From Candidatus Micrarchaeota archaeon (GTDB lineage: Archaea > Micrarchaeota > Micrarchaeia > Anstonellales > Bilamarchaeaceae), in assembly GCA_018304385.1 (NCBI GenBank), contig JAGVWJ010000009.1, positions 1 through 47,795 on the forward strand: 47,795 bases of DNA, in the 5' to 3' direction. The notes beneath the pieces were generated by a model. The model was given only the letters and a program-made list of their open reading frames with translations. It had not been told where the DNA came from and did not search any database. Of the stretch, positions 1-47,795 are shown piece by piece. A program made the position numbers and the translations under genes. Position 1 is the first letter of the stretch, and each line of letters starts with the position of its first letter.

Positions 1-733
1 ATATCTTTATCTTTTAGAAGTTCACTAGCAATTCTTATTGCCTCATCAAACTTTTCTTGCTTTGCAGCTTCTCTTGCAGCATTTTTTGCTTCATTTTTAC
101 CACCAATCTCTACATAAATGCTTGCAGCTAAAAAGAAACTTCCTTCAGCTAGATAATGCTCTGCAGCATCTACCTTTAATGCCCTTGCTTGCTCAGCTTC
201 TGCTGCTGCAGCCTGTTCAACTAATTTTCTGCGTACCCATCCTTTAACTGCCTCTAATGTTTTTGCATCGAATTTCCCCAAATGCTTATGCTCTGTGTAA
301 TAGGAATCGGGACCCAAGTTCTTTTGTAATGCAGCAATAGATGCTGCTGTTCTATCTGTGTTTTTACCAATAAGATTACCTGGAATATTAAATTTTCTAT
401 CTAAAACTCCTTCTTCAACAAATGCATTAACAATACGATGAACGCGTGCCAAATTTTCATTTGCTTCATGTCTTTCACCAGCAGGAATCTGCATTACAAA
501 ATTAATTGGTAAATTAAATAATCTGTCTCTTTTTTCTGCTAACCTAGTGGACTCCGAGTCTATTATTGCTACTGGTGCAAGCTGCGCTACAGCAGCAGTA
601 GCTGCAACCTGTGCTAAGAAAGCTGAATTTGCCATTGCATGTGCCTCTAAAGCCAGCGGCTGCTGGCCAAGGAAAAATTTCCTACTAGTGCCAGTGCGGT
701 TGAACCTTTTGATTTCCTTTTTAATACACCCAT
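1..733 (-). CDS. Partial (runs off window start) protein with peptidoglycan-binding-like (PG_binding_1-type) motif followed by TPR-like helices
   Basis: Not in ORF track. Manual translation from ATG at 733 is open to base 1: MGVLKKEIKRFN...LARVHRIVNAFVEEG...GKNTDRTAASIAALQKNLG...LGKFDAKTLEAVKGW...HYLAEGSFFLAASIYVEIGGKNEAKNAAREAAKQEKFDEAIRIA. In-frame TAA lies 10 codons upstream of the ATG. Confidence 0.75.
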
Positions 734-876
734 TCTATAAAGATGGCCTTCAGCTTTGGATTATTATCTATTGCCTTTTGCAGTAAACCTTACTTATCAA
801 AAATGATAATTAAGGTTGATTGTATATTTTCAAAGGTGTGATTTATCCATCCACTGCCATTTACCAAAACGATACA

Positions 877-942
877 TTTAAATACTTATTCTACCATAAT
901 TAATCTTAATTAAAAACAACTAACACTATCGATCGAGAGGTG
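877..942 (+). promoter_or_regulatory. TATA box (TTTAAATA, 877-884) and Shine-Dalgarno GAGGTG (937-942) for the 951 gene run
   Basis: Motifs read directly in the AT-rich divergent intergenic region 734-950; SD is 8 nt before ATG 951. Confidence 0.55.
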
Positions 943-950
943 TATTTTAT

Positions 951-3476
951 ATGGGAGACAGAGCAGGTGTTCAAAAAGGACCAAAACAATTGGCTTTTAG
1001 TTTTGCTGAAAAAGGCCAAGAAGCTGGAGGTCCATTGGGAAGAGTTTTAGGTCAAGGTGTTGATGTATTACATGAAAGCGTAGCTGCTGTTCATGACGCT
1101 GTGCGCGAAGAAGGTGCAGCAGTCGCAAGATTAATGACTTCTTTTACAGGAGAAATGGGTGGGCTTGCAAGAAATTTAGGCGCAGCAAAAGATGCATTGG
1201 ATGCATTAAAATCTGAAGTTTCTAGTGGCAATAGTGCACTCAGTGAACAATTAGGTGGATTAGCAACACGCATTAGCGAAGTGCAAGCTGGTTTAGAAAG
1301 GGCAGTAACAAGTTCTTTTGAAGCTGCAGCTAGGGCTAATGCAGAATCGATTAGTGCAAGTGAGGGAAGAATTAATGCTGCTGTTGGAGATAGTAAAACT
1401 GCTGTTGTAGAAGGCGAGGCACGATTAAAAGCAAATGTTGATCAAGCACAGGCTGCAGTTATGGGTGCAGTAGAAAGAAAAGCTGGTGAAACAAATGCAG
1501 AAATTGCAAGAGCACTTGCAGCAGTTCAAGCAGTACAAGCAGATGTTAAGGCTGTTTTAAGCGAGTTCACTGATGCAGACAATGGAAAAGTAAACCTATT
1601 AATTGGCGCATTGGTCAGCACATCAGATAAGGTTGATGCTGGATTGGAAAGACTTGATAGCATTAATCGATCATTGGAAGCACAAGCAGTAACATTAGCT
1701 GTTCATACAGAGGCATTAGGCAGAATTGAACGCACTGTTGTTAATGTTGAAACAGTCTCAGGCAGAGTATTATCAGAGTCTAGAGCAGTTCTTGATGAAG
1801 TTGTGACACTAGGAAGACAAGTTGAATTATCAGTAAGACAAGGTGGCGAGGATGTTGCTGCAGTCAAAGCACATGTTGATGCGCAAGTTGCAGGCTTAAA
1901 AGACCATGTTGATGGCGCAGTAACGTTAATGCTTAGCCAGATGCGAGAATTAAAAGCAGCATTGGGCGATGGCTTAGCTGGCGTGATCGCAGCAGTCCAT
2001 GCGGCTAAATTAAAACCAACAGAGGTTGTAGTTTCAGAACAAGCTGCTCCGGTTTTACCAAGACCAATTGTTGGTGAAAAGGGCGGTGAAGAACCGAAAA
2101 TTGGTGAGGCAGTTGTAGTTAAAGCAGCAGGACCTGGTCCCAGTGCAGATGAAATAGCACATATGGAACCAGCTCCTAGCATACATGAAGCTACAATAAG
2201 AGAAGCAGAAGAGAGCAGAGATTTAGCAAGGCTTCATTCATATGCACTTGTACTAATAAGTGGACAAAATAGAGATGATGCAAAACTAGCAATAGATGCA
2301 TTAGAGCGATTAAAAGCAACAGATGTTTTATTTAGCGTTAGACAAAGAAGCACAGATGTGGAGCTTGCAGATCAAGCAAGTGCAGCGTTTGGAAGGGTTG
2401 CTTCTTTAAAAGATCAACTAACATTAATTGGCGATCAAGCGCTAATTGATATGTTCTTACAATCAGATACAGCGCCAGAGAGAAAAGGAGAAATTTTGAA
2501 TTTATTTTTAGAAGAGAGACTAAGAACACCAATTTTAGATATTTATAGGAGAGTAGAGAGAGATGACAAACAAAGCGTAAGGGCTGCTCTTGATAAATTT
2601 GATAGAGATCTCATTGCAGAAGCAAAACAAAAAATAGCGAGTGGTGATTTATCTGGTCATACCGTACTTGTACATTATGGTTCAATGCTTGTTGAAGAAC
2701 AAACTCAAGATAGTGCAAGATTAGCAATGGCCGCATTAGAAGAGCAAAAAGAAGCAGATGCATTAGGTATTGTCGCAAATAATCTTGAACAACAGGGTTA
2801 TCCAGAACTTGAGCTATTAGCAAGAGAGGCAATTGAAAGATTAACACCTGAAAGAACAGTTGTAACAAGAGCTGTTGTCACTGAAGCTGCACGTACAGAA
2901 GTTCCAGCTTCAACATATGATGCAGATGCATTGCTCGTTAGATTAAAGGATAAATCAGATCCAAGTGAACTTCAGCGTGCTATAGATGTTGCTGGCGAGT
3001 ATTTAGCAGTAGAATCAATTCCAGATTTATTAGACTGGGTTGTTTATGCAGCAGTATTTAGACCAAGTGACGAAAGAGGAAAGGCATTGCAAGGAAATGA
3101 GGCAATGATATCCGGTAAGGCAATTAGTGCATTAGAAAAAATAGGTTATGCAAAAAATGAAAACGCAGAAGCAATTTGCAGACAGGTATTAGAAAAATTA
3201 AGAAGCACACACGCAGCAGGATTTTTGGATAAAAATGCATTCCAGCTAATAAATGCAAAACCACTTGTACGCTTAACAATAAACTTTAGTAAGCTATTAT
3301 CAAAGGATTTAACAGCGCAAGTAAGGGCAGAACTAGAATTTTTAAGAGGAAAACTAAGAGAGGAAGATGCAGCAGGAAGTCAAACACGAGTTATTCTCAG
3401 AGATGCAGTTACTGTATACAGTGATATAGAAGAGGCGCTTGCTGCATTGCCAAAAAATGGCCGTAAGAAGAAGTAG
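951..3476 (+). CDS. 841 aa hypothetical protein: N-terminal Ala/Val-rich coiled-coil/helical bundle, Pro-rich linker, HEAT-like solenoid
   Basis: Long ORF with SD. The first ~350 aa are amphipathic heptad-like; linker KPTEVVVSEQAAPVLPRP; downstream helical repeats (DAKLAIDALERL, ARLAMAALEE, KAISALEKIG). Confidence 0.8.
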   Translation: MGDRAGVQKGPKQLAFSFAEKGQEAGGPLGRVLGQGVDVLHESVAAVHDAVREEGAAVARLMTSFTGEMGGLARNLGAAKDALDALKSEVSSGNSALSEQLGGLATRISEVQAGLERAVTSSFEAAARANAESISASEGRINAAVGDSKTAVVEGEARLKANVDQAQAAVMGAVERKAGETNAEIARALAAVQAVQADVKAVLSEFTDADNGKVNLLIGALVSTSDKVDAGLERLDSINRSLEAQAVTLAVHTEALGRIERTVVNVETVSGRVLSESRAVLDEVVTLGRQVELSVRQGGEDVAAVKAHVDAQVAGLKDHVDGAVTLMLSQMRELKAALGDGLAGVIAAVHAAKLKPTEVVVSEQAAPVLPRPIVGEKGGEEPKIGEAVVVKAAGPGPSADEIAHMEPAPSIHEATIREAEESRDLARLHSYALVLISGQNRDDAKLAIDALERLKATDVLFSVRQRSTDVELADQASAAFGRVASLKDQLTLIGDQALIDMFLQSDTAPERKGEILNLFLEERLRTPILDIYRRVERDDKQSVRAALDKFDRDLIAEAKQKIASGDLSGHTVLVHYGSMLVEEQTQDSARLAMAALEEQKEADALGIVANNLEQQGYPELELLAREAIERLTPERTVVTRAVVTEAARTEVPASTYDADALLVRLKDKSDPSELQRAIDVAGEYLAVESIPDLLDWVVYAAVFRPSDERGKALQGNEAMISGKAISALEKIGYAKNENAEAICRQVLEKLRSTHAAGFLDKNAFQLINAKPLVRLTINFSKLLSKDLTAQVRAELEFLRGKLREEDAAGSQTRVILRDAVTVYSDIEEALAALPKNGRKKK

Positions 3477-3490
3477 TATGAGGAATTCCC

Positions 3491-6400
3491 ATGGCAGAAG
3501 ATCCAATTGCAAGATTAAGGCAGCTTCGCGCTGCGCAAACTGAAGACCCACTTGCAAAACTTAGAAGACTTGCAGGAAAAGGCGGAGAAATAGCAGCAGC
3601 AAAGCCTGCTCCAGAACCAGCTGCAGATGTTAAACCACCTGCTAGCGCCCCAGCACTACAGCCAGTTCCTACAGCAGTAACTGAATTAGCACCAACTTAT
3701 AGATATAATGAAAAAAGTGCTGATACACTCTCAACTGAATTACTAAAGGCAATAATCCTAGATATAAATGATCGCAATTTGGGAACAGCATTAAGGGCTG
3801 TTGAAAAAATAGGAAAGTTCGATAAAGGTATTATACTAGTTTTAATAGATCAAATTGAAACAGATCCACGCTTTACTTCTTTGGAAGTCGCAGTAAAGCG
3901 TGCATTAGGAGAATTGAAAGCTGCTAAAGCACCAACTTACAAATATACTAATGACGATATTGCTCTAGCTGTAAGCGAAAAAAACGCAACCTTATTGCAA
4001 GAAATAATTCTTGACAAAGAAAATCGCAGCGAACAAACTGCATTAGCAGCAATTGAGGCATTAAAAACAAACCCACCACCAAAACAGGCATTAGAATTTT
4101 TTCGTGCGCTTGTTGTAGATGCGCGTTACATTAATTTAGAGCAAAATGTACTTGATAGTATTCTTACTGCAAGAGGGGAATTAAGAGCACTTGTACCTCC
4201 ATCAGAGGATACATCACCAAAATACAGATATCCAGAGGTTCAAAGGGCTTTTGGAAAAAAGGATTTGGAACAATTAGAAGGTCTTGTTAGAGAATATAAA
4301 ACTATTACAGATGCAATAGCATTAGAAGCAGTTCATGCACTTGAAGACATTGGTAAATCAGGCGAAATGGAAGCCTTAAGATCATTAAGAAGGCTTAGAA
4401 TGAATAGTCAAATAACGATGAATAGAAATTCAGTTGTTGTTCGAGCAATTGCAGATGCAATGGAAAATATAGTTAAGGCAACCCATTATACTGAAGAAAA
4501 TGTAAGAGAAGCAGTTGAACGTGGAACATTTAGCGCATTATCTTCGATTATTCTTGGAGAAGCAAGGCCAAGAGAAGTTGCAGTAGCACTTGCAGCCATA
4601 AAAGCACTTAAGGAAAATACTCCAATGGATGTTGCACTTAGAGAATTAAGAAAGGTTAGGTCAGATCCGAGCTTTAATGGTTTAGATATAACTGAACGTG
4701 CACATGTTGAATGGGCAATTAGTAATTTAGAAAGAGTTGGTGGAGAACTAGCAGGATTAGTATTAGCTGGTGCAGAAGCAAGAAGAGAAACACATGCAAA
4801 CGTTATCGCAAAGGCAGAAGACTTGAATACATTAGTTGTATATGCGCAAATGGAGATTGAGGGCCAGGGCGAAGCTGATGCAAAACTAGCAATAGATAAA
4901 ATAAAGGGATTGGAAGCATCATTCTTAGATACTGATGCAATATTACTTGAGGTTTCTGAATATCACAAAGGGAAAAATGACGGGCTTGCAGAATATGCAA
5001 GGGCTGCTTATTTAGAAATAACTTCAGTTTCCAATATCTATCAAATGGAAGGCGCAAATGCATTAGTTGATTTATGTTTAAAAGATGAAACTTCAGAAGC
5101 AAGAAAAAGAGAAGTAGTAGAATTTCTTGCTGGGGAAAAAGATCGTGATGCGCTTAAAGATATATATATGAAAACCTTTGGCGCTTTAGAAGAAACAGTA
5201 ACTGCAGCTATAGCAAAGATTGATCTTGAAGGAATAAAAAATGCTGAGGAACGTGCACAGGAAGGCAATACGAATGCATTCGTTGATCTAGCAAATAGTG
5301 CAAGAATGAGTCCGTTCCCATTATCAGAAGATAATGCTAAAGAAGCAATATCTGCATTAGAACGATTGGCAAACGCTAATGTATCAAAAGAAGACATAGT
5401 CTATGAACTAGAGCGTATTGCACGCACTCATAGTAAACATGATCCACCTAGATCAGAACTAGCACGTTTGGCAAGAGAAGCACATACAAGATTATCAGCA
5501 GTTCCAAGTGCTCCAAGAGTCACACAAGAATTAGAAGCAGTAGATATTCTAGATGAAGCGCCCGCAGAAGAAACACCAGCACGATTAAGACCTGCAATTT
5601 CTGATAATCCAATTTATCGAGAGGCATTAGATTTATTAGCACAAGATACTACGCAAGGTGATGCAAGAGCAGAAACTCGCGCGATAAGATTAGAAAGAGA
5701 AGGACATTTTGCTGAAGCAGCTGATATTTGTGAACGATTAGGAAAAAATGATGATGCAGAAAGAATAAGAAGAAATATACCAGAGGCTAAAGTACCAGCA
5801 ATTTCAGATAATCCTACTTATAGAAGAGCATTAGAATTTTTAGCACAAGATACTTCTCGCGATGATTATGAAGCTGGAAGATTAGCCAGACAATTAGAAG
5901 GAGAAGAATTTTTAGCAGAAGCAGCAGATCTTTATGAACGATTAGGAAAAAATGATGATGCAGAAAGAATAAGAAGAAAAATAGGTGTACCAGAAGCAGA
6001 AGTTCCATCACTGGCTCCAGTAGTTGAAAGAGGGCCAACGTTTGGGTCAGGTCCAAGACCAGCAGAAGAGCGGCTGCCTCCTCCACCTTCAGTTATGCCG
6101 CGACCTCCGCCTTGGCAACCAGTAGCTTTACCAGGCATGATACCTCCAAGGACAGAGGCTGGAGAATTTTCAGCTGTTGGATTAGAAGACGAATATGCGC
6201 GTTCAGGTTCTGGCCCATTAGTTAGAAGATTCGGAACTGCAAGCACTGAAGAGCAAACAGCAATTCTTAATTTACTCGCAAGAAGAAAAGATCGTGATGC
6301 ACTTGTAAATTGTGCGCAGCCATTATGGGGAACTGATGGGCAACAATATGAAAATGTAGAGGAAAAACTAGATGAAGTGGATGCAGCAAAACTTACAGGA

Positions 6401-8158
6401 CTAGAGCAACAATATAAAGATGGGAATGCTGATGCACTTGATCATATTGCAACATTTGCTGGCAGAGACTATTATGATTGCATATCCCAAAGAACAAATC
6501 GTTTAGCTATAGAAACATTGGAAAGGTTAGAAGCACTTGAAAAATTACACGCAATTTCAAAATCAGAATATGCAACACCAGTAACCAGTGATAATGCAGA
6601 GGCAGCATTTGGCAGAGTTCTTGAAACAACTATGGCTAGAGTAGAAGCAGATATAAAATCACGTGATGAAGCAAGATTCAAACATGGCACTGCAAGATTA
6701 CGAGAATTGAATCAGCGCTATCCTGGTGCAGTTAGACCATATTTAAATAAAATTTTACTTGACTTCCCTCCTGGGGAAGCAGCATTAATTTCTGCAAAAT
6801 TAGTAACACAAGAGGATATTCAACAGGCTGCAAGAGAGGTTAATACAGAATATTTGGCAGATGTTGCTACAAACAAACATGTTGCAGAAGAACTTAGATA
6901 CAGTGCACTTAGAAGCCTATTTGCAATTGCAGATAGACATTCTAATGAAGATACTAAGGTAAATGCAATATCCGCAATAGGAGCGGTTCTGAAAAAATGC
7001 GATAGCGTTATGTTCGAAGAAGGTTTAACAAATCTAGATCGAATCAAGAATGGATTTACTATAGAAAGAGCCATATTAGATCACTTAGCTTATGTTTTTA
7101 CAGATATTGCAGTAAATGCAACTGTTAACAAAGAGGGAAAAAGACCAAAAATAGTTGAAAACATATATGAAAGTTGCAGGAGTTTCAGAGAAACTGAAAC
7201 TACTGAGCTTGATGTTTTTTCTAGAGCGCTAGCAGGAATAGCAATGGAATATGATTACGCATATGAAAAATTAGAAAGATTATTTACTGATGTAAGAAAT
7301 GTTAACGGAAAAGAGATTATCCTTGTCCATCTTGAGAAAGTATCAGAAAATGCAATAAGCCAAGGTATAAAGGATAAAGCAAATGAATTCCTAGCAACTG
7401 TTTATGAAGGAGAATTAGTACACCTTTTTGAAAGATATCTGCCTAAGAAGGAAAGAGAAAAAGCAAATAGGGAGAATATCTTAAAAAGAAATGTAAATGC
7501 ATGGGCAAAGACAGTTAACCCTGCATATGATCAAGGTCCTTCATTAGTTGAAAGAAAAAACATTCTAATGCAAGCATTGGGGATAGCAATGGAACAAGGA
7601 AATAAAGAGCTACTTATTGAATTGCCAAGCGCTACAGAACATATTAATTCTTCAAATAATGAAACGCGAGCTCAGGCAGCAAAGGAATTTAGAAAAATAG
7701 CAAAAAAAGTTCCAGAAGGATGGAGAGCGGCAATTCAAAACATGCTATTAAAAACTGCAGTTGAAGAGCGCATTGGACCTGTTGCCTTTGAAATGATAAA
7801 AACTATTGGTGTAATAGGCGACTTGGATGCAATTAAAGCATTACCCGAAGTAAAAACACATCACATGGCGCTAGCTTATGAAATTGATAAAGCAATTGAT
7901 AAGATAGAAAAACGATTAACAAGAGAGAATGCAGGTGGAAGCTTTTATAACAAGCCTGCAGCATGGGCAGCATATGCAACTGAAGCAAGCGTATTAGCAG
8001 GAAGTGCATTCGCAACAACAATAAATCCAGTTGTGGGCATTGGACTTGCATTATTAGGTAGTGCTATACCTGCAATAGTATTACGAATAGGAAAAAGAAA
8101 CTATAACGAAAAACACAAACCAGGAAAAGGAAAAGGTGATACTGATGAAGCTGCCTAA
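3491..8158 (+). CDS. 1555 aa HEAT/TPR-like repeat protein with C-terminal membrane anchor
   Basis: Four ~80-95 aa P(T/K)Y(R/K)Y-type repeats, two 68 aa tandem repeats, Pro-rich linker, HEAT-like C-terminal region (ETRAQAAKEFRKI...IKTIGVIGDLDAIKAL), hydrophobic tail VVGIGLALLGSAIPAIVL followed by basic residues. Confidence 0.8.
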   Translation: MAEDPIARLRQLRAAQTEDPLAKLRRLAGKGGEIAAAKPAPEPAADVKPPASAPALQPVPTAVTELAPTYRYNEKSADTLSTELLKAIILDINDRNLGTALRAVEKIGKFDKGIILVLIDQIETDPRFTSLEVAVKRALGELKAAKAPTYKYTNDDIALAVSEKNATLLQEIILDKENRSEQTALAAIEALKTNPPPKQALEFFRALVVDARYINLEQNVLDSILTARGELRALVPPSEDTSPKYRYPEVQRAFGKKDLEQLEGLVREYKTITDAIALEAVHALEDIGKSGEMEALRSLRRLRMNSQITMNRNSVVVRAIADAMENIVKATHYTEENVREAVERGTFSALSSIILGEARPREVAVALAAIKALKENTPMDVALRELRKVRSDPSFNGLDITERAHVEWAISNLERVGGELAGLVLAGAEARRETHANVIAKAEDLNTLVVYAQMEIEGQGEADAKLAIDKIKGLEASFLDTDAILLEVSEYHKGKNDGLAEYARAAYLEITSVSNIYQMEGANALVDLCLKDETSEARKREVVEFLAGEKDRDALKDIYMKTFGALEETVTAAIAKIDLEGIKNAEERAQEGNTNAFVDLANSARMSPFPLSEDNAKEAISALERLANANVSKEDIVYELERIARTHSKHDPPRSELARLAREAHTRLSAVPSAPRVTQELEAVDILDEAPAEETPARLRPAISDNPIYREALDLLAQDTTQGDARAETRAIRLEREGHFAEAADICERLGKNDDAERIRRNIPEAKVPAISDNPTYRRALEFLAQDTSRDDYEAGRLARQLEGEEFLAEAADLYERLGKNDDAERIRRKIGVPEAEVPSLAPVVERGPTFGSGPRPAEERLPPPPSVMPRPPPWQPVALPGMIPPRTEAGEFSAVGLEDEYARSGSGPLVRRFGTASTEEQTAILNLLARRKDRDALVNCAQPLWGTDGQQYENVEEKLDEVDAAKLTGLEQQYKDGNADALDHIATFAGRDYYDCISQRTNRLAIETLERLEALEKLHAISKSEYATPVTSDNAEAAFGRVLETTMARVEADIKSRDEARFKHGTARLRELNQRYPGAVRPYLNKILLDFPPGEAALISAKLVTQEDIQQAAREVNTEYLADVATNKHVAEELRYSALRSLFAIADRHSNEDTKVNAISAIGAVLKKCDSVMFEEGLTNLDRIKNGFTIERAILDHLAYVFTDIAVNATVNKEGKRPKIVENIYESCRSFRETETTELDVFSRALAGIAMEYDYAYEKLERLFTDVRNVNGKEIILVHLEKVSENAISQGIKDKANEFLATVYEGELVHLFERYLPKKEREKANRENILKRNVNAWAKTVNPAYDQGPSLVERKNILMQALGIAMEQGNKELLIELPSATEHINSSNNETRAQAAKEFRKIAKKVPEGWRAAIQNMLLKTAVEERIGPVAFEMIKTIGVIGDLDAIKALPEVKTHHMALAYEIDKAIDKIEKRLTRENAGGSFYNKPAAWAAYATEASVLAGSAFATTINPVVGIGLALLGSAIPAIVLRIGKRNYNEKHKPGKGKGDTDEAA
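5591..5998 (+). repeat. Intragenic tandem duplication, 2 x 204 nt (68 aa)
   Basis: Units start at 5591 and 5795 (PAISDNP); 45 nt exact identity between 5731-5775 and 5935-5979. Confidence 0.95.
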
Positions 8159-9416
8159 ACAAGTTTCATATTTACCAACCAGAGCACGTGGAGTGTTAGT
8201 TGCTACTAATGCGATATTTCTAAGCCTCGGATTACTAAGTATTGCTGCAATGCGTAAACCAGCACCAGATAGAATTGCAGCGCCACAAGCAGTTGTAGTA
8301 ACAGAAGATAATGGACAGCAAGCAAGAGAAACTGCTAAAGATCATGTAGAAAAACTAGAATCAGAAGGTAAATTATACGAGGCTGCCATTGTTTACATTG
8401 AAGCTAATGATATCTCAAATGCAAAAAGATTAGCAGATAAACTAGCTGAAAATGGAGATAAACGAGCAAATGAGATATATGAAAAATTTAGAAGATTAGG
8501 GATACCAACAATTCCAATTCAACCAGCAACAATAGAAGATATGGGTGGACCAACTGCCAGACAAGCAGCAGAGTTTCGCTTACAAGCAAGCAATGCAGAA
8601 AAGAATGGGGATCTTGCAACAGCAGCAACACGATGGTACGCTGCAGGTACACTAGTTGATAAAGCAAATGCAAAAATATGCGCTGATAAATACGCAGATG
8701 AAGCACAAGCAGAAGCAAATCTTACGGTTAAGGCTAGTATGTTGGAAAAAGCAGTTAGCACTTACAGAGCAATAGGTGATGAAGGAAAAGCAGCAGGATT
8801 AGAGATTATACTAGAAACATTAAAGAAAAGCCCAGAATACTTAGAAAATATGGGTAAAAAACTTGAGGCAGCGCACGCTTATTTAGATAAAAAAGATGCT
8901 GCTAATGCCAATAGATTAAGAAATGAACTAGCAGGTAAGGCAAAAACGCGAAAGGATAGAGAAGATGTTGCTGGGTTGGATAGACGCCTTAGCGAATTAG
9001 GTGTACTAATTCCATTACAACCTTGGAATATAGAACCAGACAAAAAACCAAAAGCAACACAGCCAAGGGCTAAACCAGATAGGGTTGAGAGGCCAAAACC
9101 ACCTGAAGAAGTAGCACCACCAGCGCCATTTAATGCAAATGATTATCGTACCAATCAAGCAAAACCAGTTTATGAAAGACCATTGGCTCTTTTATTAACT
9201 AGATATAGAAATGATGGAAAATTCGGAGATGCAACGAGCATTACTATTAGATTTACAATAGGAACAAATGGAAAAGCAAAGAATGCTACTGCTGAATTAA
9301 ATGGTGCAGAACTACCCGATAGATTCCAGGCAGAATTTGAAAGGGCACTTGCACCATTAAGATTTCCAAAACCAGCTGAAGAAGTAGGTGTAACACTACA
9401 ACCAAAACTTAAATAA
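8145..9416 (+). CDS. Membrane-anchored TPR-like protein with Pro/Lys-rich linker and C-terminal TonB-C/AgmX-PglI-like domain
   Basis: Start ATG 8145 after GGTGAT (track start GTG 8136). N-terminal TM VLVATNAIFLSLGLLSIAAM; TPR-like helices; linker PDKKPKATQPRAKPDRVERPKPPEEVAPPAP; C-terminus ITIRFTIGTNGKAKNA...FERALAPLRFPKPAEEVGVTLQPKLK. Confidence 0.65.
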   Translation: MKLPKQVSYLPTRARGVLVATNAIFLSLGLLSIAAMRKPAPDRIAAPQAVVVTEDNGQQARETAKDHVEKLESEGKLYEAAIVYIEANDISNAKRLADKLAENGDKRANEIYEKFRRLGIPTIPIQPATIEDMGGPTARQAAEFRLQASNAEKNGDLATAATRWYAAGTLVDKANAKICADKYADEAQAEANLTVKASMLEKAVSTYRAIGDEGKAAGLEIILETLKKSPEYLENMGKKLEAAHAYLDKKDAANANRLRNELAGKAKTRKDREDVAGLDRRLSELGVLIPLQPWNIEPDKKPKATQPRAKPDRVERPKPPEEVAPPAPFNANDYRTNQAKPVYERPLALLLTRYRNDGKFGDATSITIRFTIGTNGKAKNATAELNGAELPDRFQAEFERALAPLRFPKPAEEVGVTLQPKLK

Positions 9417-9437
9417 GTTCCATGTTAACATCTATTT

Positions 9438-10070
9438 ATGATAAAATACATCTTCTTTGATATAGATAATACACTTTTTCCTACTAGCGAATTTGCACAG
9501 CTCGCTCGCAAAAATGCAATACGCGCAATGATTGAACTTGGCTTGCAGTTTAATGCAGATGAGTTATATACAAAATTGCTAAAAATAATAGAAAGGCTTG
9601 GCTCAAATTCTGATCAGCATTTTAATGAATTACTAAGAGAATTAAAAGTCCAGCGACCAGAAAGATTTATTGCAGCAGCAGTTGCAGCATATCATAATAC
9701 AAAAACAAGCATACTACCTTATCCAGAGGTACCACGCGTGCTTTTGGCATTGCGTGAACATGGATATAAATTATATGTAGCAACCAACGGAAATACAATA
9801 AAACAATGGGATAAGCTGATTCGCCTGGGCATTGCACTTTATTTCGAGGATGTTTTTGTTTCAGAAGAAATAGGAAAAGAAAAAAGCAAAGAATTCTTTG
9901 ATAAAGTTTTATCAAACCTAAAAATAAAGCCAAATGAATGTGTTATGATTGGGGATAAAGAAGATAAGGATATAGTTCCAGCTAAGGCGACGGGCATGCA
10001 TGCAATAAAGCGAGGCAACAATGGAATTAATGATTTTTCGGATCTCTTAGATATACTTAAAAAACTATGA
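9438..10070 (+). CDS. HAD-superfamily subfamily IA hydrolase (archaeal TIGR02253-like)
   Basis: FFDIDNTL motif I, VATNG motif II, K...K motif III, MIGDKEDKDI motif IV. Confidence 0.9.
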   Translation: MIKYIFFDIDNTLFPTSEFAQLARKNAIRAMIELGLQFNADELYTKLLKIIERLGSNSDQHFNELLRELKVQRPERFIAAAVAAYHNTKTSILPYPEVPRVLLALREHGYKLYVATNGNTIKQWDKLIRLGIALYFEDVFVSEEIGKEKSKEFFDKVLSNLKIKPNECVMIGDKEDKDIVPAKATGMHAIKRGNNGINDFSDLLDILKKL

Positions 10071-10092
10071 CAACAAGTAATTATTTGATATT

Positions 10093-10956
10093 ATGCATTC
10101 TCGATTATTATTAGTATTTGGATTTGTATTCTTGCTTTTCGCCTTTGGATGTGGTGGAGGCGGTGGCGGAGCAACAAGTTGCACCACTGACAAGCAATGC
10201 AAATCATGGCAATTTTGTAATATAGATAAAAAAGCATGCCAAACAAAGGTTGGCTTCTGCGATAAAGAAGCAGATTGTAATGACACACTCTTATTATGCA
10301 ATTCTAATAACCATTTGTGTGATTATAAACCAGACAAATGCCGCGTAACAAGCGATTGTGAAAGCTGGCAGATTTGTGGTGGTGTAAATAATACGTGCAT
10401 AGCAGGACAAGGATTTTGCGCAAGTAATGACCAATGCGATCCAAATTTTGAATATTGTAATCCAACAATGCATAAATGCGGACCAAAACCGGGTTTATGT
10501 AATACTAATCTAGATTGCCAAGGATACGAAAGATGCAATATAGATTTAAAGAAATGCGTTCCGCTTGAAGGTAGGTGCAGCGATGATGGCAATTGCGAAA
10601 CATGGCAGATATGTGATGCAAAAACAAACAGATGCAAACCTAAGAAAGATTTCTGCGGAAACGACGGGGATTGCAGTAAATGGCAAAGATGCGATCTAGA
10701 AAACAAACAATGCGTAGCACAACAAGGTTATTGTGATCTTGACAACCAATGCGCCGAATGGGAATACTGCGATGGGAAAGGAAATCATCGCTGCAAAGCA
10801 AGGCGTGGATTCTGTTCAAGCAATACTGATTGTGGAAACTGGGAGATATGTAATGGTGTAACACATACATGCAAGGCAAAGGTAGGATCTTGTTCTAGTG
10901 ATCGTGATTGCGTAAGCGGGGAAGTTTGTGATGAGGCAACACACAAGTGCAAGTAG
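10093..10956 (+). CDS. Cys-rich repeat lipoprotein (10 x ~26 aa repeats, 4 Cys each)
   Basis: Signal peptide ending in lipobox FAFG|C, Gly6 linker, then ten repeats of the type C-x5-C-x5/6-C-x6/7-C-x4-G, often with W/Y before the third Cys. Confidence 0.85.
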   Translation: MHSRLLLVFGFVFLLFAFGCGGGGGGATSCTTDKQCKSWQFCNIDKKACQTKVGFCDKEADCNDTLLLCNSNNHLCDYKPDKCRVTSDCESWQICGGVNNTCIAGQGFCASNDQCDPNFEYCNPTMHKCGPKPGLCNTNLDCQGYERCNIDLKKCVPLEGRCSDDGNCETWQICDAKTNRCKPKKDFCGNDGDCSKWQRCDLENKQCVAQQGYCDLDNQCAEWEYCDGKGNHRCKARRGFCSSNTDCGNWEICNGVTHTCKAKVGSCSSDRDCVSGEVCDEATHKCK

Positions 10957-11545
10957 AAGCAATGGACAATCAGAGATTAACCATGAGCTAGAGAGAAGAA
11001 GACGAATTTTTTCTGAGAAACCACCAAGAATAGATACAATGGGTGGATGCTATATGCCTATACCACACGCGATACTAGATAAAATATTAGATTTATTAGT
11101 AGTACAATTTGGAAACCGAGGTGTGTTTGTTGATGCTGGTTCTGGAGATGGACGCGTTATTGCAGCAGCATTTTCTCATGGATTCAGAAGATGTGTAGGT
11201 ATAGAGCTTGATACAAAAGTATTTGAAATGGGCAGAAGAAGATTGCTTCAATTTTTTGATGGTCGCATACCTTCTGGAATAAGAATGGTACGTGATGATT
11301 TTACACATGCTGAAAGTTATGGCCTAGATATTAGGGATATAAATTTAATTTATCATTTTATAAATCGTAGGCCTTTAGCAGAGTTAGTTAGGCTAATGGA
11401 AAGCGATGATTTTCGAAGCGCAAAACTTGTATTGGTAGATTTTAGCGGGCAAGAGCAATTCGACGGATTCGAGGCTGTTTTTAGGGCGATTATAGACGAT
11501 GGCGGCAGACCCCATTATGCAACTGTCTATCAGAGAATGGGATGA
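10931..11545 (+). CDS. Class I SAM-dependent methyltransferase (DOT1-like fold); start uncertain (10931 or 11039)
   Basis: VFVDAGSGDGRV motif I, CVGIELD motif II, MVRDDF motif III. Confidence 0.75.
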   Translation: MRQHTSASRSNGQSEINHELERRRRIFSEKPPRIDTMGGCYMPIPHAILDKILDLLVVQFGNRGVFVDAGSGDGRVIAAAFSHGFRRCVGIELDTKVFEMGRRRLLQFFDGRIPSGIRMVRDDFTHAESYGLDIRDINLIYHFINRRPLAELVRLMESDDFRSAKLVLVDFSGQEQFDGFEAVFRAIIDDGGRPHYATVYQRMG

Positions 11546-11547
11546 TA

Positions 11548-12381
11548 ATGCTTGTTCGTTTTGGTCCTGCTGGAATACCTATGCAATGTAAAGGCACTAG
11601 CACGCTTGATGGCGTGCAATGCTGCGCAGAACTCGGCCTAAAAGCAATGGAGATGTCATTTGTACGCGGTGTACGCATGCGCGATGAAATGGCTGCAGAA
11701 ATAAAAAAAACTGCAACTAAACTGGATATCTCACTTAGCTCGCACGCGCCTTATTTTATAAATCTCTGCTCTAGCGAAGAAAAAACAGTAAAGAATTCAT
11801 TAAGGCATATATACGAGGCTAGCCGTGCAACATTTTTAGCTGGTGGAAGTATAACTGCGATTCATCCTGGATTTTACCAAGGTAAAAGCAAAGAGGATGC
11901 ATATAACCTTGCAAAAAAAAGATTTCAAGAAGTTGCACAGCAGCTAAGGCAAGAAAAAATAAAATGTTACCTGGGTGCTGAAAACGTAGGGAAAAAATCC
12001 CAATTCGGAGGCTTTGAAGAGATATTAAAATTAGCTAATGAAATAGATATGATAAAACCAGTAATAGATTGCTCGCACCTTGTTGCACGCGGAGATTTTC
12101 CATTAAAGAACGAAAATGATTATCGAAAACTATTTGCAATTTTGGAAAAAGAATTAGGTGATTATGTTAGGCATTTTCATTTCCAGTTTCAAGAGGTTGA
12201 GTATAGTGAAAAGGGCGAGCGCAACCATGTTGCTTTGGGAACAAATAATGATCCGCCTTATAAACCATTAATGAAGGTTATTGCAGAGAATTCATATGCT
12301 GGAACAATAATTAGTGAAAGCCCGTGGCCAGATGTGGATGCAAAAATAATGCAAGAAGAATATAATAAATTTAACTCATAA
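11548..12381 (+). CDS. nfo: Archaeal-type endonuclease IV / AP endonuclease family 2 TIM barrel
   Basis: RFGPAG N-terminus, SSHAPYFINL, IHPGFY, AENVGKKSQFG, VIDCSHL, ERNH, IISESP. Confidence 0.85.
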   Translation: MLVRFGPAGIPMQCKGTSTLDGVQCCAELGLKAMEMSFVRGVRMRDEMAAEIKKTATKLDISLSSHAPYFINLCSSEEKTVKNSLRHIYEASRATFLAGGSITAIHPGFYQGKSKEDAYNLAKKRFQEVAQQLRQEKIKCYLGAENVGKKSQFGGFEEILKLANEIDMIKPVIDCSHLVARGDFPLKNENDYRKLFAILEKELGDYVRHFHFQFQEVEYSEKGERNHVALGTNNDPPYKPLMKVIAENSYAGTIISESPWPDVDAKIMQEEYNKFNS

Positions 12382-12407
12382 CCCAAAACTCAGAACTCAA
12401 AACAGTG
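12373..12407 (+). repeat. Heptamer mini-array (AACTCAN-like x5)
   Basis: aactcat aacccaa aactcag aactcaa aacagtg at the nfo / next-gene junction. Confidence 0.7.
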
Positions 12408-12413
12408 AATACT

Positions 12414-13307
12414 ATGCTAATTGAATATTTAGAACAATCTGCTGCAGACTTACGTGCACTAGAGCAGAGGCTACTAGGCATGGCTAATCAGTATAGAATG
12501 TTTATGGACCGAGATATAAGAGAGCAAATGGAAGAATTAAAAAAAGAGATTAGAAAAAATCAGGCTAAGATTCTTAGCAAGGTATATGCTCACATGCAAG
12601 AATTTGTTTTACTGAAAAGGCATTTCCCAGGCTTTTTCCAGGTTTTAAAAGAAGATCAATATCTATCAAGAGTAATTAACAGAATAGAATGGCTCTTTGA
12701 ATTTAAAAAATTGGATGCTGCAACCTGTCAGGTTGAATTATTAAAAATAAAAGAACAGCGAAAGCAATTGAGAGAAGCAAAGGAGTTTTTGAAAAAATGG
12801 GTAGGAAAAGTAGATAAAAAATCAATGGAAGCAACATGGCCTATTTTAAAGGACCAAATAGCCGATAAGATGGATAGGGATGAGGTTCGAGGAATAATAA
12901 AAAATAAGAATAAGGAATTAAGAAGAAAAGGATGGTTGTTGATTATTAATGAACCTTTTATAATAAGTGTTTTGAACAGATTATTTGAAAAACTAAAAAA
13001 AATCAGAGAGCAAGAGGCAGAAATTAAACTAGAAATAGAACGATTAAAAGGAAAAAATATATATGCAAGAAGCGATGCAGAGAAAAAACTAAAGTTAGTG
13101 ACAAAAGAAAGAAAAAAGATGGAAAGAAAATGCGAGCATGTATTACTTGCTAATTATGAATATTTGTTAAAGATAAAAAAGCAAAGGCCAACGTGGCGCG
13201 ATAAAACTGCAAATATGTTCATGCAAAACCTGATAGAAAAAATTAACATAAATCCAATTAATGAGAAATTATGGATTGAGGAACTGAATAAGAAATTGAA
13301 TAGCTAA
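12414..13307 (+). CDS. Lys/Glu-rich coiled-coil hypothetical protein
   Basis: 300 aa ORF (track start GTG 12405), helical charged composition, no recognised motif. Confidence 0.7.
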   Translation: MLIEYLEQSAADLRALEQRLLGMANQYRMFMDRDIREQMEELKKEIRKNQAKILSKVYAHMQEFVLLKRHFPGFFQVLKEDQYLSRVINRIEWLFEFKKLDAATCQVELLKIKEQRKQLREAKEFLKKWVGKVDKKSMEATWPILKDQIADKMDRDEVRGIIKNKNKELRRKGWLLIINEPFIISVLNRLFEKLKKIREQEAEIKLEIERLKGKNIYARSDAEKKLKLVTKERKKMERKCEHVLLANYEYLLKIKKQRPTWRDKTANMFMQNLIEKININPINEKLWIEELNKKLNS

Positions 13308-13819
13308 GTAGGAATACTATCTATCTTGCTTTCCAATGCTTTCTTTATCTTGCTGTTCAATAATTTTTCTTCCTTAAAGAATATTGAATAGAAATTTTTT
13401 ATTAGTTGTTTTGCCTTCTTTTTATCTAAAAAATAAGCTCTCTGTAGGTATTCTTTTCCCAATGGATTATTAAGAAACATATAACAGATTGCAATATAGA
13501 AAAATGTGCTTACATCCTTTTTATCAAGCTCTGCTGCTTTTTCTAGCTGTTCGACAGCCTGTTCGAAATCGTACATTTCCATGTGCGCCATACCTTTTAT
13601 CTTATAATATGCTGGCTTTTGGCTTATCCATAACGCATGCTCAAAGTATTCGTGTGCTGTGTCGTAATTTTTTAGTTTTAAAGAAACGAGCCCGCGCAGA
13701 TACCATAACTCATCATTGTTTTTATTCTTGCCAATAAGCGTGTTAAGAGCTGTGGCTGCCTCTTTGAACTGCTCTGCGTTTAATAGGCTCTTTGCCTGTT
13801 CCAAAGTATATTCTGCCAT
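13304..13819 (-). CDS. Tetratricopeptide repeat protein
   Basis: Canonical TPR units (WYLRGLVSLKLKNYDTAHEYFEHAL; YKIKGMAHMEMYDFEQAVEQLEKAAELD). Confidence 0.85.
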   Translation of the reverse strand: MAEYTLEQAKSLLNAEQFKEAATALNTLIGKNKNNDELWYLRGLVSLKLKNYDTAHEYFEHALWISQKPAYYKIKGMAHMEMYDFEQAVEQLEKAAELDKKDVSTFFYIAICYMFLNNPLGKEYLQRAYFLDKKKAKQLIKNFYSIFFKEEKLLNSKIKKALESKIDSIPT

Positions 13820-13916
13820 AAAAAATATTTAGTCTAGAAGCGTTTTTAAATTAGCACAACGCTTATAAACTCTACTATATAAAATAAATTTGCCAAAAAT
13901 GTATATAAGTGGGATT

Positions 13917-14270
13917 ATGTTTGTTTATCAACTTGCGTTTAAACCAAAGGAAGAAGAAAGAAAAGCAGCATTTGTACCGTCTCTTGTTTTAGGCCCTGTG
14001 GAAAATAATTTCTTTGCTAATCTTAGAACAAATTTATTTAATTGTAATTCTGAAGGATGTTTTGTTGGGCCAATGGGTACAGCGAAAGGCGGGCTTCAAC
14101 TTAGAATAACAGAGAATGTCCAGATTGCTCTTGGAAGATTCAATACAGAAACTGGTACTGCTTATGGAGCTGGTGTTAGATTTGATGAACGTGCAATGGA
14201 TAGACTCGCTGGCGCTTTTTCTGATTTATTCAAAGACCTCGCACCAAAACCAAAGCAAAAAGAGATTTGA
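13917..14270 (+). CDS. Small hypothetical protein rich in predicted beta-hairpins
   Basis: Likely start ATG 13917 (track TTG 13890). GGLQLRITENVQIALGRF and TAYGAGVRFD segments. Confidence 0.6.
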   Translation: MFVYQLAFKPKEEERKAAFVPSLVLGPVENNFFANLRTNLFNCNSEGCFVGPMGTAKGGLQLRITENVQIALGRFNTETGTAYGAGVRFDERAMDRLAGAFSDLFKDLAPKPKQKEI

Positions 14271-15224
14271 TCACTCGAATTCTATAGTTCCTGGCGGCTT
14301 ATTTGTTATATCATAAACCACACGACCAACCTCTCTTATCTCATTTGTAATCCTAGTTGATATTTTCTGCAAAACCTTCCAGTCAATTTGCGAGAAATTA
14401 GCAGTCATGCCATCTAAGCTGCGCACTGCGCGAATTACAACTATGTATTGGTAAGCGCGTTCATCGCCGCGCACGCCAACTGCTTTTGTAGGTAGCAATG
14501 CAGCGAAGTATTGCCACGGAAGCTCGATTTCATTACGCTTAGCTGCGCTTTCAATCTCTTCTTCAGCAATTTCACCAGCATCTTGTAAAATTTTTATCTT
14601 TTCTTCTGTAATCTCACCGACAATGCGCACTGCTAATGCTGGGCCAGGAAATGGCTGGCGTGAATATATATAATCAGGCAAACCAAGTTTTTTTGCAACC
14701 TCGCGCACCTCATGCTTATAAATCTCGCGCAAAGGCTCGCAAAGCTTTAGATGCATTTTCTCAGGTAGGCCACCAACATTATGATGGCTTTTTATTTTAT
14801 CGCGCGTACCGCCACCGCTTTCTATCCAGTCTGGTGCAATTGTTCCTTGAATTAGATACGCTACATTATCTTTTTTCGCCTCTTCTTCAAAAATACGTAT
14901 AAACAGTTCGCCAATTATTTTTCTCTTTTGCTCTGGGTCAGTTACATTACGTAGCGATGTGAGAAATTTTTTCCCTGCATCTATTACTTTTAGATTAATG
15001 TCTACTTTTTTAGCTGCCTCACATACCTTTGCGCGCTCACCTTTCCGCATTAAGCCAGTATCAACAAAAATAGCAAATAAATTAGGAGTTGCATGCGCAG
15101 CCAGCGCTGCAGCAGTAAAACTATCAACTCCACCTGATAGCGCAATTATTGCTTTTTCCTTGCCAACTGTATCTTTTATGTATCGCTTTGCTTCTTCAAT
15201 AAATTTTTCAGCATTAAATGACAA
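14271..15224 (-). CDS. guaAB: GMP synthase (glutamine-hydrolysing) subunit B, ATP pyrophosphatase
   Basis: SGGVDS PP-loop, IQGTIAPDWIES, IKSHHNVGGLP, PFPGPALAVRI, YDITNKPPGTIEFE; TTG start with GGTGA SD. Confidence 0.97.
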   Translation of the reverse strand: MSFNAEKFIEEAKRYIKDTVGKEKAIIALSGGVDSFTAAALAAHATPNLFAIFVDTGLMRKGERAKVCEAAKKVDINLKVIDAGKKFLTSLRNVTDPEQKRKIIGELFIRIFEEEAKKDNVAYLIQGTIAPDWIESGGGTRDKIKSHHNVGGLPEKMHLKLCEPLREIYKHEVREVAKKLGLPDYIYSRQPFPGPALAVRIVGEITEEKIKILQDAGEIAEEEIESAAKRNEIELPWQYFAALLPTKAVGVRGDERAYQYIVVIRAVRSLDGMTANFSQIDWKVLQKISTRITNEIREVGRVVYDITNKPPGTIEFE

Positions 15225-15285
15225 GAACTCACCTTTATATGCTTTCTTATTCTATATTTTTCATAAGTAAATAAAAGGTTATCAC

Positions 15286-15945
15286 ATGTCATTCTTAAAT
15301 AAAATATCTCCTTATATAGATATACTGAATCCTAAGAAATCTAAGGAATTTATTAATAAAAGTAGGGACACTCATGGTTTAAAGCCATCTCTTTACAATG
15401 TGGCCATTGCAACAATGGTAACAATGATAATATCTATTATACAGAATACCGCGCTGCAAAATTATATCCAAACAACCCTGCTCGCTGACCCAACACAGGC
15501 TGAAGCTGCATCACAGCTTTTGATTATATTAGAAAGAACACTATCAATCCCATTTATTATATTAAATTTTTTTATTGGGATAGCATTTTTTTACTTAGTG
15601 GCGTATTCTTTTTATTTTCTAGTTAAAATGCTTGGCGGGAAGGTCAGCTTTAATAGTCATGCATATGTTCTTTCCGTATTATATTCATCATTTATTCTTG
15701 CTTCAATGTTATTATACACCATTATTTTCATTTTTTACAGATCCACACAACCAGACTTTTTTATTGGTATCCTGGCACTTATAATTTTGAGTCTTACCCT
15801 ATACGCTATTTATAATGTAATGAGGGTTTTGCATGGTCTTTCAAGATGGACTGCAATAATTGGTTTACTTTGTTTTATTGCTATATTCTATATACTTGTA
15901 ACCGCACTTGAAAGGGCACTTATAAAACTAACTTTAGGAATTTGA
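15286..15945 (+). CDS. YIP1-family membrane protein
   Basis: Five hydrophobic helices, LGGKVSF motif after TM2, LHGLSRWTAI before the last helix. Confidence 0.65.
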   Translation: MSFLNKISPYIDILNPKKSKEFINKSRDTHGLKPSLYNVAIATMVTMIISIIQNTALQNYIQTTLLADPTQAEAASQLLIILERTLSIPFIILNFFIGIAFFYLVAYSFYFLVKMLGGKVSFNSHAYVLSVLYSSFILASMLLYTIIFIFYRSTQPDFFIGILALIILSLTLYAIYNVMRVLHGLSRWTAIIGLLCFIAIFYILVTALERALIKLTLGI

Positions 15946-16083
15946 ATGATTGTTGCTAAATTTTACGAAGAGCAGGTTCTTGAACCAGAACTTAAACCTG
16001 AATACGAAAGAAAAATAGATAAAATAATGAAAAAAGGAAAATTCATTAAAGTTGATAATTTTGCCAAGAAATACATGGAATGA
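15946..16083 (+). pseudogene. 45 aa DUF2683-like antitoxin fragment (N-terminal DNA-binding part absent)
   Basis: Not in track. MIVAKFYEEQVLEPELKPEYERKIDKIMKKGKFIKVDNFAKKYME resembles the C-terminal half of archaeal DUF2683 proteins (YEeeiLEPELrPE motif). Confidence 0.55.
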
Positions 16084-16101
16084 TTAAAATTCGTGATAGT
16101 G

Positions 16102-17343
16102 ATGCAAATTGTTGCTGATTTTCACTTGCACAGCAAGTATGCACGCGCAACTAGCCCGCAGTGCGAACCAGATGGATTAGCAGAAGGTGCGAAGATTAAA
16201 GGCATTAATGTAATGGCTACTGGGGATTTTACACATCCTACTTATTTTCAAGAACTTAAGCAAAAGCTAACTGAAGAGAAAGGCGGGCTATTTCCTTATA
16301 AAGGAATTGATTTTATTTTATCGGTTGAAATTTCATTGATCTACTCTGGAAAGAAACATGCGAATAAAATGCATCATATTGTTCTAGCACCTAATTTTGC
16401 AGTTGCAGAACAGATAAATGATGTGCTTGGCAAACGAGGTAATCTAAAATCTGATGGCAGACCGATACTCGGGATAAAATCACCTGAATTTGCTGAAATG
16501 CTTTTTGAAATTTCTAAAGAGATTGTAATAATACCTGCACACGCTTGGACTCCGTTCTTTGGGGTTTTTGGTTCGCAGTCTGGCGTAGATAGTGTTGAAG
16601 AAGCATTTGAAGATCAGGCAAAAAATATTTTTGCATTGGAAACTGGATTAAGTAGCGACCCGGCCCTCAATTGGATGCTTTCGAAATTAGACAAATATAC
16701 ATTAGTTTCAAATAGCGATGCGCACAGCTTGGACAAACTAGGCAGAGAAGCGAATGTATTTGATTTGGAAGAATTAAGTTATAAGTCACTAATGAACGCA
16801 ATAAAAACACGTAAAGGATTTGTAAAAACATATGAGTTTTATCCAGAAGAAGGGAAATACCATTATGATGGTCATCGTAATTGCAAGGTGCTTTTGGCAC
16901 CAAGTGAAACAAAAAAATATAGTAATCTTTGTCCAAGCTGCAAAAGAAAATTAACTGTTGGCGTGCTTAATCGTATTTATGAATTAGCTGATCGTAAATA
17001 TGGCTTTAAACCTGAAAATACAGTGCCATTCCAGCATATTGTTCCGCTTAAAACAGTTATATCAAAGGTAATAAAAAGACCGGAAACCTCGCGTTTGGTA
17101 TTTGACCAGTATAATAAGCTGATTCAGTATTTTGGCAATGAATTTGCTGTTTACGAAGCTAGCGAAGAGCAGTTACGTTTAGCGACAAGCAAGGAAATTG
17201 CTGATGCACTGATAAGGGTAAACAAAGGCGAAGTTAGCTGGCGACCTGGTTATGATGGTGTTTTTGGCGATTTAATATTGGCTGAGGACAGGAAGGAAAA
17301 AATTGCAAAGGATAGGAAACAAAGGAGATTGGATGAATTTTGA
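16102..17343 (+). CDS. Endonuclease Q / TIGR00375-family PHP-domain nuclease with Zn finger
   Basis: ADFHLHSKY, PAHAWTP, ETGLSSDP, SNSDAHS, GKYHYDGHRNC, CPSC, PGYDGVFG. Confidence 0.9.
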   Translation: MQIVADFHLHSKYARATSPQCEPDGLAEGAKIKGINVMATGDFTHPTYFQELKQKLTEEKGGLFPYKGIDFILSVEISLIYSGKKHANKMHHIVLAPNFAVAEQINDVLGKRGNLKSDGRPILGIKSPEFAEMLFEISKEIVIIPAHAWTPFFGVFGSQSGVDSVEEAFEDQAKNIFALETGLSSDPALNWMLSKLDKYTLVSNSDAHSLDKLGREANVFDLEELSYKSLMNAIKTRKGFVKTYEFYPEEGKYHYDGHRNCKVLLAPSETKKYSNLCPSCKRKLTVGVLNRIYELADRKYGFKPENTVPFQHIVPLKTVISKVIKRPETSRLVFDQYNKLIQYFGNEFAVYEASEEQLRLATSKEIADALIRVNKGEVSWRPGYDGVFGDLILAEDRKEKIAKDRKQRRLDEF

Positions 17344-17391
17344 TTAACGTAAACAACAGGTTTATAAATATTTCCCATTATATGAAATTAG

Positions 17392-18696
17392 GTGTTTCAC
17401 AAAATGGACTTTATGAAAGAAGTAATTACACAAAATCCACACTGGCAAACTGGTGTTATTGATTTTCCAAGAGTTGATAATAAACTTATTACAAGAGAGA
17501 TTTTCTCTAACTTAGAATCATCTATAAAAAGAAAATTTATAATTATACTCAGGGGGTTACGCAGGACCGGAAAATCAGTTATGGCAAGGCAGTTGCTTCA
17601 GAACCTATTGAAAAAAGGCATGAAACCAACGGAAATAGGCTGGTTTGAGTTCGATAGAAGTATGAACGCCAGACCAGAAGATTTGGATTCGTTAATTAGT
17701 TTCTTTAAAAATCGAAATGTAAAACTAATTGTATTTGATGAGATTGCATTCGTAAGTGGCTGGCAAGATGTTATAAAAAAGCACTATGACCTAACTGACA
17801 TAAAGTTTGTTGTTACTGGAAGTTCAGCACTAGAATTTGATAAACGCTCCTCTGAAAGTCTAGTAGGTAGATACAAATTAATTAAGGTAAACCCATTTTC
17901 TTTTTTAGAGTATCTACTTTTAAAAGACTGTAAAATACCTAGAACGGAACTAGAGTTTGCAACATTGGATCAAGAACTGATAATGAATTGTGATGAATAT
18001 ATTAGGTATGGTGGTTTGCCAGAGACTATTTTATTGAATCAAAAAGAAAAAAACGATTATATAAGGCAATCTGTGCTAGACCCAATATTTTTTAAGGATA
18101 TGCCAGTAGTTTTTCCATCTGCAAATCCAGATCTTTTATCTAAAATTTTAGAACTTTCAACAGGCACAGTTGGTTCACCATTTCAATTCCAAACTATAGC
18201 CCAAGTAATAGGGTGCAGTCATCCTACTATCTCTCACCATATTGAGGCCTTAACCAGAGCTATGCTAATAAATGTGCTATTCAATTATACCAGTTCAACT
18301 ATAAAACAAAAGAGAACTGCTAAAAAAGTGGTTATAAGTGATAACGGTCTTTTATCAATTTTAAATCCTTCAGTTTCGATAGGTGCTCTTGCTGAGAACG
18401 CAGTTGCTATTAATACTAACACCGGTAATTTTTGGAGGGATAGTGAAGGTAGAGAAGTAGATTTTATAATTCCTGAGAAAAAACTTGCCATAGAGGTTAA
18501 ATACCAAGAACACATAACAACATCAGATGAAAAGAACTTGCGATACTTTTTAGAAAAAAACAGAAAATGGCAAGGAATTTTAATAACCAAAAAAGAAGAA
18601 TCTAAAGGAGACATAAAACATATTCCACTATGGAAGTGGTTATTAAATAGTTCAGCACTACCGACTGAGCATAAAACGAAGTATTATAAACCTTAA
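17392..18696 (+). CDS. AAA+ ATPase, COG1373 type (AAA_14 + DUF4143)
   Basis: GLRRTGKS Walker A, FDEI Walker B, TGSS, YGGLPE, C-terminal FWRDSEGREVDFII...IEVKY. Confidence 0.9.
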   Translation: MFHKMDFMKEVITQNPHWQTGVIDFPRVDNKLITREIFSNLESSIKRKFIIILRGLRRTGKSVMARQLLQNLLKKGMKPTEIGWFEFDRSMNARPEDLDSLISFFKNRNVKLIVFDEIAFVSGWQDVIKKHYDLTDIKFVVTGSSALEFDKRSSESLVGRYKLIKVNPFSFLEYLLLKDCKIPRTELEFATLDQELIMNCDEYIRYGGLPETILLNQKEKNDYIRQSVLDPIFFKDMPVVFPSANPDLLSKILELSTGTVGSPFQFQTIAQVIGCSHPTISHHIEALTRAMLINVLFNYTSSTIKQKRTAKKVVISDNGLLSILNPSVSIGALAENAVAINTNTGNFWRDSEGREVDFIIPEKKLAIEVKYQEHITTSDEKNLRYFLEKNRKWQGILITKKEESKGDIKHIPLWKWLLNSSALPTEHKTKYYKP

Positions 18697-18736
18697 AAGT
18701 ACAATATTATATATTGTGTTTTAATATGGTGTAAAT

Positions 18737-21700
18737 ATGGCTGGACCTGTTCAAAAACAACCTGAAGAATCGCTTGTAGGAGAGCTAACAAAAGCAATTA
18801 CTGAAAAGAATACTGCTAATATACATGCTCTAGTAGATAAGTATGGGTTGGACAAAATATTGGAATTATACAAATCAGACAAAACATTCAGAGATACAGT
18901 TAATAAGGAAAAGGAATTAGACATCAGCCTAGCTTTAAATTTTATAGCGGCCTTAGAAAGGAGGGACCAAAGTGCAAAAAACTTGGTTGATGAGCATGGA
19001 TTGGAGAAACTCAAGAAGCTAGCTAGTTTTAAAAATTGGAACTCATGCGTAGATGCCATTGTAAAAGGTTTAATGGAAGAGTATGAAAAAACTGAAGATG
19101 ATAAAAAAGGAAATAAACTTGATAAATTAAGAGAAGTGTACGGGCTTGAGATACTGGATTATTTTACCACTATTAACAGCCCCTTTAAGGCAATATGGGA
19201 AACATATAAACAAGCTAAAATAAAGGAGTTGATAAGCGCACTTGCACCTGAAAAAAAAGATGATAAATGGGTATATATTAAATCACCAAAAAGGGTTGCT
19301 GAAATAATAGTAAAAGAAATTGGATTAGACCACGCACTCGAATTATATTTTAACTATGAAAATGTTAGAGAAGCATGGGATAAATATTACAATATACCAC
19401 GTGGAGAACGAGAAGAAACATGGGAATGGGGTAAGAGAGCACTTACATGGGTAGGTATTGATACAAAAGCAGAAGATCGTGTTGATGAACTAATAGCTGC
19501 GGTTAAAGATTACTATAAAGGTACATGGTACAATCCTCTTCCATCTGGCATTATTTCAACCTCTGCTGAAGATGTACGCAATCTTCAAATATTAAAAGTT
19601 TATCTAGTTTGTGGCTGGGATCCAGAAAGAACAGCAGAATGGATTGCTGATAAAGTGACAATAGCTGATATTAATAGAATCAGCAAAAACTGGTCCAAAA
19701 CAGTTATCCAATCAGAACTAGAGGGTGGCACTGTTTATTATTATCAAAAGGATGAAATATTTAAAAGATGTTGGGAGGCGTATTACAGGGGAACTAAACA
19801 AGAGAGAGAGGGGAACCCTGATCTTTTTGAAGAGAGATTCGAACAACTTTGGTCAGAAGGCGGCGAATGGTTTAGTTATCCAAAGGTAATTGGTGATGCA
19901 TTATTGCAATTAGGTAACGTGGAGATGTATCCAGCACTTTGGGCACATATGAAGGAATGGTGGAAAGAAGGCGGCGACTGGGAAAAAATAGGATTCTGGG
20001 CTAAAACAGGCGATGTTCTTGGAAAAATAGGTGATGTGCTTCATATTATCGTTCCGGTTGGATCTATAGCACATTCCTTCTCGCCATGGAATACTGAATC
20101 GCATAATGCGGCAATAACAAATCCAACACCCCAGAATATGCTAATTGCAATAAAGGAAGAACAAGCAAATATGATTGATGCTGTTGCAACAATAGTTATT
20201 GTTTTAAAAATCGCTAAGGCTGTTAAGGCAGCAGGAAAAGCAGGCGATGAGGCAGTAAAGGAAGCGCTCAAACAAAGCGCAGAACAAGCGCGCAGAGATG
20301 CTAAAGATGAATTGTCTAAAACGCTAAGCGGTGATGATCTAGCTAGGGCAGAGCAAATAGTAGATAATGCAGTTGACAAACTTGCAAAAGGAATAGAAAC
20401 AGGAAGACCAGTTCCAAGAATGGCACAACCGATACCACGTCTTCTGCGGATGAGGGTAAATTTTAGGCAGCTCCTAAAATCTGTAAAAGGTTTTGATAAA
20501 CTACCTGAAGAAGTTCAAGATATGCTAACAGATCAATATAGAAGCATCGCAACTAGGTTAGCTGAAGCCAAAAACGCTGCTGCATTGACTGCTGCTAGAG
20601 AAAGTGTGAAAAAAGGCATAGAACAAAAAGGTGAAAAAACTAAACAACAATTAGCTAAAACGCTAAGCGGTGATGATCTAACTAGGGCGGAAAAAACAGT
20701 AGATGATGTCGTAGGTTTATTGAAACAACGCGTGGATAGTGAAGCATTTTCATGGCTTCGAAAACTAGGAGGTTATCCTGATCGATTTAAGCGTAGCATT
20801 TTAGGTTTAAAAGGATCTCCTAGAGGATTCACGAGGTTAATGGAAGGCATGGCAGATGACTTTGATAGCCTGCCACCACAAGTTCAGGATATGCTAATTG
20901 ACGGATATATAGAAGTAGAACGCTCATTAGCGCAAAGCGTCACCCAGGCTGCTAAAGCTGCGGAAGAAGCCACTGTACAGGCTGCTAAAGAAGCTCCAAA
21001 ACCAAAAGGACTGGAAAAAGCAACTAAGGATTTGGAGGATCTTTCTAAAAAAATAGAAGAGTTTCAAAAAGAAATAGTCCAACTAGAAGAAGCAAGAAAG
21101 GCTGCACCTGTAGAGGGACTTACTGCAGATATAGAAAGAAAAGCTGCCCAACTAAAGAATATGCGAGAAGCGCTTGCAGAGCTGGATAAGAAAGTAAAGA
21201 TATTAAAAGACATGGAAAGTGTTGCTGGTGTACGATTACTTCGGCATCCATTTGTGCTAACTAAAAGAGTAATTGATGAGTTTGTAGAGCTGGCAAAAAA
21301 AGCTGCTGAAAATGCAAAAGGCACAACGAAACTCAGAGGAAAACTTGAGGCTAAGGTTAAAAGAATCGATGAACTTAGAACACGCGAAGCTACACTGAGA
21401 AGAGAGATTAGCGAGCTTGATGAGATACAAAGAAAGAAAGGATTGACAAAGGCACAACAAGAACGAAGGACAGCGAAGACCAAGGAAATTCGAGAACTTA
21501 GAGAAAAAAGAGAGGCTGGTGCTAAAGAAGTAGCAACTATTAAAAAAGAAATTGAAGCAGGCTTCAATGTAGAAGTGGAGACAAGATTTTTTAGACAAAA
21601 ACTTGGAGAGCTTCATGCTTTAAGAGAGCGGGAATTGGCATTATTAGATGAAATCGAAAGAATGGGAGAACCATTGACAGATACTGCAAGGGTTGAGCGA

Positions 21701-22516
21701 AGGGCTAAAATGAGTGAGCTGTTGAAAACCCGTACAGAAAAATTTAAACGTACTATAGAGGTTTTAAGGAGAATAGGAATTCCAGATGAAACAGCTGGCG
21801 CAGTAAGAGACGCAGCAATCAGCGCTGAGAAGGCTTTACTAAAGACAGGAATTAGTCTGTCTGTCCCAATAGACATGGCGGCTACTGCAGTTTATATGAT
21901 TCCTGGTGCGTATGAACTCTTAAAGAACTTTTTCACTAGCCACCCGATTATTCTTGATATTGTAAAAAATATACAATATTACGAAGTACGCGCGGCAGCA
22001 TGGGCTGCGAGCGGTTTGGTTGAAAAAAATGTACCAGTACCTACAAGCGCTCTTGAAGAAAGAAGAAAAGCAGTGAAAGCAGGAGAACCAATGCCACCAG
22101 GTACATCTGGCGCGGGCGGAACATTCCTAAAGGCAGGAGAGCTTAAAACACAAGTACCAACACCAGTTGCTAAATTAAACACTGAGCAGGAACAATGGCT
22201 TCAAAATAATGCATGGAGCGTGGATGAATTAAAAAAGCAGATTCCGGCCAATAAATTATTTGAAACTGTTGAGGGGATAATGAAAGGTAATGTTCCAGAT
22301 AATCTAAAACAATTCTTTGACTGGAAACAGCATCCTCTTGTTGCTAATTGCAAGGATACTGAAGCATACACCAAAGATGCAGTAATGGGTTTTCTAACAA
22401 GGAGATACAACAATGTTATGGCTCTTCTAAATGAAATGCAAAAAAATAAAGATGACTTAAGTAAATTTATGGAAGATGATGTGACAAGAAAAAAATATGA
22501 TGGATTTTTGAAATAA
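18737..22516 (+). CDS. 1259 aa hypothetical giant protein: N-terminal helical repeats, Trp-rich/hydrophobic pre-toxin-like segment, 113 aa duplication, long coiled coil
   Basis: GGTG SD; repeats like LVDKYGLDKILELY (x4); DVLHIIVPVGSIAH and DAVATIVIVLKIAKAVKAAGKAG; coiled coil ~aa 740-1010. Confidence 0.8.
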   Translation: MAGPVQKQPEESLVGELTKAITEKNTANIHALVDKYGLDKILELYKSDKTFRDTVNKEKELDISLALNFIAALERRDQSAKNLVDEHGLEKLKKLASFKNWNSCVDAIVKGLMEEYEKTEDDKKGNKLDKLREVYGLEILDYFTTINSPFKAIWETYKQAKIKELISALAPEKKDDKWVYIKSPKRVAEIIVKEIGLDHALELYFNYENVREAWDKYYNIPRGEREETWEWGKRALTWVGIDTKAEDRVDELIAAVKDYYKGTWYNPLPSGIISTSAEDVRNLQILKVYLVCGWDPERTAEWIADKVTIADINRISKNWSKTVIQSELEGGTVYYYQKDEIFKRCWEAYYRGTKQEREGNPDLFEERFEQLWSEGGEWFSYPKVIGDALLQLGNVEMYPALWAHMKEWWKEGGDWEKIGFWAKTGDVLGKIGDVLHIIVPVGSIAHSFSPWNTESHNAAITNPTPQNMLIAIKEEQANMIDAVATIVIVLKIAKAVKAAGKAGDEAVKEALKQSAEQARRDAKDELSKTLSGDDLARAEQIVDNAVDKLAKGIETGRPVPRMAQPIPRLLRMRVNFRQLLKSVKGFDKLPEEVQDMLTDQYRSIATRLAEAKNAAALTAARESVKKGIEQKGEKTKQQLAKTLSGDDLTRAEKTVDDVVGLLKQRVDSEAFSWLRKLGGYPDRFKRSILGLKGSPRGFTRLMEGMADDFDSLPPQVQDMLIDGYIEVERSLAQSVTQAAKAAEEATVQAAKEAPKPKGLEKATKDLEDLSKKIEEFQKEIVQLEEARKAAPVEGLTADIERKAAQLKNMREALAELDKKVKILKDMESVAGVRLLRHPFVLTKRVIDEFVELAKKAAENAKGTTKLRGKLEAKVKRIDELRTREATLRREISELDEIQRKKGLTKAQQERRTAKTKEIRELREKREAGAKEVATIKKEIEAGFNVEVETRFFRQKLGELHALRERELALLDEIERMGEPLTDTARVERRAKMSELLKTRTEKFKRTIEVLRRIGIPDETAGAVRDAAISAEKALLKTGISLSVPIDMAATAVYMIPGAYELLKNFFTSHPIILDIVKNIQYYEVRAAAWAASGLVEKNVPVPTSALEERRKAVKAGEPMPPGTSGAGGTFLKAGELKTQVPTPVAKLNTEQEQWLQNNAWSVDELKKQIPANKLFETVEGIMKGNVPDNLKQFFDWKQHPLVANCKDTEAYTKDAVMGFLTRRYNNVMALLNEMQKNKDDLSKFMEDDVTRKKYDGFLK
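20316..20680 (+). repeat. Intragenic duplication, period 339 nt (113 aa)
   Basis: 26 nt exact match ctaaaacgctaagcggtgatgatcta at 20316 and 20655 (KTLSGDDL); also FDKLPEEVQDML vs FDSLPPQVQDML further along. Confidence 0.9.
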
Positions 22517-22566
22517 TGTTCATTCTACTGAACATAAATGCCATTATTTGTTCGTTTAAGTGAACA
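22516..22566. promoter_or_regulatory. Two tandem operator-like palindromes TGTTCA-N6-TGAACA
   Basis: ATGTTCA-ttctac-TGAACAT (22516-22535, perfect) and TGTTCg-tttaag-TGAACA (22549-22566, one mismatch), 32 nt apart. Confidence 0.5.
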
Positions 22567-22782
22567 TTTATATTTTCGCGAAATTTGGTGCCAAAGTAGT
22601 CGCAAAAAGTGCTAAATATGCTTAATTTTGGACGAAAATGCGACTATTTTTGTGTTAGATTTGAAAAAATACACAGCTTAAAGAATTTTTAACAGCATAA
22701 TTATATTATGAGGCTAGCGCGTGCATTAGTTATTTCTTTATCTTTCTATACTGCGTCTACGCTGCATTTGGAATTAACTAAA

Positions 22783-22790
22783 TTTAAAAA
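22783..22790 (+). promoter_or_regulatory. TATA box TTTAAAAA, 22 nt upstream of ATG 22813
   Basis: Read directly; same motif and spacing as 25505-25512. Confidence 0.55.
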
Positions 22791-22812
22791 TACCTTCTCA
22801 TATAACCTAGCT

Positions 22813-23775
22813 ATGGCAAACGGAGTAACAAAACAGATAAGTGTGCAGGATGCAGTAGACAAATTCTCTAAAAATAAACTTTGGGAAACATATGCAACAT
22901 CACAAGGAGGGGAAAAACTTGATTATACTTGGTCTGCTGTTGAAGAAGCAACATCCAAAGCACTAAGCGCACTCCATGATAATCCAAGGGTAAATAAAGG
23001 CGATCCTTTTTATGATCTTTTGCGCGGGCTTTTTTTAGAACAGCAAAAATCACCAGGAAAAAAACCAGAACCACCAAGAGAAAGCAGAGGAGAAAAGAAA
23101 GCCCCACCTGCAGAAGTACCTACAAGGGCCATTATAGAAGCAGACAAACTAACCATGCCGTTTAACGAAGGCAATCTTCCAAAACTATTAGATGATTCGA
23201 AAATTAGAGAAAACCCAATTGGCGGGGATTATACGCGAAAAAACGCTGCTATTGAAGCTGGAAGAATTAATGCAGTACAAATAATGATTAATGACTTTAT
23301 TGATCACCATAGAAAAAATAAAGATTCGAACTTTTTTTCATTTTTATATGTACAAATGGACAAAAAAGAAACTAGATTACTTAAAGATATAACAGAGAAA
23401 GATATAAAAGATGGAAAGATACTAAAACAAACTGATAAATATGAAAATGAAACAAGAGAGTTAGTTACACTCATACAAAGATATCTAAACTTCTACCAAA
23501 ATGAAACGTTTGGCGAAAGTGACATACCAGGCAGCAAATTTAAGGAAGCAATGGATAAATTTAACGCATATTTGAAAGCTGGGCCAAAGATTAAAGAAAC
23601 TGGAATAGTTGATGAGCAGACATTAGGTGCAATTGCGATTTATTATGGATTGGCTAGAGGAAAGGAAATAGCAATACCGACAAGTAGGGGTAAACCGGTT
23701 GTTGTTGAACCAGCTGTATCGCCAGCAGCGAAACAAGAAGAGAGATGGATTGGACCTGATTTTCGGATACGTTAG
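22813..23775 (+). CDS. Hypothetical protein with Pro/Lys linker and peptidoglycan-binding-like motif
   Basis: Likely start MANG at 22813 (track 22708). INAVQIMIN...QTDKYENETRELVTLIQRYLN...IKETGIVDEQTLGAI. Confidence 0.7.
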   Translation: MANGVTKQISVQDAVDKFSKNKLWETYATSQGGEKLDYTWSAVEEATSKALSALHDNPRVNKGDPFYDLLRGLFLEQQKSPGKKPEPPRESRGEKKAPPAEVPTRAIIEADKLTMPFNEGNLPKLLDDSKIRENPIGGDYTRKNAAIEAGRINAVQIMINDFIDHHRKNKDSNFFSFLYVQMDKKETRLLKDITEKDIKDGKILKQTDKYENETRELVTLIQRYLNFYQNETFGESDIPGSKFKEAMDKFNAYLKAGPKIKETGIVDEQTLGAIAIYYGLARGKEIAIPTSRGKPVVVEPAVSPAAKQEERWIGPDFRIR

Positions 23776-23791
23776 AAAAAACGAAACATTT

Positions 23792-23814
23792 ATAATAAAC
23801 AAATTGTTTATTAT
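23792..23814. promoter_or_regulatory. Perfect 23 bp inverted repeat, putative AbiEi operator
   Basis: ATAATAAACAA-A-TTGTTTATTAT, overlapping the TATA-like TTTATAA and ending 3 nt before ATG 23818. Confidence 0.75.
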
Positions 23815-23817
23815 GTT

Positions 23818-24423
23818 ATGTTAGATTCTACTACCTCGAAGATATACGATGCGATTAAAGGATCGCCTTGGGGGATCGCAACATTAGACGTATTAACAAG
23901 CTTACGTTTATGCGATGATTTCACATTAAAAACTATTTTAAGCAGGCTAAATAAGGCAAAAAAAATCATCAGGTTAAAGCGCGGGGTTTATTCAACATAC
24001 CCACTAATGGATGGATTTGCAGCCGCGCAGGCTAGTTTTAACGGTTATCTTGGTTTTTCTACTGCACTTTATTTGCACAAACTTACTACAGAATTCCCAT
24101 TTACTGTTTTTGTGGTGACAGTAAATACATCAAAATTAAAAAAAATCGGCCAGATTGAATTCAAGGCTGTTGCGCTTAAAGAAAAGGCAATAGGTTTAGA
24201 ATACCAAGGTAATTACGTTGTTTCCACTCGCGCAAAGACCCTGTTTGACTGTATTTATATTCCAGATTACGGAGTAGAAAAGGAAAAACTAATAAATGTG
24301 TTTCAAGAAGCGCAATTAACTAACAAAGAATGGAAAGAATTTGAGTATTATGTTAAAAAATTTGTAAGAGAAAAAAATAGAAGACGGTTTGAAGAAATAA
24401 AAAGGAGAATTAGAAAAGGCTGA
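23818..24423 (+). CDS. abiEi: Type IV TA antitoxin, AbiEi-like (wHTH + AbiEi C-terminal domain)
   Basis: RLKRGVY, YLGFSTALYLHKL, FTVFVVT, VSTRAKTLFDC; directly upstream of an AbiEii gene. Confidence 0.8.
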   Translation: MLDSTTSKIYDAIKGSPWGIATLDVLTSLRLCDDFTLKTILSRLNKAKKIIRLKRGVYSTYPLMDGFAAAQASFNGYLGFSTALYLHKLTTEFPFTVFVVTVNTSKLKKIGQIEFKAVALKEKAIGLEYQGNYVVSTRAKTLFDCIYIPDYGVEKEKLINVFQEAQLTNKEWKEFEYYVKKFVREKNRRRFEEIKRRIRKG

Positions 24424-24427
24424 AAAT

Positions 24428-25213
24428 ATGGAAGTAAATTTAGAGATATGCAAGGCTATTGCTATTACGGTTGGCTTACCACTTAAGTTTGTGATAAAGG
24501 AGTTTCATATCTTTAATGTTCTTTGGCAGGTAACGGATTTTGCAGCTAAGCACAACAAAAAACTAATCTTTAAAGGCGGAACAGCATTAAGCAAGGCGTA
24601 TCTGGGAAAAGCGCAGCGTTTCTCTGAAGATATTGACTTTGATCTAGATGAGAATCCAGATGCAGTAATGCAATTCTCAAAACAACTCGCACAAAGTATT
24701 AAAGAATATGTTATTACAGATTTTAGAAAGGTCTACAAAACTATCCAGTTCTATTGTAAGTATGATAGCTCATTAATAGGTGAAAGGGACCATGTAAGGG
24801 TAGATATTGCAAGTAAAAAAATAATAACATCACAACCACCTATTACAAAATATGCGAATTCTGAATTCACAAATGGTGGTGTAAGTGTTTATGTATATAG
24901 CGTCGAAGATTTATTAGCGCGAAAGATGAACGCCCTTTGTGATAGAACTGAGGGAAAGGATGTTTACGATGTATATATGGGACTTCCACTCTGCAGTAGC
25001 ATGGATAAAGCAATTGTTCAAATGCTAAAATCTGAGGATAAAAAGGAAACAGCAAAAGAGTTTCTTCAAAAAACCATTGAACATGTAAAAAAGGCTGATT
25101 ATAAAAAACTTAGAAACCTGACAAATCCATTTATACCAGTTGCATATCGTCCGAAGGACTGGTTAGAGGTTAAGGATGACTTAGTAATGAAGCTAGAAAA
25201 TCTTAATGTGTAA
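24428..25213 (+). CDS. abiEii: Type IV TA toxin, AbiEii nucleotidyltransferase (DUF1814)
   Basis: LIFKGGTAL, RFSEDIDF, LARKMNAL, KDVYDV. Confidence 0.9.
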   Translation: MEVNLEICKAIAITVGLPLKFVIKEFHIFNVLWQVTDFAAKHNKKLIFKGGTALSKAYLGKAQRFSEDIDFDLDENPDAVMQFSKQLAQSIKEYVITDFRKVYKTIQFYCKYDSSLIGERDHVRVDIASKKIITSQPPITKYANSEFTNGGVSVYVYSVEDLLARKMNALCDRTEGKDVYDVYMGLPLCSSMDKAIVQMLKSEDKKETAKEFLQKTIEHVKKADYKKLRNLTNPFIPVAYRPKDWLEVKDDLVMKLENLNV

Positions 25214-25453
25214 TAATTATATTTCTTAGTTGCATTTAACCCTAAAAACTTAATGTTTTGTTAAGTTTCTAATGAAAAACTCAACCAACAATAACACATC
25301 TGATCATTGCTCATGGTCGATGGCTCAAGGCTGTTACATTATTTTAATAGTTTTTGTGTCTGAATATTATAATATATGAGCACCTATTTTAGAAAAATTA
25401 TCGCATTAGTGCTAGCTGGACACTTTACATTTGCACCTGCCAAAGGCATTGCA

Positions 25454-25490
25454 CAAGTGCTAGGGGGCGGGCCCCCTAGCGCAACCCCCA
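25454..25490 (-). repeat. GC-rich hairpin element, copy 1 (REP/RPE-like), intergenic
   Basis: Reverse complement TGGGGGTTGCGCTAGGGGG-CCCG-CCCCCTAGCACTTG; 9 bp perfect stem; first 18 nt identical to 43963-43980. Confidence 0.8.
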
Positions 25491-25504
25491 ATGAATTTAA
25501 TAGA

Positions 25505-25512
25505 TTTAAAAA
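25505..25512 (+). promoter_or_regulatory. TATA box TTTAAAAA, 22 nt upstream of ATG 25535
   Basis: Read directly; supports 25535 rather than 25376 as the start. Confidence 0.55.
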
Positions 25513-25534
25513 CTCTTCAGGACAAGATAGTAAT

Positions 25535-26410
25535 ATGGCGAATGGTACGGCAGTCAAAGAGAGGCGTTTTGACTTAGCAGAGTTAGAAGGTACATACACT
25601 AGAATAATGGCAGCGAGCAAACCAGACATTCCTTCAAATTTATCTTTATACCAACAAGGCCAGCTTCTAACATATTGTTTCTTCCAGTTCTATAAACTAC
25701 CACCAAATGAAAGACAAAATAGTGAAGATGGAAAAAAGTTATATGCTATAATTACAAAACTTTATGAAAATAGTAATCAAACACAATTTAAAAAAGGGCT
25801 TTGGGACGTAGAACTTCAAAAAGAAATATTTAGTAGGGATCCCTCATTCGCTAGTTATAAGGACTCAATGGATAAATACGGAGAATACATAGAGAAATGG
25901 GAAAAGGAAGGAAGAATGCCTTTGCCTCTTCTTACTTATTTGCTTGAAGGGCATGATATAACAGAACCTACATTAAAACCAATTCCAGTTAGAGTAGAAA
26001 ACCCAACACTAGTAGATGATGCAACATTAGAGGATTTTAGCAATCGTATAGGGGCAGGTACCTCATTTGTAAAATCAAGAGATGAAAAACTAAAAAAGTT
26101 AAACAAAAAATTTAGAGAATTATTTGAGGTAAATGAAGAAATAGCATCAGATATTCTAAAGGCAGTGCTAACTGCATACTGGTTATCAACTAGGCAGGAT
26201 CACGCATTATTTATAGATTGGTTTAATCAAGCAGATAAGAAAGTGTTAGCAACGCAGGTAACTACGCTTACGCGTGCAAAAACACCATTCACACCTCATA
26301 AACCAGTTCAAAGAATGTTTGATGACTGGAAAAAGAAATATGAGGCAGCAGAAGCTGAAAAAAGCGAAGAACAACGGGCAATGGAAGTTATATGGCAAAA
26401 AAGTTACTGA
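25535..26410 (+). CDS. 291 aa helical hypothetical protein, possibly the N-terminal part of a frameshifted ~1604 aa protein
   Basis: MANG start after TATA; overlaps the next ORF, which lacks a well-placed ATG. Confidence 0.7.
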   Translation: MANGTAVKERRFDLAELEGTYTRIMAASKPDIPSNLSLYQQGQLLTYCFFQFYKLPPNERQNSEDGKKLYAIITKLYENSNQTQFKKGLWDVELQKEIFSRDPSFASYKDSMDKYGEYIEKWEKEGRMPLPLLTYLLEGHDITEPTLKPIPVRVENPTLVDDATLEDFSNRIGAGTSFVKSRDEKLKKLNKKFRELFEVNEEIASDILKAVLTAYWLSTRQDHALFIDWFNQADKKVLATQVTTLTRAKTPFTPHKPVQRMFDDWKKKYEAAEAEKSEEQRAMEVIWQKSY

Positions 26411-29400
26411 TAATGGTGTAGAAAAAATAGTTGGCGGATTTGAGAATGAGCCAACTAGCCAGGCATTTGATTATATCTCGCATAGATTAGCTTATCTTCG
26501 TTTAAGAGAAGAATATTTGAAAAAATTTGGAGTAGACGAAAGAGAAGAACTAGCTGCCATTAAGAAAGACCATGAAATTCTAGAAAAATGGTTAGATCAG
26601 CTTAATATTCGCACAGATGAAGGAACACTAGAAAGCAGACTTAATATTGTAAGAGCAGGACTGGTAGTTATACAAGGGTCATATTTCTCAGCAAGCTTGG
26701 AGAATCTTTCAGTTGTTGATAATCTTAGAAATTTGCAAGCAACAAATAGAGAATTATATGAAATATATAAGAAATTTGTATTAAAGATTGATGAAAGAAC
26801 CGGCAGATTCTTTGTTGGCATAAATCCAAATGCAAGGGATTTCTTAAACCAGCTAACATATATAATCGCAGATAGATTTAGCCAGGAAAATGTAAGACAA
26901 GGTAAAGAAATCTGGAGTAGAGAAGGCTATCATGATTCCGCATTGCCTACAATACAGCAGCAAAAAGAGGGCTCGCTAGAGGGTTTAACAGGCCTAGGTG
27001 TTAGCGAGCTAAAGCCATTGCTTGCAGTTATGTTCCTTGATTATTATAAGACAGCAGCCAATAGCGGTGTACTAAGTCCAGAAGAGAAAAAACTAGTTGC
27101 AACAACGCTAGCAAAGCTGTATTATATTGAGCCTTTATTAGCTGTAAAATACCTTGCTTCTATAAAACACGTAGCTGAAATCTGCATAGACAATCCTGGT
27201 GCATACTTCCAAGGATTAACTGCGTTGTCAGCCAGGATAGACACAGAGGTCGCACCTATTTACTCAACAGTAACACCTTTCCGCGTTGGACTTGATTTAA
27301 ACATTAGAAGGGTAATAAACAAACTGGACATGGCATTTGATGATATAATGGTAATAAGCGCTGGTGCGCTTGCCAGATTTACAAGATATACCTTACTTGA
27401 TAGAAATCTAGAGCTTAATTTAGGAAGGCCGCCACATGAGATTGTGCAAAAACCGCCAGGATATAAGTATCCACTTACGCTTGGCTTGGAAAGGAAATTA
27501 GGATTTGGGCCACCATATCCGTTTCCAAACTATTTGATTACTACACCTATAGTAAACCCAATATCCAGAGGCGCAGTAGTTAACGCATATCCATATGGAG
27601 GCGGTGTTCAATTGCCACAGCTAAGGCTTTACACCATGCCATCTGGCGCAGATGCAGTAAAGGCAAGCATGGAGTCATATTTATGGCCATCCCATCCAGT
27701 GCTTAACATAGCTGAATTTCTACCTGGTGCATATATATCGCCTCTAAGCGCTACGCAACTGGTTAATGAAATAAATCGTGCATTTATATCGCGATTAGCG
27801 CCAGGTTATGAATTCTCTCCAATTGGCGGTGGCGGTGCAATGGGATTAAGGGGCAGATCCACAGAGGCACAGACATTAGGAGAAATGTTTGAAGATGTAG
27901 AATGGGGCGGTGGCGGATTAGGCTCGATTATTACACCTACTGGCGGTATATCTGCTGGTGGTTTAGCTGATGGTAGATATTTATTTGCAGGCATGAGTGC
28001 AATTGGTGTGCCTATTGGCCACATACCATTTGCATCTGCAATTACAGCTGGAAAAGAAGGAAGAAAGAAAGAAGAAATAGGCATAGACAGCTTTGCTGGT
28101 GGTTACGAGCGCTTGGATGATGAATCAAAACGCTTGCTACTTGATTCTGTTAAAACAGCATGGGATCCAAATAATCCAAGTGAAACAATAATAACAGTGA
28201 ATAGACAGGAAAACGCTGAGGGCAAGGCATGGATGACTGCAAGATATTTCTACATAGATAAGGAAGGAACGATTTATGAATTAAAAGGCGGAACAAATGA
28301 TTTTGTAGAAATGCTTAATTACATGGCTGGTTATGGAGACAAAAACTTTAATACGCCTGCAACATATGCATGGAATATTGAGCCAGATATAGATCGTGGT
28401 GGTGGCGCATTAGCAATTGATATTGGCAAATATGCAGGCATGCTTCATATGCAGGCAGTACCATTCTTTACTAAACAGGGCGAGCCACAACCAATGTTAC
28501 TGGAATGGACACATGGAGATGCTTACACTGAAGATATTGAACCAGGAAAAACAAGAACCTATGAGCTCGTGCTCCCAGGTAAATGGCTAAAGCTAAAGCC
28601 ACCTGCTGCAGAAGGAGAAGAAAGAAAAGAACGAGAATATGTTATACAAGAGGGTATATTCACTTGGAGAACTGTTGAGGATGTGGATGCATGGGAAACC
28701 ACAGTTGGTGTTGGTTTAGGAACATCACCATCTGGTATGATTGGCCGTGGCGGCGTATTTAGAAAAGCAATGACACCAAAAACACCATGGGATCTATTTG
28801 GCTGGCAGCTAAAGGCACGCGGGGCAGGATTATATTACGAAATGGGCGCAACAAATTTAGAAGCACTAGCACTATTGCAAGAATCAGAAGAATCAAGAGA
28901 GTTTGTAGAAAATATCCATAGGATAGGTGTCACACTTTATGGCCAAGGCGAATTATCAAACAAAATGTTAATGGGCGCTTTAGCGCATGTTGTACCGCAG
29001 TTCACTACGCAAAACGGGGATTTTGAATTTGATCGAGCGCTTTGGCGATTCATAGGAACATTAAAGGCATTAGATGCGATTGGGAAGCTGGATATTGCAA
29101 GGATACAAGGACTAGACACTATGATGAATGATTACAATGGCCTCATGACAAATGTCCGCAGAAATCCAGCAGAAGCTGAAAGATTACTTAATAACTTTAG
29201 GGCGCAGAATGTTGAAAATATAAGAAGGGTATTTGATAATTATTACTTAGGAGTGCAGATTAACAGGGATATGTCTTTAGAATTTAATCTTTTGAGTAGA
29301 GAAGAGGGAGATTGGATTAGTAATTTCAAAAACCCTGAAACAATATATGGTAGATTCCTCTGGACATTTGGCAATGATTTCTGGCGTGCATTCTCATCTA

Positions 29401-30350
29401 TCCCCATTCATGTAACTGCACCAGGATTATTGCCACAGCAAACAATTGGAATAGCTGGTACTGGACTTGGTTTTGATGCATTTGAAGGATTCTGGGGGCA
29501 GCGTATTGCATTTGATGTTGGTATACTTTTAGTAAATAAAGCTAGGGGTGGCGCACCTCCAGATTGGGGCAAGCCAGGTGCATTTGTTCAGGGTGCTGCG
29601 CAATTATTTTCAAATATAGCAGATGATTACAGCGGCTATAAAGAACTGGAAAGAAAATATAAAGAGCATAGTGATGCGATAAAAGAAGCGAACTTTAGTA
29701 AGATACCAAATGAAATATTACAGCTAGTTTGCAATAGTATACATGAGGATATAATATCTCCATCAGTGTTAGCAAAAATAAGGCGCGGCGAACAGGTGAT
29801 ATTAACACCAGAACAGACAGGCGCATTATTAAGCGCATTATACTCTTGGTTTTATGATGAGAGACTCAAAATAGAAAAGGTATTCAACGGCCATATGCGC
29901 TCGTATATCGGATTTGGCACATATGTCTTTAATGATAACATATTCTTTGATATTGGTGCATTTGTTGAGCATGTTGATAAACTAAAGGCATATGCTATAC
30001 TAGCAAAAAGAGAGGAGTGGAGCGCTTTTGCTGGTGCTGATTATAACATTACAAGAAATCTTATTCTTGGCACTGTTGCAGGTGTGCAATTCACTGGCCA
30101 GGAACAAGCAGGTGGTGGCGTTTCAATAAGATATAAGTTCCCTGCACCATTTGGAGAACTAGCAGGATTTTCATACATACGCTCAAGAGACCCACCTGCG
30201 TATTCACCACCAGCTTATGCACCACATAGGTTTGGCGGCACGCCTGAGTTTGGTTTCATTGTATTCTATACAATCGGTGAGCAAACACCATTACTACAAT
30301 CAGTTATGCAACCAGGAACAGCAGTGCCTACTAGGGGCACAGGATATTAA
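26274..30350 (+). CDS. Giant protein with helical N-terminal part and Gly/aromatic-rich beta-barrel-like C-terminal half (start uncertain)
   Basis: Many alternating strands (WETTVGVGLG, RGAGLYYEMG, NYYLGVQIN, SYIGFGTYV, FFDIGAFVEH, SAFAGADYNI, AGGGVSIRYKF, GFIVFYTIG); paralogous to 36194-40660. Confidence 0.75.
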   Translation: MQKHHSHLINQFKECLMTGKRNMRQQKLKKAKNNGQWKLYGKKVTDNGVEKIVGGFENEPTSQAFDYISHRLAYLRLREEYLKKFGVDEREELAAIKKDHEILEKWLDQLNIRTDEGTLESRLNIVRAGLVVIQGSYFSASLENLSVVDNLRNLQATNRELYEIYKKFVLKIDERTGRFFVGINPNARDFLNQLTYIIADRFSQENVRQGKEIWSREGYHDSALPTIQQQKEGSLEGLTGLGVSELKPLLAVMFLDYYKTAANSGVLSPEEKKLVATTLAKLYYIEPLLAVKYLASIKHVAEICIDNPGAYFQGLTALSARIDTEVAPIYSTVTPFRVGLDLNIRRVINKLDMAFDDIMVISAGALARFTRYTLLDRNLELNLGRPPHEIVQKPPGYKYPLTLGLERKLGFGPPYPFPNYLITTPIVNPISRGAVVNAYPYGGGVQLPQLRLYTMPSGADAVKASMESYLWPSHPVLNIAEFLPGAYISPLSATQLVNEINRAFISRLAPGYEFSPIGGGGAMGLRGRSTEAQTLGEMFEDVEWGGGGLGSIITPTGGISAGGLADGRYLFAGMSAIGVPIGHIPFASAITAGKEGRKKEEIGIDSFAGGYERLDDESKRLLLDSVKTAWDPNNPSETIITVNRQENAEGKAWMTARYFYIDKEGTIYELKGGTNDFVEMLNYMAGYGDKNFNTPATYAWNIEPDIDRGGGALAIDIGKYAGMLHMQAVPFFTKQGEPQPMLLEWTHGDAYTEDIEPGKTRTYELVLPGKWLKLKPPAAEGEERKEREYVIQEGIFTWRTVEDVDAWETTVGVGLGTSPSGMIGRGGVFRKAMTPKTPWDLFGWQLKARGAGLYYEMGATNLEALALLQESEESREFVENIHRIGVTLYGQGELSNKMLMGALAHVVPQFTTQNGDFEFDRALWRFIGTLKALDAIGKLDIARIQGLDTMMNDYNGLMTNVRRNPAEAERLLNNFRAQNVENIRRVFDNYYLGVQINRDMSLEFNLLSREEGDWISNFKNPETIYGRFLWTFGNDFWRAFSSIPIHVTAPGLLPQQTIGIAGTGLGFDAFEGFWGQRIAFDVGILLVNKARGGAPPDWGKPGAFVQGAAQLFSNIADDYSGYKELERKYKEHSDAIKEANFSKIPNEILQLVCNSIHEDIISPSVLAKIRRGEQVILTPEQTGALLSALYSWFYDERLKIEKVFNGHMRSYIGFGTYVFNDNIFFDIGAFVEHVDKLKAYAILAKREEWSAFAGADYNITRNLILGTVAGVQFTGQEQAGGGVSIRYKFPAPFGELAGFSYIRSRDPPAYSPPAYAPHRFGGTPEFGFIVFYTIGEQTPLLQSVMQPGTAVPTRGTGY

Positions 30351-30409
30351 AGCCCAGAAATAAAGAGAGATTATTAAATATTATTGAATTAATCAAAACA
30401 GGTGAAATT

Positions 30410-30811
30410 ATGCGATTGGAATTTTTAGATTTTGAATCTTCTGAAGCAAGAAAGAATAGCAATAGCGCTCCGCAGAGCATAAATACAAACATAGATATAA
30501 CTAATGCGCGATTAGAAAAGGATCTTATGACGATTAATTTCTCTTATACTGCATCTTATATTCCGGATAATAGCTATGTTCGTATTGGCGGAAAGGCAAG
30601 CTTTAGCGGGTCAGAAACAAAGGCTGCTTTCGAGGAATGGAAAAAAACAAAGAAAGTAGGCGGAGCTGCTGGAGAGCAGATTGTGAATTTAATAAATTAT
30701 AGCGCTTCGATAAATGCAATTTTTATTGCGCGCGTGTTTAATCTTACGCCACCTATTGTACCGCCAACTATAAAGCTCGTAGAAGGAAATGCAAGGCCAA
30801 ATAAGAAGTAA
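30410..30811 (+). CDS. Conserved archaeal protein, SecB-like fold (tentative)
   Basis: GGTGA SD; INTNIDITN...INFSYTASYIP...IGGKA and C-terminal FNLTPPIVPP pattern. Confidence 0.5.
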   Translation: MRLEFLDFESSEARKNSNSAPQSINTNIDITNARLEKDLMTINFSYTASYIPDNSYVRIGGKASFSGSETKAAFEEWKKTKKVGGAAGEQIVNLINYSASINAIFIARVFNLTPPIVPPTIKLVEGNARPNKK

Positions 30812-30839
30812 TATAATATTTAGGTTCTAATTTTAGGAT

Positions 30840-31439
30840 ATGGAATTTGAATATAAGGATGGCAAATTAGTTATAAAAAAGGAACTTCTTAATTTAGATC
30901 AATTTGTATTATCGTTTGTTAAGTTACTTGAGGCAGCGAATATAAAATATGTAATTGTATCTGGATATGTTGGTATTTTCTTTGGAAGAAGTAGGAATAC
31001 AGAGGATATAGACATACTTATAGAGCGCTGCGGTAAAGAAACTTTTACAAACTTTTGGAATCTTACTATAAATAAATTTGGATGTATGAATGCAACTAAT
31101 GTAGATAGTGCCTACAAAAATTATCTAAGCGAGAACAGCGCCTTAAGATTCCACGAAAAAGATAAATTTATACCAAATGCCGAATTAAAATTCATTAAAA
31201 ACGAGATAGATAAATTTACCTTAGATCATCGACTAGAGATATTATTTAATAGCAACAGGTTGTTTTTTTCACCTTTTGAAATCCAAGTAGCATATAAACT
31301 ATACATGGGATCAGAAAAAGATATTGAGGATGCAAGATTTGTATATAAATTGTTCTATGATAAAATAAATAAGAGATTACTTAATGAACTTTTAGTAATG
31401 CTAAAGGTTCCAAAAAATATGCTGTTTTATCTGGAGTGA
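30840..31439 (+). CDS. Nucleotidyltransferase of the AbiEii/DUF2204-like clan
   Basis: YVIVSGYVGIFFGRSRNTEDIDILI; C-terminal YKLYMGSEKDIEDA. Confidence 0.75.
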   Translation: MEFEYKDGKLVIKKELLNLDQFVLSFVKLLEAANIKYVIVSGYVGIFFGRSRNTEDIDILIERCGKETFTNFWNLTINKFGCMNATNVDSAYKNYLSENSALRFHEKDKFIPNAELKFIKNEIDKFTLDHRLEILFNSNRLFFSPFEIQVAYKLYMGSEKDIEDARFVYKLFYDKINKRLLNELLVMLKVPKNMLFYLE

Positions 31440-31445
31440 GTCTGA

Positions 31446-31607
31446 ATGAAAAAAAGATTAAAATTAAAAATTGACCTAAAAGAACTTGCCAAAGACAAGA
31501 AAAAAAATTTTGAAGAAAGGCTTAAATTTATTGATGCCTACGTTGAGTGGTTAAAGAAAACACCAAATAAAATATGGTCAAGGCAACAAAAGCAAATGTT
31601 AGGCTAA
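31446..31607 (+). CDS. 53 aa basic partner protein of the upstream nucleotidyltransferase (putative TA partner)
   Basis: Not in track. MKKRLKLKIDLKELAKDKKKNFEERLKFIDAYVEWLKKTPNKIWSRQQKQMLG, starting 6 nt after the NTase stop. Confidence 0.7.
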   Translation: MKKRLKLKIDLKELAKDKKKNFEERLKFIDAYVEWLKKTPNKIWSRQQKQMLG

Positions 31608-32140
31608 TTCTTTATTATCTTCTTCCCTCTTTCACTAGGCTCAATTCTTATTTTTCCTTTAAATTGGTCATTAAAGCTTCGCTTCAATGGTTCGCTATTT
31701 GTAACGTGATCAAGAAATACTGCGAGTGCTGCAACCTCGCTATGCGGCTGTGATGTAATTGCAATGTTAAAGTCAGCAATCTCGTAAACCTCTTTTGGAA
31801 CTTGCTCGCCACCAACAATAATTAACAGCCCTGAGCAATCAGCCTTCAGCCTTGAGCCAATTTCTGGTAATGGTAAACCGTACATTGTTAGATGTACAAT
31901 TACAAATCCATTTTTCTTATATTCATTGATTATTTTCTCATAATTCTTCTCATATTTTATGCTAAATTCTCCGCCCCACTCTTTCGCAAGACGCGAGACA
32001 CTAGACTCAAGACTCCCATCATGTTGACCAGTATAGATTATTTCGCTAGCGCCAAATGCGCGTGCAACTAGTGCAACATGCGTTGTAATGCGCTCATCAC
32101 GAGGTAAGCGATGGCCTAAGCGAAGAATTGAGATTTTCAT
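31604..32140 (-). CDS. trm56: tRNA (cytidine(56)-2'-O)-methyltransferase, SPOUT
   Basis: MKISILRLGHRLPRDERITTHVALVARAFGA, VHLTMYG, IVGGEQVP, QPHSEVAALAVFLD; true start ATG 32140 (track extends to 32293). Confidence 0.95.
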   Translation of the reverse strand: MKISILRLGHRLPRDERITTHVALVARAFGASEIIYTGQHDGSLESSVSRLAKEWGGEFSIKYEKNYEKIINEYKKNGFVIVHLTMYGLPLPEIGSRLKADCSGLLIIVGGEQVPKEVYEIADFNIAITSQPHSEVAALAVFLDHVTNSEPLKRSFNDQFKGKIRIEPSERGKKIIKN

Positions 32141-32191
32141 AAATACTCTTCTCTGCACATACTTAAAAATCCTTTTATAATAAATCAAATT

Positions 32192-32725
32192 ATGGGGCCA
32201 AAAACTAAAACCAGTGAAGCAAAGGATGTAGAAGCAGCAGTTGATTTGCTTGTTTCTTTTGCAAAGACAAACGACCCTGAGCAAAAAAGACAATTTATTG
32301 AAATTTTAAACGAAAAAGGCAGATCAAAGGAATTCCAACAGGAATTTATAAAAATGACAAAAAATGATCCTATTATCGGGCCTCTAATAAATGCACTAAT
32401 AGAACTTAATAAAGTTAAAAACCAAAAGGCTGAAACTGATCCTAACCAGCTCTTAGCTGCAATAGAAGATTGTAATAGCTTTTTTGGCAGACTGTCACTA
32501 CCAGCACAGAGTGACGTAGCAAAAGAAGTTAGCAGCTTAATAGAAAAATATGGTACTGATTTTATTGTTCTCATGCATAAAAATAGGGAAGAAGCAAAAA
32601 TAGCAAGCCCAAATGAACGGGTATTCGTTATGAGCACCAGGGAATTAAGTCTCCCATACCTACTTCTTGATATAGAACAAACAAGGGTTATGCTAGATGA
32701 ACTGGAAAAAGCTGTAAAAGAGTAG
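32192..32725 (+). CDS. 177 aa helical hypothetical protein, first gene of the 32192-40660 run
   Basis: ORF divergent from trm56; ends 5 nt before the next start. Confidence 0.7.
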   Translation: MGPKTKTSEAKDVEAAVDLLVSFAKTNDPEQKRQFIEILNEKGRSKEFQQEFIKMTKNDPIIGPLINALIELNKVKNQKAETDPNQLLAAIEDCNSFFGRLSLPAQSDVAKEVSSLIEKYGTDFIVLMHKNREEAKIASPNERVFVMSTRELSLPYLLLDIEQTRVMLDELEKAVKE

Positions 32726-32730
32726 GTAAA

Positions 32731-35700
32731 ATGGTAGAGGCATTAAAACAAAAAGAAGAGAAAATACCAGTAAAGGCTAGCGAATACTTTCATCTAGAAA
32801 AAGTTCGTGCTGATTTGCACGGTGCGTTTTCTGTTTCATTTGAAAAAAATATGGCAATTATAAAAGTGCCTTCGCTCTCAAAAAAGAATGAGTATTTTGA
32901 AATAAAAATTAACAAAGCAACATTTGAGGCAATTCTGAATAACTTTTTACAGCCAACAGAAAATAGACAAACGTCTGAAGAGCTTGTAAAATTCCTTAGC
33001 TTATTTTCTAATCATAGCGAGGTTCAAAACTCCATTTATAATGGAATTGAAATAGTATTGTTCAATAACTTATTCACGGCTTACGCAGAGATATACAAAA
33101 AAACTGGGGCGCTTGAAAACCAAATAATAAATATAAAATTTGATTTTAATGTAGATAAAAGCTTTGATGGATTGTATAGTTTTATCTATACAATTTATTA
33201 CGATCTAAAAGAAGAAAACAAGAAAGCTAGTGATAAAACTAATGAACAATGGCTTGAAGACCTTAAAGGAATTTATAAGACTGATGATGAAGACGTAGTT
33301 ATAGAAAAACTAAAGGATAAAATAAGAAAGGTTTTTGGAAATGATAAAACATCTAAAGCACGATTTTTAGATATGATTGACTGGGCAGAAGATAAAGAGC
33401 AATGGTTGATGTTAGGGTTGCTAAATAAATTTCTGGAAATAGCACAACGAGGAAAAAAAGTTAGTAGTGAGGATTTACTGTTCTTTAGCACTGCTGTTTC
33501 TAATGTTTATACTGTTTATTCAACTACTGAGAGGGGTGTGTTTGGCACAACTGAAATGGGCATACAAAGTGGAAACCTCTCTACTTCAACAGGTGTAGGT
33601 TACCAAAAGCAGGTTTACACAGAGGGCGAGCCAGTCAGACAATGGTCTGTTTCTCCTAAGGTTTCTGGCATAAAAACTGAAAATGGCTGGGACGTAATAT
33701 TCACATTTGATGTATCCCTTGGCCAGTTTCTCCTCTCAGTTCCTTTATATTCTATATCTGGAGGAATATTAGATGTTAGTTCATATGCACGTGTTGGCTA
33801 TGGAAATGTGGCTGTTGGATTGTTAAGCGGCGAATGGACAGCATTTTCTGGCATATTTACTATAAATCTTGAAACAGGCAAATTTGGCACATTGCTTCCA
33901 TTATGGATTTATGGGATTTTAACTGGTTTTAATGCAATAATGCGCGTACCGCAGCTAGCACAATATGCAGAGCCACAGGTTGCAGCAGTTGCATTTGCTA
34001 CGCAAAGCACAATGGAGCTAAGTGGGGCAAACTCACTGCTCGAGATATTGAATGTAATTGACTATTTTATTCCTGAACTAAGCAATAAAGGTGCGATTAA
34101 ATCACAAGAGCTTAAGCAAGAAATAGAAGAGATTCGCGGGTTGCTAAAACAAAATAAATACAATGATGCGCTTGCGCGTTTAGAAAGCTTATTAGAAAGC
34201 AAACACATAAGCAAATTAGCAAAGGCGCAGCTTGCCATTCTGCTGGATCAGGCAACAGATCTTGAATTTGTTCATTTAAAGGCTGGTGAAAGCATTAAGC
34301 CAAGTGCTGCTATTCGGGATCGCGTACTTGAGACTATGGCTGAGTTTGAAAAACTGGTTAAAAAAATAGAAAACGGAAAAAAACTAACTAAGGAAGAGGA
34401 AGAAACATTTCTTGCTAATTTCTATTATCTTGCGCAAAAGCTTTCAATTGTAGTTACACCAGACAATAGAATACTTCAGGCAAATCGCCATCATTTGGAA
34501 GATGTTGAAGATTACGTAAAATTATTCCAGATGCTTGCTAGGGCAGTTGGTGTTGTGCAAGGCAAAGAATATTCCTCAGTATTGGCAGAGGTTGTTGGTA
34601 GCTATAAAGAAAAAGTAGATAAAACAGGCACTGAAACTGAAAAAGAAATGCTAAACAGCTACATATACAGATTATCTGAACTCCTTGATGATAATGTAAT
34701 GAGCTCTATTGGCAAAAAAGTAGATTATCTTAGATCATTGGTTGGTGAAGATAAGCTAACTGACAAGAAAAATCTAATTCATTCCTTGCAGTTCCTTATT
34801 GAGCCTTTGATAAATGGTGTAAGACATACGATCTATGGAATTTATGGACATGCATACAATGCCAGATTAATGGATGATGTTTATCGTTTGGAAGAATCAA
34901 TTCACAACCTGGAGCATGAAGACCCAGAGTGGTTCCAAACAGAAGAAACCTGGAGATCAATTGGCAGGTTTGTTAGTGCTGGATTTTCACCTGAATTCTT
35001 AGCTCCAATCAATTATCTTCGTGTTATTAATTCTATTGGCACTATAGAGGAATTGAAAAAATCATCTTTGTACAAAGAAGACCCAGAGTTTAAGAAACGC
35101 ATTGATGGTGCAGAAAAAAGATTGCAGGCATTTATTAAAAAACAGGAAAGATATAGAAGGGTTTCTTTTGATTATGATAAGCTTAGAGAATTGACGCGTG
35201 ACAATGAACGCAAGGGATTTGATGCATTGCATGACATAATAGATGCATTGGATAATGAAGATGAATTTGAAGATGCGAGAAAGGCATTAGGAAAACTAAA
35301 GAAAGATAAACAAGTTACTACATTAACAGATAAGGAATTGGAAAATTTAGAGGCTCATTTAAAAAGACTAGATGATCTGAAAAAAAGAATTACACAACAA
35401 GCAGAAACAGCATTAGATAGCTATTATTTTGGCTGGTTTGAAACACGTGGGTCGCACATTAAATTGAAGGATAAAGCTGTTGATTTACTTGCTGAGTACG
35501 CTGCACTAAATCATCAGGAGCACGCAATTAAATATCTATTAGAAAACAAAAAGATTAGCGATGAAGATTATGAAACCGCAAACGCATATATACAAAAGAA
35601 AAAAACTGAAGTAAATGCCCAATCAGATAAACTAATGGAAGATAGAGATACTTATTATGCAATTATTAAAGATCCAAAATTCAAAGAAAGAGTTAAAGGG

Positions 35701-36189
35701 GCATATGCAAAAAGCTGGCTAGAATTTGGGAAGATTGCTAGTAAATTCGATACAGAAACCTTAGAGCTGCTAATAAAAGAAAGAGATAAGGGTGTTTGGA
35801 AGGCTATTGAATTATTTAGGCAAGAAAGCAATCTTATTGAAACCACGGGCATGTTAGCAAAGGAAATAAACATTTTGAGGTCAGAGGTAAAATATCTTGA
35901 ACGACTTAAAGAAACACTGCATGCATTAAATGAAATGGAAGAAAGCGATGAAACAGAAGATGCATTAGATGCTGTTGATGATGCAATAGAAGAACTCAAT
36001 GAACTTTTAAAATCGTATCAAGAGGCTTTAGATAATTCCATAAAGTTATATGTGCATCATAGCTCTGCAGAGGATTATAAAAAACAATTGACACAATATG
36101 CAAGATATGTAAAAAAGGTTTATGAAACAATAAAACCTGAAGAATTTAAAAAACAAAAACCAAGAAGAATTGAAAGCGATTTATGGTGA
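32731..36189 (+). CDS. 1152 aa hypothetical giant protein, helical with a central beta-strand/hydrophobic block
   Basis: Central segment TGVGYQKQVY...WSVSPKV...VIFTFDVSLG...SYARVGYGNVAVG...FSGIFTINL...LPLWIYGILTGF; charged helical flanks. Confidence 0.8.
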   Translation: MVEALKQKEEKIPVKASEYFHLEKVRADLHGAFSVSFEKNMAIIKVPSLSKKNEYFEIKINKATFEAILNNFLQPTENRQTSEELVKFLSLFSNHSEVQNSIYNGIEIVLFNNLFTAYAEIYKKTGALENQIINIKFDFNVDKSFDGLYSFIYTIYYDLKEENKKASDKTNEQWLEDLKGIYKTDDEDVVIEKLKDKIRKVFGNDKTSKARFLDMIDWAEDKEQWLMLGLLNKFLEIAQRGKKVSSEDLLFFSTAVSNVYTVYSTTERGVFGTTEMGIQSGNLSTSTGVGYQKQVYTEGEPVRQWSVSPKVSGIKTENGWDVIFTFDVSLGQFLLSVPLYSISGGILDVSSYARVGYGNVAVGLLSGEWTAFSGIFTINLETGKFGTLLPLWIYGILTGFNAIMRVPQLAQYAEPQVAAVAFATQSTMELSGANSLLEILNVIDYFIPELSNKGAIKSQELKQEIEEIRGLLKQNKYNDALARLESLLESKHISKLAKAQLAILLDQATDLEFVHLKAGESIKPSAAIRDRVLETMAEFEKLVKKIENGKKLTKEEEETFLANFYYLAQKLSIVVTPDNRILQANRHHLEDVEDYVKLFQMLARAVGVVQGKEYSSVLAEVVGSYKEKVDKTGTETEKEMLNSYIYRLSELLDDNVMSSIGKKVDYLRSLVGEDKLTDKKNLIHSLQFLIEPLINGVRHTIYGIYGHAYNARLMDDVYRLEESIHNLEHEDPEWFQTEETWRSIGRFVSAGFSPEFLAPINYLRVINSIGTIEELKKSSLYKEDPEFKKRIDGAEKRLQAFIKKQERYRRVSFDYDKLRELTRDNERKGFDALHDIIDALDNEDEFEDARKALGKLKKDKQVTTLTDKELENLEAHLKRLDDLKKRITQQAETALDSYYFGWFETRGSHIKLKDKAVDLLAEYAALNHQEHAIKYLLENKKISDEDYETANAYIQKKKTEVNAQSDKLMEDRDTYYAIIKDPKFKERVKGAYAKSWLEFGKIASKFDTETLELLIKERDKGVWKAIELFRQESNLIETTGMLAKEINILRSEVKYLERLKETLHALNEMEESDETEDALDAVDDAIEELNELLKSYQEALDNSIKLYVHHSSAEDYKKQLTQYARYVKKVYETIKPEEFKKQKPRRIESDLW

Positions 36190-36193
36190 TAAT

Positions 36194-39100
36194 TTGGCAA
36201 CTCCTGTTCCTGTACAATTAAAAGATGAGGAAAAAAAGCTTAAACAAGCAATAAGAGGTATTAGTGCAATAGCTAGCGGCTTTAGAGAGATCGTCACTAA
36301 AATCAAAGAAAAGGATAAAGAAGGATATTTAGGAAAAAGAATTTATGAGATAGAAGAAAGATTACATAGTATAGAAATAGGGCTCAAGGATGCTGGTACA
36401 AGGCCATTAACATCACAGTTAATCTATGATTTGCAATCAAAACTAGAAACAATCAAAAAAGATATTGCCAGCTTGCAAGACGTAGTACAGCTGCTTCCTG
36501 GCAAAGAAGAAAAAACACCAAAGAAAACTATTATCCCAATACTTTTTGAATTAGAGCAGGCTGCTAGAAAATCACCTGAAGAATTTGCAAAGGTTTTAGT
36601 GAAATTTGAAAAGGCACTAGCAGAATTGGATGATGAGCAGAAAAAGCTCTTTATTAATTTTGTTTATAGCACAGAAGGTGCCTTTTCTTTACAGGTACTT
36701 TTGCGATTAGCAGAGGATTCAGCTAGACAAGATGGCACAGAAATTGGCAGTGTTGGGTATAATAAAAATGTTCTTGAAAAATTGGTTGAGATTGCAACTG
36801 CTATAAATGCTGCAGCAAAACAACGTGTTGCAGCCGGTGATAGCGTTTCTATTTATAGTATTACCTTAGCTGTTGAAAGAGCAGATATGGCAATAAGCCA
36901 GGCATTTTATAATGGAGAAATGAGAGGGCCTACATTTTCTATTGGGCCAAGCACTGGTGGTGCTCCTGCTGGAGCCCTTGCAGGTTATCAATCAGCCATT
37001 GAAACACTAGGCAAGTTAACAGCATTAATAGAAGGAAAACAATCGAAATATCTAAAGCAAATAATAGCTGGCCATCTAATGGAATTCTTAAAAACTAGAC
37101 ACTTGCTATCTCCAGAAGCCTTTAGTGAAGAGCTTATGCAGCCTGGCAAAGATGCTGAAAGAAAGGCACATACTGAAAAGCATTCTATGTATGGCTTGTT
37201 TAAGGAATACATGCAAAGATTTGTTGGTGAGGAGCTTACGGCAGTAAACTTCCTAGAACACTTTGAGAACTTTATAAGAGATTTTAATAAAATGTATATA
37301 CGCGCAGATAGGCTAAATGGCATTAACAATATGCTAAATAAGGAAGGATTTACAATAAACCTTTTTGCTTTATATAATAGTATTAGCGAGCGATTTGGAG
37401 AGGAACATTTTCTTAATGTAATGCATCATTTGTATGATTATTCTGATGACAATTTAGATAAACTTTTAATGGCATTAATAAAAGAAAAGAAAGGCGAGGC
37501 ATTAAACGAAAAAGAACAAGAATTGGTTACTCTCTATTTTGAAAAACTCATTCCGCTTTTAGCTACTGGGATTGCGCCAAGAATGATAAGCGCTGGTGTT
37601 AGCCCTGCTAAGATAGAACAATTACTTGCAAATGTAAGCTTTACTGATGTGCAAGTAGTTATTACTGCATGGCTTGACGCGCTTTCTGCTGGATATAATT
37701 CGCCATTGCTTAATACAATTGTAGATAGGATGATTGAGGTTTCTGCAAAAAATCCTAGATTGTTGAAATGGTTTATGGCAGATGTTTATTTGCCGATAGT
37801 AAATCATTCATTTGATGATAAAACTATTGGGGATGCATTAGAAACATTTAGAGCGCAATTTACAGGCAGATTTGCTGGGTTAGGCAGAACAGATATAACA
37901 AACTATGAATATTATTTGATAAGAACAATATTTCATGATATACGCGCACGCATAGAAAGCGCACGTGTTGGATTTAAAAATTATGATTTACTTGGAAATA
38001 TTACACCAGAAACACCAGGAACACCAATAGAGATGGTTTGGCATAGGGTTACACACACGCCGCTTGATGCTACACTACGCAGATTTGGCGAGGCGTTTGC
38101 GCCACCGTTTAGACAGCCAGGTGAGCTTTCAATACTTGCTGGATATCAATGGCTTACTATTGCAGATACGCCAGAGCACGGCATTGTTGGCATATTTAAT
38201 ATTCAACTAAACGCAGATAGGATCAGAAAAATATTAGAAAAGAATCTTGTGCCATCTAAATTTATAGATGCAATAAATGTTCCTCCAATTGCAAGCGCAA
38301 GCTATCAGGCATGGGATTTGATACCTGCAATAATCGCTGCATTCCAGAACGTACCAGAGCGCTTTTCTGATTTATGGCTTTATTATAGCGCACTTGGTGG
38401 TTTGGCATTTACTGTTGCTGGCAAACAGATACAACCAGGTGGAGAAAAAGTAGAAGGTAGCCAAGAAATTGCTGGCGGTGGCGGAGGTATATTCGCAACA
38501 GGTGTTACGCCAACTGGTGGCGGCGAGGCAAGGATTACAATTAGTGGCGCGCAGAATGCAACCAATGATTCGCTTTATTATTTAGCGCATTTAGATGCTG
38601 CTGCAACTACTGTTAAGCTCGCTGGATTAAAAACAAGGGCAGCAAGCATAGTAGCAGACATAACTGGAACAGATGAAATAGTTCAAACTGCTAGACAACG
38701 TATGGAAGCAAACATGCGTGATGTTATTGGCGAGCATGACATGATTGTTATTGAACGATTTAATTATGACCGAGACCTTGATAACCGAGACCTTGAACCG
38801 GATTTCCTAGATCGTGTTGAAAGTGCAAAAACATACATTGTATTCATAGGAAAAGATGGAGAGCGTGTAGAGCTTAACTGGGATCATATAAAGGATAATG
38901 ATTGGTTCCAGGCACTATCAGCAAGAATCGATCAAGCATGGGCAGATTACTATAACACTGGACGTTATGAATATGGTACTGGAAATCAAGGGGCTGCAAT
39001 TGCAGTTGAGTTGCCTGATGCATTTGGCAAAACATTAACAGATGCTAGCGCTGCTAGTGTTAGCCGCGCATTGGAAAAGGTTTTTCCAGGGGATAAATAC

Positions 39101-40660
39101 ATAAATTGGGAGTATGGAACTGGCTTAGGTTATCGCATTAATGAAAAATGGGCAGTTGGTATTTTTGATACTGGATTAAAGCATATAGATGAAAACAAAT
39201 GGAGAACTGCTGTAAGCGCATTAGCTTATTATTTTGATCGCGATGCAATTGCGCGGTTTGGCGCAGGCACTGGTGCAATTGCTAAATTATTTAAAAATGC
39301 AGAGCCAATGGCTGCATTCTTTGCAACAGGTTATTATCATGGAAGAAAATTCTTTAATCATTTAATGGAACTTAGCGCAAACATGACATTTGATCAAAAA
39401 GTAGCGTATTTACTTGATCCAGAAAAAGAGCATAGGCTTGTAGCTAATGTTAATGCTGCTGTTGATCTGCTTGTTGGCCATCAGATTGATAAAGAAACTA
39501 GATACATATTGAAGCTTGCGCTTTTACATGCTGTTATCCAGCAATTTATGCAAGTAACAGGGCCTGATGGAAAAATGAAGGACCAGGAGATTGCGAATAA
39601 AACTGCAAAGGCATTATACTTATTCTTTGGTTATAAAAATGTTGCTGGATTAGGCGGAAGTGGCATTGTTCGCTTTATGTTTGGACCACCAGAAATGGAA
39701 TTACTTGCATTGTTTAATCGATGGCAAGAGCGCAATCTAACTGATCGAAGCGCTTTAATAAGCGGATACAAGAATCTGCTTAATCGCATGACGGATGTAA
39801 TTAAACTACAGGCAGAGTATGGAAAGGATAAGAGGTTATACCTTAATGTTTTTGCTGGAAACTTTGAACAGGCAATAAGCCAAACATCTACAGGACAGCC
39901 AATAGAAAGCGCAGAGCAGTTTAGGGCTGCTGGCGAGATTATTGCATATATAACTGATAAATTCTACTTGGGCGGTGCAGTGCGATACAGCCAGATGAAT
40001 TTTATTCAACGTGAAACAACACCATTAGGAGATCTTCTTGAAGAGGAAAATATTGAAAATTCTGAAAAGGTTCAAATACTTGATACAATTGTTACTGCAG
40101 GAGTAGATGGAAAAATTCGCGTTGATCTTGGTGCAACATGGAGCGATCAGGCAAATCTTGGAGCTGGCAAGCTAGCTGGGGTAATAGGAAGAATAATGCT
40201 TGGGTGGGAAGATTCTATATTAAGTATTGCTGGCTCGCACGCTGATCTTAAGCAATTAGAATCAACGCGTGGCGAGATAGTTTATTCAGTGCTTGTTGAT
40301 GGCCAACCATTTTATATTTCAGTTAATTATGTAAATAGAAAGATTAAAGTGCTAGAGACAAAACCAAAGGAGCACATTATTGATCTAACCACTAGCTTTG
40401 TTTTCAATAGGACAGAAGAAGGAAAATGGGAGGCAGTTATAGACCTCTTCAGCTATTTAAATAGGTTAAAAGAAATGCCCGGTGCGCAGCTTGGCGCAAT
40501 CTGGTCTGGCATTACAACTAGATTTGGTGCATTTGTTGGATGGCATGTGCCGCCAGGTGTCCGCCCTGGTATTCCAGATACTTATAATTTCATTAGCGGC
40601 AGGCCATATGATTTTCTTATTAGATTATTCATAATGCATAGCTGGGGCGTTTTAGAATAA
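36194..40660 (+). CDS. ~1488 aa giant protein with helical N-terminal part and beta-barrel-like C-terminal half
   Basis: Likely TTG start 36194 after GGTGAT (track 36170). Strands WEYGTGLGYRINEKWAVGIF, FYLGGAVRYSQ, RVDLGATWS, RFGAFVGWH; paralog of 26274-30350. Confidence 0.8.
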   Translation: MATPVPVQLKDEEKKLKQAIRGISAIASGFREIVTKIKEKDKEGYLGKRIYEIEERLHSIEIGLKDAGTRPLTSQLIYDLQSKLETIKKDIASLQDVVQLLPGKEEKTPKKTIIPILFELEQAARKSPEEFAKVLVKFEKALAELDDEQKKLFINFVYSTEGAFSLQVLLRLAEDSARQDGTEIGSVGYNKNVLEKLVEIATAINAAAKQRVAAGDSVSIYSITLAVERADMAISQAFYNGEMRGPTFSIGPSTGGAPAGALAGYQSAIETLGKLTALIEGKQSKYLKQIIAGHLMEFLKTRHLLSPEAFSEELMQPGKDAERKAHTEKHSMYGLFKEYMQRFVGEELTAVNFLEHFENFIRDFNKMYIRADRLNGINNMLNKEGFTINLFALYNSISERFGEEHFLNVMHHLYDYSDDNLDKLLMALIKEKKGEALNEKEQELVTLYFEKLIPLLATGIAPRMISAGVSPAKIEQLLANVSFTDVQVVITAWLDALSAGYNSPLLNTIVDRMIEVSAKNPRLLKWFMADVYLPIVNHSFDDKTIGDALETFRAQFTGRFAGLGRTDITNYEYYLIRTIFHDIRARIESARVGFKNYDLLGNITPETPGTPIEMVWHRVTHTPLDATLRRFGEAFAPPFRQPGELSILAGYQWLTIADTPEHGIVGIFNIQLNADRIRKILEKNLVPSKFIDAINVPPIASASYQAWDLIPAIIAAFQNVPERFSDLWLYYSALGGLAFTVAGKQIQPGGEKVEGSQEIAGGGGGIFATGVTPTGGGEARITISGAQNATNDSLYYLAHLDAAATTVKLAGLKTRAASIVADITGTDEIVQTARQRMEANMRDVIGEHDMIVIERFNYDRDLDNRDLEPDFLDRVESAKTYIVFIGKDGERVELNWDHIKDNDWFQALSARIDQAWADYYNTGRYEYGTGNQGAAIAVELPDAFGKTLTDASAASVSRALEKVFPGDKYINWEYGTGLGYRINEKWAVGIFDTGLKHIDENKWRTAVSALAYYFDRDAIARFGAGTGAIAKLFKNAEPMAAFFATGYYHGRKFFNHLMELSANMTFDQKVAYLLDPEKEHRLVANVNAAVDLLVGHQIDKETRYILKLALLHAVIQQFMQVTGPDGKMKDQEIANKTAKALYLFFGYKNVAGLGGSGIVRFMFGPPEMELLALFNRWQERNLTDRSALISGYKNLLNRMTDVIKLQAEYGKDKRLYLNVFAGNFEQAISQTSTGQPIESAEQFRAAGEIIAYITDKFYLGGAVRYSQMNFIQRETTPLGDLLEEENIENSEKVQILDTIVTAGVDGKIRVDLGATWSDQANLGAGKLAGVIGRIMLGWEDSILSIAGSHADLKQLESTRGEIVYSVLVDGQPFYISVNYVNRKIKVLETKPKEHIIDLTTSFVFNRTEEGKWEAVIDLFSYLNRLKEMPGAQLGAIWSGITTRFGAFVGWHVPPGVRPGIPDTYNFISGRPYDFLIRLFIMHSWGVLE

Positions 40661-40690
40661 GTTTTTAAACCTCCTAAACCTAGTTTATTT

Positions 40691-41545
40691 ATGGTTTTCT
40701 CATTAGAACGCATTCTATTCAGCGCAATAGCATTGCCGGGCGAGCAGATAAGAATAGCAATAGCCTTGCTTGGTTTATTGGCAACAACATACTTTGATTT
40801 ATTCAACAAGCGCAACGTACCGAATAATTTGCTTTATGCATTTCTGGGTGCAGCAATTGCATTAAATCTATTATTTTATGAGCAGGACATTTTTCTACTC
40901 TCAATAATTGTTTCAATACCAATCGCATTTTTATATATCCCGTATAAAATGGGGCAGATTGGTGGGGCAGATGTACTCGTGCTATTAGCAATAAACTTTG
41001 CATTGCCTATTCATCCTTCTCTTTCGCAACTTAGCTTTAATTTTCCGTTTATTGCAAGCACATTTGTTTTTTCTGGTGTGATATTTGCGTTATATTTTCT
41101 AGTGAATTTCTCGACTAAGCTTCTGAGGCTTAATGCAAAGCCAAATATGTTAGCATTTGCATTGCTTATTCCATACGCTGCATTAGCTTACCTATATATT
41201 AACTCACCATTATACTCACCAATTTATCTGGCTTTTATATCAATTATGCTGTTTTCTTCAATGTTTTTCATTGCATATCGTAACGATGTATACAAGTTGC
41301 AGGCACAGAAGATTGCTTTGAGCAAGGCAGAACAAGAGGATGTACTTGCGCTAGAATTAATGGATCAGGATTTTGTCAAGAAAAATAAACTGCAGAGATT
41401 GCTAACGCAAAGCGAATTGGTGCGATTAAAAAAATTAAAGATAAAGGAACTTTGGGTCTATACTAAATTGCCGCCATTTTTACCATTTTTGCTGGTTGGA
41501 TTTATACTTGCCTTATTTTATAGTAAACACCTACTGTTATTTTAG
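40691..41545 (+). CDS. A24-family prepilin/class III signal peptidase
   Basis: Catalytic Asp motifs YFDL and IGGAD, multiple TM helices, C-terminal PPFLPFLLVG. Confidence 0.85.
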   Translation: MVFSLERILFSAIALPGEQIRIAIALLGLLATTYFDLFNKRNVPNNLLYAFLGAAIALNLLFYEQDIFLLSIIVSIPIAFLYIPYKMGQIGGADVLVLLAINFALPIHPSLSQLSFNFPFIASTFVFSGVIFALYFLVNFSTKLLRLNAKPNMLAFALLIPYAALAYLYINSPLYSPIYLAFISIMLFSSMFFIAYRNDVYKLQAQKIALSKAEQEDVLALELMDQDFVKKNKLQRLLTQSELVRLKKLKIKELWVYTKLPPFLPFLLVGFILALFYSKHLLLF

Positions 41546-41553
41546 TGATTGAC

Positions 41554-42759
41554 ATGCAAATTGTAAGAATTGTTGAGTATTCAATTGCTTTTATTACATT
41601 ATATTTCACAGTATTCATTATCCTACTTTATATAAAATATCGCAATAGTGTTTCTGAGAAACCAAGGATAGATAAAAAATTTACACCGCGTTTAAGTGTG
41701 ATAATACCAGCATTCAATGAAGAGGACACCTTAGAACACTGTGTAAAGAGCTTAGTAGATGCAGATTACCCAAAAGAAGAGTTAGATATTATAATTGTTG
41801 ACGATGGATCTAAAGATAAAACATATGCAATAGCAAAATTACTTTCTAATAGATATAAAAACGTAAGATGTTTCACAAAAAAGAACGAAGGCAAGGCAGC
41901 TGCGCTTAATTATGCGATAACAAGGGCAGATGGCGAGATCATTGCAACGCTTGATGCAGATTCTTTCATAGAGAAGGATACCATTTGGCGTATGCTACCT
42001 TATTTTAAAGATAAAGAAGTTGCTGCAGTAACTGCTGCAGTCAAAGTCAATGAACAAAAAAATAAGGGCAAGGCAATTTTGGAGTTTATACAAAAAATAG
42101 AATACTTATTTACGCTATTCTCAAGAAAGGTCTTAGTGTTTATAGAAGCAGTTACAGTTACACCAGGTCCATTCAGCATGTTTCGCAGCTGGGTATTTAA
42201 GAAAGTTGGGATGTTTGATACCAAAAGCATATTAGAGGATCAGGAAATTGCATTACGCATCCAAAAGCACAACTATAAAATAAGAAGCTCGATGGATGCT
42301 GGTGTTTATACTGAGATACCAAGAAATTTCAATGAATTACTAAAACAAAGAATAAGATGGCATAGGGGCGGATTTCACAATACGTTAAAGTATCTTAGTT
42401 TAATTTCTCCAAGATACGGGGATTTTGGCCTTATAATAATGCCACTTACGTTTATAGCAATCATCACTTTATTCGGCGTATTCTTTGTTGCTATTGCAAA
42501 TATTTTTACCCAACCATATTACTTCAGATATCTCGGATTAGAAGCATCCCTACTTAGCCTTACCCCAATACATATTGTTGGATTAATTATACTCGCATTA
42601 AACGTTCTTTGGATTGCGTGGGGTTTGCTCCAGTTTAAGAAAGAAAAAATAAGTGCATGGCAGCTCATCATTTATATAATTTCTTATTCTTATCTTCTAA
42701 CAATATACTGGACAGCGGCAATAATAAAGGAAATAAAAATGGAAAAACCGAGTTGGTGA
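41554..42759 (+). CDS. Processive GT2 glycosyltransferase (IcaA/PgaC/cellulose-synthase-like)
   Basis: IIPAFNEE, DDGS, GKAAALN, DADS, ED, QRIRW (QxxRW), N- and C-terminal TM helices. Confidence 0.92.
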   Translation: MQIVRIVEYSIAFITLYFTVFIILLYIKYRNSVSEKPRIDKKFTPRLSVIIPAFNEEDTLEHCVKSLVDADYPKEELDIIIVDDGSKDKTYAIAKLLSNRYKNVRCFTKKNEGKAAALNYAITRADGEIIATLDADSFIEKDTIWRMLPYFKDKEVAAVTAAVKVNEQKNKGKAILEFIQKIEYLFTLFSRKVLVFIEAVTVTPGPFSMFRSWVFKKVGMFDTKSILEDQEIALRIQKHNYKIRSSMDAGVYTEIPRNFNELLKQRIRWHRGGFHNTLKYLSLISPRYGDFGLIIMPLTFIAIITLFGVFFVAIANIFTQPYYFRYLGLEASLLSLTPIHIVGLIILALNVLWIAWGLLQFKKEKISAWQLIIYIISYSYLLTIYWTAAIIKEIKMEKPSW

Positions 42760-42761
42760 AT

Positions 42762-43457
42762 TTGACTTCTAAAAATACTCCACGTTCTTTTTCTGCCCCG
42801 TTATACATACTCGCATTCATTATCACCATTGTTATATTTGGAATAGGCGTATACGTTGGTACACTCTTTGATAAGAGTAATCTATCAAGGATATCATCTG
42901 ATGTTGAAAGTACACTACAGCGACTTGAAAGCGCGCAAATCCTGCTGTTTTTGGACGATTCTGCATCTTTTTGTCCAGTATACAAAACCGAACTTGAGAA
43001 ATTGGAAAGAGATACAGAACTCATTGGCCATAGACTAAATCTACTTAGTGATAAAGGCGCAACTGATATTGAATTAAAAAAACAATATTTTGTTTTAGAG
43101 GCTCAAGGTTATCTGCTTTCGAAAAAGGTTAATGAGAGATGTAATGTAAATGATACACTAGTACTGTATTTCTATTCAAATAAAAACTGTGAAAAATGCG
43201 CTGCCCAAGGAGAAGACTTATTAAGATCAAGAGATCAACTTAGTAACAGCATAGATAAACGTATAAAATTCTATTCATTTGATGGTGATTTAGGCAGTGC
43301 AGTAGCAGATGCGCTTAAGCAAAAACATTATGTTTATGAATATCCAACGATTGTTGTGAATGATAAGGTTTATCGTGATTATCAGGATGTAGATACATTA
43401 GTTAAGATCTTTAGCGGGCAGTCGGCAATCAGCAGTGGGCCGAGGACTGATGGCTGA
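42762..43457 (+). CDS. Membrane-anchored thioredoxin-fold protein
   Basis: Likely TTG start 42762 after GGTGA (track 42657 overlaps the GT2 gene). One TM, coiled coil, YFYS-CEKC, YEYPTIVVN. Confidence 0.65.
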   Translation: MTSKNTPRSFSAPLYILAFIITIVIFGIGVYVGTLFDKSNLSRISSDVESTLQRLESAQILLFLDDSASFCPVYKTELEKLERDTELIGHRLNLLSDKGATDIELKKQYFVLEAQGYLLSKKVNERCNVNDTLVLYFYSNKNCEKCAAQGEDLLRSRDQLSNSIDKRIKFYSFDGDLGSAVADALKQKHYVYEYPTIVVNDKVYRDYQDVDTLVKIFSGQSAISSGPRTDG

Positions 43458-43474
43458 AAGCTGAAGGCAGTAAC
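43419..43474 (+). repeat. Heptamer mini-array with self-complementary halves (x8)
   Basis: cagtcgg caatcag cagtggg ccgagga ctgatgg ctgaaag ctgaagg cagtaac, then ATG 43475. Confidence 0.7.
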
Positions 43475-44251
43475 ATGAAACGCTTTCCAATTATTTTTAT
43501 TTTAATTCTCGCTCTTTTTTTCTTATTTTATAAAAATCCTTGCGCAAAGCCGTATATTACCTTTAATTTTGACGATGCGTATAGTGATCAGTTTACAAAT
43601 GCCTTTCCAATATTTCAAAAACATAATATAGCTGGTGTTGTTTTTGTTCCAACAGAGCTAGTCGGTAGCGAGTTTGAAAATCATAGTTTGATGAATTGGC
43701 AACAACTTGCACAGCTAAAAAATGCTGGTTGGGATATTGAAAGCCATGGCGTCTCTCATAGTAGTTTTACTGATATGAAAATAAGCGAGGTTATCAATGA
43801 ATTAACTGAATCAAAAAGAATGCTTAAAGAACATGGTTTTGATACCAAAATAATCGCAATTCCATATGGGAATTATAGTGATGATACTAAAAAAATTGTT
43901 AGCGAATATTATACTGCCGCTCGCGCAAGTGAATGGGGCCATAATTCTCTCAAATGTATGGATGGGGGTTGCGCTAGGGGTTCGCCCCTGGCATTTGACA
44001 GATATGATCTAAAATCTGTTTGGATGTTTAATGATACATCTATAGAAACTATGAAATCTTGGATAGATGAAACCGCAAAAAATAATTATTGGACAATTAT
44101 ACAAGTGCATTTGGTTCGCGAGGATTTGAGTTGGAAATATACTATTTCACCAGATAATCTAGATGAGCTCGTTGCTTATATAAAATCTAAAAATGTAGAA
44201 GTAAAAACAATATCTGATGTTTTAGATATGCATTGTGATGATCATGAGTGA
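43475..44251 (+). CDS. Polysaccharide deacetylase (NodB/CE4), signal-anchored
   Basis: ITFNFDDAY, IESHGVSH, IPYG motifs; N-terminal hydrophobic anchor. Confidence 0.9.
   Translation: MKRFPIIFILILALFFLFYKNPCAKPYITFNFDDAYSDQFTNAFPIFQKHNIAGVVFVPTELVGSEFENHSLMNWQQLAQLKNAGWDIESHGVSHSSFTDMKISEVINELTESKRMLKEHGFDTKIIAIPYGNYSDDTKKIVSEYYTAARASEWGHNSLKCMDGGCARGSPLAFDRYDLKSVWMFNDTSIETMKSWIDETAKNNYWTIIQVHLVREDLSWKYTISPDNLDELVAYIKSKNVEVKTISDVLDMHCDDHE
43963..43997 (+). repeat. GC-rich hairpin element, copy 2, in-frame inside the deacetylase gene
   Basis: TGGGGGTTGCGCTAGGGG-TTCG-CCCCTGGCATTTG, encoding GGCARGSPLA. Confidence 0.8.
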
Positions 44252-45239
44252 GGCATTAAAACGAATTGAAGCTGTAGATGTTTTTCGCGGGATAATAGTA
44301 ATCAAATTCCTATTTTCAAATGCGCTTGGGTCATTTACACGCGAAAGTGAGATTCCATTTGCATTAAAGCATAATCAAGGCAATGCATTACTGCTTAGTG
44401 ATTTTACTGCTGCGCTTTTCGCATTCTTAATTGGAATTGGATTAGCAATTTCTTATTCTCGCAGAATAGCTAAGGGGCAAAAACTATCTGAAATATTTAT
44501 TGCTTATGCCAAAAGGTTTGGAATGCTACTAGTTGTTGGTTTAATTCTTGATAGCGTAAGTTACTCAAAACTCACGACCCAAAACCCAGAACTAATTGTG
44601 GCTTGGGGCGTTTTGCAAACACTTGCTGTTGCGGGCGCGATAGCAGCATTGACGATTTTATTTAGCAATGCAATACGAATTGCTATTGCATTGGTTATTT
44701 TGCTCGTTTACGGTTATCTACTACTAAATAACGCCTCGTTCTTTGATCTAATTAATAAAAGTTTGCATGGCGGACCAGTAGGCGCAATATCATTTGGTGC
44801 GATTTCAATATTTGGATTAATTGCTGGTTCGATAGTTCTGCAAAAAAGCGAGTGGCAAAAATTACAAAAACTATCTTTAATTGCAATTGCGCTTTTCGCA
44901 TTAGCAATGTTTGTAAGTACAATAATTCCATTTAACAAATTGTTAGTAACCCCAAGCTACTCATTAATTACAAGCGCTGTTGGCTTTGCATTAATGGCGA
45001 TTATTTATTACATGGTAGAGATCAAAAAAGTAAATAGCTCTATAATTAAAAAATTTGGCGCAAATGCATTATTCGCATGGATAATCCAATATCCATTAAT
45101 TTACTACCCATTAGGAAAGCTGTATAAGTTTCAATTTGCAAGTTTTCTAGAAGGCATGGCGCTTTCGCTAGCATTTGTAATTGTTGTTTATGTGCTGATA
45201 ATCTTTGCTGAGAAAAAAGGAATACGATTAGCGTTATAA
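44244..45239 (+). CDS. HGSNAT-like (DUF1624/DUF5009) membrane acyltransferase
   Basis: RIEAVDVFRG, FAFLIGIGL, WGVLQTLA, KLLVTPSY; about 10 TM helices. Confidence 0.8.
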   Translation: MSEALKRIEAVDVFRGIIVIKFLFSNALGSFTRESEIPFALKHNQGNALLLSDFTAALFAFLIGIGLAISYSRRIAKGQKLSEIFIAYAKRFGMLLVVGLILDSVSYSKLTTQNPELIVAWGVLQTLAVAGAIAALTILFSNAIRIAIALVILLVYGYLLLNNASFFDLINKSLHGGPVGAISFGAISIFGLIAGSIVLQKSEWQKLQKLSLIAIALFALAMFVSTIIPFNKLLVTPSYSLITSAVGFALMAIIYYMVEIKKVNSSIIKKFGANALFAWIIQYPLIYYPLGKLYKFQFASFLEGMALSLAFVIVVYVLIIFAEKKGIRLAL

Positions 45240-45262
45240 ATCTTATTCTCTATTACTAAATT

Positions 45263-47795: not shown

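Follow-up and report, generated by a model that had tools for sequence, protein, structure and literature searches.

A conserved two-gene unit with a predicted barrel-like giant protein among lineage-specific giant genes of a Micrarchaeota contig

The tethers of the Deinococcus SlpA and OmpM type combine a wall-binding domain, a coiled coil and a large C-terminal barrel, and this barrel contributes to the outer envelope layer. In the cultured Micrarchaeota Ca. Micrarchaeum harzensis (A_DKE) as well as ARM-1, an S-layer lies over the cytoplasmic membrane, and a 21-nm barrel-shaped complex of unknown composition was detected beneath the S-layer of ARM-1 (bioRxiv 10.1101/2021.04.28.441871; 10.1101/2024.05.20.594898). 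The double membrane on which an earlier note on the present DNA had relied has been revised in the same literature, where an S-layer takes the place of the outer membrane in cultured Micrarchaeota.

The window, meaning the whole stretch of 47,795 nucleotides that was analysed, is an entire contig (GCA_018304385.1, JAGVWJ010000009.1:1-47795) of a 1.5 Mb Micrarchaeota (DPANN) genome which is 89% complete and belongs to a tiny archaeal symbiont. The archaeal host was borne out by the encoded aTrm56, separate subunit B of GMP synthase and A24 prepilin peptidase, and one homologue of the barrel family described below carries the label Candidatus Micrarchaeota. The large co-directional ORFs reported earlier were recovered at the same positions, and their orphan status was upheld with zero Pfam matches at E<0.01. 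In comparison with the sister genome, the dN/dS values of the 32731-ORF, the 36170-ORF and the end of the 26274-ORF were 0.11 and those of the 951-, 3491- and 8136-ORFs 0.34–0.43, and for this reason the large orphan ORFs were regarded as real genes. The corresponding values of the nearby housekeeping genes were 0.03–0.12. Every gene measured was far below 1, and purifying selection acts on all the giant ORFs, which are intact or nearly so. Adhesin, toxin or enzyme domains were detected in none of the giants and Pfam revealed no S-layer domain in those of the window. The search with the TIGR01567 profile gave zero matches, and the sole S_layer_N-like match in the genome was weak (E=0.003) and belonged to a 957-aa ORF on another contig (C26:11627-14500).

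The best explanation of the region, to which we assign about an even probability, is that it comprises three sets of lineage-specific giant genes which evolve separately and do not make up one apparatus; the products of most of the giants probably function at the cell envelope or beneath it. For several of the window proteins such a location is plausible: signal peptides are present in the 25376-30350 giant and the 355-aa protein (22708-23775), a type-II membrane anchor in the TonB-like protein (8145-9416) and a C-terminal TM in the 1555-aa protein. Wide conservation was seen solely for a two-gene unit formed by the barrel giant and a small partner. In the proposed arrangement, the first set would be this conserved core beside the aTrm56 gene, with a Sec-exported giant of ~1,650 aa encoded by the first gene and a ~130-aa partner by the second, while a 1259-aa orphan and a 355-aa secreted protein would fill species-variable slots upstream of the core. 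The second set would comprise block 1 (951-9416) and the ORF 3-635 as a fast-evolving unit of helical proteins limited to this species pair, and the third would be block 4 (32192-40660), a second unit limited to the same pair.

The barrel giant (25376..30350, + strand) was determined to be one gene of ~1,658 aa. The stretch 25535-30350 had previously been divided into two genes, which were found to be joined across a +1 frame break at ~26397-26410, near the A6 run at 26397-26402; the break of 1 nt may have arisen by recent mutation or as an indel of the assembly, or it may mark a frameshift site. The former statement that the giant lacks a signal peptide was wrong for the 25376-ORF, which has a clear N-terminal one. 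The signal peptide is followed by a helical N-terminal part of ~650 aa and a C-terminal part of ~1,000 aa with a predicted barrel-like beta structure and helical inserts. The protein is a member of an undescribed Micrarchaeota family of 1,300–1,900-aa proteins with at least 19 homologues, 33–46% identical, and the stop-free frames in 15 other matching genomes were 1300–1924 aa long compared with 1362 aa here. The window protein and 10 of the 21 family members have an N-terminus resembling a signal peptide. Twelve of the 21 members end in Tyr or Phe, with the last ~20 residues rich in Pro and Gly and not forming a strand. The end of the giant, measured as the end of the 26274-ORF against the sister genome, evolves at a housekeeping-like rate (dN/dS 0.11). 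Within its own GTDB family, the barrel family was present in 13 of 45 genomes, and this patchiness argues against an essential role in the envelope.

The partner gene of 133 aa (30410..30811, + strand) is located directly behind the giant, is conserved with a dN/dS of 0.04 and has no Pfam match. It belongs to a multi-copy family whose copies also adjoin other giants. Among the 18 loci with the downstream side visible, 17 had a family giant followed by a ~130-aa homologue, and the pair spans at least seven genera and two GTDB families. The position of the cluster is anchored by the housekeeping tRNA methyltransferase gene aTrm56 (31604..32293, − strand), and in about eight loci this gene was located one to three genes away from the family giant, with a distance of five genes in L017. 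In one relative's contig, the order was an ftsY-like SRP54 gene, genes of 608, 1148 and 435 aa, the family giant, a 127-aa gene and Trm56. The giant may provide the S-layer or the pseudo-periplasmic envelope with a pore- or ring-like element, and the ~130-aa protein could be its chaperone or subunit.

The genes upstream of the core are less constant. The 1259-aa orphan giant (18737..22516, + strand), directly upstream of the conserved module, occupies a slot that varies between species: weak matches were detected in three of 60 family genomes and none in the genus, and in G001, a genome from within the genus, this position is taken by an unrelated gene of 1447 aa. More generally, the slots beside the conserved pair are filled with unrelated giants in different species. 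The next gene (22708..23775, + strand) encodes a protein of 355 aa. Its N-terminus resembles a signal peptide, and its C-terminal stretch at aa 250–309 has a marginal likeness to PG_binding_1 (PF01471). The match covered the full profile (2–57) and scored 16 bits (E=0.014), where the cut-off is 23. Of the peptidoglycan-binding-like motifs proposed earlier, the one in the 22708-ORF survives as a marginal, sub-cut-off similarity and the one in the 3-635(−) ORF found no support. A homologue of the 22708-ORF was found in the same position in G001. In L016, another relative, the corresponding gene immediately upstream of the family giant encodes a genuine PF01471 domain, and homology between its product and the 22708-ORF was not detectable. 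The AbiEii toxin gene (24428-25213) and its likely AbiEi partner (23818-24423), together 23818..25213 on the + strand, are inserted inside the conserved cluster; the pair is absent between the orthologous genes of G001, where the orthologues of 332, 1770 and 166 aa are contiguous.

AF2 modelling of the C-terminal part of the barrel giant, 1012 residues, resulted in a mean pLDDT of 57.9 and a pTM of 0.45, with 445 of the 1012 residues below 50 and a pLDDT of 72–92 over the last ~290 ordered residues (700–990). The model has about 28 long strands arranged in long beta-hairpins. In the comparison with 48,161 PDB representatives, all of the top 50 matches were membrane beta-barrels with Z up to 14.0. 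The Z was 13–14 to porins of 16–18 strands and about 10 to barrels of the Omp85 type, where model residues 652–997 matched Sam50, BamA and TamA at an rmsd of 5.3–5.7 Å; residues 337–528 matched autotransporter barrels. Foldseek matches reached E values down to 1e-7 (FecA, FimD, LptD) at a Foldseek TM of 0.1–0.2, and the shape search in the Atlas returned BBP2 porins with TM-by-row of 0.48–0.50. The strands at 655–988 have alternating hydrophobic and polar faces and are rich in Gly, Phe and Tyr, whereas both faces of the middle strands are polar. The C-terminal ~1,000 aa are predicted to adopt a membrane-barrel-like beta structure. Its closure to a barrel stays a prediction because the superpositions were loose, with an rmsd of 5–10 Å overall and ~9 Å for the porins and the low Foldseek TM given above. 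Of the beta-barrel-like regions suggested earlier, that of the 25376-30350 protein stood up in AF2 and the three fold searches. For the 36170-ORF there was a language-model lead only, its ESM features pointing toward outer-membrane barrels at 0.84–0.86.

The likeness of the giant's predicted fold to OprD/OccK and BBP2 porins, AlgE, the Omp85/Sam50/TamA group and Hbp/EspP consists of long antiparallel amphipathic hairpins. With bacterial, mitochondrial and autotransporter barrels it has also in common the Gly- and aromatic-rich strands, the signal peptide and, often in the family, an aromatic last residue. However, it is an archaeal protein of ~1,650 aa with a ~650-aa helical N-terminus and helical inserts between the strand groups, and no sequence similarity to bacterial outer-membrane barrels was detected with Pfam or in the homologue search. 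A search of the genome, 89% complete, for the Omp85/BamA insertase (PF01103) returned nothing at E≤1, and a lipid outer membrane is not known in the cultured relatives, which leaves such a barrel without an obvious site. As a very large exported protein with a helical N-terminus and a predicted large C-terminal barrel, the giant resembles also SlpA and OmpM, and its fold matches included SlpA (7zgx; Z 8.9 over 413 aligned residues) as well as OmpM1 (8bym, Z 10.5). In contrast to these tethers it is devoid of an SLH domain, the matches were no better than those of ordinary porins, and the wall-binding-like domain, if any, is the marginal one on the separate neighbouring protein.

Block 1 begins with an 841-aa orphan (951..3476, + strand; dN/dS 0.34, GC3 0.18) which is rich in Ala, Leu and Glu and has no TM. 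The second orphan, of 1555 aa (3491..8158, + strand), has a helical composition, a basic tail and one C-terminal TM at ~aa 1511. A module of ~266 aa is common to the 951-ORF and the 3491-ORF at 30% identity. The sister orthologue of the 3491-ORF is 56% identical with a dN/dS of 0.43, a single weak match was detected among 40 relatives, and the PDB, PHROG and viral contigs gave no match. The divergent, Ala-rich ORF at 3..635 (− strand, at least 211 aa) runs off the contig start and had no match in Pfam or NCBIfam even at E≤10; its GC3 of 0.19 is low like that of block 1. The GC3 of block 1 and this ORF is 0.17–0.19 compared with 0.22–0.38 elsewhere, and the dN/dS values against the sister genome show that block 1, matched in that genome only, evolves 3–10 times faster than its neighbours. 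The Cys-rich lipoprotein gene that had been placed after the block encodes a DUF5885 protein (10093..10956, + strand) with 41 Cys and a lipobox-like N-terminus, as expected, and is strongly conserved (dN/dS 0.03). An HAD hydrolase gene lies in between, in the sister genome a PIN toxin-antitoxin pair is located there as well, and the DUF5885 gene is not demonstrably linked to block 1.

The rapid change of block 1 and the species-dependent giants beside the conserved pair would suit another explanation, which we consider rather unlikely: that the giants are host-contact adhesins or effectors of an ectosymbiont, diversified quickly by a host arms race, with the barrel-like giant as a surface adhesin or translocator and not a structural pore. 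DPANN archaea are known for giant surface proteins. The patchy barrel family, the autotransporter-like matches of model residues 337–528, and the toxin-antitoxin modules and AAA_14-type ATPases that adjoin the giant-gene clusters are consistent with the same explanation. However, a role in host contact is not reflected in any adhesin, toxin or enzyme domain of the giants, the dN/dS remains well under 1 throughout, and the barrel family evolves at a rate of 0.11, close to that of housekeeping genes. Furthermore, signal peptide and TM are both absent in most giants, and the majority of the 36170-, 32731-, 18737-, 3491- and 951-ORF products may be cytoplasmic.

The third gene of block 1 (8145..9416, + strand) encodes a 423-aa TonB/TolA-like protein composed of an N-terminal TM, TPR-like helices, a linker and a C-terminal domain. 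It shares with TonB, TolA and AgmX/PglI proteins the single N-in TM (hydrophobic segment at ~aa 18–38 after a basic N-terminus), the Pro/Lys/Glu-rich spacer (~aa 296–330) and a predicted C-terminal domain of ~90 aa, and both the anchor and the Pro-rich spacer of the TonB type are present. In the AF2 model (pLDDT 71), the C-terminal domain has the order beta-alpha-beta-beta-alpha-beta. The closest ESM-Atlas clusters were TonB_C proteins (0.85–0.87), and the C-terminal domains of TonB, HasB, FusB and TolA were among the top fold matches with weak scores (Foldseek E 0.04–0.15, Z 3.2–4.1); the best structural match was the unrelated ZFYVE9 with Z 6.6. The AgmX/PglI C-terminal profile NF033768 gave 17.9 bits (E=0.0025) with this protein and 18.9 bits (E=0.0012) with its sister orthologue, both below the cut-off of 40, and the repeated match is a lead for distant sequence similarity only. 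PF03544 (TonB_C) had no match at E≤10 on the protein and none at E≤1 genome-wide, TonB_C was found in none of 251 phylum genomes, and homologues of the protein in none of 60 relatives. Of the TonB-C-like domain claimed earlier, the TonB/TolA layout is retained with weak evidence which was concordant in every test, whereas PF03544 was unmatched and all the evidence is sub-threshold.

In comparison with TonB, the TM of the 8145-9416 protein lacks the His/SxxxH-type motif and TPR-like helices are placed between the anchor and the spacer. For ExbB (PF01618), nothing was matched at E≤1 in this genome of 89% completeness, and ExbD (PF02472) gave noise only (E=0.12). As an ExbBD-type motor was not detected, the protein is unlikely to act as an energised TonB; it would instead be a passive tether connecting the membrane with the outer layer. 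A bolder proposal, which we hold to be unlikely, is the following: the giant family would be the true archaeal counterpart of bacterial outer-membrane barrels, the C-terminal barrel or barrels of the Sec-exported giant would make up a pore or docking ring in the Micrarchaeota envelope, assembled with the ~130-aa partner and in the absence of Omp85, and the TolA/TonB-like protein of block 1 would be a lineage-specific tether to this layer. In that case the 21-nm barrel-shaped complex under the S-layer of ARM-1 would be a candidate role for the archaeal barrel.

Conversely, the genes may be unrelated lineage-specific orphans, mostly cytoplasmic helical scaffolds, with the barrel and TonB-like models arising as artefacts of Gly/aromatic-rich and small alpha/beta sequences. 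The low overall model confidence and loose fits, the entirely sub-threshold TonB-like evidence, the insertase and motor not found in this genome and the lack of export signals in most giants fit such an origin. We nevertheless regard it as quite improbable: the signal peptide recurs among the homologues of the family giant, residues 700–990 were modelled with amphipathic strands at the higher pLDDT, the 50 top matches of an unbiased PDB search were membrane barrels without exception, TonB/TolA-type domains were indicated in five separate tests, of which three used predicted models, and the 130-aa gene lies next to the giant in 17 of 18 loci.

Under the preferred reading of three sets, block 4 (32192..40660, + strand) is the last. 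It contains orphans of 177, 1152 and 1496 aa, for which an orthologue was found only in the sister genome, and two weak matches were detected among 250 phylum genomes. The 1496-aa protein has no signal peptide. According to hhalign, its aa 410–745 form a helical module common to giants in two other genera, the C-terminal 797 aa had no relative among 1.84 billion representatives, and the motif GGGG-x5-7-TPTGG is common to this protein and the barrel family.

The distribution of the blocks was determined in several genomes. In the one sister genome found, blocks 1 and 4 are retained together with the end of block 3 (25535-30350), on two contigs. G001 keeps the barrel giant, and the 3491-, 8136- and 36170-ORFs gave no match there. 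The barrel family is missing from G005, G006, G019 and G258, all of them in its search sample; these genomes have weak relatives of block 1, of block 4 or of the 18737-ORF. G012 and G264 have such relatives too and were not shown to belong to that sample. The blocks are therefore distributed independently across genomes, and the single apparatus across 1-40660 that the earlier note had put forward fails. Although the barrel-like fold, the TonB/TolA-like layout, the marginal PG_binding_1-like stretch and the retention of the blocks in the sister genome would suit one envelope-spanning machine of a diderm archaeon, similar to Agl-Glt or TonB systems with outer-membrane barrels, a TonB-like coupler and PG-binding and solenoid parts, this reading is close to refuted because of the independent distribution, and we consider it very improbable also in view of the codon usage and evolutionary rate differing among the blocks, the absence of TonB_C from the phylum genomes searched, the failure to find ExbB, ExbD and Omp85 in this genome, and the S-layer that cultured Micrarchaeota have in place of a second membrane. 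Directly after block 4, a gene of the Peptidase_A24 (prepilin/preflagellin peptidase) type was detected (40691..41545, + strand; E=1.1e-5, 26.3 bits, cut-off 26.5), which is kept in the sister genome with an ATPase gene intervening.

The core of this region is best read as a conserved two-gene module with a putative role in the envelope, made up of an exported barrel-like giant and a partner of 130 aa. The module sits, on the same reading, among interchangeable, fast-evolving giant genes. The earlier note had taken the large genes of positions 1-40660 as a candidate envelope-spanning or contact-dependent apparatus, either an outer-membrane-spanning system of a diderm archaeon or a host- or prey-directed machine; its observation was confirmed in part, and the single-apparatus and diderm interpretation was not supported. 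The large ORFs themselves were found in the ORF map where they had been reported.

The window is the entire 47,795-base contig C23 of a 1.53-Mb, 89%-complete genome of 65 contigs (genome sizes of relatives, 0.8–1.6 Mb), and no tRNA genes were found in its 47,795 bases. The host is archaeal: aTrm56, a separate GMP-synthase subunit B and an A24 prepilin-type peptidase are present, and the label Candidatus Micrarchaeota is attached to one homologue of a window protein. No large ORF matched Pfam at E<0.01, and sequence searches of these ORFs against PDB, PHROGs and viral contigs returned nothing meaningful. Syntenic contigs for block 1 (951-9416), block 4 (32192-40660) and the end of block 3 (25535-30350) were detected in the sister genome GCA_053535495.1. 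The dN/dS values against this genome were about 0.11 for the ORFs starting at 32731, 36170 and 26274, equal to that of aTrm56, and 0.34–0.43 for those starting at 951, 3491 and 8136, with 0.03–0.12 in neighbours. According to these values, all the large ORFs are true protein-coding genes, and block 1 is evolving markedly faster.

The barrel giant (25376-30350, about 1,658 aa) is split into two ORFs, starting at 25376 and 26274, both of which are homologous to a single 1770-aa ORF of a same-genus genome. The +1 frame break was located to 26397-26410, at an A6 run (26397-26402), and deletion of one base of the run made the translation co-linear with intact homologues. The break may be an assembly indel, a recent mutation or programmed frameshifting. 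Stop-free open frames of 1,300–1,924 aa were present in all 15 other matching genomes, compared with 1,362 aa in the window genome. The protein search resulted in 19 homologues of 1,222–1,826 aa with 33–46% identity. By profile search, the family was detected in 13 of 45 genomes within its own GTDB family, in one of ten genomes of a second, and as one weak match in a third; the phylum's two other large families yielded none among 65 and 47 genomes. A clear N-terminal signal peptide was found on the giant and on about half of the family members; the last residue was Tyr or Phe in 12 of 21.

The C-terminal 1,012 aa were modelled with AlphaFold2 using 21 sequences. The model had a mean pLDDT of 57.9 and a pTM of 0.45, with values of 72–92 over the last ~290 ordered residues (700-990), and consisted of about 28 strands of 9–16 residues in four groups with helical inserts between them. 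Foldseek matched it to FecA, FimD, BtuB and LptD at E values of 1e-7 to 1e-4, the TM scores being just 0.1–0.2. With VIA-align, the OprD/OccK, MOMP and AlgE porins reached Z 13–15 over ~260 residues at an rmsd of ~9 Å, and in an unbiased scan of 48,161 PDB representatives the best 50 were all membrane barrels. Residues 652-997 resembled Sam50, BamA and TamA (Z ~10, rmsd 5.3–5.7 Å), residues 337-528 were matched by autotransporter barrels, and the Atlas shape search gave BBP2-type porins with TM scores by row of 0.48–0.50. The strands of residues 655-988 are rich in Gly, Phe and Tyr with alternating hydrophobic and polar faces; in the middle strands both faces are polar. A crude dyad-amphipathicity scan was discarded, as its result was the same as with shuffled sequences. 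The fold searches and the strand pattern support, with moderate confidence, a predicted barrel-like C-terminal part, which does not imply closure of the barrel. The beta-barrel-like regions of the earlier note were therefore retained, as a prediction, for 25376-30350. For the 36170-ORF the ESM feature search (outer-membrane barrels, 0.84–0.86) provides a lead only.

A homologue of the 133-aa gene (30410-30811) followed the family giant directly in 17 of the 18 loci with a visible downstream side, which cover at least seven genera and two GTDB families. In about eight family-giant loci aTrm56 was within one to three genes (five in locus L017). The 133-aa family had no Pfam match. Predicted as a complex with model residues 166-1012 of the giant, the 133-aa protein scored 0.00 in a run without controls, which counts neither for nor against a contact. 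A motif N-L-x-P-P-x-x-P-P is conserved in the ~130-aa family, whose members have a basic tail. The family occurs in several copies per genome (window 30410-30811 and C37:7094-7507 of the same genome; L013:1181-1585 and 10549-10974; L017:14873-15280 and 21684-22154) and lies beside giants of unrelated sequence; genomes in which copies adjoin such unrelated giants include L017 and G258. Membrane beta-barrels like those of bacterial outer membranes are not known from archaea, and for most envelope and host-contact structures of DPANN symbionts no genes have been assigned. The conserved exported barrel-like giant with its fixed small partner in one Micrarchaeota clade is a concrete candidate for a pore or dock of the envelope. 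A true barrel would be relevant to the origin and assembly of such folds without the BAM machinery.

The surroundings of the module vary. In the same-genus genome, the upstream slots hold a 332-aa homologue of the 355-aa protein (22708-ORF) and, where the window has the 18737-ORF, a 1447-aa giant unrelated to it; the genes in these slots in other genomes include one for a PG_binding_1 protein and one for a GDSL lipase. In the window genome alone, an AbiEi/AbiEii pair has been inserted at 23818-25213. Toxin-antitoxin pairs adjoin giant-gene blocks at differing sites, this pair in the window and a PIN gene with an 88-aa gene (L018:7118-7764) in the sister genome. AAA_14/DUF4143 or ATPase_2/DUF234-type archaeal ATPase genes recur beside giant clusters in several genomes (window 17392-18696; L007:10798-12222; L016:5512-6588, 7642-8676 and 17525-18715). 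Comparison of the neighbour giants (window 18737, 32731 and 36170; 1447 aa of G001, the same-genus genome; 2114 aa of L017; 1748 aa of L036; 2898 aa of G258; 1452 aa of G019) revealed no homology beyond a module of aa 410-745 of the 1496-aa 36170-protein, which recurs in the giants of G019 and G258. The giants around the module appear as interchangeable, fast-evolving cargo and not as parts of one machine.

Homologues of block 4 were found in the sister genome only, and those of block 1 in the sister genome plus one weak match in G005. When the C-terminal 797 aa of the 36170-ORF were searched exhaustively against 1.84 billion representatives, the query itself was the sole match. The idea that the 26274- and 36170-proteins are paralogues was rejected (BLASTP E>1; hhalign probability no higher than ~1%, also with a profile of 21 sequences). 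All that the 36170-protein shares with the barrel family is the motif GGGG-x5-7-TPTGG, which the 26274- and 36170-ORFs alone carry among the 2,505 ORFs of the genome; it lies at ~27906-27962 and ~38474-38524 and hardly varies within the barrel family. A 266-aa module is common to the 951- and 3491-proteins. GC3 was 0.17–0.19 in block 1 and the divergent ORF 3-635, and 0.22–0.38 elsewhere; the GC1 of this part (window 1-9416), 0.56–0.61, was unlike that of the remainder of the contig. Weak relatives of block 1, block 4 or the 18737-ORF occurred in four genomes of the barrel-family search sample (G005, G006, G019, G258), and none of the four had the family. The blocks are thus distributed independently, which argues against a single apparatus.

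The diderm reading had drawn on a double membrane of Micrarchaeota. In the cultured Ca. Micrarchaeum harzensis (bioRxiv 10.1101/2021.04.28.441871) and ARM-1 (bioRxiv 10.1101/2024.05.20.594898) the supposed double membrane was an S-layer, and ExbB, ExbD and Omp85 were not found in the 89%-complete window genome; both points stand against that reading. A 21-nm complex, barrel-shaped and of unknown composition, was described beneath the S-layer of ARM-1 (bioRxiv 10.1101/2024.05.20.594898). None of the papers covered by the literature search combined Micrarchaeota, outer membrane and beta-barrel. A 957-aa ORF of the window genome (C26:11627-14500) has a weak S_layer_N match (E=0.003) and is near the size of the 101-kDa S-layer protein of Ca. 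Micrarchaeum harzensis, which makes it a candidate for the canonical S-layer protein of this genome. The barrel giant is unlikely to be the main S-layer protein, because its family is patchy and this separate ORF exists.

The 423-aa protein (8145-9416) has a basic N-terminus, a TM segment, TPR-like helices, a Pro/Lys/Glu-rich spacer and a conserved ~90-aa C-terminal domain, modelled by AF2 (pLDDT 71) in beta-alpha-beta-beta-alpha-beta order. ESM-Atlas features and the Atlas's own model pointed to TonB_C and AgmX/PglI clusters (0.85–0.87; TM by row 0.41–0.43). The C-terminal domains of HasB, FusB, TonB and TolA recurred in the top fold matches, at only E 0.04–0.15 and Z 3.2–4.1. The protein and its sister orthologue matched NF033768 below the cut-off, and PF03544 (TonB_C) was found neither in the window genome nor in any of the 251 genomes of the phylum. 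Support for the TonB-C-like domain of the earlier note is weak; the protein resembles a tether of the TolA/TonB type but does not qualify as a member. It is best read as part of a separate unit, found only in the window species and the sister genome, in which it would act as the tether.

The claimed peptidoglycan-binding-like motifs came down to a full-length but marginal PG_binding_1 match of the 22708-ORF (E=0.014, 16 bits against a cut-off of 23), with no match in the 3-635 ORF. Co-directional genes at 41545-45239 encode a GT2 with a chitin-synthase-like part, a 266-aa TM protein, a polysaccharide deacetylase and an Acyl_transf_3 protein, a four-gene layout resembling ica/pga-type operons for a partly deacetylated GlcNAc polymer. 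Speculatively, such a polymer could be the ligand of PG-binding-like domains in a murein-less archaeon. At 45263-47399, a 284-aa protein whose TM is C-terminal lies between two paralogues of 186 and 185 aa (61–65% identical, each with an N-terminal TM).

What the first reader, a model, noticed from the sequence alone, without database searches (positions are those of the whole stretch)
8145..9416. TonB-like architecture (TM anchor, Pro-rich spacer, TonB-C/AgmX-like domain) in an archaeal gene run
Seen: N-terminal TM, TPR-like helices, a PK/PE-rich linker (~9020-9140), then helix + ITIRFTIGTNGKAKNA + FERALAPLRFPKP + VGVTLQP. Established: V.V.F.I..dG.V..a ... A...w.F.P ... v.v..p is the TonB-C signature, also found in myxobacterial AgmX/PglI; these domains couple inner-membrane motors to outer-membrane barrels. 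Inference: a partner for the barrel-like giants; it would be unexpected in a monoderm archaeon.
Basis: partly seen in the sequence, partly recalled or inferred. Interest (0 to 1): 0.75.

Follow-up and report, generated by a model that had tools for sequence, protein, structure and literature searches.

The report
Motor-less TonB-like anchor protein, Micrarchaeota
A tiny groundwater archaeon (Micrarchaeota) encodes a nearly unique membrane-anchored protein whose last 90 residues fold like the docking domain of bacterial TonB/TolA. The genome shows no motor or receptor of a TonB system, so it is most likely a passive envelope tether, not an energy transducer.

Summary
The gene at 8145-9416 encodes a 423-aa protein with these parts:
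- an N-terminal membrane anchor;
- two helical-hairpin (TPR/SNAP-like) subdomains;
- a 46-residue spacer with 26% proline;
- a C-terminal alpha-beta-beta-alpha-beta domain.

Five weak-to-moderate lines of evidence all place the C-terminal domain in the TonB-C/TolA-III superfamily, closest to the AgmX/PglI (GltJ/GltG) tail:
- NCBIfam NF033768 is the only credible hit for this protein (E 3e-4) and the only hit of any kind for its one homologue (E 1e-3).
- hhalign against four archaeal tails gives 90% probability.
- Those four tails hit solved TonB structures.
- ESM Atlas neighbours agree.

It is not a member of a TonB system. Pfam TonB_C gives no hit, and the anchor has no histidine. The 89%-complete genome has no ExbB/ExbD/MotA, Plug or TonB-dependent-receptor profile match. 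The Pro-rich spacer is not conserved in the homologue.

The genome is Micrarchaeota. Related tails occur sporadically in other Micrarchaeota on secreted or anchored proteins, also without motors. The proposed link to the "barrel-like giants" could not be tested meaningfully.

Best reading: a fast-evolving, motor-less envelope tether or docking adaptor, translationally coupled to a membrane-anchored cytoplasmic giant.

The parts
8134..8139 (+). Shine-Dalgarno-like GGTGAT, 5 nt upstream of the ATG
   Evidence: Read directly from the sequence. It lies inside the last codons of the upstream giant gene.
8145..9416 (+). CDS of the 423-aa TonB-like anchor protein (P0001)
   Evidence: ORF list. The identical protein is on record on 15 contigs of public assemblies. 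GC is 0.386 against 0.365 for the genome, so there is no sign of recent transfer.
8187..8252 (+). Single TM anchor, residues 15-36. It is preceded by four K/R (K2, K5 and R13 in residues 1-14, plus R15 at the start of the segment). It has a conserved Asn22 and no His.
   Evidence: Kyte-Doolittle peak 2.12. AF2 helix 12-36. Conservation with P0002.
8313..8495 (+). Helical-hairpin subdomain 1 (residues 57-117). It carries the KLESEGKLYEAA motif shared with other Micrarchaeota membrane proteins.
   Evidence: AF2 helices 57-117. Motif-level matches in four related genomes.
8496..8555 (+). Inter-subdomain linker (residues 118-137) starting with LGIPTIPIQP
   Evidence: pLDDT below 50 at 119-134. The motif recurs as LGVLIPLQP at 285-293.
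8556..8996 (+). Helical-hairpin subdomain 2 (residues 138-284), TPR/SNAP-like
   Evidence: AF2 helices at pLDDT 70-85. Foldseek matches to Sec17/gamma-SNAP, LGN and KLC TPRs at E 0.02-0.1. No Pfam TPR hit.
8997..9134 (+). Pro/Lys/Glu-rich extended spacer (residues 285-330)
   Evidence: 26% Pro. Disordered in the model. The equivalent in P0002 is longer, rich in Arg/Glu/Ala and nearly Pro-free.
9135..9413 (+). C-terminal TonB-C/TolA-III-like domain of the AgmX/PglI-tail type (residues 331-423)
3491..8158 (+). Upstream 1555-aa helical giant with no signal peptide, translationally coupled by a 14-nt overlap. It is a candidate membrane partner.
   Evidence: ORF list. No Pfam family. No significant BLASTP similarity to the TonB-like protein.
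7952..8095 (+). C-terminal hydrophobic hairpin of the giant (about residues 1488-1535), followed by a basic tail
   Evidence: Strong TM at 1511-1535. It is preceded by a weaker Ala/Ser/Thr-rich hydrophobic stretch and an Asn-Pro turn, read from the translation. The hairpin reading is an inference.

Best explanation
The gene encodes a lineage-specific, signal-anchored envelope protein of a groundwater Micrarchaeota archaeon. A short basic N-terminus stays in the cytoplasm and one TM helix anchors the protein. The rest lies outside the membrane: two TPR/SNAP-like helical subdomains, an extended spacer of about 45 residues, and a 90-residue C-terminal domain. That domain is a divergent member of the TonB-C/TolA-III superfamily, closest to the AgmX/PglI (GltJ/GltG) tail. 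It most likely acts as a passive tether or docking adaptor. The C-terminal domain would capture an extended segment or surface of an envelope partner (S-layer or secreted protein), as TonB and TolA domains do by strand addition. The anchor may pack against the membrane hairpin of the translationally coupled cytoplasmic giant, giving a link across the membrane. No proton-driven motor is involved. Shown: the architecture, the fold and profile similarity, the lack of motor and receptor homologues, and the occurrence of related tails on exported proteins in other Micrarchaeota. Inferred: the topology, the binding mode, the partner and the pairing with the giant.
For: Architecture. C-terminal domain: NF033768 is the only credible NCBIfam hit for the protein and the only hit for its homologue, and the only hit in the six-frame genome. 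At E<=0.01 the same model rings only in E. coli and Bacteroides among 14 control genomes. hhalign against four archaeal tails gives 89.9%, E 1.7e-6. A profile of those tails hits 14 solved TonB-family C-terminal domains, 13 of them at E 5e-5 to 2e-3 and TonB2 at 0.044, and three of the four hit Pfam TonB_C. Most of the first 30 Foldseek/VIA-align rows are TonB/HasB/FusB/TolA CTDs that cover the whole domain. In the full-length model, 6sly has probability 1.00 and TM 0.51. ESM Atlas feature and structure neighbours are Myxococcota tails and TonB_C clusters. No motor or receptor: PF01618, PF02472, PF07715 and PF00593 are all without a match in the genome. Four other Micrarchaeota that carry the tail also lack MotA/ExbB. 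Outside location: in relatives the tail follows a 180-aa N-terminal region plus a TM (G253), or a lipobox-like signal (G146). Coupling to the giant: 14-nt overlap with an SD inside the giant's end. In a same-genus genome the syntenic site, upstream of the conserved HAD and Cys-rich lipoprotein genes, again pairs proteins ending in hydrophobic hairpins with N-anchored proteins of the same layout.
Confidence: 0.55

Rival explanations
1. It is a true TonB-type energy transducer. An as yet unrecognised (or unassembled) membrane motor pulls on the anchor, and the C-terminal domain engages a TonB-box-like strand of the giant barrel-like envelope proteins encoded 16-31 kb downstream. This would form an archaeal trans-envelope transport system.
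For: The layout is the same as TonB. The polar Asn22 in the anchor is conserved in the homologue. An earlier scan note (e1-5721883, unchecked) reports a predicted TonB-dependent-transporter-like barrel in the giant at 25376-30350. Atlas feature neighbours of that giant that carry a family are all outer-membrane barrels, but at noise-level scores of 0.79. Two membranes were proposed for ARMAN cells (PMC4243693).
Against: There is no MotA/ExbB, ExbD, Plug or TonB_dep_Rec match in the genome. The anchor has no His. The spacer is not conserved. The gene is missing from two same-genus genomes when searched with this query. A cultivated Micrarchaeon has an S-layer on a single membrane (bioRxiv 10.1101/2021.04.28.441871). 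The gene is not adjacent to the giants.
Confidence: 0.1
2. The topology is inverted. Only the short N-terminus is outside, and the helical repeats, spacer and C-terminal domain are cytoplasmic. There they work as a membrane-tethered scaffold together with the two cytoplasmic giants encoded upstream.
For: The flanking charge bias is small (and direct reading of the sequence). The soluble part has only one Cys and a K/E/A-rich composition like the signal-less giants. A short helical motif is shared with the 1555-aa giant (E 0.47) and with membrane proteins of related genomes whose repeats flank TM segments.
Against: In the archaeal relatives that can be read, the tail domain lies behind a signal or a TM that follows a long cytoplasmic region. 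In the bacterial proteins characterised so far, TonB/TolA/GltG/GltJ C-terminal domains are periplasmic (PMC11761067). The N-flank has more basic residues than the C-flank in both homologues.
Confidence: 0.12
3. The resemblance of the C-terminal domain to TonB-C is convergent or due to chance. The protein is simply an orphan helical membrane protein with a small generic alpha/beta cap.
For: Pfam TonB_C and TonB_2 give no hit even at E 10. phmmer against the PDB gives only antibody noise. phmmer of the last 138 residues against 1.84 billion representatives finds only the protein itself. Unrelated folds top the VIA list. A 4-sequence tail HMM ranks the ORF first in the genome, but only at E 0.063.
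Against: Independent methods converge on one family: profile HMM on two homologues, profile-profile comparison, two structure aligners on two models, and language-model features. The matches are in the same register and cover the whole domain.
Confidence: 0.15

Closest known systems
GltJ (AgmX) and GltG (PglI) of the Myxococcus xanthus Agl-Glt gliding machinery; NCBIfam NF033768 'myxo_SS_tail'
   Same: [quoted passage not shown] NF033768 is the best profile match. In Myxococcus these proteins work beside a large cytoplasmic TPR protein (GltI, recalled from Luciano et al. 2011, PMC3169522). Here the upstream neighbour is a giant helical protein with no signal peptide. For GltG and GltJ, PMC11761067 reports Foldseek E-values near 1e-2 against the entries 3gqs and 6sly. 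That is the same strength of match as here.
   Different: The score is half the curated cut-off. There are no FHA, zinc-ribbon or GYF cytoplasmic domains, and the helical repeats lie after the TM rather than before it. No AglRQS/TolQR-type motor and no Glt partners were found in the genome. The host is an archaeon.
TonB (with HasB and FusB) of diderm bacteria
   Same: Both have an N-terminal TM anchor, a Pro/Lys/Glu-rich spacer and an alpha-beta-beta-alpha-beta C-terminal domain. Structural matches include 6sly, 2m2k, 7zc8, 2gsk, 1u07 and 1xx3.
   Different: There is no Pfam or TIGRFAM TonB_C hit and no Ser/His motif in the anchor. A 230-residue helical-repeat region is inserted. No ExbB/ExbD and no TonB-dependent receptor were found.
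TolA domain III
   Different: There is no TolQ/TolR. The helical part is made of hairpin repeats, not one long helix. The TIGR02794 model does not hit this protein.
AgmX/PglI-type tails on other Micrarchaeota proteins (G253, G133, G146, G134)
   Same: They come from the same phylum and have the same C-terminal position. hhalign gives 89.9%. Their genomes also lack MotA/ExbB.
   Different: Their N-terminal parts are different: a lipoprotein, a 779-aa protein with a weak transglutaminase-like hit, and a disordered basic region plus a TM. Their gene neighbourhoods are also different.

Membership tests
TonB energy-transduction system (TonB-ExbB-ExbD) | Single N-terminal TM anchor | tested here: met
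   Hydropathy peak at residues 15-36. AF2 helix 12-36.
TonB energy-transduction system (TonB-ExbB-ExbD) | Conserved Ser...His motif in the anchor helix that couples to ExbB/ExbD (feature recalled from the E. coli literature) | tested here: not met
   There is no His in the anchor of this protein or of P0002. The conserved polar residue is Asn22.
TonB energy-transduction system (TonB-ExbB-ExbD) | Pro-rich rigid spacer | tested here: inconclusive
   Present here (26% Pro at 285-330). It is replaced by an Arg/Glu/Ala-rich, almost Pro-free spacer in the only homologue.
TonB energy-transduction system (TonB-ExbB-ExbD) | C-terminal domain matching TonB_C (PF03544), TonB_2 (PF13103) or tonB_Cterm (TIGR01352) above threshold | tested here: not met
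   No hit at E<=10 on the whole protein, the 108-aa fragment, P0002 or the six-frame genome.
TonB energy-transduction system (TonB-ExbB-ExbD) | ExbB/ExbD (or TolQ/TolR, MotA/MotB) stator in the genome | tested here: not met
   PF01618 and PF02472 have no match in G000. Caveat: the assembly is 89.4% complete.
TonB energy-transduction system (TonB-ExbB-ExbD) | TonB-dependent receptors with a Plug domain and TonB box | tested here: not met
   PF07715 and PF00593 have no match at E<=0.1. The barrel-like giants were not verified here.
AgmX/PglI C-terminal domain (NF033768) | Profile score at or above the curated 40-bit cut-off | tested here: not met
   20.9 bits (E 2.9e-4) for the fragment and 18.9 bits for P0002. 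Homology is still likely: hhalign to archaeal members gives 89.9%.
AgmX/PglI C-terminal domain (NF033768) | TonB-CTD-like helix-strand-strand-helix-strand fold at the extreme C-terminus | tested here: met
   AF2 secondary structure at pLDDT 78-87. TonB/TolA CTDs dominate the structural matches. Atlas TM 0.56-0.70.
AgmX/PglI C-terminal domain (NF033768) | Extracytoplasmic location behind a TM or signal and a flexible linker | tested here: inconclusive
   The TM and linker are present. Orientation rests on a weak charge bias and on relatives that have a lipobox or a TM after a long N-terminal region.
TolA | TolQ/TolR partners and one long helical domain II | tested here: not met
   No PF01618 or PF02472 match. 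The helical part is 13 short helices in hairpins.
TPR / SNAP-like helical repeat | Profile or structural match of the 57-284 region | tested here: inconclusive
   No Pfam TPR family. Foldseek matches to Sec17/gamma-SNAP, LGN and KLC TPRs at E 0.017-0.1 with TM at or below 0.22.

The most novel reading that the evidence does not exclude
The gene pair (a cytoplasmic 1555-aa solenoid with a membrane hairpin, plus an N-anchored TPR-spacer-TonB-C-like protein) is the membrane core of an archaeal trans-envelope coupling device, analogous to the GltI/GltJ/GltG part of the myxobacterial gliding machine or to TonB. It would connect the cytoplasm to the giant barrel-like envelope proteins of Micrarchaeota, using a motor that is not of the ExbBD/TolQR type, or none at all.
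Probability: 0.08. Interest if true: 0.85.

Novelty: new variant of a known kind. Interest (0 to 1): 0.45.

Why it matters
TonB/TolA-type C-terminal domains are regarded as parts of the diderm bacterial envelope. In the textbook systems they are paired with a proton-driven stator. Here a divergent one sits on an archaeal, motor-less, membrane-anchored protein, and related tails are scattered over other Micrarchaeota on exported proteins. This suggests that the domain is a general envelope docking module and can work without energy input. It also gives a concrete handle, a 90-residue domain that can be expressed alone, for finding what the envelope of these uncultivated symbionts is made of. 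That bears on an open question: papers disagree on whether Micrarchaeota have one membrane with an S-layer or two membranes. If the protein proved to be connected to the predicted barrel-like giants, it would point to an outer-membrane-like system in archaea. My data do not show this.

Tried and rejected
- Pfam TonB_C and TonB_2: no hit on the whole protein at E 1, nor on the 108-aa fragment, on P0002 or on the genome at E 10.
- phmmer of the C-terminal domain against PDB sequences: only antibody noise at E about 1.
- phmmer of the last 138 residues against 1.84 billion representatives: only the protein itself.
- Word-indexed search of 5.8 billion proteins: one homologue, P0002, at 55-59% identity.
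- Order-wide genome search (176 genomes): only motif-level hits to the first helical hairpin.
Scans of genome contigs and metagenome contigs found no locus. The cluster look-up gave no names.
- Complex prediction of residues 325-423 with residues 27-344 of the barrel-like giant's N-terminal ORF: no answer, score 0.02. This is not evidence either way.
- Sequencing runs: no RNA holder listed.
- ESM Atlas on the giant's back half: scores at or below 0.83 and no model held.
- BFVD viral structures: nothing.
- BLASTP against the two upstream giants: not significant.
- Same-genus positional analogues (G116, 415 and 625 aa): no NCBIfam hit. hhalign always picks the C-terminal domains in register, but at 0.7-9% probability. 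BLASTP gives only one hairpin at E 2e-4. The 625-aa protein is itself an orphan.
- A 4-sequence tail HMM against all 8408 six-frame ORFs of the genome: this ORF ranks first, but at E 0.063.
- Rfam on the window: nothing.
Full report
**Gene and organism.** The + strand carries an ORF at 8136/8145-9416. The ATG at 8145 follows a GGTGAT box by 5 nt. It overlaps the TAA of the upstream 1555-aa gene (8156-8158) by 14 nt, so the two genes are probably translationally coupled. The assembly has 1.53 Mb in 65 contigs and is 89.4% complete. It has an archaeal SSU rRNA (1268 bits) and ribosomal protein L31e. A conserved neighbour gene at 14271-15224 is 68-89% identical to genes in genomes titled Candidatus Micrarchaeota. 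The gene stands in groundwater and soil metagenome runs from several studies. Its GC content (0.386) matches that of the genome (0.365), so there is no sign of recent transfer.

**Anatomy.**
- Hydropathy gives one TM segment at residues 15-36.
- An AlphaFold2 model built on the two known sequences (mean pLDDT 68) shows the anchor helix and a disordered stretch at 37-56.
- Helices 57-117 follow, then a low-confidence linker at 118-137, then helices 138-284.
- Residues 285-330 are disordered.
- Residues 340-423 are compact at pLDDT 78-87, in the order helix, strand, strand, helix, strand.
- The 285-330 spacer is 26% proline with 8 K/R and 6 D/E.
- Both helical subdomains end in a similar motif, LGIPTIPIQP and LGVLIPLQP.
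- The helical part matches Sec17/SNAP and TPR structures only weakly (E 0.02-0.1) and has no Pfam family.

**The C-terminal domain.** No single test is strong, but all point to one family.
- NCBIfam NF033768 (AgmX/PglI C-terminal domain) is the best hit for the whole protein (E 2.5e-3) and the only hit for the 108-aa fragment (E 2.9e-4, 20.9 bits, cut-off 40).
- It is the only hit for the homologue P0002 (E 1.2e-3) and the only place in the six-frame genome that the model hits.
- At E<=0.01 the same model rings only in E. coli and Bacteroides among 14 control genomes. Sub-threshold hits at this level therefore go to genomes with real TonB proteins.
- A scan of 401 genomes of the phylum found better-scoring tails in four other Micrarchaeota, at 31-86 bits.
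- A profile-profile comparison of my two-sequence alignment with those four gives 89.9% probability and E 1.7e-6 over strand 1 to strand 3.
- A profile of the four hits 14 solved TonB-family C-terminal domains, 13 of them at E 5e-5 to 2e-3 and TonB2 at 0.044. Three of the four hit Pfam TonB_C.
- The full-length model matches H. pylori TonB-CTD 6sly (probability 1.00, TM 0.51) and HasB 2m2k.
- A separate single-sequence model of the domain gives a Foldseek list whose first 30 rows are mostly TonB, HasB, FusB, TonB2 and TolA domains (E 0.007-0.6).
- ESM Atlas feature and structure neighbours of residues 325-423 are Myxococcota tails and TonB_C clusters.

I put the chance that this is a true TonB-C/TolA-III superfamily domain at about 0.8.

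**What it is not.**
- Pfam TonB_C and TonB_2 never hit.
- The anchor has no histidine. The conserved polar residue is Asn22.
- The Pro-rich spacer is specific to this protein. P0002 has a longer Arg/Glu/Ala-rich spacer with almost no proline. Length and extension, not proline, seem to be what is kept.
- The genome has no match to MotA/ExbB, ExbD, Plug or the TonB-dependent receptor barrel.
- Four other Micrarchaeota with the tail, and a same-genus genome, also lack MotA/ExbB. One has a 21-bit sub-threshold match.

Membership in a TonB system therefore fails on five of six defining features.

**Relatives and evolution.** The protein is nearly an orphan. It has one homologue at 55-59% identity among 5.8 billion proteins and nothing beyond itself for the last 138 residues in 1.84 billion representatives. 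Two same-genus genomes give no match with this query.

In the same-genus genome G116 the downstream HAD hydrolase and Cys-rich lipoprotein genes are conserved and adjacent, at 73% and 64% identity. The space upstream holds four genes:
- two proteins that end in Gly/Ser/Ala-rich double hydrophobic segments plus a basic tail, like the giant here;
- two N-anchored proteins of 415 and 625 aa with helical repeats, a Pro-rich linker and a small C-terminal alpha/beta-looking end.

Sequence and profile tests of these analogues are not significant, although hhalign always aligns the C-terminal domains in register. I read this as a rapidly diverging locus-bound family. That is an inference.

**Topology and mechanism.** The N-flank has four basic residues and the C-flank three, so the positive-inside rule favours N-in only weakly. 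Better support comes from the archaeal relatives. In G253 the tail follows about 180 residues without a signal and then a TM. In G146 it follows a lipobox-like signal. In the bacterial proteins characterised so far these domains are periplasmic (PMC11761067).

I therefore favour an external helical domain, spacer and docking domain. The giant lacks a signal peptide and ends in a putative membrane hairpin. It would lie on the cytoplasmic face, and its membrane segments could pack against the anchor. The result would be a passive link across the membrane to an unknown envelope partner.

For GltG and GltJ, PMC11761067 reports that the TonB-like domains dock on a periplasmic TPR-type protein, not on a TonB box. 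Docking without a classical receptor therefore has precedent.

**The barrel-like giants.** An earlier scan note (e1-5721883) says that the giant at 25376-30350 is predicted to form a transporter-like barrel. I could not re-fold it. Atlas neighbours with a family were outer-membrane barrels, but only at noise-level scores of 0.79. A complex prediction of the docking domain with the giant's N-terminal ORF gave no answer. The genes are 16 kb apart with unrelated genes between them. The link remains open and, in my estimate, unlikely.

Whether Micrarchaeota have a second membrane is itself disputed: PMC4243693 cites Comolli 2009 for two membranes, whereas bioRxiv 10.1101/2021.04.28.441871 shows an S-layer on a cultivated species.

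**Verdict.** This is a new architectural variant of a known domain superfamily in an unexpected host. It is probably a motor-less envelope tether. No paper in the searched library describes TonB-like proteins in DPANN archaea. Interest is moderate.

Noticed in passing
L073 (G116:C2:152000-166153), minus strand 8111-14152: In a same-genus genome, the site upstream of the conserved HAD and Cys-rich lipoprotein genes holds four genes. Two proteins end in Gly/Ser/Ala-rich double hydrophobic segments. Two are N-anchored orphans (415 and 625 aa) with the same TM, helical-repeat, Pro-rich linker and small C-terminal domain layout as the window's gene. They show no significant sequence match to it.
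   Followed up: partly
window 7952-8158: The 1555-aa giant has no signal peptide. It ends in two adjacent hydrophobic stretches separated by Asn-Pro, followed by a Lys/Gly-rich basic tail. This looks like a C-terminal membrane hairpin anchor, and the same kind of ending recurs in the G116 neighbours.
   Followed up: partly
P0002, alignment A1 columns ~300-355: The only homologue replaces the Pro/Lys-rich spacer with a longer Arg/Glu/Ala-rich, nearly Pro-free stretch, possibly a single charged helix. The two orthologues would then have a TonB-style and a TolA-style spacer respectively.
   Followed up: no
G000:C3:28631-30388 (L002): The archaeal SSU rRNA match spans 1758 bases for a 1478-position model. 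The 16S gene therefore probably carries about 280 extra bases, as an insertion or an intron.
   Followed up: no
L010 (G134:C61, whole 2.9-kb contig): A full-score AgmX/PglI tail (83-86 bits, with 72 bits to the GltG equivalog and a TIGR01352 hit) sits on a very short contig of GC 0.45 in a Micrarchaeota MAG. It may be bacterial contamination of the bin rather than an archaeal gene.
   Followed up: partly
L020 (G146:C19) 2-715 and 728-1150: Two adjacent small exported proteins. The first has a lipobox-like signal and an NF033768 tail (30 bits). The second has a signal peptide and a tail-like ending but no profile hit. A third lipoprotein follows.
   Followed up: partly
window 10093-10956: This is a Cys-rich lipoprotein matching DUF5885 (E 1.3e-9). 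It is conserved at 64% identity and syntenic in the same-genus genome. It is a second domain type mostly known from Myxococcota-like bacteria lying next to the TonB-like gene.
   Followed up: partly
window 23818-25213: An AbiEii nucleotidyltransferase toxin gene (E 1e-28) is preceded by a 201-aa gene with no family. This is a probable type IV toxin-antitoxin pair inside the run of giant genes.
   Followed up: no
window 40691-41545: An archaeal prepilin/preflagellin peptidase (Peptidase_A24 plus the archaeal C-terminal domain type II) lies directly after the second giant. A GT2 glycosyltransferase with three TM segments follows it.
   Followed up: no
L005 (G095:C62) 946-1827 and L006 (G096:C7) 514-1824: Membrane proteins of related genomes share a module consisting of TM, a Pro-rich stretch, a short strand, and a KLESEGKIYEAG helical hairpin. 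It corresponds to residues 36-106 of the window's protein. These proteins lack the TonB-like tail.
   Followed up: partly
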